Shown here: positions 1-64,000 of the stretch, in pieces
How the letters are laid out: every line of letters begins with the position of its first letter
Numbering within the stretch: the stretch's first letter is position 1
Assembly: GCA_050331735.1 (NCBI GenBank)
Contig: JBHJGN010000011.1
Span: 32,001 to 96,000, forward strand
Length of the DNA: 64,000 bases
Source: Cyanophyceae cyanobacterium
Lineage (GTDB): Bacteria; Cyanobacteriota; Cyanobacteriia; Cyanobacteriales; JBHJGN01
Direction of reading: 5' to 3'
Translations under genes and position numbers: made by a program
Notes under the pieces: model-generated
Seen by the model: only the letters and a program-made list of their open reading frames with translations
The model's database searches: none
What the model was told of the DNA's origin: nothing

Positions 1-602
1 CCATTAATACCAATCAGTTCCCCCTGTTGATTGAGAATGGGTCCGCCGCTCATGCCAACTCTGACTAAATTAGTGTAGGTTAAAGCATACCCTTGAGGGA
101 GCGCTGAAGTCGTTTCGGTTAACTCTCCCTGAGTGCTGACAAACACCCGCTGGTTCAATGAATTTCCAGAACGAGTCCAGCCGCCAACGGTGACAGGTTC
201 GCCCTCGGTCACTGTTTTGGCAATCTGCACCGTGCGGTAGGAAGATAAGCTCGTAAAAGACAGCAACGCTAGGTCTAAGTTGGGGAGGCGTTGAATGGTG
301 CTGGGGTCAACCGAGTAGCGATCGCCATTAGCGGTGATGACGGTGTAAGTACCAGGGCGTTCAACAACATGAGCATTGGTCAAAACCGAATAGGTATCTG
401 CGTTGCGCTCAACAATAACCCCACTGCCAACAGCAGGTCCATTAACGCGAACAGTTACTTCTCGAGCAATCGTGGTAACATCTGGTATTGATCGAGCAAC
501 AAACGTTTTTCTAGACGCTGCGGTGGCAACCTGGTGCCACCAAGATCCTCCGCTCGGACTGATGGCTAATAAAACGACTAAAGTAATTCTAGATATACTC
601 AT
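1..602 (-). CDS. Trypsin-like serine protease (S1 family), N-terminal part; runs off the window start
   Basis: Not in the ORF track. Manual translation from ATG at 602 gives a signal-like N-terminus, GSGVIV, TNAHV (catalytic His) and GMSGGPILNQQGELIGING (catalytic Ser). Confidence 0.85.
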   Translation of the reverse strand, partial: MSISRITLVVLLAISPSGGSWWHQVATAASRKTFVARSIPDVTTIAREVTVRVNGPAVGSGVIVERNADTYSVLTNAHVVERPGTYTVITANGDRYSVDPSTIQRLPNLDLALLSFTSLSSYRTVQIAKTVTEGEPVTVGGWTRSGNSLNQRVFVSTQGELTETTSALPQGYALTYTNLVRVGMSGGPILNQQGELIGIN

Positions 603-747
603 TGGCAAACAACTAAATTGGTTCAGCTTTTGCTTTCCAGTTAGCTAATACTAACCTGACTAGATTTTGTAACGGACAACTGATAGAAGCAAAGGGCAAA
701 GGTCGTATTTTTGTCTCTACAATGTAGTCTCTATAAAGAGTAAATAA

Positions 748-1644
748 ATGGCTTGTATTATTAGTACAGTGAACATGAAAGGTGGAGTTGGTAAAACTAC
801 TCTAACCGTTAATCTCGCTACTTGTTTGGCTAAAAACCACGGCAAACGAGTGCTCGTTCTCGACTTAGATGCTCAAATTAGCGCCACCCTGAGTCTGCTG
901 TCGCCCCACGACTTTGCCAAGACGAGAAAGAAAAGAAAAACGTTAAGCTACTTAATTAACAACATCATTCAACCTAATCCTAAAAGTAAATTAACCGTCC
1001 AAGATATTATTTATCCCAACGTTTGTAATATTGAAAATTTAGAGCTGCTGCCTGGAGATATCGAACTCTACGATGAGTATATAGTCTCTGAGACTCTCCA
1101 TCAACGGGCTTCTCAGGAGAACGCTGAATTCAATCAGGTTTGGAATCGGCTAGAAAGAACCCTCATCAAAACCATTTTGGAGCCAATCGTAGAGGAATAT
1201 GACTTTATTATTATGGACTGTGCTCCTGGCTATACTCTCTTGACTCGCAGTGGCATTACTTCTAGTAACTACTACTTGTTGCCAGCGCGGCCTGAACCTC
1301 TTTCTTTAGTGGGAATTCAACTCTTAGAAAGGCGCATCGCCAAACTGACAGAAACTCACCGAGAGGCGCATCCGATGAACATCAAACTCCTAGGCATTGT
1401 CTTTGTTCTATCAGGAGGCGGTTTAATGGGGAGATATTATCGCCAAGTCATGAAACGCATAGACCAAGACTTTAGCCCCGATCAGCTTTTCCAGACTGCC
1501 ATTCCAATGGATGTCAACGTTGCTAAAGCCGTCGATATGTTTATGCCTGTGGTGACAGCAATGCCAAACACGAGCGGTTCAAAAGCTTTCTTCAAGTTAA
1601 CCGAAGAGTTTCTCGAAAAAATATCGGCTGCTCATCCGGGTTAA
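748..1644 (+). CDS. parA: ParA/Soj family ATPase
   Basis: Deviant Walker A KGGVGKTT, DLDAQ and DCAPG motifs. No parB adjacent. Confidence 0.85.
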   Translation: MACIISTVNMKGGVGKTTLTVNLATCLAKNHGKRVLVLDLDAQISATLSLLSPHDFAKTRKKRKTLSYLINNIIQPNPKSKLTVQDIIYPNVCNIENLELLPGDIELYDEYIVSETLHQRASQENAEFNQVWNRLERTLIKTILEPIVEEYDFIIMDCAPGYTLLTRSGITSSNYYLLPARPEPLSLVGIQLLERRIAKLTETHREAHPMNIKLLGIVFVLSGGGLMGRYYRQVMKRIDQDFSPDQLFQTAIPMDVNVAKAVDMFMPVVTAMPNTSGSKAFFKLTEEFLEKISAAHPG

Positions 1645-1728
1645 AGAGGCCGGGGGATATTCTCCGTCTTGGCTGAATTGTGATGGTTGATTGTCTATTA
1701 CTTTAAAAAAACATATCGCTCTGCAATC

Positions 1729-2199
1729 CTATGCTTTCCTAGATACTCCGCGCTTTTCCAAATATTGCTGATGATGTTCGTCGGCTAAGTAATAGTCGGA
1801 AGCGGGTTTGATTTCTGTGACAATCTCCTTATCAAACCGACCAGACACCTGAAGCTGACGCTTAGATTTGTGCGCGACTTGTTTCTGTTGCAGGGTATGA
1901 ACAAAGATGACGGACCTGTACTGTTCTCCGCGGTCCGGACCCTGCCGGTTAAGGCTAGTGGGATCGTGAATATTCCAAAATACTTCTAGCAGGTCTTCGT
2001 AAGCGATCTGCTCTGGATCGTATTTTACTTGAGCAACCTCGGCATGACCCGTAATTCTAGACAGGATATCTAGATAAGAAGGATTAGGAAAATGCCCTCC
2101 CATGTAGCCAACTGAGGTATTAACAACTCCCTGAAGCTGGCGAAATGCGGCTTCTACTCCCCAAAAACAGCCGCCTCCAAACGTTGCTGTTTCTACCAT
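1729..2199 (-). CDS. msrA: Peptide methionine sulfoxide reductase A
   Basis: GCFWG catalytic motif, GHAE, HDPT..NRQG.D.G.QYRS and EHHQQYL. Confidence 0.95.
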   Translation of the reverse strand: MVETATFGGGCFWGVEAAFRQLQGVVNTSVGYMGGHFPNPSYLDILSRITGHAEVAQVKYDPEQIAYEDLLEVFWNIHDPTSLNRQGPDRGEQYRSVIFVHTLQQKQVAHKSKRQLQVSGRFDKEIVTEIKPASDYYLADEHHQQYLEKRGVSRKA

Positions 2200-2489
2200 T
2201 AACTAGCAACCGCCCAAGCGTAAGTGAGAATCGCCAAGAAAGCGACTCCAGTGATCGTCTCGTGTTGCTCTCGCCACAAGCGGCGCAGGCTGTCCGTTAA
2301 GCAACTCAAGGCCGCACGACGCTCCCGACCTAGTTCCGCCATCAGTTCAGACACTCTCCGGTCAACCTCTTCTAAAGACACTTCTCCGCGCTGATAAGCG
2401 GCTTCTAATTCGTCTAGTTTTTTCCAGTAGTCCTTTGTTGCTGTCAGTAAATTCGGAAACATTAATAAACTTACGTTACTTTTCTTCAT
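2199..2489 (-). CDS. Small hypothetical protein with C-terminal hydrophobic helix (start may be ATG 2462)
   Basis: ORF overlaps the msrA start by 1 nt; helical body and a terminal TM-like segment. Confidence 0.6.
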   Translation of the reverse strand: MKKSNVSLLMFPNLLTATKDYWKKLDELEAAYQRGEVSLEEVDRRVSELMAELGRERRAALSCLTDSLRRLWREQHETITGVAFLAILTYAWAVAS

Positions 2490-2539
2490 CTAATGTAACA
2501 ATTGCGGGATTGATGTTTCATCTTCACAGAGGCAGAGCA

Positions 2540-2605
2540 GCACCGTGGGCGCGGGGAAGTTGGTCGCTCCGCGACGGGAAAATAGTTGCTGCGTCAGGGG
2601 GGAAA
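2540..2605 (+). repeat. Partial copy A of the hairpin/heptamer repeat (modules only, no core)
   Basis: GCACC-GTG-GGCGC GGGGAA, GTCGC-TCC-GCGAC GGGAAAA and a degenerate GTTGC module. Confidence 0.75.
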
Positions 2606-2836
2606 GCAGGGACCGGGACTTGAACACTGATACTGAAGCCATAGCAGCCTTTCGGACAGCGATGGCTTGTCATTTTGTGAGTTGGCTCAATAAAAATCGG
2701 GACGTATTTGTTGCTTACAAAGCTAGGTTAGGCTTTGTTGGGTCTGAGAATTTATTTAAAAGCAGTTATGGTGTTAAGCAGTGATCAATTAGATGCCAGT
2801 AAAGATGACGGTGGCTATCCTGCTGCCTAGCTTCAA

Positions 2837-4150
2837 GTGAGGAGAGAAATCTTGCAGCAACCGCTCTTAGCTAAACTAGTGCGTGGTGCTGGAGCAGCAT
2901 TGACAATCCAAGTCATCAGTGCCGGAGCTATCTATAGCTTGCAGGTGCTATTAGCCCGCTGGATGGGAACGGCTGAGTACGGAATTTATGACTATGCTAC
3001 CGCTGTTGGTGTTTTTCTCGCTTTTATTGCCGGATTAGGATTGCCCTCTGCGGTATTGCGATTTATCCCGCAATATGCTGCCCATCAAGATTGGGCTCAT
3101 TTGCGGGGAATTATGTGGGGCAGTTGGCAGCAGACTGTGATTGTCAGCATTTTGACCTCGAGCGGTGGAACAGCCATTTTGTTGATGATGAATGCGGCTC
3201 AGAGTTTAGAAGATTATACAGTTCCGCTCATTGTCGGGATCTGGACGCTCCCCACTGTAGCCTTAGCCAACCTCCAAAAGGAAATTGTCCGCGCTTGTGG
3301 GCAGATTGCCATCGCCTATGCCCCATCGCTGATTATTCATCCACTATTGCTGATGAGCATCGCCTTTCTCTGGCAGAGGCGGCAGCAGCTTACGGGGACA
3401 GCAACGCTGACCCTCTCACTACTGGCAGCGCTGCTGGCTTTAGCCATGCAGTTGGTGCTGTTTCAGCAAAACTTAGACACCAGAATCCGCACCGTTCGTC
3501 CCGCTTATGCCATCGTTGAGTGGTGGCAGGTGGCACTGCCGTTAATGTTCCTCGATGGTTCCCATATGGTGCTGAGCCAAACCGATACCCTGATGATTGG
3601 AGCCTTGTTGAACGCTGAACAGGTAGGCATCTACAGCGCTGCTCTCAAAACCTCGCTGTGGGTTCCGTTTATTCTCAGCGCCGTCAATGCGATCGCCGCT
3701 CCGATGTTTGCTTCTCTCTCTGCTCAAGGCGATCGCCGCAGTCTTCAGCAGCTAGTCTCCACCGTTGCCCGCTGGATGTTTTATCCAGCCTTAGCCATTG
3801 CGCTTGCATTGATCGGCTTTGCCGAACCGGTGCTGCAATTATTTGGCCCAGAATTTACGGCAGCTAGAGGAGCATTAATCATTCTCATCCTCGGACAGCT
3901 TGTTAATGTGGGAGCCGGATCGGTTGGGTATTTAATGATGATGACGGGGCATCATACGCAGTCAGCGTTGGTGATGGGAGCTAGTGCTGGTGTAAACGTG
4001 ATTTTAAACCTGATTGGCATTCATCTTTTTGGAATCGTCGGGGCAGCACTGGCAACGGCTTTATCAATGGCGCTATGGAACGTTTGGCTTCACGCTTTGG
4101 TCGTGCAGCGTCTTGGTGTTCGTCCCTCTATTCTAGCTGCCTGGCGCTAA
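2837..4150 (+). CDS. MOP-superfamily polysaccharide flippase (Wzx-like)
   Basis: About 12 hydrophobic segments, LARWMG..EYGIY, DTLMIG....EQVGIYSAA. Confidence 0.85.
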   Translation: MRREILQQPLLAKLVRGAGAALTIQVISAGAIYSLQVLLARWMGTAEYGIYDYATAVGVFLAFIAGLGLPSAVLRFIPQYAAHQDWAHLRGIMWGSWQQTVIVSILTSSGGTAILLMMNAAQSLEDYTVPLIVGIWTLPTVALANLQKEIVRACGQIAIAYAPSLIIHPLLLMSIAFLWQRRQQLTGTATLTLSLLAALLALAMQLVLFQQNLDTRIRTVRPAYAIVEWWQVALPLMFLDGSHMVLSQTDTLMIGALLNAEQVGIYSAALKTSLWVPFILSAVNAIAAPMFASLSAQGDRRSLQQLVSTVARWMFYPALAIALALIGFAEPVLQLFGPEFTAARGALIILILGQLVNVGAGSVGYLMMMTGHHTQSALVMGASAGVNVILNLIGIHLFGIVGAALATALSMALWNVWLHALVVQRLGVRPSILAAWR

Positions 4151-4425
4151 GCTCCGTTGAATATCTGACTCTGTTTGAATCTGTTGCTTGTAATTAAGCA
4201 GTACCAAATAGTGATGTTGATTTTCTGGTTGAATTTTCTTGACCTGTAGGACTATTTGGTCTCTTTCAGGTTAAGTATTACTTAGAGTCTGTTCTCGCCA
4301 TTGGAGTCTAATTGAAGTGCTACTCTCAACCGTTAAAAGAGCTGTTTGGAGGAAAGCGTCTCCCTTCCTACAGTACAATCAAAAAATATCAAAATTTGCT
4401 TGATTGAAAATTTATTCAAATATTA

Positions 4426-5028
4426 TTAAATAGGACTAAATAAAACAGAATTACTCAAAGATTTTGCTTCAACTCCTAATACAGTAGTTAAAGTTTCATT
4501 ATTGCCACTAATGATAGTATTATTATCACTGGTGACAAAGCTTAATTGCTCAAAACTTAGACTATTCCATAATTTGAAGGAATCTTCTAACTCATTAAAA
4601 TCGTGAATTATATCAGCACCTTCACCTACAGCAAGAACAAATTTATCTGCACCTTGTCCGCCGTAGAGATTATCATTTCCCAAACCACCATATAGCAAGT
4701 CATCTCCTCCGTTACCAATGAGATTATCGTTGCCATTTAAACCAAAGAGAATATTACTGTCTAAGTTACCTTGAAGATTGTTATTCTCAGGAGTTCCTTG
4801 AATGTCTGGTTCGACGCTGGGGTTAGCCATGAAAGCACTGTCAACGAACTCATAAATATCTGGAGTCGCAAAAATATGTAAGTGATAGGTAAACTTCTTA
4901 GAACTACCATCAGCTACATCTACCTGGTGACTCTCCTTGATGTAAGTGTCACGCCAGTCTTCATCAGAAAGGCGTACCCCCATTCTCAAAAACCTCGACA
5001 TTGAAGTTATCACTTTATCTAACTTCAC
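4426..5028 (-). CDS. RTX-type Ca-binding repeat protein, probably a C-terminal fragment
   Basis: GLNGNDNL, GNGGDDLL, GGLGNDNL and GGQGADKF nonapeptides. GTG start with an in-frame stop shortly upstream. Confidence 0.65.
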   Translation of the reverse strand: MKLDKVITSMSRFLRMGVRLSDEDWRDTYIKESHQVDVADGSSKKFTYHLHIFATPDIYEFVDSAFMANPSVEPDIQGTPENNNLQGNLDSNILFGLNGNDNLIGNGGDDLLYGGLGNDNLYGGQGADKFVLAVGEGADIIHDFNELEDSFKLWNSLSFEQLSFVTSDNNTIISGNNETLTTVLGVEAKSLSNSVLFSPI

Positions 5029-5101
5029 ACAGCTGAGTTTTTCAACCCTGCCCTACTTAGCTTTTGCTAATCCATTAATACGAAATCTGCTTCTGACAAT
5101 T

Positions 5102-6019
5102 TTACTCTGATTGGGAAACCGTTCTGGCAACTTCTCGAAACTGTCTTAAGATATTCGATGAACTATGGCGATGCCAGAACATCATAGTGCGAATAGTAGA
5201 TGTGAAACCTTCAATATCTTTATAGATGACTCCTTTCCTTTTAAGATTAAGCACGTTAGTGGGAAGTAAGCTAATTCCCATTCCTCCAGCAACCAAGCCC
5301 AACACTGTAATCATGTTGGTTGCTTCCTGAGTAATGTGTGGGACAAATCCAACTCGATTGAGTAAAAGATGAATTTGTTCTGATAAGCCAGAAAAAGACT
5401 GGCGAGTAGGAAGAACAAACCTTTCGTTTGCTAGTACCTGCAAAGGAATTGTTGATTGAGTTCTTAAAGGATGATCTTCAGGCAAGATTAAAACTAATGG
5501 TTCTGTGAGAACCGTTAAATAATTTAAATCTTCCTGTTTAATAGCTTTTTCGTTGGGATGAAAAAAAGCCACATCAAGTTGCTCCTTTAGTAATCCTTCA
5601 ATTTGGTCGTCACACGCCATTTGGCGGCAGTTGAGTTTGACTTCAGGAGAACTGGTGCGGAAAGCATTCAATATATCTGGGAGAATCCCATTAGCGATTG
5701 AACTGGTGAAACCTATATTTAAGTTGCCTACCTCACCTCGATTGAGCTTTTGAGTTAAGTGTATTGCCTGTTCTAATCGAATTAGTATTGAACGGGCTTC
5801 TGCTAAAAATATACTCCCAGCTTGTGTTAGCTCTAAAGGGCGTTTTTTACGATTCAACAATAGACCATCGACCTTCTTCTCCAAAGCCTTGATCTTATTG
5901 CTTAGTTGAGGTTGTGTTGTATGCAGTCTTTCTGCTGCGTGAGTAAAATTACGTTCTTCAGCAACTGCAATAAAGAACTCAAGGTGTTGTAGATCTACTC
6001 CAAGTCGATGCAAATTCAT
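5102..6019 (-). CDS. LysR-family transcriptional regulator
   Basis: HTH LEFFIAVAEERNFTHAAERLHTTQPQLS and C-terminal LVAGGMGISLLP. Start taken at ATG 6019 (the track gives 6058). Confidence 0.92.
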   Translation of the reverse strand: MNLHRLGVDLQHLEFFIAVAEERNFTHAAERLHTTQPQLSNKIKALEKKVDGLLLNRKKRPLELTQAGSIFLAEARSILIRLEQAIHLTQKLNRGEVGNLNIGFTSSIANGILPDILNAFRTSSPEVKLNCRQMACDDQIEGLLKEQLDVAFFHPNEKAIKQEDLNYLTVLTEPLVLILPEDHPLRTQSTIPLQVLANERFVLPTRQSFSGLSEQIHLLLNRVGFVPHITQEATNMITVLGLVAGGMGISLLPTNVLNLKRKGVIYKDIEGFTSTIRTMMFWHRHSSSNILRQFREVARTVSQSE

Positions 6020-6164
6020 AAAACAGGTGATACTATATGAATGCGTGTATAGTAGCATACGTTTTATGTTATTGACGGTATAGTAAAAGTTTCGCTCTAA
6101 TTAGGTAAGTTCATTCGAGTTGTCAAAACGACTCTGATTTAATAGTTAAAGCGAGATTTGTACA

Positions 6165-7076
6165 ATGTCTGATAAAAGTTTAAATCGGGTGGCAATAATA
6201 GGTGGAACTCATGGAGCCGAATTGACGGGAGCGTACCTAGTAAAGAAGTTCGAGCGTTTTCCTCATCTAGTTAAACGTTCTAGCTTTGAGACGGTGACTC
6301 TCTTAGCTAATCCACGTGCCTTCAAAGCGGGAACGAGATATATTCATAAAGATTTAAATAGGTCTTTTTCCCTAGAAGATCTAAACAACACGAACCTTTC
6401 CACTTATGAAGATCTTAGAGCCAAGGAAATCTATGGTCTTTTAGTGAATAACGAAAAAAGCAAAGTTGATTTCATCATCGACCTTCATAGCACCACTGCA
6501 AATATGGGGTTAACAGTTATTCTAGGAAAGCTATGGAAAGAGCCATTGATTCTTAATCTAGCGGCATACTTGACCGATGTGAACTCTTTAGTTAAGCTTT
6601 TCAACTGGTCTAACACGCAGAACAATTCATTCCTAAGATCAATATGCCCCAGAAACATTGCTATAGAAGTCGGCTCTATAGCGCACGGTACACTAAATCC
6701 TTGGTATTTCGAGAAGACTGAAAAGCTTATTCTTACAATACTTGATTTTCTAGAACTTTATAATCAAAAGCCTGTCAAGCCTACTACTTCTCAAATCACA
6801 GTTTTTAAAGGAAAAGACATTTTGGATTATCCTCGTAACCCCAACGGAGAGTTAGAAGCAATGATACACCCAAATTTAATAGCTAAAGATTACAAAGCTC
6901 TAAACCCTGGAGATCCTCTATTTCAGTCATTTCAGTTATCTGAAAATCAGACAATAACTTATCAAGGTTCATCAACTGTATTTCCTACATTTATTGGAGA
7001 AGCCAGTTACCAGGAAAAAGGAATGGCAATGTGCCTAGCTGATAAACAGGAAGTTGATTTAAGAGAAAATTTATGA
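6165..7076 (+). CDS. Aspartoacylase (AstE/AspA family)
   Basis: GGTHGAE, DLNRSF, DLHSTTANMG, IEVG, DYPR and Y.EKG motifs. Confidence 0.9.
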   Translation: MSDKSLNRVAIIGGTHGAELTGAYLVKKFERFPHLVKRSSFETVTLLANPRAFKAGTRYIHKDLNRSFSLEDLNNTNLSTYEDLRAKEIYGLLVNNEKSKVDFIIDLHSTTANMGLTVILGKLWKEPLILNLAAYLTDVNSLVKLFNWSNTQNNSFLRSICPRNIAIEVGSIAHGTLNPWYFEKTEKLILTILDFLELYNQKPVKPTTSQITVFKGKDILDYPRNPNGELEAMIHPNLIAKDYKALNPGDPLFQSFQLSENQTITYQGSSTVFPTFIGEASYQEKGMAMCLADKQEVDLRENL

Positions 7077-7193
7077 CTAGAGTAGCACAAATGCCACTAA
7101 TTTATAGTAGGTAAACATAGTCCGAAAATACTCATCTTCAAAATAGCCAACTGTAAATTTTGCATCGTTTTTAAACTTATTGGAGGTCAAAAA

Positions 7194-7695
7194 ATGAGAT
7201 TATCTTCTTTGAGTAAAACTTTTGTCATTGCTGGTAGCATTGCTATTGGAACATGGTTTGAACAAGAGCCAAAAGCATTTGCGCTACCTCAGCAGCAGGT
7301 AGTTCAAACACTACAACCCATTACAGTATTTGGAGTTGCTGACTCTAAAGGAACGCAATTATTTCATAAGAGAGAAAATGAAGTTATCGAAATAAAATTG
7401 TTTGTTAGTCAGCAAGATACCGCTCGCTATATTGAAAACTTACAAACTCAAAATTCTCAACTAGCAAATCAAATGCAGATTGTCTCATATTCCTTGGGAG
7501 ATCTGTACGAAATCAATATGCAAGCCAACGGAGGACAAAACGGGGTACTTTTTACTTTTGTACCAGCACAAGCAAAAGTATAGATAGCGCAACAACTTTT
7601 TAGAGAGAATGGCATTGAATATGATGGAGGTGTACCCTTATACCTGATCAAATCAAAAAGTGGACAGAGAATTCAATATGTTAAATTTAATCAAA
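7194..7695 (+). pseudogene. Tic22-family protein pseudogene
   Basis: ALPQQQVVQTLQPITVF, FVSQQD and SLGDLY motifs. In-frame TAG at 7581-7583, after which the frame continues with ...GGVPLY... before being cut by IS sequence. Confidence 0.75.
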
Positions 7696-7972
7696 TTTTT
7701 CAATTTCCCCCAGAAATCCGCCGGATTATCTACACTACCAATGCCATTGAATCAATGAACATGACTCTCAGAAAAGTGCTGAAGAATCACCGTATTTTTC
7801 CCACTGATGAGGCGGCACTCAAGGTCATCTATCTTGCCCTTGAGCACTTGTCCCAGCGCTGGACAAGACCTTTACGAGATTGGAAAGCTGCCTTGAATCG
7901 GTTTGCTATCGAGTTTGAAGGACGACTTCCACTCTGACTTTCTTCCTTTGACACAATCTTATTGACAGATCC
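7696..7972 (+). mobile_element. IS256-family remnant (transposase C-terminus and right end)
   Basis: FPPEIRRIIYTTNAIESMN...FPTDEAALKVIYLA...W; putative right inverted repeat GACACAATCTTATTGACAGATCC ending at 7972. Confidence 0.85.
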
Positions 7973-8135
7973 TTCTTGAACGGTTCCAGGAAACGGCTGA
8001 TTGCTTAAGTGTGATTCAGACTTGTCGCTTTCAGGGTCGTTCTGTCGGGCATTTTTTCGCCTCCGCTTTGATAGCTACTGTTGGAGTTGGCGATCGCCCT
8101 TCTTTAATTCCTGATTTTGATACCTGAATTCTTAC
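7973..8135 (+). mobile_element. IS66-family remnant (transposase C-terminus and right end)
   Basis: Manual translation LERFQETADCLSVIQTCRFQGRSVGHFF...PSLIP; ends CCTGAATTCTTAC, the reverse complement of a GTAA-starting IS66-type end. Confidence 0.7.
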
Positions 8136-8410
8136 GAGTAGGCTTACCTGGCATCGCTGAATGGGTAATGTTTTCGATCTGATTGTCAACGAAGAACATG
8201 GATCGTAGACGACATCAATCCTGGTTAATATTTCCTAATCAGCAATGCGGTCAGTCTTTATGCTATTCCAAGTCTTTGAAGATGCTCTATTCGTCTTCTC
8301 CTTCACTATCTCAAGTTTCACTCGGTTGCTCTGAGCACCTGAAATATTACTATTCAGCAACGCCCTCAGTTCTACCCCAATTACTTGCTCCTTAGTTTAA
8401 CAACATAAAT

Positions 8411-9307
8411 TTAGATAGGTTCAAATATTTCTATTTTTCCGAGAGTAGATTGATTGTTGCTTTTATCGTATTCGTTACGATTTACGTGCAAAAAGCTTCC
8501 GTCAGAACGCCAATATATACTGCTAACAGAAATAACTTGACCTTGGGAGTCTTTGAGGATTAAGAATCCGTCAGCATATCCAGCATTGACGTATTCCCAA
8601 GTTCCAGAGAGTTGGGTTCTATCTATAAAAGAATCGTGAAGAGAACTACCATAGACAAGGTTCGCTTTTTTTCTTGCATATTGAAATGTTCCATCAGATT
8701 TTAATTCGATTCTCTCTTGAGTAAGAGTCACCGATTCACTAAGGGAGGCAAACCCGCTATCAGTTCTTTTTGTACCGAAGATATTCCAAGTTCCCAATAA
8801 TTGGCTTGCAGATAAGTTATTGTTTTGACTAACTCTCTGCCATTTATCTTCTTCATTAGCTTGATAATGAAATTCGTCGTCAGATATAAATTCTATAGCG
8901 CTCTCTTTTTCCTCACCATCTTCTGATTTTTTATATAGAGTACCGTCAGAAAACTGCCAAGTTCCTGTACCAAGAATAAACCAGTGTACATCTCTTATTG
9001 TAGCAATACTAAAGTAAGTGCCATCTGGCTGATAAAAAACGATCAAATCAACTTTTTCGCCGTCAAAAATTGTTGAAGAAAACCAACCGCCAACTAATGA
9101 CTTAGAAGATGACTTTTTGTCATTAGTTTTATAGCTAAAATTTTTAACTTTGCTTATTTCTTTAAATCTATTATTTTTATTTGCTTTAGCAAGAAGAAGC
9201 GATTTTTCTAAATTTGTGCCTGTGACCGTTTCTACCTCGTTTAGGAAAATCAAACCGCTACATATCAAAAAAATAAGCAGGGACGGTTTTATCATGAGCT
9301 TATTCAT
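8411..9307 (-). CDS. Exported hypothetical protein with two lipocalin-like beta repeats
   Basis: N-terminal hydrophobic helix; duplicated pattern LVGGW..DGTY..GTWQF and LLGTW..DGTF..GTWEY. Confidence 0.6.
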   Translation of the reverse strand: MNKLMIKPSLLIFLICSGLIFLNEVETVTGTNLEKSLLLAKANKNNRFKEISKVKNFSYKTNDKKSSSKSLVGGWFSSTIFDGEKVDLIVFYQPDGTYFSIATIRDVHWFILGTGTWQFSDGTLYKKSEDGEEKESAIEFISDDEFHYQANEEDKWQRVSQNNNLSASQLLGTWNIFGTKRTDSGFASLSESVTLTQERIELKSDGTFQYARKKANLVYGSSLHDSFIDRTQLSGTWEYVNAGYADGFLILKDSQGQVISVSSIYWRSDGSFLHVNRNEYDKSNNQSTLGKIEIFEPI

Positions 9308-9311
9308 AATG

Positions 9312-9905
9312 TTATCGCTGCCGTGATTGTGGTCGTCAATTTATTAAATCACCGACAAATCGCCCTTACCCAGAGGAGGTCAAACAACTGTGCCTGAAGA
9401 TGTATCATAACGGCATGGGTTTAAGAGGGATTGCACGAGTGACAGGAATTCATCATACAACAGCGATGCATCACCGCAGAAGCCGGGTTAAAGTTATCCG
9501 ATGCTTCCGAAGCAGACGAAATCCCTGAAATAGCCGAGATAGACGTTAGCGAAGCTCCTCTGAAAGAGGCACTACCAACCCCGGTCCGGGGTGCATTCCG
9601 CACCTACTGGCAGCCAGGAATCAACTTATGGACAGTCGGCGACCGCAGTAGTGCTAGTTTTCAGAGGCTTTGGTTCACCATCAAATGCTGGCATAGCTTT
9701 TGGTATGTCACTGATGGTGGAAAATTTACCCTAAATTCATTGCTCCTGAAGACTGCCGACCCAGCCTGAAGGCCTTCAGGCTGGAAAGCGGCAGTGCATT
9801 CCGCACCATCTGATTAGCAAAACCTACATGACCAGAGTTGAGGGCGAAAATACTAGATTGCGACACTACTTAGCTCATTTACATCATCAGACTTTATGCT
9901 ATTCG
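9312..9905 (+). mobile_element. Degenerate IS1-family element
   Basis: Manual translation YRCRDCGRQF...LKMYHNGMGLRGIARVTGIHHTT (InsA-like) and ISKTYMTRVEGENTRLRHYL...TLCYS (InsB-like), with frameshifts, deletions and insertions. Confidence 0.85.
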
Positions 9906-10019
9906 GGGTTCGGGTAGCAGAGGAACCGATAACAACGCTAAGCCGTCCAGTTTTCTGGACAAAATAGCTCGATGCTTTACACCATCAAGCTATAGCGGTG
10001 GCAAGCCCATCTTTTCTCT

Positions 10020-10466
10020 CAAAATAGCTCGTTGTTCGTGCTGACTAAGAAACGCAGCGCTGCGATCGCCACCTGACAAGCATTTGCTCAACACCTAAAA
10101 CCCCATAGACGAATATTTATCGATTTAGCATTGCCTGTGGAATCTTTCAAAACTGAGAACACTGTTCAACAGCGAGAGCCTGTTAAATGCCTAGATGGTG
10201 CAGTAATTCTGATGCAAACATCATCATACATTGACTGGATAGAACAAATCGAACATACTTTTATTCGCTACGAGAAATGGAAAGACGGCAAGCTAATTGA
10301 TACAGAACTACAGCATCTTCCCCTACATTGGTTCGGACGAGAGGAATTTATCATGCGTTTGCGAGAGAATGGTTACACTGATATAACGCTCTGTGCTAAC
10401 TACACAAACGGTTCAAAACCAGATTCCCATCACGATCAATTTTGTTTTTCAGCCACCCTTGCCTGA
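10020..10466 (+). pseudogene. Class I SAM-dependent methyltransferase remnant (C-terminal half)
   Basis: The frame upstream of ORF 10131 reads NSSLFVL..AAIAT*QAFAQHLKPHRRIFIDL with an internal TGA; C-terminus HWFGREEF...L.ENGY. Confidence 0.55.
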
Positions 10467-10512
10467 AACTCCTCACGAATAGAATTGGAGTAGACGCTTG
10501 AACACAATACTG

Positions 10513-10803
10513 ATGCAAAAATTGGAAGTGCTATCGATAGTCAGGTTCCACCAAGAGCAACTACAAGGCCTAGGCGTTAAATCTCTAACATTGTTCGGGT
10601 CTGTTGCCCGTAATCAGGCAGGACCGAACAGCGATGTTGATTTCCTCGTTGAGTTTTCTCGACCTATAGGTCTATTCGGTCTCTTTCAAGTTCAGCACTA
10701 TCTAGAGTCTGTTCTTGGCTGTTCCGTCGATCTTGGCACTATTAAAGCACTAAAAACTCATCTACGAGAGCCTGTTTTAAAGGATATTGTTCGTGTCTTC
10801 TAG
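10513..10803 (+). CDS. Minimal nucleotidyltransferase (MNT) antitoxin
   Basis: LFGSVAR.....SDVD (GSx10DxD), about 96 aa, upstream of a HEPN gene. Confidence 0.9.
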   Translation: MQKLEVLSIVRFHQEQLQGLGVKSLTLFGSVARNQAGPNSDVDFLVEFSRPIGLFGLFQVQHYLESVLGCSVDLGTIKALKTHLREPVLKDIVRVF

Positions 10804-11152
10804 AAATTGGTTATTGCGAGTCAAGGATATTCTAGATGCCATTAATAGTATTCAAGAATGTACGAAGGATAAAACCTTTACAGAATTTGCAGCCAACATG
10901 CTTCTTGTTAAAGCAGTTCTTTATGACTTTATCGTTATTGGGGAAGCAGCCGTTAGTATCCCAGCAGAAGTACAGGCAAAGACACCTGAAATACCTTGGC
11001 GGCTTATGGGTGATATGCGAAACGTAGTGGCTCATGAATACTTACGCGTTGAGCCAGAAATCATTTGGGATACGGTCAACAATAATCTTCCTAGCCTAAT
11101 CGAGCCATTACAAAAGCTCTTGGAAGCTAATGAGGCGGAGGATAGCTGCTGA
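10793..11152 (+). CDS. HEPN (DUF86) RNase toxin
   Basis: IGEA, IPW and RNVVAHEY (Rx4HxY) motifs; overlaps the MNT gene. Confidence 0.9.
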   Translation: MSSRNWLLRVKDILDAINSIQECTKDKTFTEFAANMLLVKAVLYDFIVIGEAAVSIPAEVQAKTPEIPWRLMGDMRNVVAHEYLRVEPEIIWDTVNNNLPSLIEPLQKLLEANEAEDSC

Positions 11153-11162
11153 ACGCAACAAA

Positions 11163-11192
11163 AATGCCTTCCTCCTGGAAGAGAAAGGCATT
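11163..11192. terminator. Probable bidirectional intrinsic terminator
   Basis: AATGCCTTCCTC-N6-GAGAAAGGCATT stem between the convergent HEPN and clpC genes, with A-rich flanks. Confidence 0.6.
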
Positions 11193-11213
11193 AACAAAAA
11201 AAGTATATCGGTC

Positions 11214-13562
11214 TTATCTAACTGCCTGCAATTGCAAAGCTTCCTGCTCAGACATTACCTGAACGCCGCTTTCGTTGGCATCAACAACAACCGTGTCTCC
11301 ATCCTTGACCTGACCAGATAGAATTGCCTCCGCTAAGCTATCCTCTAGCATCGACATGATGGCGCGGCGGAGGGGTCGAGCCCCGTATTTAGGATCGTAT
11401 CCTTGCTCGACGACGCGCTCTTTGAACGACTCGGTAACTTCCAACGACATCTCTCGCTCAGCGTGGAGACGAGTAGAGATTTCTTGGAGGAGGATATCGG
11501 CAATGTCCTTGACCTCATCTTTGGTCAACTGACGGAAGACGATGATCTCGTCAAGGCGGTTGAGGAACTCAGGACGGAAGTAATTTTTGAGTTCTTCGTG
11601 AACGCGATCGCGGATGCGATTGTACTGGGCTTCTTCGTGATCAGCAAACTCAAATCCAAGTCCGCTACCGCCTTTTTCGATGACCTTAGAACCAATGTTG
11701 GAGGTCATGATGACTACGGTATTCTTGAAGTCTACGGTGCGACCCTGAGCATCGGTGAGGCGACCGTCATCGAGAAGCTGAAGCATCAGGTTAAAGACAT
11801 CGGGATGCGCTTTTTCGATCTCGTCAAAGAGCAGCACCGAGTAGGGGCGACGACGCACGGCTTCGGTCAACTGTCCGCCTTCGTCGTAGCCGACGTATCC
11901 CGGAGGAGAACCGATCAGCTTAGAAACCGTATGCGGCTCCATAAATTCGGACATATCGAGTCGAATCATCGCGTCCTCAGACCCAAACAGATAGGTGGCG
12001 AGGGCTTTCGCTAGCTCGGTCTTACCGACCCCAGTCGGACCAGAGAACACTAGGCTAGCAATCGGACGATCCGGGTCTTTCATCCCGACGCGGGCGCGAC
12101 GCAGAGCGCGGGAAACGGCTTTCACTGCTTCGTCTTGACCAACCACCCGTTCGTGCAGAGTGGCTTCGAGGTGCAGCAGCAGCTCGGACTCTGATTCAGT
12201 CATCTTAGTCACGGGTACGCCAGTCCAAGAGGCGACAATCTGGGCAATTTCCTCGGCATCAACGACCGGAACTAAAGACTGAGGATTGATTACCGGAGCG
12301 TCTGACTCATCATTTGGCTTCTGCATCGAGTGGCGCAGATGGGTGCGAGAACCGGCTTCATCGATCAAGTCGATCGCCTTGTCGGGCAGAAAGCGGTCGG
12401 AAATGTAGCGATCGCTCAGCTCAGCAGCGGCTTTAAGCGCTCCGTCGGCAAACTTAACTTTGTGAAACTCCTCGTAGGTCTTTCTTAAGCCTTGCAGAAT
12501 TTCTAAGGTTTCTGCGACGGTCGGTTCGCCCACCATAATTGGCTGGAAACGGCGCTCTAGGGCAGCGTCTCGCTCGATGTACTGGCGGTACTCGTTCAGA
12601 GTGGTGGTGCCTAAGCACTGCAATTCTCCTCGCGCTAGAGCTGGCTTGAGCATATTGGCTGCATCCATGCTGCCGCCCATTGCACCAGCACCAACGAGAG
12701 TATGGATCTCATCGATGACGAGAATAATGTTGCCTTTCTCTTTGACCTCGTTAACAATCGTCTTGAGACGTTCTTCAAATTCGCCTCTAAACTTCGTTCC
12801 GGCAACTAGCGCCCCCATATCGAGGCTAATAACTTGCTTGTCGTGGAGCAGTTCGGGTACGTCGCCGCTAACGATGCGTTGCGCCAGTCCTTCGGCGATC
12901 GCCGTTTTACCGACTCCCGGTTCTCCGACTAAAACGGGATTGTTTTTAGTCCGGCGACTGAGAATCTGAATCGCTCGCTCGACTTCGCGATCGCGCCCAA
13001 TAATAGGGTCAATCTTGTCTTCAGCGGCTAGCTGAGTGAGGTTAGTGCTGAATTCTGCCAATTTCGCCTGTTGGCTACCGGATTCAAACCCAAACCCAGA
13101 ATTCTGTTTGGCTCCAACGATCGCAGCAGCCTCGCCAGAATTTTTGATGATGCGCGTTCGTAGCTGGGCTAGATCGACGCCCTGCTCGACCAAGACTTTT
13201 GTCGCAACGGATTCTTTATCTTTAATCAGGGCCAAGAGAAGATGTTCTGGAGCAAGATAATTTTGTCCGAGCTGACGAGCTTCTTGAAGAGATTGCTCAA
13301 AAATGCGCTTCACTTTGGGCGTAAACGGCAGATTTGCTGGACTATATCCCGGACCTTTGCCAGTTAATTTTTCTATAGTACTCCGCGTACTGGCCAGGGA
13401 GATTCCTAAATCTTTTAATGCTACGGCAGCGACAGACGTTCCCTCTCCCAGCAAGCCCAGGAGCAGGTGCTCGGTTCCTACCAAGTTATGACCAGAGCGC
13501 CGCGCTTCTTCCTGAGCGAGCATAATAGATTTAATGGCTTTATCTGTAAAATGTTCAAACAT
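11214..13562 (-). CDS. clpC: ClpC-like Clp protease ATPase subunit (paralogue with reduced middle domain)
   Basis: Double Clp-N domain, two AAA+ modules ([16 protein letters not shown]), LGF loop and GARPLRR. Confidence 0.88.
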
Positions 13563-13676
13563 AAAATATAAGGAGAAGAGGATTCGGTGTGGTCTATCCT
13601 TAATGTATCTTTACGTGCAGCATCTCCCCAGTGGGAAAAGCCGTAATCTATCAGGAGGTTTCCCGCCAATGAAGAT

Positions 13677-13765
13677 GTCCCTTTGGGACGGGGAAGCGCG
13701 CTAGAGGCGCGGGGGAAATGTCCCTTTGGGACGGGGAAAGGGGAAGGGGCAAAGGGGAAAGGAAA
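13677..13765 (+). repeat. Partial copy B of the hairpin/heptamer repeat (no core)
   Basis: GTCCC-TTT-GGGAC GGGGAA twice, GCGCT-AGA-GGCGC GGGGGAAA, then GGGGAAA-type heptamers. Confidence 0.85.
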
Positions 13766-13900
13766 GCAAAAAGTATCTGAGTCAGCTCCTACACAGAGAG
13801 TCTGTCAGATTAGCTTACTCTCAATCAGGAGGTACTCTGCTGGAGAAACGCTTAACTTTTGAGGAGTAAGGCTAAGAGCTAATCGCTAACAGCTAAACCC

Positions 13901-14311
13901 TCATTTAGGTAAAATGTCTGTTGAGGACTGCAACAATTCAACGAGATTGCCGTCTGGATCGCGAAATAGAGTGGTGACGATTCCCCACTCGGTGAATTTC
14001 CAAGGCTCGTTGAGAAATTCTACCCCTTTAGACATTAAGTACTGACGCGCTCGATCGACATCTTGGACTTGAAAACTTAGAGCAATGCCATCGTCTTGCT
14101 GACCAAAGACAACGGCAGTTTGTTCGCCAAAGTACTCTTTGACCTTGTGGCGCTGAATGAGAGTGAGGATAGTATCTCCAGTTTCTAATTCGGCATATTG
14201 GTTTTCTGGGTCTTCGTACTTGACGGTTAATCCGAGTACGTCCCGGTAGAACTGCAAACAAGTGGGATAATCTTCTACTAAAAGTCGGGTGTAGGCAAAC
14301 GTAAACTGCAT
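13901..14311 (-). CDS. VOC/glyoxalase family protein
   Basis: FYRDVLGL, WG...LFRDPDGNLVEL. Start at ATG 14311. Confidence 0.9.
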   Translation of the reverse strand: MQFTFAYTRLLVEDYPTCLQFYRDVLGLTVKYEDPENQYAELETGDTILTLIQRHKVKEYFGEQTAVVFGQQDDGIALSFQVQDVDRARQYLMSKGVEFLNEPWKFTEWGIVTTLFRDPDGNLVELLQSSTDILPK

Positions 14312-14425
14312 CGGTTCCTCCTGCTGATATCCGTTGATCACAATCTTCCTATGGAAGCACTAAATGAACAAAAAGTGTCGTGCTGCCAACTCACCTAATG
14401 GGGACAAGGAAGCTGGGCGGCTGCT

Positions 14426-15121
14426 CTAGTTCGTCGTTGGGGTACACGCTTGGGCATCAGGAGATGAGACTTCTACCTCAATAGCTTCGTGTCCAGACGT
14501 TTTCAGGAGTTGAGCCACGGCGAGTTCTGCCCGCTCGTTGGCTTCGGCTAAAATTCCTTGGCTACAGGCTGCTTCCACAACTTTTTGTAACGACCGTCGC
14601 TGAGCGAGGGTTTGAAGCTGGGTCGCTGCATCGGGTCCGAGTCCTAGCAATCCTTTGTTGTAATCGTAAACTTTGGAGCGCTCTACGTCTATTTTGCTGT
14701 CGAGAATTTGAGGCGGCGGTAGCTGAATCTGAACCGTATCTTCCCTAACGGCAACATCATCCGCCGTGAGCTGACTTAAATCCACCCCGGCTCTGACTTC
14801 TCCATGAGCAATGTAGAGTAGCTTAGTTTCAGCCACAACAATCTCTCCAAGCTTCCGTTCTTGGGACGTGGGAATGACGGCTTCCATCGTAAACACTGCC
14901 GTCGTTAGTTCGCTCGCTCCGCGGATTTGATTCACAATAACAGTGGAAATATCTACTTGAGGAGCAGAGGGTGGAGCAAACAGAGTGTGTACTCCAGCAA
15001 ACAGACGGTTTCCAGTTTGCCACACTCCGAGGAAAACTAGACCAATCGCTAAGGCAGTACTGCCTCCTGTTAGTAACAGTAAGTTTCTAAAAAGGCTGCT
15101 GCGTGGTTTTGATGAATCCAT
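14426..15121 (-). CDS. DUF4230-like membrane-anchored protein
   Basis: N-terminal TM; ELTTA, GEVRAGVDL and LPPPQI motifs. Confidence 0.75.
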   Translation of the reverse strand: MDSSKPRSSLFRNLLLLTGGSTALAIGLVFLGVWQTGNRLFAGVHTLFAPPSAPQVDISTVIVNQIRGASELTTAVFTMEAVIPTSQERKLGEIVVAETKLLYIAHGEVRAGVDLSQLTADDVAVREDTVQIQLPPPQILDSKIDVERSKVYDYNKGLLGLGPDAATQLQTLAQRRSLQKVVEAACSQGILAEANERAELAVAQLLKTSGHEAIEVEVSSPDAQACTPTTN

Positions 15122-15178
15122 TACTGAGAAAACAGGAGCTAATTTTCCTCCTATTCTACTGTTGACTGTGGCTGGGCT

Positions 15179-15826
15179 TCAACTTTTAACGTCAAGGGCG
15201 ATCGCTTTGAGCACTTGCAAGAGACTCGCTGAAGATTCAGCTTCAATGAGACTAAAAGCAGGCATAATTTGATAGACAGGGGAGGCTTCGGAAAAGATGC
15301 GCACAAATTGGTAACGAATTCCGTTGGTTGCTAAGCCCCATATTGTTTTTTGATGATTTAAGCTTTGAAAAGCATAGGTAAGAAGTTGTGGGAGTCCTAC
15401 TAATGCCTCTACTCCACTATTTTTGCATTCGATGACTATTATCCAAAAAGGGACATCCGTAATTGTTTGTCTCGTTTTATTCACTGCTAAAATGTCTAGC
15501 CGTCCTTCAATTTGGGTATCTTCATCTTCAACGACAATTCGCTCGATATTTTCTTCTAAAGTAATTTTAATAGGATGTTGATAGAAACCTGCCAGACGAA
15601 ATAGGGGAGCAACGGTCAGTAACTTAACCTGTCCTTCTGAAACTTTACCTTCAAAAACGTAATGCTCAAAGTCATTGCGGATTTGGTTGAGTTCCCGTTG
15701 CTCCAACTCACTTAGAGGTTCTAAGGTCAACGGGAAAGTCAATGAACCCGGTTTTCGTGGAAAACTCAATAGTCGATGAACATCACTTAAAGATAATTTA
15801 CGAGCCTGAAGAACTGTCATCAACAT
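15179..15826 (-). CDS. Stand-alone type I restriction enzyme R N-terminal-like (PD-(D/E)xK) protein
   Basis: GRLDIL...IVIECK...PQLLTY...GLATNG. No hsdM or hsdS nearby. Confidence 0.65.
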   Translation of the reverse strand: MLMTVLQARKLSLSDVHRLLSFPRKPGSLTFPLTLEPLSELEQRELNQIRNDFEHYVFEGKVSEGQVKLLTVAPLFRLAGFYQHPIKITLEENIERIVVEDEDTQIEGRLDILAVNKTRQTITDVPFWIIVIECKNSGVEALVGLPQLLTYAFQSLNHQKTIWGLATNGIRYQFVRIFSEASPVYQIMPAFSLIEAESSASLLQVLKAIALDVKS

Positions 15827-15992
15827 AAACCCAATGCGTTACTCCTACTTTAGGCTACTTGAGCGGATGTAGAGATCTAATGGAAAAAATGGAACTAAAC
15901 AGCGATCGCCCACTTCCCAAGCAGGAACAAACCACCGCTGTAGAGACCGCTATCGAGTTAAGCTGGATCGGGTTGGGAATTGCACTGCCATC

Positions 15993-16694
15993 ATGGAAAT
16001 ACTCATCGTCGAAGATGAGCCAAATATTGCTCAGTTAATTCAACAGACGTTAGAACGAGAAGGTTTTGCCTGTCGAACCGCGGCGGATGGTTTAGCAGCA
16101 CTCAAGCTTTTTGAGCAGCAACAGCCTGATTTAGTAGTTCTCGATTTGATGCTTCCGGGTTTAGACGGGCTAGAAGTGTGTACCCGCATTCGTCAACAGG
16201 CTAGTCACAAAGATCCCTACATTCTAATGCTGACAGCCAGAGGCGAGGAAATCGATCGCGTGATTGGGTTATCTACTGGTGCAGACGATTACTTAGTTAA
16301 ACCGTTCAGCCCTAGAGAGCTAGTAGCGAGGGTTAGAGCCTTGCTGCGACGCAGCCTTCGCTACGGCGGACAACAGCAGCAGGTCCATCGCACTCAGCAC
16401 TTCATTTTAGATCTAGACCAGCACACCGCGGCTCGGCAGCTTGGGACAGAAGCACCAGACCTCCTTGACCTCACGGGGCTGGAGTTTAATCTCCTCGCTA
16501 CTTTCATTGGCTATCCGGGTCGAGTTTGGAGCCGGACTCAACTGATCGAAAAACTGTGGGGCGATGACTTTTTTGGCGATGAGCGAGTAGTCGATACCCA
16601 TATTAGACGGTTGCGTAAAAAAATTGAGCCAGATGCCGCTAATCCAACCTTTATCAAGACCGTTGTTGGTGTCGGCTACAAATTTGAAGACTAA
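15993..16694 (+). CDS. OmpR-family response regulator
   Basis: IVEDE, LDLMLP, GADDYLVKPF and winged HTH VDTHIRRLRKK...GVGYKF. Confidence 0.95.
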   Translation: MEILIVEDEPNIAQLIQQTLEREGFACRTAADGLAALKLFEQQQPDLVVLDLMLPGLDGLEVCTRIRQQASHKDPYILMLTARGEEIDRVIGLSTGADDYLVKPFSPRELVARVRALLRRSLRYGGQQQQVHRTQHFILDLDQHTAARQLGTEAPDLLDLTGLEFNLLATFIGYPGRVWSRTQLIEKLWGDDFFGDERVVDTHIRRLRKKIEPDAANPTFIKTVVGVGYKFED

Positions 16695-16932
16695 ATTCGC
16701 GTTACAGATAATAATCTTTCTCCGCAACTGCTTCCCTTAAGAGGTAAGCTAACTCAGAGGAGCTAATTCTGCGGAAGGGCGGACAGCGGGCACTATTTCA
16801 GGTTTTAGACTCTTAAAACCTTGAAGGTCACTCCGGTCTGAAGAAAACGGGCACCAATCGCGACCGTTCTCTTTTGTCTTCCCCATTTTCTCCCGTTTAG
16901 GCGTACACGGTCTTCCTAGCTAACATTTCGCC

Positions 16933-18447
16933 ATGCACATTGGATTTCTCAACCCCCAAGGCAACTTCGACCCGAACAACAGCCACATCGCCAAACATCC
17001 CGACTTTGGTGGTCAACTCGTCTATGTCAAGCAAGTGGCGATCGCAATGGCTCAAGAAGGTCATCGAGTCGATATTCTTACCCGCCGAATTGTCGATCCC
17101 GAGTGGCCGGAATTTTCCGAGTTTAAAGATGTGTATCCCGGCGTAGAAAATCTCCGCATTCTGCGCTTACCCGCCGGACCCGAAGCCTTTGTCCGGAAAG
17201 AATTGCTGTGGCCGCACCTCGTCAGGGATTGGGTTCCGAGCATTCTGAAATTTTATCGAGAAGAAGGAACGCTGCCAGATGCGTTTACCACTCACTACAG
17301 CGATGGCGGACTGGCCGGGGTGTTGATTGAAGAGCAAACCGGGATTCCATTTACCTTTACCGCTCACTCCCTCGGTGCTCAGAAAATGGACAAGCTCGAG
17401 GTCACGCCGGAAAATATTAAGGAGCTAGACGACTACTATTCTTTTCGCTACCGAATTATTGCAGAACGCTTGAGCATGAATCGCTCAGCCGTCAACATTA
17501 CCAGTACGCAGCAGGAACGCTTTGAACAGTATGGGCATCGTGCCTACCAAGGAGCCGTGGAGCCGAGCAACGACACTCGCTTTTCGATTATTCCTCCGGG
17601 AGTCAATCCGAAAATCTTTGGCGCTGACGTTCGGGCCTCCGATGAAGCAGACATTCACAAGCTTGTCCAAGAAAAACTCGTGCGAGATATCGACGAATCG
17701 AGAAGAGAGTTGCCAGCGATCGTTGCGTCAAGCCGTTTAGCGCCTAAGAAAAACGTTGCTGGTTTAGTTGAAGCTTTTGCTAAGAGCGAATCTCTTCAAG
17801 AGCAAGCCAATTTTGTCCTCATCACCAGTGCTTTAGATAACCCATTCCGCGAACAAGCCGACGATGAAGCCACCGAAAAAGTGCTGGCTCCCATCCGCGA
17901 AATGGTTCAAGACCAGAATTTATGGGGCAAAATTAGCGCCTTTAGCATTCCCAGTCAGGCAGCCTTGGCCGCTACGTATCGGTTTTTAGCAAAGCGTCGT
18001 TCGGTATTTGCCCTAACCTCTCACTTTGAGCCGTTTGGTTTAGCTCCTCTAGAAGCTGTTGTCGCAGGTTTGCCAGTCATCGTGACTCAGAATAGCGGCC
18101 TCGCTGACGATCTCCGCGAGGGCGAAAAGGACTATGCGATTCTAGTCGATCCAGCCGAACCGACCGACATGGCGCGAGGACTCGAAGAATTAGTCAGCAA
18201 TCCGCAGCGCTGGGAAGAATTATTAAACAATGCTCAACAGCACGTGCTTACCTACTATACCTGGGAAGCAACGGCCAAGAACTATTTAGAGATTATCAAG
18301 CAGATTGTAGCCGAACCGAGCTCGCGTCGAGCAGAGAATTTACTTTCCATTCCCGAATACTTTAAAGAGCCATCAGACAAGGATATTTCTCTAGAGCAGT
18401 TGCAACACCTTTACTTTGAAGCGCCGCAGGCGCGGGAAAAGGAATAG
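16933..18447 (+). CDS. sps: Sucrose-phosphate synthase-like GT4 glycosyltransferase (single GT domain)
   Basis: FLNPQGNFD...HPDFGGQLVYVK, HSLGAQK and EPFGLAPLEA. The last 8 codons and the stop lie in repeat copy C. Confidence 0.75.
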   Translation: MHIGFLNPQGNFDPNNSHIAKHPDFGGQLVYVKQVAIAMAQEGHRVDILTRRIVDPEWPEFSEFKDVYPGVENLRILRLPAGPEAFVRKELLWPHLVRDWVPSILKFYREEGTLPDAFTTHYSDGGLAGVLIEEQTGIPFTFTAHSLGAQKMDKLEVTPENIKELDDYYSFRYRIIAERLSMNRSAVNITSTQQERFEQYGHRAYQGAVEPSNDTRFSIIPPGVNPKIFGADVRASDEADIHKLVQEKLVRDIDESRRELPAIVASSRLAPKKNVAGLVEAFAKSESLQEQANFVLITSALDNPFREQADDEATEKVLAPIREMVQDQNLWGKISAFSIPSQAALAATYRFLAKRRSVFALTSHFEPFGLAPLEAVVAGLPVIVTQNSGLADDLREGEKDYAILVDPAEPTDMARGLEELVSNPQRWEELLNNAQQHVLTYYTWEATAKNYLEIIKQIVAEPSSRRAENLLSIPEYFKEPSDKDISLEQLQHLYFEAPQAREKE

Positions 18448-18590
18448 CGCCGGTGGCGCGGGAAAAGTTGCTCCGCAACGGGAAAAGGGGAAGGGGGAAA
18501 GGGGAAAGGGAGGATGTGGCCTATTCCTTAGTTCTGTGTTCTTTCCCGTCGCTAAGCGACGTTTTTCCCCTTCCCCGTCCCGAAGGGACA
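18421..18590 (-). repeat. Full copy C of the composite repeat
   Basis: GCGCC-GCA-GGCGC, GCGCC-GGT-GGCGC, GTTGC-TCC-GCAAC, G heptamers, core ATTCCTTAGTTCTGTGTTC, then GTCGC-TAA-GCGAC and GTCCC-GAA-GGGAC in a C-rich arm. Confidence 0.92.
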
Positions 18591-18624
18591 TATTCTAGAA
18601 TGAGCATGATGACAGAGGGTAAGT

Positions 18625-19740
18625 ATGGCCAAATTGAGTTTAGGAAAGCGCCTGTTTCTTTCTCACCTGCTGGTAATGGTGGTGGCGTTGGGCAGTTTTG
18701 TGCTGATTGCTAAGGTGTCTTCTCGTCCTCAGTTTGTCCTGCGTCTTCAACAGTTGGAAAGAAGAGGCATTTTTACCATTCGTTCTGGTCGCACCTACTT
18801 AATTAAGGGGTTTGAAACAGCGTGGAATCGAACCGCTTTCTGGTCAATGATTGTGGGGGCAACGACTGCTGGAGGATTAAGCTACTGGGCCTCAGCGCGA
18901 ATCGTTCAGCCTTTGGAGCAGATGGAGCAAATTACCCGCAAGCTGGCTGCTGGGGATCTGCGGGAGCGAGTACCAGAAAGCGAAATTCCGGAGCTAGATC
19001 AGCTTGGCGTTAGCTTCAACCGCATGGCAAGTAGTTTAGAGGATGTCGAACAGCGACGGCGGGAGTTGATTAGCGATTTAACCCACGAACTCCGTACGCC
19101 GTTAACGATCGTGCGCGGCTATTTGGAGGAAATGGCGGATGGCTCGATGGCTCCTTCGCCCGAGCTATATCAGCGTCTCGTGCAAGAAACGCGAAGATTA
19201 GAGCGCCTAACCAAGGATTTACAGGAGCTTTCTAAAGCAGAGGCGGGGTACTTGTCCATTAAACTGGAAGCCGTTAATGTCTGCTCTTTATTACAGTCTC
19301 TGGTGGCTCGGTTTTCCGATCAGGTTTTAGAAGAAGGACCAGTTTTTCAGCTAGACTGTCCGCCTAGTTTACCCTTGCTCCTTGCTGATGTTGACCGCAC
19401 CGAACAGATTCTGGTTAACTTGCTCGGTAATGCCGTTCGCTACACTGAACGCGGCGCGATTACCGTTAAGGCCTGGAAGCAAGATGGCTATGGGTGGATT
19501 GCCGTCAGCGATACGGGGACCGGAATTGCTGCCGAAGATTTACCGCACGTATTTGAGCGCTTTTGGCGAGCCGATCGCTCTCGGGCTCGGCACTCCGGCG
19601 GAACCGGAATTGGGCTAGCGATCGCCCGCCGCCTCGTTGAGCTTCAGGGCGGACACATTGAGGTAGAGAGTGAACTCGGGCAAGGCAGCACCTTCCGCTT
19701 CTCTTTGCCCATTGCCCCAGGAAATCAACGCAGAAGTTAG
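18625..19740 (+). CDS. Membrane HAMP-domain sensor histidine kinase
   Basis: Two TMs, HAMP, HELRTPL, NLLGNA, DTGTGI, FERFWR and GTGIGL. Confidence 0.95.
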
Positions 19741-19923
19741 CTCACTAAATCTCTGAAAAATAACAATAAATTTAACATCGCTTAACAATAAATTAATGCT
19801 ACCGACAGATTTAATGAGACAGAGACTGCTCTACGGTAAAAACTATATTGGTAAGCTGTGTGGCGATCGCTTCCTAGTAAGGCAGTCGCCAAGGTTTACA
19901 GTTAATACAGTGGTTAATTAAAC

Positions 19924-20247
19924 ATGAGCGAAGAATCTAAAAAAGAAATTAAAAAAGACCTGCAAGAAATTAAGCCAGAACAAAGAATTCGAGAAGCCGA
20001 AGCCGGAAAAGGCGCACCGGGCGACCAAACAGCCGTGCAGATGGCCCAAACCACCGCTGTTAATCCCCCTGATGAAAAAATTCCCTCTAATGTAGATGTT
20101 CAAAAGAACGTTGCAGAAGTCCAAGCGGTAGACAAACAGGAAGAGGGCACCGGAATGACAACGACAGACGGCTACCGAGTTGAAGAGTCAGGGCGACTTG
20201 ATAACTTCCCTGTTGAGCCGGAAATGTACGTGGAGGAAGATAAGTAA
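19924..20247 (+). CDS. Small acidic hydrophilic hypothetical protein
   Basis: 107-aa ORF with ATG start; ends TDGYRVEESGRLDNFPVEPEMYVE. Confidence 0.7.
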   Translation: MSEESKKEIKKDLQEIKPEQRIREAEAGKGAPGDQTAVQMAQTTAVNPPDEKIPSNVDVQKNVAEVQAVDKQEEGTGMTTTDGYRVEESGRLDNFPVEPEMYVEEDK

Positions 20248-20289
20248 ACCTACGCTAGCGCGTTATTTATCAGTGATTGCCACCAAGGA

Positions 20290-20330
20290 TAAATCGGTGT
20301 TTTGTGCGCTTTGGCCGGAACACCGATTTA
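20290..20330. terminator. Stem-loop between convergent genes
   Basis: TAAATCGGTGTT-N17-AACACCGATTTA, a 12-bp stem. Confidence 0.5.
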
Positions 20331-21626
20331 ATTCAATGCTGCTGTTAGTTGCTGTAGCGGCAGCGTAACGGTAAACGTCGAGCCACAGTTGACTTCGCTG
20401 GTAAAGCTAATCTCTCCATTGCTATAGTCAACTGACTTTTTGACAATGGCTAAGCCTAACCCGGTGCCAGAGAGGATCAGCGCTTGGTGAGCATTACTAC
20501 CGCGATAGAATGGCTCGAAGATGTGAGGCTGGTCTTCTGGAGGAATGCCGAGACCGCAGTCCTGAATTTGCAGGGTGACGCTGCTAGCCTCATAGACGAT
20601 GTTGATGCGGATCAAACTTTCCTCTGGGGAATACCACATCGAGTTAGTAAGTAGAGGACTCAAAATTTGCTGAAGCAGCTTAGCGTTTAAATAAACGGGG
20701 CGGCAGCGTTCCCCCTGAAGATCGACGGGATGAGACAGGCCAAACAGTTCCTGTAGCTCGGCAGTTAGGTGCTGACAAAACGGCTCTAGCTCAACAATCG
20801 CAGCGGATGTGTAGTCGAGGCGATCGCCTTCATGGAAAAACTCCACTTCTTCGAGGCGTTGAACCATGTGTTGAATGGCTAAGTGCATCCTGCGAAAAAC
20901 AGTCTGTTTCTGGTCTTCATTGAGAAAGGAAAAGAGCCGCTCGATGGTACTCGCCGACATGGAGAGAATGTTCAACGGGGTGCGAAACTCATGGGAAATA
21001 CTGTTGAGCAAATTGGTCTTAAACTCGCCTAGCTTTGTTTGTGCTTCTAGCTGCCTGAGAGTTGCTTCTGTTTGCTTGCGCTGGGTCAAATCTCGCATAA
21101 TCCAGCACCATCGCTGTTGCCGATGGGTCTGGGTAGACACAGAAATCTCGACAGGAATAGAAGCCGCGTCCCGGGGCTGGAGGTTGACTTCCCAGCCCAC
21201 AATTTTTTGTTGCCGTCCGAGGGCGACGATCTGAAGGCGAAACAGATCGCTGTCTGAGTCGGCGACAAAAATGCTGAGAGGCTTACCGAGCAGATACTGC
21301 TGCGGAACGCCTAGCAGGGTCGCTGCGGCCCGATTAGCACTTTGAATAGTGCCTCGGCTGTCTGTCTCTAAATAGCCGTCAGGCGCTTCTTCAAATAGCT
21401 CTAGGTAGCGCTGGCGTTCTGTTTCTAATGCGTGACGAGTTGCGATCAGTTCCTGGTTCTGCGTGTAGATTTCCTCCACCGCTACGTGCAGTTCCTCAAT
21501 GGCGATGGATAAAGCAGCGATCGCCGGCGGCAACAGTGACGGCGCCGTGCCTTTCGTTTGCTGCTCAATGAGCTGTAAGTGCTGCTGGACCGATGAAAAC
21601 CGATTTTCAAAATTAGCAATGTTCAT
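20328..21626 (-). CDS. Soluble coiled-coil + PAS histidine kinase
   Basis: PAS (APDGYLETD..G.I..AN), HEFRTPL, DCGLGI, FEPFYRG and GTGLGL; no TM segment. Confidence 0.9.
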   Translation of the reverse strand: MNIANFENRFSSVQQHLQLIEQQTKGTAPSLLPPAIAALSIAIEELHVAVEEIYTQNQELIATRHALETERQRYLELFEEAPDGYLETDSRGTIQSANRAAATLLGVPQQYLLGKPLSIFVADSDSDLFRLQIVALGRQQKIVGWEVNLQPRDAASIPVEISVSTQTHRQQRWCWIMRDLTQRKQTEATLRQLEAQTKLGEFKTNLLNSISHEFRTPLNILSMSASTIERLFSFLNEDQKQTVFRRMHLAIQHMVQRLEEVEFFHEGDRLDYTSAAIVELEPFCQHLTAELQELFGLSHPVDLQGERCRPVYLNAKLLQQILSPLLTNSMWYSPEESLIRINIVYEASSVTLQIQDCGLGIPPEDQPHIFEPFYRGSNAHQALILSGTGLGLAIVKKSVDYSNGEISFTSEVNCGSTFTVTLPLQQLTAALN

Positions 21627-21715
21627 AACTGATGTAGCAGTGCCGATGATTCCTCGCCATGAATGTCGGGGATGTTAGCAACTAGCAATTAGCTTAGCTC
21701 ATTTAAGATGACGAA

Positions 21716-22888
21716 TCACGTCACAAAAATTTTGTAATCAGCCCGCTCTTGTTTCGCTTGATACATAGCTGCATCGGCCTCTTGCAGAATGTCTTGAGGA
21801 TGTTGGTGAGCGGGACTAGAAAGCGCAATGCCGATGCTGAGGCAGACCACAAACTGCCGCTCGTCAACGGTCATCGGCACCTTCGACGCCTGGAGGATAC
21901 GATTGGCACAGTGCTCCGCGTCTTGGTAGCTGCCGATCTCCTCGAGCAAAATCACAAACTCATCCCCGCCTAGGCGAGCCGCCGTATCCGCTACTCTGAC
22001 ACATTGCGTTAGGCGAGCGGCGGTTTTTACCAAGATTTCATCGCCGATGAGATGACCAAAGCTGTCGTTAATTTGCTTAAAGTCGTTGACATCGATAAAC
22101 AAAACCGCAAATAGCCGCTCTGGATACCGCTTAAATAACTGGAGGGCATGGCTCAAGCGGTTAAATAGCAGAGTGCGATTGGGTAAAGTTGTCAGGCTAT
22201 CGTAAAGAGCTTGGTGGAGTAGCTCGGCTTCAAGCTGCTTTTTTTGCGTAATATCCCGGAATCGCCAGCGCATCCCCACCACCTCTTGAAAACGGCAAAT
22301 CCGAGACACAGCGATCACCACCGTCACCAGGTTTTCCTGGCGAGGCTGGAGCCGCGTTTCCCAGTCTTGAAGACGCTCATCCAGGCTGAGGTTTTCTGGG
22401 GATGACTGAGCGAGCTGATTGAGTAAGGCTCTGATTTGTGGGCGCTCTGCGGCAGCAAAATAGAGGATCAACGGTTTGCCAATCAAGAAATCCTGGCGAA
22501 TATTAAGCAAAGCCGCTGCGGCACCATTCGCTTTCAAAATGATGCCGCTTTTGTTAGTCACAATGAGAGCATCAGGAGCGAACTGAAGCTGCGGCGAGGT
22601 TCCTGCCGCTTGACAAATTGCGAGCCACTCTTCATTCCGGTACGATAGTTCTTCTGCTGCTGTTTGTAGCTCTTCTAAACTACTAGAAAGCACGGATAGC
22701 GTTTGCAACAAGAGCGATGGTAGAGTACTGGCAATTCTCTGCGAATTTTCTACCGAAGCAGCCTTAGACTGCACTTGGTGGGAAGCTTCTGTTCCCTGAG
22801 TTATGCGAAGAGCCTCATAAACAGATTGCTCTATTTCTGCTAATCGCTGACGCACTGTTTCAAGTTGTTGATGAAATACGTCAGTCAT
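21716..22888 (-). CDS. Coiled-coil + PAS diguanylate cyclase
   Basis: YDSLTTLPNR, DFKQINDSFGH..GD and intact RLGGDEF. Confidence 0.92.
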   Translation of the reverse strand: MTDVFHQQLETVRQRLAEIEQSVYEALRITQGTEASHQVQSKAASVENSQRIASTLPSLLLQTLSVLSSSLEELQTAAEELSYRNEEWLAICQAAGTSPQLQFAPDALIVTNKSGIILKANGAAAALLNIRQDFLIGKPLILYFAAAERPQIRALLNQLAQSSPENLSLDERLQDWETRLQPRQENLVTVVIAVSRICRFQEVVGMRWRFRDITQKKQLEAELLHQALYDSLTTLPNRTLLFNRLSHALQLFKRYPERLFAVLFIDVNDFKQINDSFGHLIGDEILVKTAARLTQCVRVADTAARLGGDEFVILLEEIGSYQDAEHCANRILQASKVPMTVDERQFVVCLSIGIALSSPAHQHPQDILQEADAAMYQAKQERADYKIFVT

Positions 22889-22985
22889 AAAGGAGTGTTT
22901 GCAGTAGAGCGCTTTGAGAGGTCGCGGGTGTCGCTTGGCATTGTTACCGATGCGAATTGATTTGTCGGCTCGGTAGAGTACATAT

Positions 22986-23705
22986 TCAGGCGATGTAGTA
23001 ATGTAAGGCCAGTTTTTCGAGATACTGCTCTACCTTCGTTTGGTAATTGCGACAGTCCTCGCCCGCTTTTTCTACCAATACTTGTTGCTTTTTGATCAGA
23101 ATTTTTCCCCGGTGGTAGGCAATAATGCCTTGACGACCCCAAGCTGACGCAATTTCTGAAATCGTAGCGCGGCGGACCCCGAGCATCTCTGAAAGCAGCT
23201 CCTGAGTAAACGGCAGCTCATCTCGCTGCATACTGCTTTGAGCTAACAAGAGCCAGCGAGCTAGTCGTGTTTCAACGGGTCTAAGAGTGTTGTACATAAT
23301 GGTTTGCATCATTTGGAGCTGAAGAATTTGCGCAAATTCCAGTAGCTTTTGCTGAAGAACTTCTCTGCGCTTGAGTGCAGACCTTAACACCTCTACCGAT
23401 AACTGTTGAGCGGTCCCAGAAAACTGGAGCGTTGCGTTCGCCTCGCCGTAGCGACTACCAAAAATAACAGGCAAACCGACCATGCCTTCACTGCCAATAA
23501 TTCCCGCATCACACGTATTGCCATTCTGAGTAATCAGAACGAGGGAGACAAGGGCTTGTTCGGGAAAATAAACCGTCGTGATTTCCTCTTCCACGTGATA
23601 GAGAATTTGTCCTCGTTTGAGCGAGACGGGCTTTAAGTGAATATTAAGACGCTGATACTCACTTGGAGGGAGTGCGGCTAGTAATCTGTTGCGAGGAGCT
23701 ATCAT
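22986..23705 (-). CDS. Crp/Fnr-family transcriptional regulator
   Basis: NRLLAALP, cNMP-like domain (G.EGMVG), RLARWLL and HTH TQELLSEMLGVRRATIS. Confidence 0.9.
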   Translation of the reverse strand: MIAPRNRLLAALPPSEYQRLNIHLKPVSLKRGQILYHVEEEITTVYFPEQALVSLVLITQNGNTCDAGIIGSEGMVGLPVIFGSRYGEANATLQFSGTAQQLSVEVLRSALKRREVLQQKLLEFAQILQLQMMQTIMYNTLRPVETRLARWLLLAQSSMQRDELPFTQELLSEMLGVRRATISEIASAWGRQGIIAYHRGKILIKKQQVLVEKAGEDCRNYQTKVEQYLEKLALHYYIA

Positions 23706-23940
23706 AATTTGCTGATGTAAAAATTTGAAGAAGGTGGAGCTGGAGACAAGATTGCTACGCGCTCGATTGGTGTTACAGACTTGACAGACGGAGGCAGATT
23801 AAATCGCAAAGATGAGAAAAAAGCTAGGTTGAGCTTACTACCATTTTCTACAACTTGACTGCTATTTTTGCTGTTTTCTTGCTGGCAAAAGTATGTTTGC
23901 ATGAGGAGCTGATGCACAGCAACAAGCTAAACAAGGGAGT

Positions 23941-23971
23941 AACGTGCTTTGAATCCTATTCAAAGCACGTT
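23941..23971. promoter_or_regulatory. Perfect 14-bp inverted repeat in a divergent intergenic region
   Basis: AACGTGCTTTGAAT-CCT-ATTCAAAGCACGTT with a T run 6 nt downstream. Function unknown. Confidence 0.5.
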
Positions 23972-24366
23972 CCGCGATTTTTTTTAGCTGTAGCTAACAT
24001 AGATATCAAGATAGATAACACGCAGTAGCAAATATATCTAAATAAAGGGTCTTGAGTAGGCGGGTAGAATTAAACTGAAAATCAAAGCAGATTAGCTCTT
24101 AGCTTTTCCTGCTTCTCTTTGCTTTCTTAGGTTTTACACTTTATTTCGTCTTCCTACTTATTTTTAAACTTTTGAGTACAAAAATAGAGGCCTGCGTTTA
24201 TTATATCAAAGCAGTTAAGTAATTTCTAGAATCAACCGACAGATTGAACTGTTAAGTTTGCCTGTATCTGGTGTAACAGCTTAAACGACGTGTAAGATTT
24301 AAAGTGAAAGGGAAAACAGTGACCAGTCTAGTTAGTTCATTGAACTGATAACTGATAACTGTTAAG

Positions 24367-24470
24367 TCCCTTTCCCCCTTACCCTTTCCCCTTTTCCCGC
24401 GCCAACGGCGCTTTCCCCTTTTCCCGTTGCGGAGCAACTATTTTCCCGTCTCAAAGTCCCGTCCCGATGA
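24367..24470 (-). repeat. Partial copy D of the hairpin/heptamer repeat (C-rich arm, no core)
   Basis: TTTCCCC heptamers, GCGCC-AAC-GGCGC, GTTGC-GGA-GCAAC and degenerate GTCCC modules; preceded by three AACTGAT-type heptamers (24343-24363). Confidence 0.85.
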
Positions 24471-24491
24471 CGCTTCAACTGGAGGTAGAGA

Positions 24492-25724
24492 GTGAAACCT
24501 GAGTTGGTACAAGATCTAGACGAGTTTCAAAGCAGACTAGAAAAGCTCTTTAAAGAAACGCTCGTCACTACTAATCCAAATGTGCAGCATCTGCTCGCCA
24601 ATGTTTACAAAGAACTTGGTCAGGCTTCCGAAAAACTACTGGTGGCCTCTGAAGAAATTCTGGCTCAGTCTCAGCAGTTAAAAACGTTACAGAGCCAGTT
24701 GAACCGCGAACGTTACCTCCTAGGCAATGAGGTTAACGAGCAGTCACATAGTATTCTCGTTACCAATGAGCAAGGCGTTATTCAGCAAGCAAGTTCGGCA
24801 GTTGGCTATCTGTTGAACATTGAGCCGCGTTTTTTATTAAATAAACCAGTAGAAACTTTTTTTACGCCTCGCGAGCGTCGCCTCTTTCCCTTCATGATGC
24901 AAAAACTCTGCGAGAGTCAACAGATCCAGCGGTGGACGGTTGAGATCCAGCCTCGCCACTGTCGTCCTATTGTCGTGCTGCTGCGGGCTGTTCCCGTTCG
25001 GGGGCAAGACTCGACAATTCGCTGGAGCTTTACCTGTTTAAGCTCCTCCCAGCGCAGTAAAAATTTTGCCTATCCTCACCGAAACACCCAGTCCTACAGG
25101 CAAGGAGAAATCGTTAGTTTACAGTCGCCAGAGTTGCTTTGGGTTGTTCGTGCAGGCATCGTTAAGCTGAGCACCACCAGCGAAACGGGAGAGGAGGTGC
25201 TGTTGGGCTTAGTTGGTCCTAATATGCCCTTCGGTGCTGCTTTAACGGCTTTGCCCATCTACCAAGCGACAGCGCTTTCAGAAACCGTGGAGCTGATACC
25301 TCTGTCTCAATTAGAGATTGAGCGGCGATCGCTGCTGCCAGACTTTATGCCACAGCTCATTCAGCGGCTACAGCAAACAGAAATCCTGCTAGCAATTTCC
25401 GGTAAGCGACACGTCCAAGAGCGGCTTGATTACCTCTTGCAGTGGCTCAAAGAGCACTTTGGTCAACCCCACCCCCAAGGAATCCGGCTCAGCATCCGCC
25501 TCACTCATCAAGACCTCGCCGATGCCTGCTGCACCACCCGAGTCACCATCAGCCGCCTGATCGGCAAACTCAAGCAACAGGGCAAAATTGCTTACGATTC
25601 TGAGTACAATATTGTCCTTTTAAGCGAGGGGAAAAATGTCCCGGAGGGACGGGGACAGGGGAAAGGGAAAATTGTCGCGTTCGCGACGGGGAAAGAACAC
25701 AGAACTAAGGAATCGGCTGAGTAA
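24492..25724 (+). CDS. Coiled-coil + PAS + Crp-family regulator fusion
   Basis: PAS (ILVTNEQGVIQQAS), GIVKLST...GEEVLLGL and HTH LTHQDLADACCTTRVTISR. The last ~32 aa are read from repeat copy E. Confidence 0.85.
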   Translation: MKPELVQDLDEFQSRLEKLFKETLVTTNPNVQHLLANVYKELGQASEKLLVASEEILAQSQQLKTLQSQLNRERYLLGNEVNEQSHSILVTNEQGVIQQASSAVGYLLNIEPRFLLNKPVETFFTPRERRLFPFMMQKLCESQQIQRWTVEIQPRHCRPIVVLLRAVPVRGQDSTIRWSFTCLSSSQRSKNFAYPHRNTQSYRQGEIVSLQSPELLWVVRAGIVKLSTTSETGEEVLLGLVGPNMPFGAALTALPIYQATALSETVELIPLSQLEIERRSLLPDFMPQLIQRLQQTEILLAISGKRHVQERLDYLLQWLKEHFGQPHPQGIRLSIRLTHQDLADACCTTRVTISRLIGKLKQQGKIAYDSEYNIVLLSEGKNVPEGRGQGKGKIVAFATGKEHRTKESAE

Positions 25725-25805
25725 CCCCCCTTTACCCCTTCCCCCTTCCCCGTTGCGCAGCAACTATTTCCCCATTGCGCAGCAACCGCCCGCGCCTAGA
25801 AGCGC
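25628..25805 (+). repeat. Full copy E of the composite repeat
   Basis: GTCCC-GGA-GGGAC, GTCGC-GTTC-GCGAC, core GAACACAGAACTAAGGAATCGGCTGAGTA, C heptamers, GTTGC-GCA-GCAAC, ATTGC-GCA-GCAAC and GCGCC-TAGA-AGCGC. Confidence 0.92.
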
Positions 25806-27640
25806 TACACGCTTTCCATCATTAAAATGACGCCGATATGCTCTTGAAGCTGATCGATCAGCGGAGTGATGGTAACGCGGCACTGAATTGTTTGACCGCG
25901 GCGATTGATGGCTTCTAGCTCAATGACTTGTCGGGCCTCCCTTCCGTCAAGACAGAGACGGATGGGATCGCGGAGCTGCTGAACCGGTAAGCCAATATCT
26001 AATCCTAAAAAAGATTGTCCCCGGACTTCATCTGTACGCAGTCCCCAGAGGTTTTCCGCTTCAACATTCCAGCTCAAAATATTAAACTGGCGATTAACCA
26101 CAACGACTCCAGCCTGAAGGCTTGTCAGAATCGAATTTAAGAAAGCGTTGGTCTGATTCAGTTCGGTGGTGCGCTGGCGAAGTTCGTCGTTGATCGTTTG
26201 CAGTTCTTCGTTGGTAGACTGGAGTTCTTCGTTCATGGTTTCCAGTTCTTCATTGGTAGACTGGAGTTCCTCGTTGGTCGTCTCTAGTTCTTCATTGGTA
26301 GACTGAAGTTCCTCGTTGGTCGTCTCCAGTTCTTCGTTACTAGACTGGAGTTCCTCGTTAGCCGTTTCTAGCTCTTGGTTAGCCTGCTGGAGTTCTTCAT
26401 TAAGGTCGTGATAGCGGCTGACGTCGACAAAGGTAATGCTGATGCCCAGCAGCACCCCCGACTCTTCCTGAAGAGGAGTAAACTGAACATCGAGATACTG
26501 AAGTTTGCCATCCGGCAGGTAACGGACCACGTTCTGGACTCGAATTGGCTGGCGATCGCTCAGAATCTGGTCGCATTTCGAGCGCAAGTCTAACGGTCGA
26601 TAGGAAATTTCTAAATCGCGGATCGGTTGATTGAGAGCCTGGGGTGAGATGTTGAAGGTCGATTGGGCAACTTCATTAACCAGAATCAGGGTTCCGTTAA
26701 CGTCAACAACGAGCTGAGCTAGCGAAACCGCATTAAACGCCAGTTCCCGCAGGCGCTCCTCGCGCTCCTGACGCTGGCTGAGAGCATTTCTGGTTAGTGA
26801 AGCTATCCGTCTGCGTTCATTATCTGTTGGCACTGTTCTAAAAATTCGGTGCTGAAGATTAATGGGCGTAAACAGATCTGAGTGAGTGAGCAGCATTTCT
26901 GCTTTGCCTAAAAACAAAAAGCCGGTATCGTTAAGGGCAAAGTGAAAACGGTTGAGGATGCGCCCTTGGGTCTCTGCGTTAAAGTACATCAGCGTATTGC
27001 GGCAAACCAACAGATCGAGGCGAGAAATGGGGGCATCTTGGACAAGATCGTGACGACCAAAAATGACGCTGCGCCGCAGATCGGCGCGGAACGCCCAGCG
27101 TTCCCCCTGGCGTTCAAAATAGCGCTCTTGCAGCTCGGGAGAAATCGTTTCTAGTGCTTCAGTACTGTAGCTAGCGTGACGAGCTTCACTCAACGCTTCT
27201 TCGTCTACATCCGTTGCATAAATCTTGACCCGCTGGCGACAGTCTTCAATTCCAAGCTCCTCAGAGAAGAGGATCGCTAGCGTATAGGCTTCTTCCCCCG
27301 AGGCACATCCAGCACTCCAAATGCGAATCGGCTGGGTATCTCGTCGCTCGCGGAGCAGATTCGGCAACACGTGAGTTTGTAAATAGGTCCAAGCTTCGGC
27401 ATCTCGAAAAAAACTGGTGACATTGATCAAAATCGTGTTAAACAACGGCAAGAATTCATCGGGACGAACCTGTAAATAATCGAGGTAGTCGCCAAAACTA
27501 TCAATTTGCTGGCGCTGCATTTGCCGAGTAATCCGGCGCTTGATGCTAGAGCGCTTGTAGCCCGTAAAATCAAAACCTCTTTTTTCTCTCAAAAACTCTA
27601 GAAGCGATTCAAAAACTTGATCTTCTTCGTTAGTATTCAT
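25805..27640 (-). CDS. cheR: CheR-type glutamate methyltransferase with PAS, long coiled coil and second PAS
   Basis: GFDFTGYK, INVTSFFRD, RIWSAGCASGEEAY, ATDVD, DLLVCRN and (NEELQST/NEELETT)n. True start taken as ATG 27640; the track's extra 62 aa are repeat-derived. Confidence 0.9.
   Translation of the reverse strand: MNTNEEDQVFESLLEFLREKRGFDFTGYKRSSIKRRITRQMQRQQIDSFGDYLDYLQVRPDEFLPLFNTILINVTSFFRDAEAWTYLQTHVLPNLLRERRDTQPIRIWSAGCASGEEAYTLAILFSEELGIEDCRQRVKIYATDVDEEALSEARHASYSTEALETISPELQERYFERQGERWAFRADLRRSVIFGRHDLVQDAPISRLDLLVCRNTLMYFNAETQGRILNRFHFALNDTGFLFLGKAEMLLTHSDLFTPINLQHRIFRTVPTDNERRRIASLTRNALSQRQEREERLRELAFNAVSLAQLVVDVNGTLILVNEVAQSTFNISPQALNQPIRDLEISYRPLDLRSKCDQILSDRQPIRVQNVVRYLPDGKLQYLDVQFTPLQEESGVLLGISITFVDVSRYHDLNEELQQANQELETANEELQSSNEELETTNEELQSTNEELETTNEELQSTNEELETMNEELQSTNEELQTINDELRQRTTELNQTNAFLNSILTSLQAGVVVVNRQFNILSWNVEAENLWGLRTDEVRGQSFLGLDIGLPVQQLRDPIRLCLDGREARQVIELEAINRRGQTIQCRVTITPLIDQLQEHIGVILMMESV
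26181..26402 (-). repeat. Intragenic 21-bp tandem repeat encoding about 10 NEELxxx heptads
   Basis: Units such as GTTCTTCATTGGTAGACTGGA and GTTCCTCGTTGGTCGTCTCTA alternate with a 42-bp super-period. Confidence 0.9.
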
Positions 27641-27642
27641 TC

Positions 27643-27841
27643 GTCGAACGGGACGGGTAAAGGGGAAGGGGGAAATTGTCGCGTTCTCGACGGGAAAAGG
27701 GAAAAGGGGAAATTGTCGCGTTCGCGACGGGAAAGAACACAGGACTAAGGAATCGGCTGAGTACCCCCCCCTTTCCCCCTTCCCCTTTCCCCGTTGCGCA
27801 GCAACTATTTCCCCGTTGCGCAGCAACTGCGCCGACAGCGC
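27643..27841 (+). repeat. Full copy F of the composite repeat (fills the cheB-cheR spacer)
   Basis: GTCGC-GTTC-TCGAC, GTCGC-GTTC-GCGAC, core GAACACAGGACTAAGGAATCGGCTGAGTA, GTTGC-GCA-GCAAC twice and GCGCC-GAC-AGCGC. Confidence 0.92.
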
Positions 27842-28552
27842 TTATCCAATGGGACTCGAATCGTTATTAGACATTACCAAAGAAATTAGCTTGAGAGCAA
27901 TATGGTTCAGCGGTAAGACAAAATTGATTGCGCCTGTTTTAATGGCAGCACTCGGCATACTGAAGCATTCAGCCGTTCCTTCATCTTGGGCGATCGCAAT
28001 ACCGCCTAGTTCGTGAATTTTTTGAATTCCGGCTCCGCCATCCTTTCCGGCTCCGGTGAGCACAACAGCAATCGCGCGACTGCCATAGCTGACGGCGACG
28101 GAGTTGAATAAAATGTCCGCCGAAGGACGCACAAAATTCATGAGTTTGGTCTGGCTGAGGGAAAGAACGCCACCAGAATCGACCTGGAGATGATAATTAG
28201 GAGGTGCAATATAGACTACTCCTGGCTTGAGGCGATCGCCAACCTCGGCCTGCTTCACGACTAAATCAGTTTTTCGCCGCAGAATTTCTGCCATTAGGGA
28301 GCGGTGCTTGGGGTCAAGATGCTGTACTATTAAGATAGAGGCGGTAAAATTTGCGGGCAAATCTGAAAGAATTCGGCTAATCGCATTCAGTCCTCCAACA
28401 GAGGCGGCGATCGCCACAACCTCAAAGACTCTGTTAACAGACGACTCGCTTTTATTTTGTTTGAGCGCATCATCGCTCCCTTTAAGTGTTTTTCCCGCAT
28501 TAACGTTATTCACTGAGCCGCTGCCCCAATCTTTTACTTCAATTCTACTCAC
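27842..28552 (-). CDS. cheB: Stand-alone CheB methylesterase (no receiver domain); start uncertain (GTG 28552 or 28513)
   Basis: AASVGG (Ser), IVQHL (His), RPSAD, VLTGAGKDG (Asp), AQD and MP.AAI. Confidence 0.9.
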   Translation of the reverse strand: MSRIEVKDWGSGSVNNVNAGKTLKGSDDALKQNKSESSVNRVFEVVAIAASVGGLNAISRILSDLPANFTASILIVQHLDPKHRSLMAEILRRKTDLVVKQAEVGDRLKPGVVYIAPPNYHLQVDSGGVLSLSQTKLMNFVRPSADILFNSVAVSYGSRAIAVVLTGAGKDGGAGIQKIHELGGIAIAQDEGTAECFSMPSAAIKTGAINFVLPLNHIALKLISLVMSNNDSSPIG

Positions 28553-28562
28553 AAAGCAACTT

Positions 28563-28720
28563 TCGCTGCGCAATGGGGCAAGCGCCGTTGGCGCAGTTGC
28601 TGCGCAACGGGTAAAGGGGAAGGGGGAAAGGGGGAAGTACTTAGCCGATTCCTTAGTCCTGTGTTCTTTTCCCCGTCCCGGAGGGACAAATTTCCCTTTC
28701 CCCGTCGCGTTCGCGACAAT
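28563..28720 (-). repeat. Full copy G of the composite repeat
   Basis: GCGCC-GTT-GGCGC, GTTGC-TGC-GCAAC, G heptamers, core TACTTAGCCGATTCCTTAGTCCTGTGTTC, GTCCC-GGA-GGGAC and GTCGC-GTTC-GCGAC. Confidence 0.92.
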
Positions 28721-28734
28721 TGCCTCTGACGCAT

Positions 28735-29157
28735 TTATGAGTGCTGATCGTTCAAATACTTCCGATTACACTCCACGATCTGTTTTGATTTTGCTAACTG
28801 CTTTCGCAGAACTTGATAGTATTCATTGGTGGCTTCAACGTGCTCCCAAACAGCTCTCACGTGTTCTGCGACCGCTTGCTCGTGCGACTGATGGGAGGAT
28901 TCGTTGTGTTCCTGCTCTGAATCCTGGGCATGCTTTCGCAGTTCCTGAGCATAACCCTGAATGACTTTTCCCCGTTCCTCGATTAATCTTCCTGCCTCCC
29001 GATCTGCTGTTTTAGCTACCGAACGCCCAGCTTTTGCAATCTCTTTTCCGTGTCTCTCTACGGTGTCTGCATGTTTCTGCGCGAGTTGTGCTGTGCTTTG
29101 AGCAACGTCGGGACTAATTTTTTTGTTTGGCGAAGGCATAGATACCTCTGGGTACAA
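28735..29157 (-). CDS. Helical His/Gln/Glu-rich hypothetical protein upstream of cheB
   Basis: 140-aa ORF co-oriented with cheB and cheR; no recognisable motif. Confidence 0.6.
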   Translation of the reverse strand: MYPEVSMPSPNKKISPDVAQSTAQLAQKHADTVERHGKEIAKAGRSVAKTADREAGRLIEERGKVIQGYAQELRKHAQDSEQEHNESSHQSHEQAVAEHVRAVWEHVEATNEYYQVLRKQLAKSKQIVECNRKYLNDQHS

Positions 29158-29312
29158 TACTGCAATTATTCGTTATGCCTTAGTCTTGCTGCCTCTTTCT
29201 ACAGAACTATCTAGAGACGTGAAAACCGCCGCCCCTTCCACGTCTTGAGGTAGCTCAAACTCCATCACCAATCAAGATTCGGCGATCGCGGTCATTGGCT
29301 CCTGGTCACTGC

Positions 29313-29900
29313 TTATTGTTCTACCACTACCAGAGTTCCAACCTCAACCTGTTCGTAGAGAGCCAACACATCGGCATTCCGCATTCTCACGCAGCCGTGG
29401 GAGACGGCTTGACCAATCAAGGATTCATCGGGCGTACCGTGAAAGCCGATTGAATTCACGCCATCTGTCCAAAAGCCAACCCAGCCAGCGCCCAGAGGAT
29501 TGTTCGGTCCTGGCGGAACAATTTCGCCTGTCCAGGGATGCTCCCAAGCCGGGTTTTTTAGCTTCTGGCGCACGGCAAACACTCCTGTCGGAGTTTCCCA
29601 TCCTCGTTTGCCAACGGCAATCGGATAGCTGGCTGTGAGTTCTTCGTCACTGTAGAGGTAGACGCGGCGATCACTGAGCCGAATCACCAGACGGATTTCT
29701 GCCTGCGGAACAGGAAGATATTGAGCCGGATCTCCCAGCGACGGTAGTTCGAGCTGATTCCAGCCTGTAGCCAGGACCGCTTGAGCGCTGACTGGAGATG
29801 CCCACATCGCCAACGGGGCTACAAAATACCCACCCCAGATCAAGGCATTGAGCAAGCGGAATGAGAGGCGAGTACCCATAAGCACCTCAACAGAATTCAT
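29313..29900 (-). CDS. L,D-transpeptidase (YkuD/ErfK family)
   Basis: YPIAVG..GWETPTG, PGPNNPLG and GFHGT......G.AVSHGCVRM. Confidence 0.92.
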   Translation of the reverse strand: MNSVEVLMGTRLSFRLLNALIWGGYFVAPLAMWASPVSAQAVLATGWNQLELPSLGDPAQYLPVPQAEIRLVIRLSDRRVYLYSDEELTASYPIAVGKRGWETPTGVFAVRQKLKNPAWEHPWTGEIVPPGPNNPLGAGWVGFWTDGVNSIGFHGTPDESLIGQAVSHGCVRMRNADVLALYEQVEVGTLVVVEQ

Positions 29901-30006
29901 CTAGAGACAGCAAACGGGTAACTAGCCACTAGCAGAGAGTCACTAATGGAGCCGTTACCCATCCCTCAACTATTATGTCCTGATTTTTCTGATGAGAGTA
30001 GTGTGA

Positions 30007-30420
30007 TTACCAAAGTCCGCGGACTGGTTCGGATTCTTGAGTCGTAGAAAAGTCACTATCGTCATCCATAGCACCGCTATCCATGTCCATGTCGGTCGAG
30101 TCGGTAGAGGATGCGCCGCCTACTTCTGGAGTGACTCCCTGGGAAGCCGGAGAGGTTTGGTTGATCCCGTCGTTGGTGGTTTGGTCATCAATGACGGTGC
30201 TATCAGTGCCAGATTCCATCTCGTTCATTTCCATGTCGGTCGCTTCACCCTCACCAACACCGGTTGTGTCCTCTTGGGATTCTGGAGTCGTTTGGTTGAT
30301 GCTGTCGTTGGTGGTTTGGTCATCGACGATAGTGCCGTCGGTTTGAGCGATCGCCGGATACCCAACGCCGACAAACAGAGAAAGAGACAGTAGAGTGCTT
30401 GCTAATTTGTGATTCATCAT
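30007..30420 (-). CDS. Secreted acidic low-complexity protein with an internal duplication
   Basis: Signal peptide ending PAIA-Q; DDQTTNDxINQTxPxSQ occurs twice; C-terminus EPVRGLW. Confidence 0.75.
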   Translation of the reverse strand: MMNHKLASTLLSLSLFVGVGYPAIAQTDGTIVDDQTTNDSINQTTPESQEDTTGVGEGEATDMEMNEMESGTDSTVIDDQTTNDGINQTSPASQGVTPEVGGASSTDSTDMDMDSGAMDDDSDFSTTQESEPVRGLW

Positions 30421-30772
30421 AATCGTTGCTCGATCGTAGAGAGATCGATAGAAATATTTTAGTTTGCTGTAGTCGATACTACACAAATACTAAAAACAAT
30501 TTTAGAAACATCACATTATTCGTAAGGTAGATCTAATTTGCGGCTGTTTAGTTCCTCGGACAGAAACTGTAGCAAATTATCAAGTTTTTTACTTTTTTAA
30601 GTTAATCCCAATTCTGTTTAAACAGTCATAATATTGCTTGACCTAGAATTGGTAGTTAGTAGTTAGGAGGAAGTCGTCTTTGTGGTAACAACTAACCACT
30701 AACTCAAATGCTCCTCTCCTATGATTGAGTCTAAGCAAGCGGATGTAATGTTAATTGCTCCTTTGGCTGATT

Positions 30773-31513
30773 TTATAAATATGGCTTAACGACCTCTTGC
30801 CAGCGAAGATAAGCTTCACCAGTGAGATGAACGCCATCTAAAGTGTATTGAGAATCTAACTGATTCTCATGATTAGCTAAAACGCTGTGCAAATCGATAT
30901 ACGAAGCGGAAAAACGATCAGCGAGCTGCTGTAAACCTTGGTTAAGAGTATTGATGTCTTCGTTACTAATATCAACGGCAAAATCTTTGTAATTAACAGG
31001 GAGCACACTTTGAATAAATAGCTGAGTCTGAGGACTTTTTTCCTGAATCGTTTGCAATATTTCTTGATAGCTAGCTAAAATTTCAGAGACTTCTCGTTCT
31101 CCTAAAAGATCGTTAATTCCGACAAGCAAAAAGATTTTAGCTGGTTGAGAGCTGACCACTTCATCAAGCCGTTTGAGAATTCCTGTCGTTGTATCTCCAG
31201 CAATGCCCCGATTGATAATTTTTCCGTGAGGACTGTCCAAAATTTCTGCCCATTCTCCCTGATCGGTTAAACTATCTCCTAAAAAAATAATTTCGTTTTC
31301 AGCATCGGGCAGTCCTTCATACTGCTGCTTCTTCAACGTATAGTAGCTCGGTCTAGGCGTGTTTGGTCGAGACGGCGAGTCGGCTGGGGAAGAACTGGCG
31401 TTTAGATTTAGTCTATCGATGAGAGTATCGCTATTACCGACCAAAAACACCCCGATTAAAGAGAGAAGAGTAACGGCGACAAACCCTATCAGTGCTGTTC
31501 TGTTAGCAAACAT
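30773..31513 (-). CDS. SGNH/GDSL esterase
   Basis: FLGDSLT, NRGIAGD, GIND and DGVH blocks; N-terminal TM. Confidence 0.92.
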   Translation of the reverse strand: MFANRTALIGFVAVTLLSLIGVFLVGNSDTLIDRLNLNASSSPADSPSRPNTPRPSYYTLKKQQYEGLPDAENEIIFLGDSLTDQGEWAEILDSPHGKIINRGIAGDTTTGILKRLDEVVSSQPAKIFLLVGINDLLGEREVSEILASYQEILQTIQEKSPQTQLFIQSVLPVNYKDFAVDISNEDINTLNQGLQQLADRFSASYIDLHSVLANHENQLDSQYTLDGVHLTGEAYLRWQEVVKPYL

Positions 31514-31599
31514 TTTTTGGCCTGAGCGAGAATAAATGGGCTTGGTTTTTTGTGGGTCGCGTTACCTAGAGAACGAGAGCAACTCGCAAACTGCTGAGG

Positions 31600-33021
31600 C
31601 TATGACCTCCGCTTTCTTCTGATGACGCGAACCAACATTACTAATCCTAATCCCCATCCTAGAATACTGGAAGGGGTCGGCACTGCTTCTGCTTCTGCTG
31701 CTAGAACATCATAATCGACGCGGGTTGCCGGGGAACGAGCGAGCAACTGGTAGTCTTCTGTGTTAAAGCCACCAGGATTGGCGAGCATGGGGTCAGCGCG
31801 CAGGTCGTCGGGGCTAGCAACCCCAGTAGCCCCAGCGTCTCCGCCGAAGCGAGTGCCGCCGTGCCAAAGATTCTCAGAGAACGACAGCCCGGCAGTACTG
31901 TCAATATTGGTGAGCCACTCAAAGCGCTCGGGTCGTGAAAAAATATTGTTAGTAATAGTCACATTTTCCGTATTCGGGTCTTCGTCAATGTGAAGAAATA
32001 TCCGGGGATCGTAAAAAGTGTTGTTGGCAATCTTCGTGTTTTTGAGTCCCTGCTTATTTTCGTCAGCGCCACTGTGAATGCCAGCGTAGGTGCCATAGGA
32101 AAATCCGGCTCCACTCCCGACAACGACGTTATTGCGAACCGTGTTATTGTTGAGCTGTAATTGGGAGAGTTTGCCTGTGGTGGCGAAGAGTTCGTTCGCC
32201 ATTTCAATGCCGTTAGCCGGTCTACCATCCCGAAAGAACTCCTGGTTTCCGGTGTTGTAGATCAGGTTGCGCTTAACGGTGGAATCGGTTGTGTTATAGA
32301 GATGAACTTCAACGCTGAAGTTGTCATGGACAGTATTTTCACTGACGGTACCATTCTGAACAAAGCCAAGACCAATGCCCTCTCCATAATTTTCATAGAC
32401 CGTATTGTTAACAATCAGAACGTTGTCAGTATTTTCGACGTTGATCCCCATCCCCCAGTTATTTCCCGGGCCAGGATTGCTGTTGGCTAGATAGTTACGG
32501 TAAACGCGGTTTCCTTCCAGGCGAATGTTCTGACTGCGGTGAGACGTATCAATCTGCCCTTCTCCTCCGTACCCCTGGACAACAATACCACCCCTCTGAT
32601 TGTGATGAATGCGGTTTCCAGAGAAGTTAAGATTTTGTCCTTTAATCGCTAAAATTCCGTTGGAACGGAGCGAATGTAGCTCTATATCTTTTATTTCTAC
32701 GTTCTGAGCGTCTTTTATGAAGATTCCGGTGATACCGGGTGCGACATTGCTGCCGTCTAAAACCGCTCGTTCTCCGGGGTAAGAGCGGATCACCAGTGGA
32801 GAATCAGCGGTGCCGTCGTTCCAGCCCCCCTCGATATGAATTCCGGAAGACCCTTTTTCAGTTTGATAGGTGCCTTGACTAATGTCGTAGTTACCGCCCC
32901 TGAGAAAAATTGTCCGACCGTCACCAGCAGTTCTGTTAATGGCTTGCTGAACCGTCCTGAACGGCTGTTCGACCGTGCCGGGATTTTGATCGCTGCCGTT
33001 CGGAGAAACGTAGTATTTCAT
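31600..33021 (-). CDS. Right-handed beta-helix (pectin-lyase-like) protein with PEP-CTERM-type tail
   Basis: YYVSPNGSD.NPGT..PF.T, Asn-rich PbH1 repeats; C-terminal VPTP + hydrophobic stretch + RRKRR. Confidence 0.85.
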   Translation of the reverse strand: MKYYVSPNGSDQNPGTVEQPFRTVQQAINRTAGDGRTIFLRGGNYDISQGTYQTEKGSSGIHIEGGWNDGTADSPLVIRSYPGERAVLDGSNVAPGITGIFIKDAQNVEIKDIELHSLRSNGILAIKGQNLNFSGNRIHHNQRGGIVVQGYGGEGQIDTSHRSQNIRLEGNRVYRNYLANSNPGPGNNWGMGINVENTDNVLIVNNTVYENYGEGIGLGFVQNGTVSENTVHDNFSVEVHLYNTTDSTVKRNLIYNTGNQEFFRDGRPANGIEMANELFATTGKLSQLQLNNNTVRNNVVVGSGAGFSYGTYAGIHSGADENKQGLKNTKIANNTFYDPRIFLHIDEDPNTENVTITNNIFSRPERFEWLTNIDSTAGLSFSENLWHGGTRFGGDAGATGVASPDDLRADPMLANPGGFNTEDYQLLARSPATRVDYDVLAAEAEAVPTPSSILGWGLGLVMLVRVIRRKRRS

Positions 33022-33140
33022 CGTTGTTTTGCTAACTCAATCTGCCTGTGCTTCAGGGCTAATTTAGAAGCGAAAGGTGAAAAACTTGTCAGGTGCAGGA
33101 GATTCTCTATTTCTCTAGGAAGAACTACTGACATCTTTTG

Positions 33141-34202
33141 TTAATTGGAATGAGTGGTCGCTGCCACTTCTACAGGCCCGTGACGTTTCTGGTGCCATTT
33201 CCAGGCGTGAAGCATCATTTCTCTGATGTCAGGGTACTGGGGTTGCCATCCTAAAGAGCTTCTGACCTTGGTGCTGTTACCCACTAAAATCGGCGGATCT
33301 CCGGGACGGCGAGCACAGGGGATTGCCTTAATCAATTGACCGGAGATGGCTCTGGCGGCTTCAATGATCTGCCAGACGGAAAAGCCGTCATTGCTGCTGA
33401 GATTAAAGACTTCGCTGCGGCCTCGTTGCAGAAGATGTTCCAGGCCGAGAATGTGTGCCTGGGCAATGTCGGCGACATGAATGTAATCTCGAATACAGGT
33501 GCCGTCAGGTGTAGAATAATCTGTGCCGAAGACGGAAATTGAGTCGCGCCGACCGAGGGCTGTCAGCAACACCAGCGGTAACAAATGAGTTTCTGGAGTA
33601 TGATCTTCTCCTAACAAACCCTCGGGATCGGCCCCCGCTGCATTGAAGTAGCGGAAAATGACGGATTTCAAGCCAAACGCCGTCTCAAAGTCCGCTAAGA
33701 TTTGTTCAACCATTAACTTGCTGATGCCGTAAGGATTGATGGGGTTTTGAGGTTGTTCTTCGGCGATCGGAATTTGTTCTGGAATTCCGTAGGTGGCGCA
33801 GGTCGAGGAAAAGACAAGCTTTTTTACCCCGGCTGCCATCATCGCTTCTAGTAAAGTCAAAGTCCCGGCAACGTTGTTGCAGTAATATTTATCGGGTCTG
33901 AGGACAGATTCCCCCACGTAGGCGTAGGCGGCAAAATGCATGACGGCGGCGACGGAGTAGGTAGTAAAGATGCGATCCAGGAGAGTGCGATCGCGAATAT
34001 CGCCGACAATTAGCTCGGCCTGTAAGACCTCTTCGACAATATCGCGATGCCCGTAAACGAGGTTATCGATGACTAAAACCCTGTATCCCTTTCTCTGTAA
34101 AGCTTTAACAACATGGGAGCCGATATAGCCAGCTCCTCCCGTAATCAAGATGGTAGTTTGCACAGCTTTTTTCCTCCGATCAGAGGTAGATCTCAAATCC
34201 AT
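33141..34202 (-). CDS. galE: UDP-glucose 4-epimerase
   Basis: TGGAGYIGSH, HFAA.AYVGES, YGISK, RYFNAAGA and DGTCIRDYIHV. Confidence 0.95.
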   Translation of the reverse strand: MDLRSTSDRRKKAVQTTILITGGAGYIGSHVVKALQRKGYRVLVIDNLVYGHRDIVEEVLQAELIVGDIRDRTLLDRIFTTYSVAAVMHFAAYAYVGESVLRPDKYYCNNVAGTLTLLEAMMAAGVKKLVFSSTCATYGIPEQIPIAEEQPQNPINPYGISKLMVEQILADFETAFGLKSVIFRYFNAAGADPEGLLGEDHTPETHLLPLVLLTALGRRDSISVFGTDYSTPDGTCIRDYIHVADIAQAHILGLEHLLQRGRSEVFNLSSNDGFSVWQIIEAARAISGQLIKAIPCARRPGDPPILVGNSTKVRSSLGWQPQYPDIREMMLHAWKWHQKRHGPVEVAATTHSN

Positions 34203-34805
34203 AAATTTTCAATATTCTCAGCGGAGTAGTATCTGTCAAAGCCCCCTGAAGCAAAGCCTCAAAAAAGCCTCATCCAGCGACCAAATTTGCACTCAATTCA
34301 CTAATAAAGCTTATTTTTGAGCTTATTATTTACTAAAAAGGTAGCTACTGCTTACCCTATCTTTTCACTATCGGTTACTGTAAAAATGAAGCCGATAATA
34401 CAAAAGAAGCCAAAAAGCATCTTTTTTAAAGCAATTGAATTGGTTTGCAGCACAGTTCTTTAGCTATTCTTGAAGCTTAATACATAAATATTCGTTGTTT
34501 CTGTACGCTGTATTACTCGGCGGTAACATTCGACAATGTGACTTATCCCGTGACACAAGCAGTCGTTTTCTACTTGCATCTTTCTAGTCATTGCCCTAAT
34601 CTTAGGCTTAACTTCGATTAAAATTCAATGTTCTAAGCAGAACAAAGCTACGCAAGTTAAATATTGTTTTGTAAAGGGTGCAAAGGTAACGCCTTTGCCA
34701 TTTTGGGTCGATTTGCGCCTTTAAAGCTCAATTTTCATCAATGTCTGTAAAAGCAAATTGGCTTTAAGTTTATCTATCTGTATTTAGTTATTACTTGCGG
34801 GAAGA

Positions 34806-36020
34806 ATGCGTAAACCTGTTTTGACAATTTTCTATCAGTTCAATCCCTGGCAGAGCAGCATCGGTGGCATCCAAACCTTTATCTGTGCGTTTCTCAAACA
34901 TGCGCCCAGTGAATTTGAGGTGCGTCTGGTGGGAACAGGCTCTCATCCGCCTGTGGGGGTCTGGCAAGAAGCCGAGTTTGCGGGCAGACCCCTTCAATTT
35001 ATGCCGCTTATTGCTCTAGAAGATGACAATGTGCGGCAGGTCATTCCCACAACCCTCAGATACACGGCAGCGCTTTTCGGTCGTCAGCTTGCTTCCGATT
35101 TTATGCACTTTTACCGCATCGAGCCGACGCTCGCCACCTTGAACTGGTCGGGCCATAAAACTTTTTTTGTGCTGAACGATATTCAAAAACAGATGAATCC
35201 GTCCGTGAGCAAGGATGCCATCCTGTGGCAGCGGTTTCGCGCCGGGTACTTTACCCTGGAAGCCATGCTGATCCGGCAGTTTGAGCAGATTTACTCGTGC
35301 CACAAGCAATCGGCACAGTTCTATCAACAGCGCTACCCGGAAATCGCCGAGCACGTTGTTTTTCTGCCGATTACGGTGGAGGACGAGCTATTTAATCCCC
35401 TGTCTCAACCAGAGCGCGAACAAAAGCGTCAAGAGCTGGCTCAGCAGATGACTTTACCAGAGGCGACGCGGTTTATCCTCTTTGCCGGTCGCCTACATCC
35501 CCAAAAAGACCCGCTGTTGCTGGTACGTGCTTTTGCCAAGCTCCGGGAGCCGGACGTGCATTTGCTGATCGCGGGAGAAGGCGAGCTCGCTGACGAGATC
35601 CGGGCAGAGGTGGACCGTTGCGGATTGACCAAGCACGTTACGATGCTAGGCCCCGTGAGGCAGGAGAGGCTCGCAGAGCTCTATCGCCTCAGCAGCCTAT
35701 TTGTGGTGACGAGTGCCTATGAGGGAGGGCCGATTGTGGCTTTAGAAGCCCTCGCCTGTGGCACCCCCGTCGTGACCACCGACTGCGGCGAAACCCCGAG
35801 CTTCCTCACCCCCGACAGCGGCCATGTCTGCGACAGCACCCCAGAGGCGATCGCCGCCGCGCTGGCTCAGGTGCTCCAGCATCCCCAAAATTACCCCCCA
35901 AGCGCCTGTAACCGGACTATTCAGCCCTATCGAGCGCAGACCGTGATTCGGGGCGTTTACGCAGAAATGCTGCGTCAGTGGGAGCGTTGCTCCCACTCCC
36001 TGTCATCGGAATACGTCTAG
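34806..36020 (+). CDS. GT4 glycosyltransferase
   Basis: FAGRLHPQK and EGGPIVALEALACGTPVV (Ex7E). Confidence 0.9.
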   Translation: MRKPVLTIFYQFNPWQSSIGGIQTFICAFLKHAPSEFEVRLVGTGSHPPVGVWQEAEFAGRPLQFMPLIALEDDNVRQVIPTTLRYTAALFGRQLASDFMHFYRIEPTLATLNWSGHKTFFVLNDIQKQMNPSVSKDAILWQRFRAGYFTLEAMLIRQFEQIYSCHKQSAQFYQQRYPEIAEHVVFLPITVEDELFNPLSQPEREQKRQELAQQMTLPEATRFILFAGRLHPQKDPLLLVRAFAKLREPDVHLLIAGEGELADEIRAEVDRCGLTKHVTMLGPVRQERLAELYRLSSLFVVTSAYEGGPIVALEALACGTPVVTTDCGETPSFLTPDSGHVCDSTPEAIAAALAQVLQHPQNYPPSACNRTIQPYRAQTVIRGVYAEMLRQWERCSHSLSSEYV

Positions 36021-36047
36021 CTTCTCCCTCTGCCCTTTTGTAAAGGA

Positions 36048-37406
36048 ATGGTTCCCATGAGAATTGCCGTGATTGGTGCCAAAGGCTTACCGGCTAAACA
36101 AGGCGGCATCGAGCGTTACTGTCAAGAGCTTTATCCAAGACTGGTGGCTCAGGGTCACTCGGTCGATCTGTTTGCCAGACCGAGCTATACCCAAGCCCCC
36201 TGGTTTTCTACCTACGACTACCAAGGGGTGCGCGTGTTGTGTCTGCCTTCGTGCCCGTGGCGCGGGCTAGATGCCCTGGCTAGTTCAGCCCTGGGAGCGA
36301 TCGCTGCTTTATTCAAAAGCTACGATATCGTTCACTTTCATGCTCTTGGTCCCGCTTTATTTTGCTGGCTGCCCCGCCTCAATGCTGCCAAAATCGTCGT
36401 TACCTGTCAGGGACTCGACTGGCAACGAGCCAAGTGGGGCAGAATTTCCAGCGCGATTATTCATGCCGGAGAAAAGTCAGCCGCCCGCTACGCCGACCGC
36501 ATTGTGGTCGTCTCCAAAGACTTACAGGCTTATTTTCAGAAAACCTACGGACTGGATACTCACTACATCCCCAACGGTCCCGGAAGATATGACGAGTCGG
36601 ACCCGAATTTTGCCTACGTTAAATCTCTTCAGCTCACTCCCAAACGCTACCTCCTCTTTCTGGGAAGATTAGTCCCCGAAAAGCGCCCCGACCTGCTGCT
36701 CGCCGCCTTTCGATCTCTTAACCCCCAGGGATGGAAACTCGTGCTCACCGGAGGAATCAGCGATACGGGCCGATTTGCTGCCAAGATCCAGGCGCTAGCC
36801 GCCAATCGTCAGGATATTCTCTTTACCGGCGAACTCCAGGGCCGTCAGCTCGCAGAAATCGTTCGTGGAGCCGGACTCTTCGTGCTGCCCTCGGACTTAG
36901 AAGGATTACCGCTGGTGATGCTAGAAGCGATGGCCGAGGGCATCCCCGTATTAGCCAGCAACATTCCGCCCCATCGTCAGCTCATTAGTCAAGAGCGGGG
37001 TCTGCTGTTTGAGGCTGGAGATGTAGAGTCGTGCGTGGGCGCTCTCCAGCATGCCGTTTGCCATCCTCGCCAACTTCAGAGCATGGCGAGGACGGCCCAA
37101 CAGCACGTCCAGGAAAACTATAGCTGGCAGAAAATCACCGCAGATAATTTGGCTCTCTATACCAACCTGCTGTCAGACACGGCCAGAAGCGAGGAGGCGG
37201 CTCCACTGACCGATAGAGAACAGCGTCTTCAGGCTTGTTTACTGGAAGCGGCCACTCTGCTGTGTGCAGAAGTGGACTCTGACGAATTTAGGAATCGCGA
37301 ACACCTCGAAACCGTTCTGCGCCAGCAGCTTAACGACCAGGTGAGCGCTCAGCTCGATCGGCTCTATGCGCAGGGGCAATCAGTGAACCAACTCGGACTG
37401 AAGTAG
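36048..37406 (+). CDS. GT4 glycosyltransferase with an extra C-terminal helical domain
   Basis: GLPAKQGGIE, FLGRLVPEK and EGLPLVMLEAM. Confidence 0.9.
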   Translation: MVPMRIAVIGAKGLPAKQGGIERYCQELYPRLVAQGHSVDLFARPSYTQAPWFSTYDYQGVRVLCLPSCPWRGLDALASSALGAIAALFKSYDIVHFHALGPALFCWLPRLNAAKIVVTCQGLDWQRAKWGRISSAIIHAGEKSAARYADRIVVVSKDLQAYFQKTYGLDTHYIPNGPGRYDESDPNFAYVKSLQLTPKRYLLFLGRLVPEKRPDLLLAAFRSLNPQGWKLVLTGGISDTGRFAAKIQALAANRQDILFTGELQGRQLAEIVRGAGLFVLPSDLEGLPLVMLEAMAEGIPVLASNIPPHRQLISQERGLLFEAGDVESCVGALQHAVCHPRQLQSMARTAQQHVQENYSWQKITADNLALYTNLLSDTARSEEAAPLTDREQRLQACLLEAATLLCAEVDSDEFRNREHLETVLRQQLNDQVSAQLDRLYAQGQSVNQLGLK

Positions 37407-37419
37407 GTGGGGGTGACGG

Positions 37420-39585
37420 ATGAACACAATGGGAGTGCGCCCTCGTTGGCTGTACTTAGTCCTGGGACTGCTGGCCGTTCTTTGGCAGCCAGCGCTACTA
37501 GCAAGCTGTAGCAACGCTCGCGAATCGGCAGCGCCCTTGAGTGTGCAAACCGAGTTTTCGACGGGCTGGAATCAGGTAGCCATCGGCGGAGGCGGATACG
37601 TAACGGGCATCGCCATTCATCCTCAAGATTCTGAGGTAGTCTACCTTAAAACAGACAACGGCGGTTTCTTTCGCTGGCATCCCCAGGAGCAAAGCTGGTC
37701 CTCGATTCTCGATGCCTTTCCAGAAGGGAACTGGAACGACTACGGCGGCGCGGCGATCGCCCTCGATCCTCATCGTCCAGAAGTGGTGTATATTGCCGTG
37801 GGGAAGTATGTAAATGCTCCTGGAACCATCTACAAGTCCGTTGATTACGGTCAAACCTGGGTGCAGTCGGATTTGCAGGTGCCGATGGGGGGCGACCAGG
37901 ATAAGCGCTGGGCCGGCGAGCGCCTCGTCGTCAGTCCGGGGGACTCCAATCTGCTGCTGTTTGGGTCGCGCCAGAACGGTCTGTGGCGCTCCACTGACGG
38001 CGGGTTAACCTGGTCTGCGGTAGCCTTTGCCGCCTCTCCGTCTTCAGAGATTGGCCTTCTGGCGATCGCCTTTGAGCCCGAGTCTCCGGAGCGCGTTTAC
38101 CTGAGCGCCTACGGAGATGGAATCTACCACTCGGTCGATGGGGGCCTCACCTGGAGCCGAATGGCCCACAGTCCGCGCACCGCGATGCAGCTAGCGATCG
38201 CCTCAGACACCCTTTACGTGACAAGCGCTGCTGGAGTCAGTCGCTACCGCCGGGGAACCTGGCAAAACATTACCCCCGAACGCCAAGCTCGGCAGCTCTT
38301 CAACGGCTTAAGCGTCCATCCCTGGAACCCAGACAATGTGCTAGTCAGCTTAGGCGAGACCCAATCCCCCAAAATTTTTCACTCCCACGACGGAGGCCAA
38401 ACCTGGCAACAGAAGCGCAGCCGGCTTAACCGGACGGTTCCCTGGCTACCGACGGAGTTCTTTGGAGACTACACCGCCGCCATTGCCTTCGATCCCCAAG
38501 TTCCGGAGCGGGTGTGGCTCACCGATTGGTTTGGCGTCTGGCGCACCGACAACATTGAGACTCGGTTCCCGCTGTGGACCAACTACGCCCAAGGACACGA
38601 ACAGATTGTGACATTAGCGCTGTCGTCCCCGCCCCAAGGAGCGCTGCTGTTGAGCGGCGTTGCCGATATCGAGGGCTTCTACCACCAGCGCTTAGATAGC
38701 TATCCCACCGAGCGCCTCGGCTATGGCAACAACTACTATCAGGATACCTACAGCATTGCCTACTGCGCTCGCGAACCTACCCGCCTCGTTCGCGTCGGGG
38801 GAAATCGCTGGAACTCGACCGCCGGGGGAGCACTGTCTCGCGACGGCGGCTGGCACTGGCGGCAGCTTTCCTTCCCGCCGGAAACGCTGCCGCTGCGAGT
38901 GGCTATCTCTGCAACCAATCCCGACCGTTTCGTGGTCATCGTCAGCGAAGGACAGGCCCTGCACACCGACGATGGCGGAGCGACCTGGCAGCCGGCGATC
39001 GGTCTGCCTCTCGGGGAGAAAGGCCCCTGGAACTGGACTCAGTCCCTCGCCGCCGACGGCGTTAACGGCGACTGGTTTTACTACTACGCCGACGGAACCG
39101 TGTATCGCAGTGAGGACGGCGGCGGCACTTTTCGGGCGGTGAGTCGGCTGCCCCCAGCCGACTGGTACTCGCTGAAAACTTTGCCAGGAGTGGCGGGGGA
39201 TGTTTGGGTGAGCTTAGACGAGCAGGGTCTGTATCATTCGACGGATGGGGGAGAAACGTTTACCCCCATCGATGTCGCCCAGGCGGTGCTGTTCTCCTTC
39301 GGTAAACCGCCCGGAGGCAGCGACATTCCCAGCCTGTACCTCTATGGAGTCAGGGGCGATCGCTCAGGCTTTTTCCGCTCCCTCGACCTCGGAGCCACCT
39401 GGAGCCAGCTCGTGGCGGCAGCGGTTCCCCCTGGCCCGCCTCGGGTAATCAACGTTCTTGAAGCGAGCCAGCAGCAGTTTGGCTTACTGTTTGTCGGCAC
39501 CGATGGTCGAGGGATTTACTACCGCATGACCGAGGAGGCTACCCCGGCTGCAAGCGATGCGCACCACCGTTCACCAAGGATTTAA
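37420..39585 (+). CDS. BNR/Asp-box beta-propeller protein, GH74 (xyloglucanase)-like, probable lipoprotein
   Basis: IGGGGYVTGI...TDNGG, many S.DGG.TW Asp boxes, FVGTDGRGIYY; lipobox-like LLASC. Confidence 0.75.
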   Translation: MNTMGVRPRWLYLVLGLLAVLWQPALLASCSNARESAAPLSVQTEFSTGWNQVAIGGGGYVTGIAIHPQDSEVVYLKTDNGGFFRWHPQEQSWSSILDAFPEGNWNDYGGAAIALDPHRPEVVYIAVGKYVNAPGTIYKSVDYGQTWVQSDLQVPMGGDQDKRWAGERLVVSPGDSNLLLFGSRQNGLWRSTDGGLTWSAVAFAASPSSEIGLLAIAFEPESPERVYLSAYGDGIYHSVDGGLTWSRMAHSPRTAMQLAIASDTLYVTSAAGVSRYRRGTWQNITPERQARQLFNGLSVHPWNPDNVLVSLGETQSPKIFHSHDGGQTWQQKRSRLNRTVPWLPTEFFGDYTAAIAFDPQVPERVWLTDWFGVWRTDNIETRFPLWTNYAQGHEQIVTLALSSPPQGALLLSGVADIEGFYHQRLDSYPTERLGYGNNYYQDTYSIAYCAREPTRLVRVGGNRWNSTAGGALSRDGGWHWRQLSFPPETLPLRVAISATNPDRFVVIVSEGQALHTDDGGATWQPAIGLPLGEKGPWNWTQSLAADGVNGDWFYYYADGTVYRSEDGGGTFRAVSRLPPADWYSLKTLPGVAGDVWVSLDEQGLYHSTDGGETFTPIDVAQAVLFSFGKPPGGSDIPSLYLYGVRGDRSGFFRSLDLGATWSQLVAAAVPPGPPRVINVLEASQQQFGLLFVGTDGRGIYYRMTEEATPAASDAHHRSPRI

Positions 39586-39586
39586 C

Positions 39587-41530
39587 ATGATTCGGATTCT
39601 GCTGGCAGACCCTCAACGAGCGATGCGAGAAAAGTTGAAGAACTCCCTCGCTCCAGAGCCGGATTTAGCGATCGTTGGGACAGCCAGTGATGGCTATACG
39701 GCGCTCGAACAGGTCAAAATCACGAAGCCGAACATCGTCCTGCTGGCGCTGGAGATGCCTCCTCTAGACGGCATTGAAACGGCCCAGAGCATCGCTCAGG
39801 ACTTCCCCAACATCAAAATTTTGATCGTCGGCAGTCCGAGTCAGGAAGCAGAGATCGCGCGAGCGCTTCGCTCAGGAGCGTTGGGCTATCTGCCCGAGAA
39901 TCTCCCAGCCGAAGATCTTAAAGAAGCCCTGCGGATTGCCGATAAAGGCTACATTCAGCTCGAACCTGGGCTGTTTGATACCGTTGCTGCCATCACTCCC
40001 GCCGCCACCGTCAAAAACAAGAGCGCAGTCAAGCTGACTCAGCAAAAATCCCTTGCCATCGCTGTCCTCAGCTCGTCTGCCGTGAATTCAGCACCGACCC
40101 TGTCCCCGTCTCGCCGCCGTCCCTGGCTCTACCTCGGAATTGGCGGACTCAGCAATGCCGTCATTTGGCTCGGCGGGTTGCTGTACCTTCAGCTCCGGTC
40201 GCCGACCTACGTCAGTCAATGGACCGTGACCCTTCCCGGTACGAGAACAGCAACCGATGTCGAGTTACCGGGCATTGGCCGCGCCTCTTCGCTGAGCGAG
40301 TCTCCCTACGGCAGCGATTTTTCCGATCCGCGCGAGAATTACAAATATTTAGCAACGACCGAGCCGGTGGTGGCCGCCGCCGCCGAGCGGCTCGACCTAA
40401 CTCCCGCAGAATTTGGCGAACCGCGCATCAAAATTATCGACAACACCACGCTGATGCAGTTCTCCGTCACCGGCGACACCCCCAGCGAGGCTCAAGAAAA
40501 AGCGCTCGCCTTCCAGCAGGCGCTACAAACCGAAGTCGAAGCCCTCCGCCAAGAGGAAACGGCTCAGCAAGACCGCCGCCTCGAACGGGTTCTGGGGGAA
40601 GCGGAAGCAGATTTACAGACCGCTCAACAGTCTACCTCCGCCTTTCAGGCCCGTTCTGGTCTTAATTCCAGCGAACAACTGCGGGAACTCTCCTCGACCG
40701 TTGAGCATTTACGGCAGCAGCAGTCCCTCGCTGCGGCTGAACTAGAAGAAACTAGCGCTCAGCTCCAGCAGCTCCTCACGGATTTAGGACTATCGGTTGA
40801 GCAAGCAGCAGATGCGTTTGCGTTGAGTTCCGATCCTCAGTTTCAGCGGTATCTTGCCGAGTACAGCCGCGCTAGCGCTGAACTGGTCAACTTGCAGGCT
40901 AATTTGTCGGCTTCCCACCCAGACGTACTGGCCCGACAGGCAGAACAGCAAGCAGCAGAGTCGGCTTTACGGCAGCAGGCCCGTTCGGTTCTCGCTCGTT
41001 CTCTCACCCTTGCCCAGCTCAGACCCCTGGTCCTAAACACCGCCGATAGCTCTGAGTCCTCTTCCCAGCGAGCTAGCCTGTTTCAACAGTTAATTTCTCT
41101 TCAGGCAGAGCGAGCCGGAGTGAGAGCGAGAACGGATAGCTTAGCTCGGCAAATCGATCGGCTAGAGTCAAAATTAGCCTCTCTGACTCAACAAGAAGCC
41201 ACCCTCGATGGTCTGGAGCGCACAGAGCACATCGCCGAAGCCGTGTTTTCTTCGACCCTGACTCGCCTCGATCTGAGTCAATCAACGATTTCTGCGTCTT
41301 ATCCCCCCATGTCGCTGCTCACGCAGCCTAGCTTACCCCAATCTCCTAAAGTTCCGGCGACCCAACTGGTCTTCCTCGGCATGATTGTTGGTTCTGGCTG
41401 CGTCACCCTCGGGACGGTCGGGCTGTGGTGGCGCGATCGCACGACTCCCGTCCCCTACCGCCCCTTGCCGGCGCTGCCCCTAGAGCGCAATTCTCATTTT
41501 CCTGTTCAGTCAACCACCAGCCGACGATGA
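39587..41530 (+). CDS. Receiver-like domain fused to a GumC/Wzc-type polysaccharide co-polymerase
   Basis: N-terminal NarL-type REC fold, TM, long coiled coil with HPDV, Pro-rich motif and second TM; no C-terminal kinase. Confidence 0.8.
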   Translation: MIRILLADPQRAMREKLKNSLAPEPDLAIVGTASDGYTALEQVKITKPNIVLLALEMPPLDGIETAQSIAQDFPNIKILIVGSPSQEAEIARALRSGALGYLPENLPAEDLKEALRIADKGYIQLEPGLFDTVAAITPAATVKNKSAVKLTQQKSLAIAVLSSSAVNSAPTLSPSRRRPWLYLGIGGLSNAVIWLGGLLYLQLRSPTYVSQWTVTLPGTRTATDVELPGIGRASSLSESPYGSDFSDPRENYKYLATTEPVVAAAAERLDLTPAEFGEPRIKIIDNTTLMQFSVTGDTPSEAQEKALAFQQALQTEVEALRQEETAQQDRRLERVLGEAEADLQTAQQSTSAFQARSGLNSSEQLRELSSTVEHLRQQQSLAAAELEETSAQLQQLLTDLGLSVEQAADAFALSSDPQFQRYLAEYSRASAELVNLQANLSASHPDVLARQAEQQAAESALRQQARSVLARSLTLAQLRPLVLNTADSSESSSQRASLFQQLISLQAERAGVRARTDSLARQIDRLESKLASLTQQEATLDGLERTEHIAEAVFSSTLTRLDLSQSTISASYPPMSLLTQPSLPQSPKVPATQLVFLGMIVGSGCVTLGTVGLWWRDRTTPVPYRPLPALPLERNSHFPVQSTTSRR

Positions 41531-42837
41531 ATCGCTCAATTCAGCCTCAAAATTTGCCAGAAGCCGTGGTGTGGTACTACCTCCTGGGCACCTACGTGGT
41601 TTACTACCTGGGCGCTCAGTACGTTGTGACTCCTCTTCTCGGACTGTTTTTGGTCGGCTATTTGAGCAAGCAGTGGTGGCAAGCGGCGAGTTCCGAGCCC
41701 CCCATCACGATCTCGTCGTCGGCGTGGGTATGGGTGGTGGCGATGGTGACGGTAGAGGTGGCCCTCATCATCGGTCATCTAGACTTTGAGTTAGGACTGG
41801 TACAGATTGTTAAATCCTCGGTGAACTGGTGGCTGCGAACCTGGGCGCTGTTTGCTCTCTTTCCGCTAGCCGGACACCTCAACATTCGACCACCCCTAAT
41901 TTATCGAGCGGTATGTATTCTGTGCCTGCAAAGCCTGATTGTCATCGGAATCGGCTGTCTCGCGAGTTTAGTCAATGCTCCGGAAATCGAGTTTTTGTCG
42001 CCGCTAGAACGCTTCTTTCGCGGCACCGCAGACCACTACCACGTCAAGCTGTTTCATGGCGTTATTAATGAGCGACTCCAGCTATTTACTCCCTGGCCCA
42101 CGGGCATTGGGATGTTGGGGAACATCTTTTTTTGGTTTGCCTGCCGAGAGCCAGAGCCGAAATGGCGGTGGCTAGGTCTCATCGGCTCCTTGGTGATGAT
42201 TTTTGCTTCGATGTCTCGGTCCGCGATTGTGTGCCTTCCGTTTGTGGCGATCGTCGTCTTTTTACTCACCAAGGTTCTCTCTCCGTGGCTTTACTTTATC
42301 GCCGGATTTGGCACTTTTTTACTCAGCCTGATCCTGCCAACGCTCATGCAGTTTCTGGAAATCCTCAAAGAACAATTTCAAAATTTTCGCGGCGAAGATT
42401 CTGCGGCTTCTTCCAGGGTCCGCGATGCGTTAGAACGCATGGCGCTAGAGCGCTGGCGGAACGAAGCCCCGATTTGGGGACACGGCATGCTGGAGCTCAG
42501 AGGACCGGCTGTGGTGGCGCACATGCCTATTGGGAGCCATCATACCTGGCTTGGAGTGTTGTTCACTCACGGACTGGTCGGCGGCGTAGCGTTAGCGATC
42601 GCCTTTATCTGGAGCTTTCTTCACCTCTGGTTCAAGGCCCAATCTTCCGATTTAGCCCGGGTCGGCTTAAGCATTATTTTAGTTCTGCTCGTATCTTCTT
42701 TTACCGACAATATTGATAGTTTGGCCTACGTTTACTGGTCGCCTTTACTAGTCTTAGGTTCCGCCTTCAAAGAATCAGTATCGCCTCAACATTTACAAAG
42801 AACTAATCGTTTTTTCATTAACAGTCAAGGGTATTGA
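41527..42837 (+). CDS. Wzy / O-antigen ligase family polymerase
   Basis: Multiple TMs, SMSRSA, PIWGHG and GSHHTW; ATGA overlap with the upstream gene. Confidence 0.8.
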   Translation: MNRSIQPQNLPEAVVWYYLLGTYVVYYLGAQYVVTPLLGLFLVGYLSKQWWQAASSEPPITISSSAWVWVVAMVTVEVALIIGHLDFELGLVQIVKSSVNWWLRTWALFALFPLAGHLNIRPPLIYRAVCILCLQSLIVIGIGCLASLVNAPEIEFLSPLERFFRGTADHYHVKLFHGVINERLQLFTPWPTGIGMLGNIFFWFACREPEPKWRWLGLIGSLVMIFASMSRSAIVCLPFVAIVVFLLTKVLSPWLYFIAGFGTFLLSLILPTLMQFLEILKEQFQNFRGEDSAASSRVRDALERMALERWRNEAPIWGHGMLELRGPAVVAHMPIGSHHTWLGVLFTHGLVGGVALAIAFIWSFLHLWFKAQSSDLARVGLSIILVLLVSSFTDNIDSLAYVYWSPLLVLGSAFKESVSPQHLQRTNRFFINSQGY

Positions 42838-42928
42838 GTCAAAGTGACCAACATCTCCTGAATCAGTGTATACCGGGCAGTCCTCCGAGAACCATCACCA
42901 ATCAACCATCAACCAACACCGAACGACC

Positions 42929-43897
42929 ATGCCAAAAGTTTCCGTGATTATTCCCGCCTACAACACCATGAAGTATCTGCCTGAAACGGTTGAGAGCGTC
43001 CTTCAGCAGACCTTTACCAACTTCGAGGCGATTGTGGTCAACGATGCCAGTAGCGATGGCGTAGAACAGTGGGTGAATCAGCTCAGCGACCCGCGAGTGA
43101 AGCTAATTACTCACGCCGTCAATCAGGGGTTAGCTAAAACGAGAAATACCGGCATCAAGGCGGCGCAGGGAGAACTGCTCGCTTTCCTCGACGGGGACGA
43201 TCTCTGGCAGCCCACGAAATTAGCCCAGCAGGTCCAGCTCCTTGACACTCATCCAGAAGTGGGTCTGATCTATACCTGGGTTGCCTACATCGACGAACAG
43301 GGCAAGGCAACGGGGAGAGTATTTAAACATGAGGCAGAAGGGGATGTCTGGTCGGTGTTAGTTCAGCACAACATTGTCGAGTGCGGCAGTGTCCCCTTGG
43401 TGCGCCGGGAATGCTTAGAAACCGTCGGATGCTTCGATCCCCAACTGAGTCAGTTTAATAACGGCGAAGACTGGGATCTGTGGCTGCGCATCGCCGAGCG
43501 CTATCCCTTTAAGGTGGTCAAGGAACCCCTCGTCTACTATCGGCAACGACCGGCGAGTGGTTCGAGAAACTGGGAAGCAATGGAGAAAAGTTTTCACATT
43601 GTCTTTGAAAAGGCGTTCGCGTCGGCGGCAGCAGTACCGCACTTGAGGAACAAGACCTACGGATTAGCGCACCTGTGTCTAGCTTGGAAACCTCTCCAAA
43701 GCGTCAGCCGAGATTACCAAAAAGCGCGGGAGTACCGCCGTTTGGCGTTGCAATACTGTCCTCGGCTGCGCTTTTCTAAGGAGTACCTGCGCCTCAGTAC
43801 CGCCATATTTACCCTGCGCTGGTTTGGTCCCGACGGCTACCGCCGCTTCTTGACAGTAGCCTATGCGGTGCGTCGGCGCTTGGCAAACTCTCACTAA
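42929..43897 (+). CDS. GT2 glycosyltransferase
   Basis: VSVIIPAYN, NDASSD, FLDGDD and EDWDLWLR. Confidence 0.92.
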   Translation: MPKVSVIIPAYNTMKYLPETVESVLQQTFTNFEAIVVNDASSDGVEQWVNQLSDPRVKLITHAVNQGLAKTRNTGIKAAQGELLAFLDGDDLWQPTKLAQQVQLLDTHPEVGLIYTWVAYIDEQGKATGRVFKHEAEGDVWSVLVQHNIVECGSVPLVRRECLETVGCFDPQLSQFNNGEDWDLWLRIAERYPFKVVKEPLVYYRQRPASGSRNWEAMEKSFHIVFEKAFASAAAVPHLRNKTYGLAHLCLAWKPLQSVSRDYQKAREYRRLALQYCPRLRFSKEYLRLSTAIFTLRWFGPDGYRRFLTVAYAVRRRLANSH

Positions 43898-43909
43898 AGG
43901 AACTCAACC

Positions 43910-44878
43910 ATGCCCCAAATCTCGGTGATTATTCCTGCCTACAACGCTGAAGCAACGATTGCCGAAACGATTGAATCGGTACAGCAGCAAACCGTGAGCG
44001 ATTTTGAAATCGTTGTCATTGATGATGGGTCGCGCGATCGCACCCCAGAGGTGTTGGCCAGCATCGCCGAGCCGCGCCTGCGGCTCTTTCAAGAAGAAAA
44101 CGGTGGAGTCGCAACGGCCCGCAATCGGGGGTTCGCCCGCGCCACCGGCGAATTTATTGCCTTTCTAGATGCTGACGATCTGTGGACCCCAAACAAACTA
44201 GAGCAGCAGCTAGCGGCCCTTCAGAGGCGGTCAGAAGCCGGAGTGGCCTATAGCTGGACCTACTACATCGACCACCAGAGTCAAGCCCTCTATCCCGGGA
44301 TGCAGCCACTCTATGAGGGCAATATTTATGCCGAGCTACTGCTGGCGAATATCCTAGCTAATGGCTCCAATCCTCTCATTCGCCGAGTCGCCATTGAGAG
44401 AGTTGGCGGCTTCGATCCCGCCCTCTCAGCAGCAGCCGATTGGGATTTCTACCTGCGCCTAGCGGCCCAGTTTCCCTTTGTGGTCGTTCCCGAGTACCAG
44501 GTGCTCTATCGTCAATCTGCTGGCTCTATGTCCGCCAAAGTGGAAGCGATGAAGGCCGAAATTCTGTTCGTGCTCGAACGAGCCTTTCAAACGGCCTCCC
44601 CAGAACAGTCTTTAAGAAATCGCAGCCTCAGCGCCATTCACCAGTATTGTGCCGAGCTATACCTAAACCACAGCACCGGTCAGGAGCGGCGGATTGCCGA
44701 AAACCTCCAGAGCGCCATTCGCCTCTATCCCCAGTCTCTGCTGCAATGGAACACCCAAAGAACAGTGCTTAAGTTTTTGCTCCAGCGCCTGCCCGCCCCA
44801 GTGGCGCACTCCTTTTGGGAGTGGCGTAACAGCACTCGCCGCCAGTTAGGGTTCAATGATCAAGCTCCCAAAGACTAA
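43910..44878 (+). CDS. GT2 glycosyltransferase
   Basis: ISVIIPAYN, DDGSRD, FLDADD, NGSNPLIRR and DWDFYLRL. Confidence 0.92.
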   Translation: MPQISVIIPAYNAEATIAETIESVQQQTVSDFEIVVIDDGSRDRTPEVLASIAEPRLRLFQEENGGVATARNRGFARATGEFIAFLDADDLWTPNKLEQQLAALQRRSEAGVAYSWTYYIDHQSQALYPGMQPLYEGNIYAELLLANILANGSNPLIRRVAIERVGGFDPALSAAADWDFYLRLAAQFPFVVVPEYQVLYRQSAGSMSAKVEAMKAEILFVLERAFQTASPEQSLRNRSLSAIHQYCAELYLNHSTGQERRIAENLQSAIRLYPQSLLQWNTQRTVLKFLLQRLPAPVAHSFWEWRNSTRRQLGFNDQAPKD

Positions 44879-44907
44879 CCAAATCGACGAGGCGATAGTT
44901 ATTCTAG

Positions 44908-46158
44908 ATGCTAATCAGCAAGCTACAGCAAATCACATCCGGACAGTTTATTCGCAACGTTGGTTGGCTGGGGGGAGCCGAGTTGCTCAATCGTCTCTTC
45001 CGTTTAGGAACTACCGTCACTCTGGCGCGCCTGTTCAGTGCCCAAGACTACGGGTTGATGGCCATTATTTATACCACGTTTGAATTTGCTAACGTCCTCA
45101 CTCTTCGAGGCGGAATCGGAGCCAAAATTATTCAGGCCGATGAAAAAGATGTGCCCACCTTTTGCAATACGTCCTATTGGCTCAACTGGATGCTCTGCGG
45201 AGCCGTCTTTATTGTTCAGTGTGCTGCGGCTTTTCCCATCGCGCGGTTCTACGATAACAATCGGCTCATTCTGCCCCTGTGTACGATGGCCTTGATGTAC
45301 CTGACGCTGCCTCTATTTCTGATTAATACCGCTCTGATTGAGCGGGAAAACCGCCTCAAAATCACGGCCCTCTGTAACGCGGCTCATTCGTTTCTCGTGA
45401 ATCTGATCACCATTTCCTTAGCTCTTTTAGGACTGGGGATCTGGGCGATTGTCTGGTCGATGGTGTTATCGATGCCCGTCTGGATTCTGATTACCTGGAG
45501 AAATCATCCCTGGCGACCCCCAACTACGGTTCACCTGGAGCGATGGCAGGAAATCGCTCGTTTTGCCAAAAATCTGCTTGGCGTAGACTTACTCACTCGG
45601 CTGCGATTGAATCTGGATTACCTGATTGTCGGCAAGTTTCTCGGCATTGAGGAGTTAGGAATCTACTATTTTGCCTTCAACGCTGGTTCCGGTATCACCA
45701 TGAACGTGGTCAATTCTTTGATGCTCGCTCTCTATCCCCATTTATGTTTGGTTAGGCAGCACACCGAGCGGTTCAAAGCTCGGTACTTAAGCAGTCTCAA
45801 AACAATTGCGCTGATTGTCGTGCCGCTGGTGCTGTTGCAGTCTACTTTGGCTCCTTTCTATGTCCCGTTAATTTTTGGCGAGAAGTGGACCAGCGCCATT
45901 CCCGTGCTGATGCTGATTTGTCTCTCGGTCATTCCCCGCACCTTCAAATGGGCGGCTTCGCTGCTGTTCAATGCCACCGACCGCACCCATTTAACTCTGA
46001 CGTTCGATCTGGGGTTTACCCTAATTTTTGCTGCCGCTCTTTTCATCGCCGTTCAAAGTGGAGTGTTGAGCGTAGCGATGGCCGTCCTCACCATCTATCT
46101 GCTCAGTTCCCTGTCCTTTAATATCTTTGCCTGGCGGCAGGTGTTTGCTAAACACTAG
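44908..46158 (+). CDS. Wzx flippase
   Basis: LARLF..QDYGL, DYLIVGKFLG.EELGIY, IFGEKW and many TMs. Confidence 0.85.
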   Translation: MLISKLQQITSGQFIRNVGWLGGAELLNRLFRLGTTVTLARLFSAQDYGLMAIIYTTFEFANVLTLRGGIGAKIIQADEKDVPTFCNTSYWLNWMLCGAVFIVQCAAAFPIARFYDNNRLILPLCTMALMYLTLPLFLINTALIERENRLKITALCNAAHSFLVNLITISLALLGLGIWAIVWSMVLSMPVWILITWRNHPWRPPTTVHLERWQEIARFAKNLLGVDLLTRLRLNLDYLIVGKFLGIEELGIYYFAFNAGSGITMNVVNSLMLALYPHLCLVRQHTERFKARYLSSLKTIALIVVPLVLLQSTLAPFYVPLIFGEKWTSAIPVLMLICLSVIPRTFKWAASLLFNATDRTHLTLTFDLGFTLIFAAALFIAVQSGVLSVAMAVLTIYLLSSLSFNIFAWRQVFAKH

Positions 46159-46212
46159 GAGGTTCCACTCACCGTTTTACTTCGTTCAATCTAATTTTAG
46201 GAATCGTTGATC

Positions 46213-47199
46213 ATGAATCAAGTCACAATTATTGTCGTTCCGCGAGAGCGCTTTAGCTATACCCAACCCTCCTTAGAGAGTGTCTATCAAAATACCGGAA
46301 TGCCGTTTAATTTGGTGTACGTGGATGGTAACTCTCCTCCTCATATTGGGCGCTACCTCGAAGCTCAGACTCAGCAAAGAGGGTTTCAGCTTGTCCGGAG
46401 CAAACAGTACCTCTCTCCCAACCGGGCTCGCAACCTCGGTCTAGCCCAGGTTAACTTCCAGGAAACACAGTACGTTGCCATCATCGATAACGATGTCTTA
46501 GTGAGACCGGGCTGGCTTGAGTCTCTGGTTCAGTGTGCCGAAACAACTGACGCAGGGGCGGTTGGACCCCTTTATCTGGAGGGCAGCGACTTTCAAACAG
46601 TCCACATGGCGGGGGGCACTTCGGTGTTTCGCGAACAGGGAGACCGACGCTGGCTGGTGGAAAAACGACCGTTTATGCGACTGCCCCTAGCCAAAGTGGC
46701 AGACAAGCTCCAGCGTCACCAAACTGATATTTTAGAACTACACTGCATCCTGGTTCGCGCCGAGGTAATGGCTCAAATTGGGTCTTTTGACGAACGAATG
46801 GTCAATATTGGCGAAGAAAGCGACTTTAGCATGACGCTCCGCGCTGCTGGCCACTCTATTTATTTTGAACCCAGTGCCGTGGTGTCTTACGTGCCGCCAC
46901 CGCCCCTTGCTCCGTCGGATTTGCCTTTCTTTTTTGTGCGCTGGAGCCAGCAGTGGTGCCAACAGAGCGTGGCTCATTTTCAAGAAAAATGGAACTTGAC
47001 CGAAAACTCCCCGACTCTGCACCACTATCGCGAGTTTGTAGACAGGCATCGCTACCTGGTCTTTACTCAACCTCAAAAAGGAAAAGGAGCTGGCTACCTC
47101 ACTAAAAAAGCGACTTACTTTGTCTTTGACAAGCTCACGAATCGATACGCCTCGCGCTTACATCCTCCCAAAATTGAGGGACTGGAAGCTCGACCATGA
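46213..47199 (+). CDS. GT2 glycosyltransferase
   Basis: VTIIVVPRERFS, VDGNSP, PNRARNLG and IDNDV. Confidence 0.88.
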   Translation: MNQVTIIVVPRERFSYTQPSLESVYQNTGMPFNLVYVDGNSPPHIGRYLEAQTQQRGFQLVRSKQYLSPNRARNLGLAQVNFQETQYVAIIDNDVLVRPGWLESLVQCAETTDAGAVGPLYLEGSDFQTVHMAGGTSVFREQGDRRWLVEKRPFMRLPLAKVADKLQRHQTDILELHCILVRAEVMAQIGSFDERMVNIGEESDFSMTLRAAGHSIYFEPSAVVSYVPPPPLAPSDLPFFFVRWSQQWCQQSVAHFQEKWNLTENSPTLHHYREFVDRHRYLVFTQPQKGKGAGYLTKKATYFVFDKLTNRYASRLHPPKIEGLEARP

Positions 47200-47264
47200 G
47201 TTGAGAACAACCATCGCTCCTCGGCTGCCCTCCCCAACTCCGAATTAACCCGCTAAACGCTAAG

Positions 47265-48176
47265 ATGCCTGAAATATCTGTTATTATTCCGGCTTACAAT
47301 GCCGAAGAAACCATCCTCAAAACGGTTGCTTCCGTTGAGCAACAAACCTTTGCTGATTTTGAACTGATTATTATCGATGATGAATCGAGCGATCGCACTT
47401 TAGAGCTACTTGAGACCATTAAAGATAACCGAGTTCAGATCTATAGCGATAAAAATGGGGGCACTTCAGTCGCTCGCAATCGCGGGATTGCTCGTGCCAC
47501 TGGAGAGTACGTAACCTTTCTGGATGCTGACGATCTCTGGACGGCTGACAAACTAGAGCGACAGCTTGCCGCTTTCAAGCAACATCCAGAGGCGGGAGTC
47601 ACCTATAGCTGGACTTATTTTTGGTTTGCAGAAAAAGAGCGCATCTATCCAAGCCAGACTGACGAGCACGAAGGCAACGTGTATGCTGAATTATTGATCA
47701 GCAATTTCCTTCACAGTGGCTCGAATCCTCTCATTCGCCGAGAGGCCATTGAGTCTGTCGGCTTGTTCGATCCGACAATTCAGTTAGTCGAGGACTGGGA
47801 CTACTGGTTGCGGCTAGCGGCACACTGGCCATTTGTTCTCGTTCGTAAGCTCCAAATTTATTATCGCCAGCACTCTGGTTCAAAATCGAACAGCCTTGAA
47901 AAGCTAGAGGATAACGTTTTTGCTCTTTTAGATAAAGCCTTTAAAGAAGCTCCCGATGAGCTTCAGTCTCTCAAGCCTCATAGCTTAGCCGTTAACTATC
48001 GGTATCTAGCTCAAAAATCCTTAAACGACTCTAGCAGTTTGAGAGAGATTAATCGCGCTGGTCAAAAGCTGTGGCAGGCGATTTGCTGTTATCCACAAAT
48101 TTTGCAGGATGAGTATACTCACAGACTCATAAGCTGGTTAGTTAAAAAACGCCTATTACAGTTAGTTAATCGGTAA
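47265..48176 (+). CDS. GT2 glycosyltransferase (paralogue of 43910)
   Basis: ISVIIPAYN, FLDADD, SGSNPLIRR and EDWDYWLRL. Confidence 0.92.
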   Translation: MPEISVIIPAYNAEETILKTVASVEQQTFADFELIIIDDESSDRTLELLETIKDNRVQIYSDKNGGTSVARNRGIARATGEYVTFLDADDLWTADKLERQLAAFKQHPEAGVTYSWTYFWFAEKERIYPSQTDEHEGNVYAELLISNFLHSGSNPLIRREAIESVGLFDPTIQLVEDWDYWLRLAAHWPFVLVRKLQIYYRQHSGSKSNSLEKLEDNVFALLDKAFKEAPDELQSLKPHSLAVNYRYLAQKSLNDSSSLREINRAGQKLWQAICCYPQILQDEYTHRLISWLVKKRLLQLVNR

Positions 48177-48409
48177 GGAATTAAGAAGATTCAATGAGTT
48201 TCAAGGACAATAGCTTGATGAAACCGTCCTGATAACAACCTAGAAAAAGCCTGTCCTGAAAGCCTCAGTTGTTTCAAACGGACTGAATGCCTACAGACAG
48301 ATTAATTCTCCGGAGGCGCAAAAACGAAATCAGTAGATTGGTCAAATAAAGAACTAAAGATTAGGGCCGTACCTTTCCAGAGTAAAAACCACTATTTAGC
48401 TACTTCCTA

Positions 48410-49399
48410 ATGTCAAAAGTTACTATAGTTGTTACTCCCAGAGAACGTTTTAGCTGTACTATTCGCTCTCTAGAAAGTCTCTACCAATACACAACAATTC
48501 CTTTTGAATTAATTTACGTCGATGGCAATTCTCCTAGCAAAGTTAAGCGTTATTTAGCAAAACAGGCCCATCAAAGAAAGTTTCATCATCTGCGGACAGA
48601 TTACTATCTCTCTCCCAATCGAGCGCGTAATTTGGGTTTAAAGTTTGTCAGGACCAAGTATGTCGTGTTTGTGGATAATGATGTCATTGTCTCTCCTGGC
48701 TGGTTATCCCAGTTAGTGCAGTGTGCCGAAGAGACATCGGCGACGGTGGTGGGTCCGTTGATGTGTCAGTACGAACCCGTTCATGAGATAGTGCATTTTG
48801 CCGGGGGAGAGTCTCATATCTTCCGTGATGTAAAAGGGAGAAGACGTTTACGGGAGAAAATGTACTTGCAGGGGAAAAAAGTCGCAGACGTCCGCGATCG
48901 CCTGAAGCGTCAGGAGACCGAATTAGCAGAATTTCACTGTATATTAGTGAAAACTAGCATTTTTGAGCGCATTGGCTACCTAGACGAAGCGATGCTCAAT
49001 ACCAAAGAACATCTTGACTTCTGTTTGCAGGTAAGGGCAGCGGGGGAGAAGATCTATTTTGAGCCGAATTGTGTTGTTACCTATGTACCAGGGCCCCCGT
49101 TAGCACTGACGGATTTGCCTTACTATATGCTGCGCTGGAGTGATGCTTGGGTTCTGAATAGCCTCCAGCGCCTCCGAGAAAAATGGAATCTTGCCGAAGA
49201 TAGCTATTTTACCCGTAAATATCAAGGTCTGGGGTGGCGACGCAGAGATAGCATCATTCACCCTCTAACTTTAGCGTTAACTTTCGGGAGAATGAATGCT
49301 TCTCTAGAAAATTTACTAACGCGCATTGATAAAAAATTCAATCGCTATTTAACAGATCGTTATGCTCGCAAGCATCTCAACGGAGTTAAAAGAAGTTGA
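48410..49399 (+). CDS. GT2 glycosyltransferase (paralogue of 46213)
   Basis: VTIVVTPRERFS, VDGNSP, PNRARNLG and VDNDV. Confidence 0.88.
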   Translation: MSKVTIVVTPRERFSCTIRSLESLYQYTTIPFELIYVDGNSPSKVKRYLAKQAHQRKFHHLRTDYYLSPNRARNLGLKFVRTKYVVFVDNDVIVSPGWLSQLVQCAEETSATVVGPLMCQYEPVHEIVHFAGGESHIFRDVKGRRRLREKMYLQGKKVADVRDRLKRQETELAEFHCILVKTSIFERIGYLDEAMLNTKEHLDFCLQVRAAGEKIYFEPNCVVTYVPGPPLALTDLPYYMLRWSDAWVLNSLQRLREKWNLAEDSYFTRKYQGLGWRRRDSIIHPLTLALTFGRMNASLENLLTRIDKKFNRYLTDRYARKHLNGVKRS

Positions 49400-49493
49400 G
49401 GCAGTATTGACAGGATGAATAATAAGGAGGGCAAAGAAGTCAGAAAAGAGAAGCTCGCTAAGTAATATTTGTTTCTTGCCACTAGGTTGTCCA

Positions 49494-50480
49494 ATGTCAA
49501 AGTTAGTTTCAGTGATTATTCCCTGCTTTAACGCTGAAAAATGGTTAAGAGAAGCCATTAGCAGCGTATTAGCACAGACCCATCCTCAAATAGAAATTAT
49601 TGTTATTGACGACGGCTCTAGCGATCGCAGTCTTGAAATTATTAAAAGCTATGGCAACAAAATAACCTGGCATAGCAGAGAGAATGGGGGAGCAAACAGC
49701 GCTAGAAATTTGGGGTTTTCTTTGTCTCACGGCGACTATATTCAGTACTTAGATGCAGACGATTACTTGCTTCCCGCTAAAATTGCTAAACAAGTTCAGT
49801 GTTTACAAGCAGCTTCTATCGACTTTGTTTATGGTGATTGGCGATATCAACATCATTTAGACAGTGGTGAAATTATGTTAGGCGATGTGAACCAGTGCGG
49901 TCCAAAAGATGATTTTTTACAGTCACTATTAGCTAACGAGCGCTGGTCTAATTTAGCACCAATTCTACTGACGCGATCGCTAGTCAGTCGCGTGAGGTGG
50001 GATGAGAGTCTTCCCGCAGCCCAAGATCGTGACTTTTTATTCTCAATAATGTTAGCGGGAGCAAAATGCGCTTATCAATCAGGATGCGACTCTATTTATC
50101 GGATACACGAAGCCAATACCGTTTCGAGAGCTTCTAAACTACGCTGGTTCCAGGCACATTGTTTGGTCATGGAAAAAGCTGAACAAAGTCTCTTAGCACA
50201 GGGTTTGTTGTCTCAAAAATATCAGCAGGCTTTGGCAAAAGCTTACTTAGAAATGGGCAAAGAATATGTGTATAGTAACTGTGGCGTTCGCAATAAATTT
50301 ACTTATTATGCCAAAGCCCTAGATAAGGCTTGCGTCCTTGCTCCCCATTTAGTTATCCAGAATAAAAGCAAAATCTATAAAGTGATTAGTAGCTTGCTGG
50401 GCTATCGAAGGACCGAAAAAATTTCCTATCTATTGTATTCTCAAACCCGTAGGCAATTGCCTATACCTCCCAAAATTTAA
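49494..50480 (+). CDS. GT2 glycosyltransferase
   Basis: VSVIIPCFN, DDGSSD, YLDADD and QDRDF. Confidence 0.9.
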   Translation: MSKLVSVIIPCFNAEKWLREAISSVLAQTHPQIEIIVIDDGSSDRSLEIIKSYGNKITWHSRENGGANSARNLGFSLSHGDYIQYLDADDYLLPAKIAKQVQCLQAASIDFVYGDWRYQHHLDSGEIMLGDVNQCGPKDDFLQSLLANERWSNLAPILLTRSLVSRVRWDESLPAAQDRDFLFSIMLAGAKCAYQSGCDSIYRIHEANTVSRASKLRWFQAHCLVMEKAEQSLLAQGLLSQKYQQALAKAYLEMGKEYVYSNCGVRNKFTYYAKALDKACVLAPHLVIQNKSKIYKVISSLLGYRRTEKISYLLYSQTRRQLPIPPKI

Positions 50481-50670
50481 TGTTTTATTTGTCCTAACCT
50501 ACTGACAGGGTAGAAGGAGTACATTCAACTACGGTTGCTTCTTAAAAAATATTGCCATTGGCCTTCCTAATTTTAAGGCCAACCGAGAAAAGCAATTAGA
50601 AAAAGAATATAGTTTAAACTTTTTAAACTTCTCAAGTTTTGCTTTTTTAAACACTCAAACGGTAGCTTTC

Positions 50671-51534
50671 ATGACGATCCGAGATTGTGTTAAACCCATA
50701 GTCATATATTCGCCAGAAAGTAAAATCAAGCACCCCAAGTTGCTTTTTAGAGCGATGATCAGAGATTTACTGACTTCTAGAGGCTTAGCTTGGCAATTAA
50801 TGATACGAGACATCAAAGCTCAATATCGTCAATCTTTCCTGGGTATAGTGTGGGCGTTTATACCACCAATTTTTATGGCATTAGGATTTACTTTAGCAAA
50901 ACAATCTAACGTTATTTCTATTGGGGCAACTCCCATGCCCTATCCCGCTTACGTAATGTTTAGTACGGCGCTTTGGCAAACTTTTGTTGAAGCTTTACAT
51001 GGTCCAGTCCAAGCTTTAACCCAAGCAAAGCCGATGCTGGCTAGAATTAATTTTCCGAGAGAGGCCATTATTCTCAGCAAACTCGGTGAAGTTGGATTTA
51101 ACTTTGGAATCAAGCTCATTTTGATAATCGGTTTATTTATCTGGTTTGACGTTGCAGTAAACTGGACGATCGTGTTAGCCCCTGTCGCCCTCATCCACTT
51201 AGTAATGTTGGGCACTCTTGTGGGAGTATTACTAGCTCCCTTGGGAATTTTGTATCAAGACGTTTCTAAGGGAATGAGTATGATTACTAGTTTTTGGTTA
51301 TTCATTACTCCTGTTGTTTATCCTGTCCCCTCCTCGGGTATTTTCGCCGTTCTAGTCAAGTTTAATGTAGTAACTCCTTTATTAGTCACGACGAGGGAAC
51401 TAGCCACAACTGGAACTTTAACCCAGGCGACAGGTTTTTGGCTAGTGAGTGCGCTCACCTTCACTGGATTATTGGTAACTTGGGTTTTCTTACGTTTAGC
51501 GATGCCGTTTGCTATCGAAAGAGTTAGTTCATAA
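50671..51534 (+). CDS. Polysaccharide ABC transporter permease (Wzm)
   Basis: RDIKAQYRQSFLGIVW, INFPRE and FITPVVYP. Confidence 0.9.
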   Translation: MTIRDCVKPIVIYSPESKIKHPKLLFRAMIRDLLTSRGLAWQLMIRDIKAQYRQSFLGIVWAFIPPIFMALGFTLAKQSNVISIGATPMPYPAYVMFSTALWQTFVEALHGPVQALTQAKPMLARINFPREAIILSKLGEVGFNFGIKLILIIGLFIWFDVAVNWTIVLAPVALIHLVMLGTLVGVLLAPLGILYQDVSKGMSMITSFWLFITPVVYPVPSSGIFAVLVKFNVVTPLLVTTRELATTGTLTQATGFWLVSALTFTGLLVTWVFLRLAMPFAIERVSS

Positions 51535-51625
51535 AATGCTTTAACTAAACGAGGCTTATGTAACAGTTGTTATGAGTTGCTAGCTACTCTCTCCAGTCAA
51601 CTTGCCGTATTAAGGACACTAATCA

Positions 51626-52942
51626 ATGGTTTTTAAATCTCAAACAGCTATCGGAGATAAGCCAAGCCAAACAGAAAATATCGTTATTTCAGTAGAAAAC
51701 GTTTCTAAAAAATTTTGCCGAAACTTAAAATACTCTTTGTTCTATGGCGTTAAAGATATTGCCGCAGAAATGCTGGGCAAATCTCGCCACAGTGATTCCC
51801 TACGTCCTCAAGAATTCTGGGCATTGAAAGACGTTAGTTTTCAGTTGAAGCGGGGTGAAGCATTAGGATTAATCGGTGCCAATGGAGCCGGAAAAAGCAC
51901 CCTGCTACGGATTATTAGTGGCTTAATTAATCCCGACACCGGCTTGGTTAAAGTTAGCGGTAGGGTCGCTCCCTTAATTGCTTTAAGTGCCGGTTTTAAT
52001 CCTATCCTTACAGGGAGAGAAAACATCTACGCCAATATGTCGATTTTAGGTTTAGCTAAATCACAAATAGACAAAGTTTTTGACTCTGTGGTTGATTTTG
52101 CCGAACTTTGGGAGGCGATCGATGCCCCCGTACAGACCTATAGTTCAGGGATGTCAGCGAGATTAGGTTTTGCTTGTGCAATTCATGTTGAACCAGAAAT
52201 TTTACTGATTGATGAGGTTTTATCAGTTGGCGATATCGAATTTAGGATGAAATGTCATCAAAGGCTAGCAAAACTGCGAGAGAAGGGAACAGCTTTTGTG
52301 TTGGTTTCCCATAATTCCCACAGTATTTTGAATATCTGCGATTCCTCAATTTATTTGCAGAAAGGTCAACTCATTGCCTCTGGTACAACCGAATCAGTCA
52401 TCGCTAAATACGAAGAAGATCTCGCGTATAGTACAGCCGAAAAACTAGAGAATAAATCAATTCTTAAATTGCCCGCTAAGTCTTCAGCAGACAGTTCTGG
52501 CTTAGACATCTTAGCGGTATTCTTTCGCGACTGCCAAGAAAATATTGTAGATAATCCTTTCTCTGGTCAACCGATCGCTTTATGTGTTCAATGTAAATCT
52601 GGCCGACACATTGATAATCTCAATTTGGGAGTTAAAGTGAGGAAGATTTTAGGAGAACAAGATTTAGTTTTGTATCTCACTGCTGCTAGCGATCGCTGTC
52701 TTCTCGCAGTGTCTCCAGGTATCGTAGAAATTCGCATTAATATGCCCTATTGTGGTTTGGCTCCTGGTAAATACACATCTCGGATTTATCTGAGAAGTGG
52801 AGTCTGCTCCTTCGATATCATTGAGTCTTTTCGGTTTACGGTTAAAACAGCCGAAGTTATTAGTCAATGCTTGTTTTATCAACCTCGAACTTGGGACGTG
52901 GTATCAGCGCCGTCTCTCAAGTTTATTAGCAATCCTAAATGA
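51626..52942 (+). CDS. Polysaccharide ABC transporter ATPase (Wzt) with C-terminal extension
   Basis: FWALKDVSF, GANGAGKST, YSSGM.ARLGF and IDEVLSVGD; Wzt_C-like tail. Confidence 0.92.
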   Translation: MVFKSQTAIGDKPSQTENIVISVENVSKKFCRNLKYSLFYGVKDIAAEMLGKSRHSDSLRPQEFWALKDVSFQLKRGEALGLIGANGAGKSTLLRIISGLINPDTGLVKVSGRVAPLIALSAGFNPILTGRENIYANMSILGLAKSQIDKVFDSVVDFAELWEAIDAPVQTYSSGMSARLGFACAIHVEPEILLIDEVLSVGDIEFRMKCHQRLAKLREKGTAFVLVSHNSHSILNICDSSIYLQKGQLIASGTTESVIAKYEEDLAYSTAEKLENKSILKLPAKSSADSSGLDILAVFFRDCQENIVDNPFSGQPIALCVQCKSGRHIDNLNLGVKVRKILGEQDLVLYLTAASDRCLLAVSPGIVEIRINMPYCGLAPGKYTSRIYLRSGVCSFDIIESFRFTVKTAEVISQCLFYQPRTWDVVSAPSLKFISNPK

Positions 52943-53009
52943 TTTATGAGAATTTCTCCTGCCTCAAAACGAAAAACTCTGTACCTCATCAAGATGAGAA
53001 CTTCTATAC

Positions 53010-54329
53010 ATGAGCAATTTATTAACTACTGACTCTCAAAAAAAAGCTAGTTTTAAAATTGCTGTTATTGTCGGTAAATTTCCCGTTCTTTCAGAAACTT
53101 TTATCCTCAATCAGATCGGGGGGTTGCTTGAGCGAGGGCATCAGGTTGATATTTATGCTTTAGAAGGGTATTCAGGCGAAAAAAAAGTTCATCCGATTGT
53201 AAGTCACTATCAACTACTAGAGCGAGCCAGGTATGTTGCCTCCGTTCCCGACAATTTCGGCTGTCGCTGCTTAAAAGCTTTACAGTTATTTATCCTTAAA
53301 GGTTGGAAAAAACCTTTGACGATTCTAAAATCTCTGAATGTTTTGAAATACGGTAAGCAAGCGGCATCCTTGCGTCTTTTCTATAGTACAACCGCGTTTC
53401 TAGAGCAACGGAATTACGATATCGTTCACTGTCAATTTGGTGTTTATGCCGTGCAGGGTAAATATCCTGAAGACCCCGGCGTTTTAGTCTTGCGATCGCT
53501 AGGCTTGCTGCGGGGAAAACTAATTACTGCCTTTCGCGGTTGGGATATTAGCTGGTACGTTAAACAACAGGGCGAAGATGTCTACACTCAATTATTTCAA
53601 CTCGGTGATTTCTTTCTCACTAACTGCCACTTCTTTGGCGATCGCGTCATTAAACTAGGCTGTCAGCCTGAAAAGGTCGCCGTTCTGGGTTCTGGTATTG
53701 ATTTAGCTAAATTTGTCTATAAACCTCGTCAGTTTCCTGCTGATGGTCAGGTGCGCTTAGCCACAACCGGACGTTTAGTTGAAAAAAAAGGGATTGAATA
53801 TAGTATCCGTGCTGTTGCGACTCTGATCGAGCAGTACCCAAATATCGAGTACAACATCATCGGTGATGGCTGCTTACGCCAAGAATTACAGCAACTGATC
53901 GCCGATTTGGGAATCGGCAACCACGTCAAACTCTTAGGGTGGCGACAGCAAGGGGAAATTATCAGGATTCTAGATCGTTCTCATCTCTTTCTGGCTCCCT
54001 GCGTGACGGCACAGGATGGCAACCAAGATGCCCCAGTAAACACTTTAAAAGAGGCCATGCTGATGGGATTACCTGTCATTTCGACCAATCACGGAGGCAT
54101 CCCAGAGTTAGTACAGGATGGGGTGTCGGGGTATCTAGTGCCAGAAAGAGACGCTCAGGCGATCGCCGATCGATTGCAGTATCTTCTACAAAATTCCCAG
54201 CTTTGGCCAGTCCTAGGACAACAAGGCAGACAAGCTGTGGAACAGCACTACGATATCAATCAATTAAACGATGAATTAGTCAGCATTTATCATCAGGTAC
54301 AGCGATCTTATCCCATTTACCGAAAGTAG
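53010..54329 (+). CDS. WcaL-like GT4 glycosyltransferase
   Basis: FPVLSETFILNQI, GRLVEKKG and DGNQDAPVNTLKEAM...HGGIPE. Confidence 0.88.
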   Translation: MSNLLTTDSQKKASFKIAVIVGKFPVLSETFILNQIGGLLERGHQVDIYALEGYSGEKKVHPIVSHYQLLERARYVASVPDNFGCRCLKALQLFILKGWKKPLTILKSLNVLKYGKQAASLRLFYSTTAFLEQRNYDIVHCQFGVYAVQGKYPEDPGVLVLRSLGLLRGKLITAFRGWDISWYVKQQGEDVYTQLFQLGDFFLTNCHFFGDRVIKLGCQPEKVAVLGSGIDLAKFVYKPRQFPADGQVRLATTGRLVEKKGIEYSIRAVATLIEQYPNIEYNIIGDGCLRQELQQLIADLGIGNHVKLLGWRQQGEIIRILDRSHLFLAPCVTAQDGNQDAPVNTLKEAMLMGLPVISTNHGGIPELVQDGVSGYLVPERDAQAIADRLQYLLQNSQLWPVLGQQGRQAVEQHYDINQLNDELVSIYHQVQRSYPIYRK

Positions 54330-54367
54330 TCAGATAGTTCCTTAGACTAACCAGGAATTGGAGGTTC

Positions 54368-54422
54368 AAGGGCAAAGAGCTGCTGTGCTTCCCTTTACCC
54401 TTGACCCCTTCCCCTTTCCCCC
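54368..54422. repeat. Short module-free relative (copy K) of the heptamer repeat
   Basis: AAGGGCAAAG followed by TTCCCTT TACCCTT GACCCCT TCCCCTT TCCCCC heptamers without mini-hairpins. Confidence 0.5.
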
Positions 54423-54586
54423 AACTCATCAAGTCTCCTATTACTTTTTCTAATTGGTATTAAATTCCCTCAGCCAAAGGATTTTCAAAACGAAACCCGA
54501 TCCCTTTTCTTAAATTTGCCGGACACAGCTATTAACAGCAAACAAGGATATCAATTTGTTCCTCATGAATCTGAGAGTGGCTAGAG

Positions 54587-56197
54587 ATGAACAAAATTAA
54601 TCGCCGCACAACGTCACGCCCTAGGGATGAAAAACAGTCCAAGGATCGCTTCCCCATTTTTGGCATTTTTTATCTGACCGCCTTGCATCTAGAAATATCC
54701 CAGGGCTGGAAATCTCCTGCAATAGGTTTGGTGAGTTTGGTTTTATTACTGGTAATTGTTTATAGTAAAATCAATCTTTTAAAGTTTTGCTTGTTTATTG
54801 TTCTAGATACGGCTTATTACTTATTCTTTCACTTCCCGGAAGTTGCTAATCACGTCAACTTAATTATTTTTTGTAACCTGAGTATGCTCTGCGTCGCTAT
54901 CTATAGCTGGCTCAGTCCTTCTCGCTCTCTAGAACAGTATTACCAGGCGATCGCCTCACCGTTAAGAATGTCGCTCATCGTCGTTTATATTGGCGCGGGA
55001 TTTCACAAACTCAATCAAGATTTTCTTAACCCTTATGTTTCCTGTTCTCACTCTATGTTGGCAGAGATTATTGAGATGTTATCTTCTACCCTTGTTAGAA
55101 TTCCAATCTTGCTCATTCTCGGTGCGATCTCACTGCTTTTTATTAAAAAAATCATCCCCAAAAACTGGGTTAGAAAGGGTCGCGGCAGTAAATTTTTCTT
55201 GATCAGCTTAGGACTTCTAGTTGCTTTAATAACGTTTGTAGGAGCAATATACTACTTTAATAAAGCTCACCTATTTTTTTTAACATTTGTCTTAGCAACT
55301 TCAATGATGGTGCTATTTTGGGAATTACTGGGGGGAATGCTGCTATTTTTTCCTCGCTGGCAGGCAAGTATGTTTTTCTTGTCGATGTTGATGCACCTCA
55401 TTTTGTCTCCCATTGGTTTTGTTGACTTTGGCTCTTTAGCCTTTGCCCTTTGGCTAACTTTTATTCCCAATCACTACTGGCTGCTGAGCGAAACAATTAA
55501 TATTCCGCTGGTTGCATCAGTCGATCGTTCCTTATTCTATGTCTCGATCAATGTATTCGGTGGCTTAATTGGAGAAATTTACTATTTTGTCAATCCCAAC
55601 TTCAACCTGCAAGCGTTTATTGGGATTTTATTTATCGCCTCAGTCTTCATCGTGATTGCTCCTCTCGTTAAAAAACTACTGGCTGATCCTCATTCATGGC
55701 AAGGCGTTAGAGTCATTAACAGTAAAATGCCAAAATTCATGTATCTCTTCGTCGCAGCACTGATTATCTACGCAGCAACTTCCTATTTAGGACTGCGCAC
55801 GGCGGGAAATTTTTCCATGTTTAGCAATCTGCGTACAGAAGGAGAAACTAGTAACCACCTATTGCTCAGTCATCACCCTTTCAAAATCTGGAACTATCAA
55901 GAAGATGTTGTAAAAGTGATCGAGATTGACGATCGCAAAGCCAAAGTCGGCCATAAATATCGTCCTCTTAAAGACCATTACTTACCTGTCGTTGAATTTA
56001 GAAAACTAATTTACAAATGGACCCAAGCCGGATATACAGTTCCCCTTGTCTTTGAGTATGGCGATCGCACTTATAGGACTGCCGATATTGTGAACGATCC
56101 CGTATGGCGCACTCCCAAACGGAATTGGGAAATGGCGTTAATGGATTTTCGCGTTATCCAACCCGACAACGGCGAGCCTAATTACTGTCGCTGGTAA
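54587..56197 (+). CDS. Polytopic membrane protein, possibly HTTM-domain-like
   Basis: More than 10 hydrophobic segments; AGFHKLN.DF....SC and YLGLRTAGNFSMFSNLRTE. Confidence 0.55.
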   Translation: MNKINRRTTSRPRDEKQSKDRFPIFGIFYLTALHLEISQGWKSPAIGLVSLVLLLVIVYSKINLLKFCLFIVLDTAYYLFFHFPEVANHVNLIIFCNLSMLCVAIYSWLSPSRSLEQYYQAIASPLRMSLIVVYIGAGFHKLNQDFLNPYVSCSHSMLAEIIEMLSSTLVRIPILLILGAISLLFIKKIIPKNWVRKGRGSKFFLISLGLLVALITFVGAIYYFNKAHLFFLTFVLATSMMVLFWELLGGMLLFFPRWQASMFFLSMLMHLILSPIGFVDFGSLAFALWLTFIPNHYWLLSETINIPLVASVDRSLFYVSINVFGGLIGEIYYFVNPNFNLQAFIGILFIASVFIVIAPLVKKLLADPHSWQGVRVINSKMPKFMYLFVAALIIYAATSYLGLRTAGNFSMFSNLRTEGETSNHLLLSHHPFKIWNYQEDVVKVIEIDDRKAKVGHKYRPLKDHYLPVVEFRKLIYKWTQAGYTVPLVFEYGDRTYRTADIVNDPVWRTPKRNWEMALMDFRVIQPDNGEPNYCRW

Positions 56198-56207
56198 TTG
56201 AAGTCAG

Positions 56208-57683
56208 GTGTTAATGAACAGCAATCACTTACCCAAACCCCACCGTCGTCAATTTATTATCGGTCCATCGCCCTTATCTATCCATGAAAATTGGCAGTAT
56301 CGGTCATTAAATAATGGTTGGATTTCCTATTGTCCGGAACTAAGAATCAGTTGGAGTAAAGATCGCAATGGAATAGAGTGGGGATTGATCGGGTTAGCAG
56401 TAGAAACCCGCTCAGCAATTGACCCTAAGGAGCAAATTTCCCAGGCAACAACGGCGCAGGTTATTCACCGTTACGCTAGCTGGGCTGGACGGTGGTTATT
56501 AGTTGGAAATCGAGAGATCCATTTAGATGCCAATGGTTTGTTGGGCTGTTTTTATGGAATGCAATCGGCAGATTGGGTATCTAGTAGTCCGGCGTTAATT
56601 TCACAGGCTCTTAAAACCGCTGCTAAAGACGAGCGCTGTTTGAAGTATGGTCAAGGAATTTCTTGGTATACCCCGCCCTACTCAGGTTTCAAACAGATTA
56701 ACAGACTTTTGCCCAGTCAAATTCTTAACTTCACCACAGGCGAAATCAGCCCTCGCCCCTTAATGCCCAAGATTGATCAGAGTAACGTTAAACAAACGAT
56801 TACTTTAGTTAAAGAAACGTTAGTAACCGCCCTCCAAAACCTAGGCACTCAACAGCAGCCCCTCTGGTTAGGGTTAACTGCGGGGTACGACTCCCGTTTG
56901 ATGCTGGCGATCGCCCGCCAAGCCAACATCAAATTTACGACCTTTACAAGAGTGGCGGAGCGTATGTCTGTAGCCGATCGGATCTTACCTCCCAAGCTAG
57001 CCAAGCAGTGCCAAGTTCCTCATCTGTTTCTGCGTCACAAACCTCCCCCAGAACAACTAGCCAGAAAGCAGCTAGTCCAGCAACACTGTGCTAGTCATGT
57101 TTCTCCAGGAGATGCCGAGCCTTTTGTGATGAGAGTGCGGGAAGGTTTAGCGGGAATTTCCTTTGGCGGACACGGCTGGGCGATCGCCAGTGGGTTTCAT
57201 ACTCTGCGCCAGTTGCCCAAAAACTTTGCCTCTCCCCACGAAGGAGCGCTACAGATAGCAAAATTATTTAACGAACCTGCCCACTCCTCAGCCGTCGCTG
57301 GAATGATGACCTGGTTAACTTGGGTCCAGTCCCATCCCCAACCCGATTTAGACTGGCGTGATCGCTTTTTTCTCGAACAACGACAGGCTGGCTGGCTAAG
57401 CAGCAAAGAGCAAGTGTACGATTTGACATCCCTCACGCGATTTCCGATTCTCAATGCTGCTCGCACCTATGCTCTCTTACTCAGCATTCCTGAAGCCCAA
57501 AGGCTCGGTTCACTGGTCCAAATCGCCCTCCTCGAACAACTCGCTCCAGAATTACTCACCTATCCTTTTAATCCTCCTGATGATTCTTTCCCGCGTTGGC
57601 TCAAAGTAGCGGTCAAAATGCGGGATCGTCCTCAATATTTATCCTGGTGGATTAAACAGAAATTGTCATTCGCCAAGTGCTAG
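56208..57683 (+). CDS. Asparagine synthetase-like (PP-loop) protein
   Basis: HLDANGL, LGLTAGYDSRL (PP-loop-like) and DRFFLEQRQAGW. Confidence 0.55.
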   Translation: MLMNSNHLPKPHRRQFIIGPSPLSIHENWQYRSLNNGWISYCPELRISWSKDRNGIEWGLIGLAVETRSAIDPKEQISQATTAQVIHRYASWAGRWLLVGNREIHLDANGLLGCFYGMQSADWVSSSPALISQALKTAAKDERCLKYGQGISWYTPPYSGFKQINRLLPSQILNFTTGEISPRPLMPKIDQSNVKQTITLVKETLVTALQNLGTQQQPLWLGLTAGYDSRLMLAIARQANIKFTTFTRVAERMSVADRILPPKLAKQCQVPHLFLRHKPPPEQLARKQLVQQHCASHVSPGDAEPFVMRVREGLAGISFGGHGWAIASGFHTLRQLPKNFASPHEGALQIAKLFNEPAHSSAVAGMMTWLTWVQSHPQPDLDWRDRFFLEQRQAGWLSSKEQVYDLTSLTRFPILNAARTYALLLSIPEAQRLGSLVQIALLEQLAPELLTYPFNPPDDSFPRWLKVAVKMRDRPQYLSWWIKQKLSFAKC

Positions 57684-57782
57684 CGTTTAGGAAACCTTTA
57701 ATCAACGGAGCGAGCAATTTTGAACTCTTGTCCATTAAGATTGTTCAGAACAACGCATTCACCGTTCGGAATTTATCAGGAC

Positions 57783-60263
57783 ATGATCTCGCCGATTTCC
57801 CGCCCACAAATCCCCTCCTGTGCCTGGAAACGCTCTCTTGGCTTAGGGTGGGACAACCCCTATACGGTACGCCGAGCAGATAACCTCGATGACGGTCCTT
57901 GGCACGGCATGCCCCTCGGAGGCTTTGGAGCAGGATGTATCGGGCGATCGCCGCGAGGAGATTTCAACCTCTGGCATCTCGACGGTGGCGAACATATCTT
58001 TCGCTCGCTTCCGGCCTGTCAGTTTAGCGTATTTGAGCAGCCAGAGGGGGGACCGGCTCAAGCCTACGCCCTGTGTACTGAGCCGCCCACCGATGGAACC
58101 TTGTCCCGCTGGGCCTGGTATCCTCCTGGGCAGGGAACCTACGCCGCTCTCTACCCCCGGAGCTGGTTTGAGTACACAGGAGTGTTTCAAACCGAGCTAA
58201 CCTGCACTCAATTTTCTCCCGTCTGGGCAAATTGCTACCAGGAAACTAGCTATCCTGTCGCGGTATTTGAATGGACCGCCCACAATCCCACCGAGCGACC
58301 GATTACTCTCAGCATCATGCTGACGTGGCAAAATACGGTCGGGTGGTTTACCAACGCGATTAAATCTCCCCAGATACGGGTGCGCGACGATGGCAGTCCC
58401 GAATACGACTATCAGCCCCGCTGGGGAGACAGCACCGGAAATTTCAATCAGTGGATTGTTGACAATTACCGCGTTGGCTGCCTGCTCAATCGAGTCCAGC
58501 TTCACGAGCAGATTCAGGAGGGAGAAGGACAAATCGCCCTTGCCAGCGTCACAAATCCGAGCGTAGAAACGTTCTACTTAAGCCGCTGGAATCCTCAAGG
58601 AGAAGGCGGCGAGGTCTGGGACTCCTTTGCCGCCAACGGCTCGCTACCGGATCGAGAAGATGAAACCCCTGCCGCCCCGGTCGAACAAATTGCGGCGGCG
58701 ATCGCCCTGCGGTTAACGATTCGCCCCGGTAAAACCCGTAAAATTCCGTTTATCCTCGCCTGGGATTTTCCGATTACCGAATTTGCCCCCGGAGTGCAAT
58801 ACTATCGTCGCTACACCGATTTCTTCGGTCGTTCGGGTCAGAATGCCTGGTCAGTGGTCAAGACGGCTCTCAAGCACAGCGACCTCTGGCAAGAACGGAT
58901 TGAAGCTTGGCAAACCCCCATTTTGCAGCAGAAGCTCCCAGACTGGTTGAAAATGGCGCTGTTTAATGAGCTGTATCTCCTCACCGACGGCGGCACTCTC
59001 TGGACCGCCGCTACTGAAGCCGATCCGGTGGGTCAGTTTGGTGTGCTAGAGTGCCTCGACTACCGCTGGTACGAAAGCCTCGATGTGCGGCTTTATGGTT
59101 CATTTGCCCTAGCCATGCTGTGGCCGAAGCTAGATAAAGCCGTCTTAGAAGCCTTTGCCAGAGCCATTCCGACTGGCGACGCGACTCCCCGCACCATCGG
59201 CTACAATGGAGCCACCGCCATTCGTAAAGCGGCTGGGGCCACTCCCCACGACCTCGGGGCCCCCAACGAGCATCCCTGGGAGAAAACCAACTACACCAGC
59301 TACCAAGACTGCAATCAGTGGAAAGACTTGGCCTGCGATTTTGTGCTTCAGGTTTATCGAGACTTCGTGTTTACCGGAGCGCAGGACACCGAGTTCCTTT
59401 GGGAATGCTGGTCGGCGATTACCCAAAGCCTCGACTACCTCCAACAGTTTGACCGCGATGGCGATGGCATTCCCGAAAATTCAGGAGCACCCGATCAAAC
59501 CTTTGATGACTGGCGCTTACAGGGAGTGAGTGCCTACTGCGGGGGCTTGTGGATTGCGGCCCTCGAAGCCGCTGTGGCGATCGCCTCTGTGTTGCTCGAC
59601 CACCCACCCCAAAACCCGCAACACCAGCCGGACAACTATCCTCATGCTGTACAGGCAGCCGTCACCACCTATCAAGGCTGGCTAGCAGAAGCCAGAAAGA
59701 TCTATCAAACATTGTGGAATGGCCAATACTACCGTCTCGATAGCCGCAGTGGTTCGGAGGTTGTCATGGCCGATCAGCTCTGCGGTCAGTTCTATACGCA
59801 AACGTTAGGACTCCCTAACGTAGTAGAACGCAAGTATGCAGAAGCGGCGCTGCGGGAAATTTACAATGCCTGCTTTCTCAAGTTCAACGACGGCAACCTA
59901 GGAGCAGCTAATGGCCTGATGAGCGATGGGTCTCCAGAAAACCCTAACGCCACTCATCCTTTGGAAGTGTGGACAGGCATTAACTTTGGTTTAGCGGCAT
60001 TCATGATTCAGATGGGAATGAAAGACGAGGCGTTTACCCTTGCCCAAGCCGTTGTTCAGCAAATTTACGACCGTGGTTTACAGTTCCGCACTCCCGAAGC
60101 CATTACCGCCGTCGGCACGTTCCGTGCCTCCCACTACCTACGGGCGATGGCAATTTGGAGCATTTATCAAGCTTTAACTTCTCTGTCGCTCCGCGACGGG
60201 AAAAGGGGAAGCGCCTGCGGCGCGGGGGAAAGGGAAAAGGGGAAGGGGGAAAGGGAGGGTTAG
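57783..60263 (+). CDS. GH116 beta-glucosidase / glucosylceramidase-like
   Basis: GMPLGGFGAG, LECLDYRWYESLDV, PHDLG, PDQTFDDW, EVWTG, FRTPEA and YLRAMAIW. The last ~26 aa are read from repeat copy H. Confidence 0.92.
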   Translation: MISPISRPQIPSCAWKRSLGLGWDNPYTVRRADNLDDGPWHGMPLGGFGAGCIGRSPRGDFNLWHLDGGEHIFRSLPACQFSVFEQPEGGPAQAYALCTEPPTDGTLSRWAWYPPGQGTYAALYPRSWFEYTGVFQTELTCTQFSPVWANCYQETSYPVAVFEWTAHNPTERPITLSIMLTWQNTVGWFTNAIKSPQIRVRDDGSPEYDYQPRWGDSTGNFNQWIVDNYRVGCLLNRVQLHEQIQEGEGQIALASVTNPSVETFYLSRWNPQGEGGEVWDSFAANGSLPDREDETPAAPVEQIAAAIALRLTIRPGKTRKIPFILAWDFPITEFAPGVQYYRRYTDFFGRSGQNAWSVVKTALKHSDLWQERIEAWQTPILQQKLPDWLKMALFNELYLLTDGGTLWTAATEADPVGQFGVLECLDYRWYESLDVRLYGSFALAMLWPKLDKAVLEAFARAIPTGDATPRTIGYNGATAIRKAAGATPHDLGAPNEHPWEKTNYTSYQDCNQWKDLACDFVLQVYRDFVFTGAQDTEFLWECWSAITQSLDYLQQFDRDGDGIPENSGAPDQTFDDWRLQGVSAYCGGLWIAALEAAVAIASVLLDHPPQNPQHQPDNYPHAVQAAVTTYQGWLAEARKIYQTLWNGQYYRLDSRSGSEVVMADQLCGQFYTQTLGLPNVVERKYAEAALREIYNACFLKFNDGNLGAANGLMSDGSPENPNATHPLEVWTGINFGLAAFMIQMGMKDEAFTLAQAVVQQIYDRGLQFRTPEAITAVGTFRASHYLRAMAIWSIYQALTSLSLRDGKRGSACGAGEREKGKGEREG

Positions 60264-60360
60264 AAAGTTTGTTCCTTAGTCCTGTGTTCTTTCCCCGTCC
60301 CGCCAGGGACAGATTTCCCTTTCCCCCTTCCCCGTCCCGCCAGGGACAGTTTCCCCGTTC
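60185..60360 (-). repeat. Full copy H of the composite repeat
   Basis: GTCGC-TCC-GCGAC, GCGCC-TGC-GGCGC, G heptamers, core GTTAGAAAGTTTGTTCCTTAGTCCTGTGTTC and GTCCC-GCCA-GGGAC twice. Confidence 0.92.
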
Positions 60361-60815
60361 CAAACTTAACTTTTCATCAAGACTGTACTCTATAATGCAT
60401 TTACTTTTGAATAGCCTTGATAATCTAAAGCGGTTAGAAAAATCCTGCTGTCTCTACAATGGAACTACTGACTTTGTCAAATTGTGCCAACAAGCTCTGA
60501 AGAGTAACCTTCTCAAGTAACTTTACAAAAGTTCATTAACTACTATATATTGGGTAAGATTCAAAGCCAATCAAGCAGCAATCAACCTAACAAAAGAAAG
60601 AGGCTGAGCAAAATAGAGCGGTTTTTGAAAAGCGTGAGGGGCATCATGTAGTCGTCGTAAAGTTACTGGTCATTGGCCATCAACAAATAACTAGTCTGTC
60701 AGCCTGTCCCTTCAGCTAACAAACAACAGCGACAAATTTAAGCTCGACCATCCACTCCCTTACTTTTGCAGTTTCCTCTCACCACACCAACCCCGTTACG
60801 ATTGGACTCCACGTC

Positions 60816-61769
60816 ATGAAAACTGAAAGAAATACTGACACGGTTCGGCTCTATTTGAAGGAGATCGGTCGCGTTCCTCTGCTGACTCATGAGGAGGAAA
60901 TTCTCTACGCTAAGCAGGTACAGCGGCTCATTGCCCTGGAAAACCTTAGAGATTCCCTTCAGGAAAATCTGGGAACAGAACCGACTCACAGCCAGTGGGC
61001 AGAGGCAGCTCAGATGACTGAAGCTCAATTGCTCTCTAGTATTCAGGCTGGTCAGGTATCAAAGCGGAAGATGATTGAGGCCAACCTGCGGTTAGTAGTA
61101 TCGGTTGCTAAAAAATATCTCAAGCGCAATCTCGATCTGCTGGACTTAATTCAAGAAGGGACGATTGGAATGCAGCGAGGCGTTGAGAAGTTTGACCCGA
61201 CCAAAGGCTATCGGTTTTCTACCTATGCCTACTGGTGGATACGCCAGGCGATTACGAGAGCGATCGCTGAAAAAAGCCGTACCATTCGTCTGCCCATTCA
61301 CATCACCGAAAAACTCAACAAAATCAAAAAAGCCCAGCGGCAGATCTCCCAAGAAAAAGGGCGAGCCGCTACCGTGGCAGAACTGGCTCAGGAGCTAGAT
61401 TTATCTCCTAAACAGGTTCGGGAATACCTTGAAAGAGCCCGTCAGCCTCTTTCCCTAGATTTAAGAGTCGGAGAAAACAGCGATACAGAACTAGGAGAAC
61501 TGCTCGAAGACACCGAGCAATCACCAGAAGACTACGTAGCCCACTCTTCCCTACAGCTCGATCTCCAAGAACTCATGGTCGATCTCACCCCCCAACAGCG
61601 GGAAGTTCTGACCCTACGCTACGGATTAACCGACGGCAAGCCGCTGACCCTAGCCAAAATTGGAGCCAGGCTCAATATCAGTCGCGAGCGAGTGCGGCAG
61701 ATAGAAAGAGAAGCCATTTTAAAGCTTCGCAAACGCAAAGCAGATATGAGGGAATATTTGGCGAGTTAA
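60816..61769 (+). CDS. sigD: Group 2 RNA polymerase sigma factor (SigD-like)
   Basis: [39 protein letters not shown] and SRERVRQIE; no region 1.1. The sigma call is secure; the SigD subtype is less so. Confidence 0.75.
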
Positions 61770-61921
61770 GTCCCGCTAGAGACGGGGAAACGGTCGCGTT
61801 CGCGACGGGGAAAGAACCCAGGATTAAGGAACAAACTTTCTAACCCCCCCTTTCCCCCTTCCCCCTTCCCCCTTTCCCCGTTGCGAAGCAACTTTTTCCC
61901 CTTTCCCCGCGCCGCAGGCGC
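61770..61921 (+). repeat. Full copy I of the composite repeat
   Basis: Starts directly after the sigma TAA: GTCCC-GCTA-GAGAC, GTCGC-GTTC-GCGAC, core GAACCCAGGATTAAGGAACAAACTTTCTAAC, GTTGC-GAA-GCAAC and GCGCC-GCA-GGCGC. Confidence 0.92.
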
Positions 61922-62037
61922 TCCAGGGCGGAGAACGCGGTAATCGGGGTTCGGTTCACCTAACACTTGAAGTTGGTTAGAGTTGTTATTCTAACTATCA
62001 AGAACGAATTCATAACCTCAATTAGGAGACGCTTTTC

Positions 62038-62376
62038 GTGAATAACGCATCCAATCGTTCTCAAGGTTTTCTTGGCGGTGACAGTGAGTCCCATCTCAAC
62101 CTGTGGCAATACGTTCAGTCTCTCAATCCAGAAACCATTGCTCAGCTTTCTAAGCCGGAGTCGAATGAAGTATTTCAGGTGATGGAGCGCAACATTATTG
62201 GGTTACTCGGTAACCTGCCCTCAGAACACTTTGACGTGAATATTAATACTAGCCGCGAACACCTGGGTAGACTGCTGGCTTCAGCGATGATGAGCGGATA
62301 TTTTTTGAGAAATGCAGAGCAGCGGATGAACTTTGAAAAGGCCCTACAGGGAATTCCCTCTTCGCCAGAGGAGTAG
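62038..62376 (+). CDS. DUF760 family protein
   Basis: LWQYVQSL.PETIAQLSKP and LGRLLASAMMSGYFLRNAEQR. Confidence 0.85.
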   Translation: MNNASNRSQGFLGGDSESHLNLWQYVQSLNPETIAQLSKPESNEVFQVMERNIIGLLGNLPSEHFDVNINTSREHLGRLLASAMMSGYFLRNAEQRMNFEKALQGIPSSPEE

Positions 62377-63472
62377 GGCGCTGTCTGCTGAACTCGAATT
62401 ACCCGGCTCGGTTGTCACTCTGAGGCGATCGCTCCTCGACTGGTATCGCCAGCAGGGTCGTTCTTTGCCGTGGCGACAGCAGCAAGACCCCTATGCCATC
62501 TGGGTGTCTGAAGTGATGCTTCAGCAAACGGGAGTCAAAACGGTGATTCCCTACTACCAGCGGTGGCTGGAGCAATTTCCCACCGTTACTTTTCTTGCCA
62601 ACGCTCAGCTACAGACCGTTCTCAAAGCGTGGGAAGGGCTGGGCTACTACGCCCGCGCTCGCAACCTGCATCGCGCCGCACAGCAGATTGTTGACCAACA
62701 CAACGGCCTGTTTCCCTCCCAGCTAGAGGAGGCGATCGCCTTACCCGGCATCGGTCGCACGACAGCAGGAGGCATTCTCAGCGCCGCCTTTGCTCAACCC
62801 GTCTCGATTCTAGACGGTAACGTTAAGCGAGTGCTGTCTCGATTAGTGGCTCTGTCTATACCGCCTGCAAAAGCCAATCAGCAGCTCTGGCGGCTGTCGG
62901 ATACTCTCCTCGATCCCCACAATCCTAGAGACTTTAATCAGGCGATCATGGACCTAGGAGCCACCGTTTGTACTCCCAGTCGTCCTCACTGTCTGCTTTG
63001 CCCTTGGCAAAACGAGTGTCAGGCGTACAATAGAGGCATTCAAAATCAACTACCTATGCGTGAAGCGACTTCTCCTCTGCCCCACAAGCGAATTGGTGTG
63101 GCCGTCATTCTCAACGACCAAGACCAAATTCTAATTGACCGCCGCCCCGCCAAAGGCCTGCTAGGAGGACTGTGGGAATTTCCGGGTGGCAAAATCGAGC
63201 CCGGAGAGACGATTCCAGAATGTATTAAAAGAGAGATCTTAGAAGAGTTGGCCATCGACATTGAGGTAGGCGAACACCTCATTACTATCGACCACGTCTA
63301 TACGCACTTCCGGGTCACTCTAGCGGTGCACTACTGTCGTCACCTCGCCGGCGTCCCTCAACCCATCGAATGTGACGAAATCCGCTGGGTCACGCTAGCA
63401 GAGATCGACCAGTTTCCCTTCCCAAAAGCCAACAGCAAAATTATTGCCGCCCTCAAAAATCGCTCCGCCTAG
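62333..63472 (+). CDS. mutY: A/G-specific adenine glycosylase with C-terminal Nudix domain (start uncertain)
   Basis: WVSEVMLQQT, WEGLGYYARARN, LPGIGRTTAG, LDGNVKRV, CTPSRPHCLLCP..NEC (4Fe-4S) and WEFPGGK. Confidence 0.95.
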   Translation: MKRPYREFPLRQRSRALSAELELPGSVVTLRRSLLDWYRQQGRSLPWRQQQDPYAIWVSEVMLQQTGVKTVIPYYQRWLEQFPTVTFLANAQLQTVLKAWEGLGYYARARNLHRAAQQIVDQHNGLFPSQLEEAIALPGIGRTTAGGILSAAFAQPVSILDGNVKRVLSRLVALSIPPAKANQQLWRLSDTLLDPHNPRDFNQAIMDLGATVCTPSRPHCLLCPWQNECQAYNRGIQNQLPMREATSPLPHKRIGVAVILNDQDQILIDRRPAKGLLGGLWEFPGGKIEPGETIPECIKREILEELAIDIEVGEHLITIDHVYTHFRVTLAVHYCRHLAGVPQPIECDEIRWVTLAEIDQFPFPKANSKIIAALKNRSA

Positions 63473-63641
63473 TCCCTGCGGGACGGGGAAGCTGTCCCTG
63501 GCGGGACGGGGAAGGGGGAAAGGGAAAACTGTCGCGTTCGCAACGGGGAAAGAACCCAGGACTGAGGAACAAACCTTCTAACCCTCCCTTTCCCCCTTCC
63601 CCGCGCCATCGGCGCTTCCCCTTTCCCCGCAGCTTCGCTGC
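63472..63641 (+). repeat. Full copy J of the composite repeat
   Basis: Shares the G of the mutY TAG: GTCCC-TGC-GGGAC, GTCCC-TGGC-GGGAC, GTCGC-GTTC-GCAAC, core GAACCCAGGACTGAGGAACAAACCTTCTAAC, GCGCC-ATC-GGCGC and GCAGC-TTC-GCTGC. Confidence 0.92.
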
Positions 63642-63723
63642 TTTTACGTCCGTCGCCTGATGGCTGATGCGACCAGCAATGAAATAATACTGAGTAGAGT
63701 ACAACATTGCCTGAGTCGAATTC

Positions 63724-64000
63724 ATGACACTAAAGCGGTTAATTTTGATCGTGCTGACGATCGCCTCGCTCATTCCCGTCGTCTTTTCGTTGGGAGGGAG
63801 CCTCAGCCAGCCTCAGGTGCAGGCGCGTCTACAGCTCTATCAAACGAACCTTGTCCTTCAGGCTTCCGAGTTTATTCCAGAAAGCTTGCAGCAGCGCAGT
63901 CCCTCGGATTTAACCGCTGCTCGGGATGCTTTAATTGGTAGCGATCCGTATTCGGCGGCCCAAGAACAGTACCAGGAAGCTCTTCAGGTGGCTCAACAAG
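63724..64000 (+). CDS. N-terminus of a probable CPBP (Abi/CAAX) family intramembrane protease; runs off the window end
   Basis: Manual translation MTLKRLILIVLT...SLSQPQVQARLQLYQTNLVLQASE, recalled as the N-terminus of a conserved cyanobacterial CPBP protein. The catalytic part is not in the window. Confidence 0.55.
   Translation, partial: MTLKRLILIVLTIASLIPVVFSLGGSLSQPQVQARLQLYQTNLVLQASEFIPESLQQRSPSDLTAARDALIGSDPYSAAQEQYQEALQVAQQ

Follow-up and report, generated by a model that had tools for sequence, protein, structure and literature searches.

Hairpin cassettes with compensatory stems as probable modules of a lineage-specific mosaic repeat in a cyanobacterial genome

Short hairpin cassettes dispersed through a cyanobacterial genome are probably the modules of a non-coding mosaic repeat specific to that lineage, in which hairpin-forming ability is kept, modules are reshuffled among copies and the elements may serve as punctuation at gene 3' ends. 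As a lineage-specific variant, they belong with the class that comprises the REP/BIME sequences, small dispersed repeats and heptamer repeats. Counted over the whole genome, the cassettes number 553, belong to 12 stem types and lie in 286 clusters. Each cassette is a 13–14-nt hairpin (5-bp stem, 3–4-nt loop) joined to GGGGAAA-type G-rich heptamers, and one to four such modules make up a G-rich arm. The full element is asymmetric: the G-rich arm is followed by a 43-nt core (consensus GGGGAAAGAACACAGGACTAAGGAATAAGCTGATTCATTCCCC; 144 copies in the genome) and then by a C-rich arm, with its modules inverted and drawn from a different set. Cassette orientations within clusters throughout the genome always read +..+-..-, never -+, and the spacing between neighbors runs 22, 29, 36 nt and onward in 7-nt increments. 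Stem and loop are both identical in 33 of 161 same-arm neighbor pairs as against 2.8% of random pairs. In structure predictions a full element can form one extended stem from which the mini-hairpins branch off; for the element at 60185–60352 the predicted fold is a single long stem of G-arm with C-arm (-97.5 kcal/mol, z -4.9), and two further whole elements give predicted values of -93.8 kcal/mol (z -5.5; 63472–63641) and -53.4 kcal/mol (z -2.4).

The window, i.e., the whole 64,000-nt stretch analyzed, was scanned on both strands for a 5-bp stem with a 3–4-nt loop and a GGG(G/A)(A/G) tail, which returned 43 matches, of which 30 are perfect and 13 carry one mismatch. Eight of these (the perfect match at 43443 and the one-mismatch matches at 5819, 16895, 26047, 39809, 45331, 50472 and 59841) were treated as chance and left out because all lie outside any G/C-tract cluster. 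The remaining 29 perfect and 6 one-mismatch cassettes are grouped in 10 repeat clusters spread over positions 2540–63641 (Table 1), in line with the 35–40 or so estimated in an earlier sequence-only reading. The two commonest stems far exceed expectation: GTCCC hairpins occur 9 times against 0.09 expected and GTCGC hairpins 7 times against 0.10, numbers that none of 100 shuffles reached in either case. The perfect cassettes comprise GTCCC (9), GTCGC (7), GTTGC (6), GCGCC (6) and GCAGC (1), exactly the five types that had been proposed for the window; genome-wide, that list is too short, there being at least nine recurrent types, with GTTCC (67), ATCGC (14), GCCGC (14) and GTGCC (10) beyond the five. 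The hybrid stem GTCGC/GCAAC, the T·G variant GCGCT/GGCGC and the GCAGC/GCTGC stem are all present as claimed. When the 29 perfect cassettes are aligned, the outer G-C and the loop-closing C-G pairs are constant (29/29 each), again as described, while pair 2 is U-A in 22 and C-G in 7, pair 3 is C-G in 16, G-C in 6, U-A in 6 and A-U in 1, and pair 4 is C-G in 15 and G-C in 14; this alignment was selected for perfect stems, so that its 100% pairing arises by construction and what it can tell lies in the pattern of types alone.

Table 1. Repeat elements and their parts in the window (strand "." for full elements)
Feature	Coordinates	Strand	Composition
Solo G-rich arm, no core match	2540–2605	+	GTCGC-TCC-GCGAC 2563–2575; one-mismatch GCACC-GTG-GGCGC 2540–2552
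Solo G-rich arm, no core match	13677–13775	+	GTCCC-TTT-GGGAC 13677–13689, 13720–13732; T·G variant GCGCT-AGA-GGCGC 13698–13710; then GGGGAAA-type heptamers
Full element, core on minus strand	18421–18589	.	G-arm GCGCC 18421–18433, GCGCC 18447–18459, GTTGC 18467–18479; C-arm GTCGC 18548–18560, GTCCC 18577–18589
Partial core copy	18519–18547	-	model positions 2–30; nhmmer E 4.8e-06
Solo arm, C-rich on + strand, no core match	24361–24447	-	GCGCC 24399–24411; GTTGC 24426–24438
Full element	25638–25786	.	GTCCC-GGA (flipped loop) 25638–25650; GTCGC-GTTC 25674–25687; core; GTTGC 25752–25764; one-mismatch GTTGC/GCAAT 25774–25786
Core copy	25688–25730	+	model positions 1–43; E 9.6e-11
Full element	27678–27841	.	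one-mismatch GTCGC/TCGAC 27678–27691; GTCGC-GTTC 27715–27728; core; GTTGC 27793–27805, 27815–27827
Core copy	27729–27770	+	E 5.1e-10
Core + adjoining arm	28631–28717	-	core 28631–28673 (E 9.5e-11); GTCCC-TCC 28675–28687; GTCGC-GAAC 28704–28717; loops read on minus strand
Full element, core on minus strand	60185–60352	.	GTCGC 60185–60197; GCGCC 60211–60223; core; GTCCC-TGGC 60297–60310, 60334–60347
Core copy	60254–60296	-	E 5.1e-08
Full element	61770–61921	.	one-mismatch GTCCC/GAGAC 61770–61783; GTCGC-GTTC 61793–61806; core; GTTGC 61880–61892; GCGCC 61909–61921
Core copy	61807–61849	+	E 2.4e-07
Full element	63472–63641	.	GTCCC 63472–63484, 63494–63507; hybrid GTCGC/GCAAC 63531–63544; core; GCGCC 63603–63615; GCAGC-GAA 63629–63641
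Core copy	63545–63586	+	E 1.4e-04

Across the genome, the tail-anchored perfect hairpins fall into few stem types connected by single base-pair swaps, and such compensatory variants would preserve pairing, i.e., hairpin-forming ability would be the conserved property. Of 111 cassettes located by means of the neighboring core and not by their own pairing, 67 have a perfect 5-bp stem and 18 more keep four of the five pairs. The adjoining core retains a per-site identity to its consensus of 0.787, from which intact 10-nt stems would be expected in 0.787^10, or about 9%; stem mismatches have therefore not accumulated at the neutral rate, such accumulation being what the sequence-only reading had named as fatal to its proposal. 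Its view that structure rather than sequence is kept is thus supported, both by the compensatory links among types and by stems far better conserved than the core, though perfect stems could also stem from mechanical palindrome correction or rapid turnover and not from selection.

The loops are less free than had been supposed. Very stable DNA mini-hairpins follow a rule, as set out in the part of PMC13037366 drawn on here, of a GNA or GNNA loop (GAAB being weaker) with GC-GC or CC-GG closure. A center of this type, with a GNA, GNNA or GAAB loop on GC or CC closing pairs, is found in 423 of the 546 perfect cassettes in the genome (77%), the loop ends being fixed and the middle base variable, and 123 fall outside it. 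At the loop ends and in the two pairs next to the loop, the cassettes appear to obey the rule for unusually stable mini-hairpins. The conforming loop lies mostly on the C-rich strand, and in the GCGCC and GCAGC types a GNA loop is often on the G-rich strand; read on the strand with the G-rich tail, the loops of the 29 perfect cassettes in the window are T..C (16), G..A (3), GTTC/GAAC (4) and other (6).

The stem types had also been described as interchangeable, which holds within an arm class and fails between arms. Of the cassettes with GTCCC or GTTCC stems, 115 lie in the arm that adjoins the core at its GAACACAG end and 2 in the opposite one, whereas of those with GTTGC or GCGCC stems 77 lie in the arm away from that end against 6 on its side. 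Within an arm, the stem that a cassette has does not depend on how closely the cores are related: nearest core neighbors share the stem in 34 of 90 cases at the core-adjacent position (28.0 expected) and in 19 of 79 in the other arm (20.4 expected), and different cassettes are found on near-identical cores, which makes swapping inside an arm class real. Module reshuffling among elements might then be much faster than core divergence, with arms growing through local duplication in 7-nt steps. The likeliest route would be slippage, template switching or gene conversion across shared heptamer tracts, with no dedicated transposase. As for the cassette of roughly 20 nt being the mobile unit, what moves looks more like a hairpin plus G-heptamers than like a hairpin alone, 160 of 192 GTCCC hairpins having a G tract and solo insertions within genes consisting of one cassette and about five heptamers. 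In-frame solo arms of this kind lie inside two conserved genes, a CobN-family gene and an NRPS/PKS gene, and the CobN inserts are absent from 8 orthologues.

Placement relative to genes, based on crude longest-ORF calls, is skewed: 152 clusters lie between tandem, 60 between convergent and 20 between divergent genes, against a background of 2410, 725 and 737 such regions, and the core-bearing elements are in 53 convergent, 75 tandem (41 sense, 34 antisense) and 5 divergent settings. At 68 of the 272 gene 3' ends that flank a cluster, the first hairpin begins between -1 and +3 nt relative to the stop codon. In the window, the element at 63472–63641 has as its first base the G of the TAG that ends ORF 62333–63472, and the first cassette of that at 18421–18589 falls within the end of ORF 16933–18447. 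At the 3' ends of genes the elements may persist, or function, as structured punctuation that is neutral to direction, with putative roles in transcript 3'-end structure, termination, insulation or DNA topology.

REP sequences have been reported to protect 3' ends, terminate transcription or modulate translation termination, and the present elements might likewise act as RNA, being co-transcribed with the upstream gene, with RNA pairing as the selected property. The abutment on stop codons, the depletion between divergent genes, the strong predicted RNA folds and, from an excerpt of PMC3733652, the frequent provision of the TAG stop of flanking ORFs by GTAG-type REP termini are consistent with this. 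However, sense-strand loops are mixed (TnC 93, GnA 81), a simple terminator scan shows no enrichment (9 sites against 8.9 in shuffles), and the loop and closing-pair rule fits DNA mini-hairpins, the RNA versions being much less stable (Tm 39 vs 76.5 C in section 2.3 of PMC13037366); we consider this reading unlikely. The mismatch comparison proposed for finding the folding strand also shows no bias, with G·T against A·C at 53 vs 59 on the tail strand and 20 vs 19 on the gene-sense strand, so that G·U is not in excess and neither RNA nor a DNA single strand is singled out; decay of one-mismatch copies fits this symmetry equally well. The same symmetry suits a purely mechanical origin, in which quasi-palindrome template switching at replication and tandem duplication in slippery heptamers make the palindromes and keep them perfect, the elements being neutral or selfish filler that is tolerated nowhere but at the 3' ends of genes. 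The 51 of 194 one-mismatch cassettes that are hybrids of two major half-stems, the common identical neighbors, the 7-nt increments, the lineage-specific distribution and the lack of any target duplication or dedicated enzyme among our findings point the same way, but correction alone leaves unexplained the fixed first and last loop bases around a variable middle, the restriction to CC or GC inner pairs and the separate stem set of each arm, which renders it quite improbable.

A reading in which a single-strand HUH (Y1) transposase acts on the cassettes, as RAYT does on REP or TnpA on IS200/IS605 ends, draws on 8 Y1_Tnp matches in the genome and on small hairpins being recognition targets of such enzymes (in the portion of PMC6006769 used). 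By the class signatures given there, all 8 match class 1 (IS200/IS605 type), with a DH[LIVT]H motif, and none has the NHxH of class 2 RAYTs; no RAYT gene was found in the genome, only 2 of the 8 have a cassette within 3 kb, about chance at an estimated one cluster per 19.5 kb, and the stems are without a 5' GT[AG]G tag, leaving this very unlikely. Binding of the double-stranded palindromes by a dimeric protein would suit the 5-3-5 layout typical of dimer sites, but the at least nine half-sites have nothing in common beyond G at position 1 and C at position 5, and a dimer that reads sequence does not require strictly compensatory variation; we regard it as highly improbable.

Among known systems that come close are SDR4-6 of Nostocaceae, 21–27-nt small dispersed repeats that Elhai et al. 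reportedly described in Genome Research in 2008, and that are said to share a hairpin with compensatory changes, often within tandem heptamer repeats, and to be inserted in otherwise conserved sequence. All three traits recur here (the comparison being of descriptions, not sequences), but here the modules are tied to one or other arm of an element that has a core, and the loops obey the mini-hairpin rule. The lineage also differs from the Nostocaceae, since this genome is the sole member of its own family among those compared. A later paper (PMC5861425) states that SDR-like repeats were not found outside Nostocaceae; a search of about 300 sampled cyanobacterial genomes for the present family gave almost no matches, only four marginal ones, and in three relatives (G010, G057 and G066) the heptamer tracts are plain and hold no cassettes.

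Enterobacterial REP/BIME and REPIN-RAYT systems are similar in that their palindromes are short, extragenic and placed at the 3' ends of genes, often at stop codons, and make up mosaics in which palindrome types alternate in orientation about fixed linkers, with many copies per genome. They differ in that the cassettes here are half as long, lack a GTAG or CGTC tag and a RAYT gene, have different stem types per arm (the same stem flanks both sides of the core in 5 of 106 pairs) and are flanked by G-rich heptamer arrays. The heptamer repeats of Xanthomonas and Nostoc, in the sections drawn on from Rehm et al. 2015 (PMC4692102), are G-tract tandems, G-quadruplex-capable, close to stop codons and seldom placed between divergent genes, and those of Xanthomonas are often paired in convergent orientation. 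They and the cyanobacterial STRR heptamers share the tandem G-tract heptamers (224 of 477 G4 motifs here lie at clusters), but are without the embedded mini-hairpins and core.

The Acido-Lenti-1 RNA motif (Rfam RF01687), with repeats in Planctomycetota, Acidobacteriota and others, has an identical 20-mer, GTCCCTCCGGGACGGGGAAA, and more GTCCC-N3-4-GGGAC hairpins, but is a longer element with a second hairpin CCCAGCG...CGCTGGG; no window match reached the gathering score of that family. The mini-hairpin DNAs GCGNAGC and GCGNNAGC (Kimoto and Hirao 2026, PMC13037366) share their sequence rule with the cassettes, and the promoters of the phage N4 virion RNA polymerase, described in the same part of that source as a 5-bp stem with a 3-nt GGA or GAA loop, have a stem-loop geometry identical to that predicted here. 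Those, as presented there, are single sites with a function at origins of replication or of transcription, whereas the cassettes are hundreds of dispersed modules.

The window was scanned on both strands for 5-bp stems with 3–4-nt loops and a G-rich tail. This yielded 43 matches, of which 35 (29 perfect and six with one mismatch) lie within ten G/C-tract clusters between positions 2540 and 63641, the remaining eight being counted as chance; the two commonest patterns recur nine and seven times in the window, against about 0.1 expected. The five stem types listed by the sequence-only reading, named here by their 5' half-stems, cover every one of the 29 perfect cassettes (GTCCC 9, GTCGC 7, GTTGC 6, GCGCC 6 and GCAGC 1), and the two named variants were also recovered, the hybrid at 63531 and the T·G form at 13698. 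When these 29 are aligned, the outer G-C and loop-closing C-G pairs are invariant, and the middle three pairs vary solely on both sides together; as the aligned cassettes had been pre-selected for perfect stems, only this pattern of pair types is informative.

For the pairing test, cassettes were located via the adjoining core and not via their own pairing, the sample being the 111 cores whose 5' end is complete. Perfect 5-bp stems stand beside 67/111 of these cores and stems with four of five pairs beside 18 more, with some of the remainder merely out of register. The cores are 0.787 identical to their consensus per site, a rate at which only about 9% of the 10-nt stems would be expected to be intact; thus, the stems are much better kept than the core that adjoins them. 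The proposal that structure is maintained is borne out, and stem mismatches do not accumulate at the neutral rate. On the tail strand, i.e., the G-rich strand bearing the heptamers, the 194 one-mismatch cassettes comprise 53 with G·T/T·G, 59 with A·C/C·A and 82 others, and 51 of the 194 are hybrids of two major half-stems. On the gene-sense strand of tandem intergenic regions, G·T and A·C mismatches stand at 20 vs 19. The comparison of these two mismatch types, suggested earlier as a guide to the folding strand, is thus without bias on either count and names no such strand, nor do the mismatch counts speak for selection at the transcript level.

Across the 5.57-Mb assembly of 99 contigs to which the window belongs, anchoring on the tail only recovered 604 perfect hairpins; 12 stems are recurrent (see the table), and the remainder are nearly all singletons, with one stem occurring twice. 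From the list itself, the stem types may be read as a network in which neighbours are one base pair apart, i.e., separated by two compensating changes. The tail was never found in the genome beside control stems of similar composition. The 553 cassettes of the 12 recurrent stems fall into 286 clusters. A recurrent 14-nt variant outside the 5-bp scheme, GTCCGGTGCGGGAC (complement GTCCCGCACCGGAC), which looks like a 4-bp stem with a bulged pair, is seen in many clusters, e.g., on three contigs at C71:26111, C19:37190 and C8:68991.

Recurrent stems of the genome (G000), their counts per arm in elements oriented by the core, and the inserts of the CobN-family gene (C, contig; L181, the locus of that gene)
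Feature	Copies genome-wide	In arm at GAACACAG end of core	In other arm	Coordinates	Remark
Stem GTCCC	160	82	2		
Stem GTCGC	102	46	15		
Stem GCGCC	75	4	37		
Stem GTTGC	70	2	40		
Stem GTTCC	67	33	0		
Stem GCAGC	26	3	8		
Stem ATCGC	14				
Stem GCCGC	14	3	6		
Stem GTGCC	10	0	5		
Stem GCCGT	7				Part of a different, longer palindrome
Stem GTCCT	4				
Stem GTCTC	4				
CobN-family gene inserts				L181:2383-2395, L181:3388-3400 = G000:C16:3382-3394, 4387-4399	Read SLRDGEGEKGKGERGEE and FPPLSPFPLALSPS

In the 286 clusters, plus cassettes always precede minus cassettes and never the reverse; hence, each strand reads a G-rich arm first and a C-rich arm second. Neighbouring cassettes with 3-nt loops are spaced 22, 29 or 36 nt apart, with one nucleotide more for 4-nt loops, and these 7-nt steps indicate that the hairpins are embedded in tandem heptamers of the GGGGAAA type. 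A 43-nt core lies between the arms of 144 elements, with seven copies in the window; the copies were collected by iterated nhmmer, blastn-short with a 30-nt core having given 90 mostly short matches. Whole elements are predicted to fold into a single long stem between the G-rich and C-rich arms, with the mini-hairpins branching off it (−93.8, −97.5 and −53.4 kcal/mol; z −5.5, −4.9 and −2.4). At least two other core types are found between similar arms, one of about 100 nt with gacgggcattttgcccgc and the other made of CAGTGAA-like heptamers (G000:C14:25582-25815, C19:105377-105619, C22:125749-125940; C4:45094-45257, C23:57370-57546, C37:73164-73373). Cassette units that are identical or nearly so are arrayed head to tail in threes at G000:C20:84922-85022 and C66:83191-83277, repeating every 36 and 29 nt.

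Once the elements are oriented by their core, the stems form arm-specific sets (see the table). Of 106 pairs of cassettes opposed across the core, only five have a common stem, vs 17% of random pairs, and none has both stem and loop in common; the interchangeability of stems proposed from the sequence is thus wrong across arms. Inside an arm it holds, the stem being unlinked to the relatedness of the cores: the core-adjacent stem is identical in the nearest-core neighbour in 34/90 cases vs 28.0 expected (276 of 2000 permutations were as high), and the corresponding figure for the other arm is 19/79 vs 20.4. Cores that are 0–2% divergent are flanked by differing stems and loops. A 10-nt stem is unlikely to gain two point changes while the adjacent 43-nt core stays unchanged, and we infer that whole modules are exchanged between elements. 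Arms also appear to undergo local duplication, with same-arm neighbours carrying an identical stem and loop in 33/161 pairs vs 2.8% of random pairs. Window positions 25638-25650 and 28675-28687 have the same GTCCC stem, with GGA as the loop on the G-rich strand in the first and on the C-rich strand in the second; recombination or template switching between the two stem halves would be expected to flip the loop in this way.

The loops, which had been taken to be free, have fixed end bases and vary in the middle. Among 421 tail-strand triloops, 284 are T-N-C and 45 G-N-A, with a variable middle base (C 174, G 78, T 44, A 33), and the 125 tetraloops include 71 T-NN-C and 32 G-NN-C, the latter mostly GTTC. 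Read on the C-rich strand, the loops become GNA, GNNA and GAAC, and every common stem has CC or GC as its final two bases. According to excerpts of a 2026 review (PMC13037366), when all 64 triloops are placed in GCNNNGC only GNA gives a very stable hairpin, and closure by GC-GC or CC-GG is tolerated, unlike closure by CG-CG or GG-CC; the same excerpts give a melting temperature of 67 °C for the mini-hairpin GCGAACGC, describe the RNA form of a mini-hairpin as far less stable (39 vs 76.5 °C), and present the promoters of the phage N4 virion polymerase as 5-bp stems with 3-nt GGA or GAA loops. The mini-hairpin sequence rule (GNA/GNNA, with a weaker GAAB, and GC-GC or CC-GG closure) fits 423/546 perfect cassettes (C-rich strand, 373; G-rich strand, 50) and leaves 123/546 outside it. 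On the strand opposite the C-rich hairpins, a G-quadruplex motif is present in 181/286 clusters, and 224 of the 477 such motifs genome-wide are no more than 120 nt from a cluster, a zone making up 1.6% of the sequence.

Judging by these matches, the cassettes may act as folded DNA. Under a joint reading that is rather unlikely to be right in its entirety, an arm would be a two-strand non-B DNA device at gene ends, working as DNA and not RNA, with its modules held in a pool. Upon opening of the duplex, the C-rich strand would snap into a series of GNA/GNNA mini-hairpins of exceptional stability, the G-rich heptamers across from them would form G-quadruplexes, and the arms would hold an open or cruciform state, e.g., absorbing supercoils or stopping read-through from both sides. 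The shared pool of modules would be exchanged via heptamer homology, with modules even landing in frame inside genes. If this were true, the cassettes would be a case of the mini-hairpin DNA motif being used in nature and throughout a genome.

Two conserved genes bear in-frame solo arms, i.e., arms without a core. One, of the CobN/Mg-chelatase family (1288 aa, PF02514), has two of them, each with one cassette and about five heptamers. These are absent from eight orthologues, which come from other families and have gaps or their own lineage-specific repeats at those loops. The other, an NRPS/PKS gene (3838 aa), bears three in-frame 36-nt cassette units with C-rich heptamers (L180:7192-7276 in the numbering of its locus = G000:C68:7891-7975) within a condensation domain, just before HHIVADGWS, and their translation is proline-rich (SPFPVPPGQFPL repeated). 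Units of cassette plus tract evidently reach new places without a core.

The affinities of these repeats can be weighed against several known classes. REPs of the REPIN-RAYT type are 20–40-nt imperfect palindromes with a 5' GT[AG]G (or CGTC) tag, whereas the cassettes are 13–14 nt long, and the tag, sought 5' of their stems, is absent, the preceding base being A or T. A REPIN is an inverted doublet of the same REP, unlike the seldom matching cassettes across a core. A gene for a RAYT (REP-associated class 2 Y1 HUH protein) was not found in the genome: by the class signatures in an excerpt of PMC6006769 (class 1, DHxH), all eight PF01797 (Y1) matches carry the class 1 DH[LIVT]H motif, and two of these eight genes have a cassette within 3 kb. 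REP membership of the cassettes accordingly fails on length, tag, RAYT and the doublet rule, while a likeness to REP/BIME exists in the extragenic placement at 3' ends and the rarity between divergent genes (here from crude ORF calls), and the mosaic, arm-specific palindromes work alike. A MITE needs TIRs, target-site duplication and an autonomous IS; a non-exhaustive search found no partner IS, and no target-site duplication was found in 106 elements, of which 14 have matching flanks over 2 nt and two over 3 nt.

The closest concept is that of the small dispersed repeats of Nostocaceae, reportedly described by Elhai in 2008: their unit is reported to be about 21–27 nt, with a hairpin backed by compensatory changes, and to lie within tandem heptamers and be inserted into otherwise conserved sequence. 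The cassettes are alike in their 22-nt minimum spacing, three covarying pairs of five, at least nine stem types, 7-nt steps and CobN inserts missing from eight orthologues. Such repeats were not found beyond Nostocaceae, as stated in an excerpt of a later paper (PMC5861425). The arms, and the arms only, resemble G-rich heptamer SSRs in having tandem G-tract heptamers, at least four tracts, proximity to stops and convergent pairs, and as far as excerpts of Rehm 2015 describe that class they belong to it, being convergently paired near stop codons. The new findings are that each arm has its own stem set, that modules apparently swap between cores of near-identical sequence, that the loops mostly follow the mini-hairpin rule, that the wobble test is null and that some inserts lie in frame. 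Small bacterial repeats have mostly been described as fixed sequences, whereas at least nine hairpin variants here obey one structural rule, which agrees with the rule defined by experiment for a class of hyper-stable DNA hairpins. The resulting hypothesis on the folding strand, and on DNA or RNA, is oligonucleotide-testable and concerns a repeat class, the gene-end heptamer arrays, that occurs in many phyla, and the rapid module swapping together with the in-frame inserts makes this genome useful for studying the transposase-free spread of tiny repeats.

The genome is the sole member of its family among those searched. The GTCCC cassette with its tail, present here in 128 copies, was found in 0/40 relatives of the same order. 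A 14-mer of the heptamer junction has 91 copies here, nine in one other genome and at most three in the other 399; the matches outside this genome are plain heptamer tracts without hairpins. An any-stem covariance model gave 73 matches in this genome; with 49 candidates scored per genome under strict filters, it gave three marginal matches in two of 150 genomes of the order and one marginal match in 150 genomes of the phylum. No other genome among those searched yielded the family itself. A metagenome scan with the pattern GGGRAAAGAACACAG returned at least 115 loci, and among the matches listed none fits the core model and one has a single hairpin; they were rejected as relatives, being chance matches to too unspecific a pattern. 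Also rejected were 25 loci with an exact 20-mer, which are either repeats of the Acido-Lenti-1 type in other phyla or isolated matches in coding sequence. This 20-mer, GTCCCTCCGGGACGGGGAAA, occurs with nearby GTCCC-N3-4-GGGAC hairpins in MAGs of Planctomycetota, Sumerlaeota and Acidobacteriota, within repeats present in multiple copies (loci L005-L029). These repeats match the Rfam Acido-Lenti-1 motif (RF01687); matches reaching the Rfam gathering score come solely from the other-phylum loci, and none lies in the window. A stable hairpin may have been reached convergently, or a module may be shared.

Placement was counted on crude longest-ORF calls (4290 ORFs, 82% of the genome). By these calls, 152 clusters are in tandem, 60 in convergent and 20 in divergent intergenic regions, against a background of 2410, 725 and 737, and 53 further clusters overlap an ORF, mainly at its end. 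The core-bearing elements are distributed as 53 convergent, 75 tandem (41 sense, 34 antisense), 10 genic, one at a contig edge and five divergent, the last being 5/133 of those that are intergenic. At 272 gene 3' ends by clusters, the first hairpin starts at −1, 0, +1, +2 and +3 nt from the stop in 17, 16, 20, 8 and 7 cases. A stop-like target sequence was rejected as the basis of this abutment: a stop-like triplet is present at 37/133 start-facing vs 95/194 stop-facing arm ends, and this rarity at start-facing ends argues that real stop codons are concerned. For GTAG-type REPs, proximity to stops and even the supply of TAG were already known, according to an excerpt of PMC3733652. Terminator-like sites (a G+C-rich stem plus a T run) in the window between 57000 and 64000 number nine vs 8.9 in shuffles, three of the nine being cassettes. 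The window ORF 16933-18447 enters a G-rich arm, such that the cassette at 18421-18433 forms its last codons and its TAG stop lies in the linker before the second cassette, and the ORF 57720-60263 overlaps the element at 60185 by about 80 nt.
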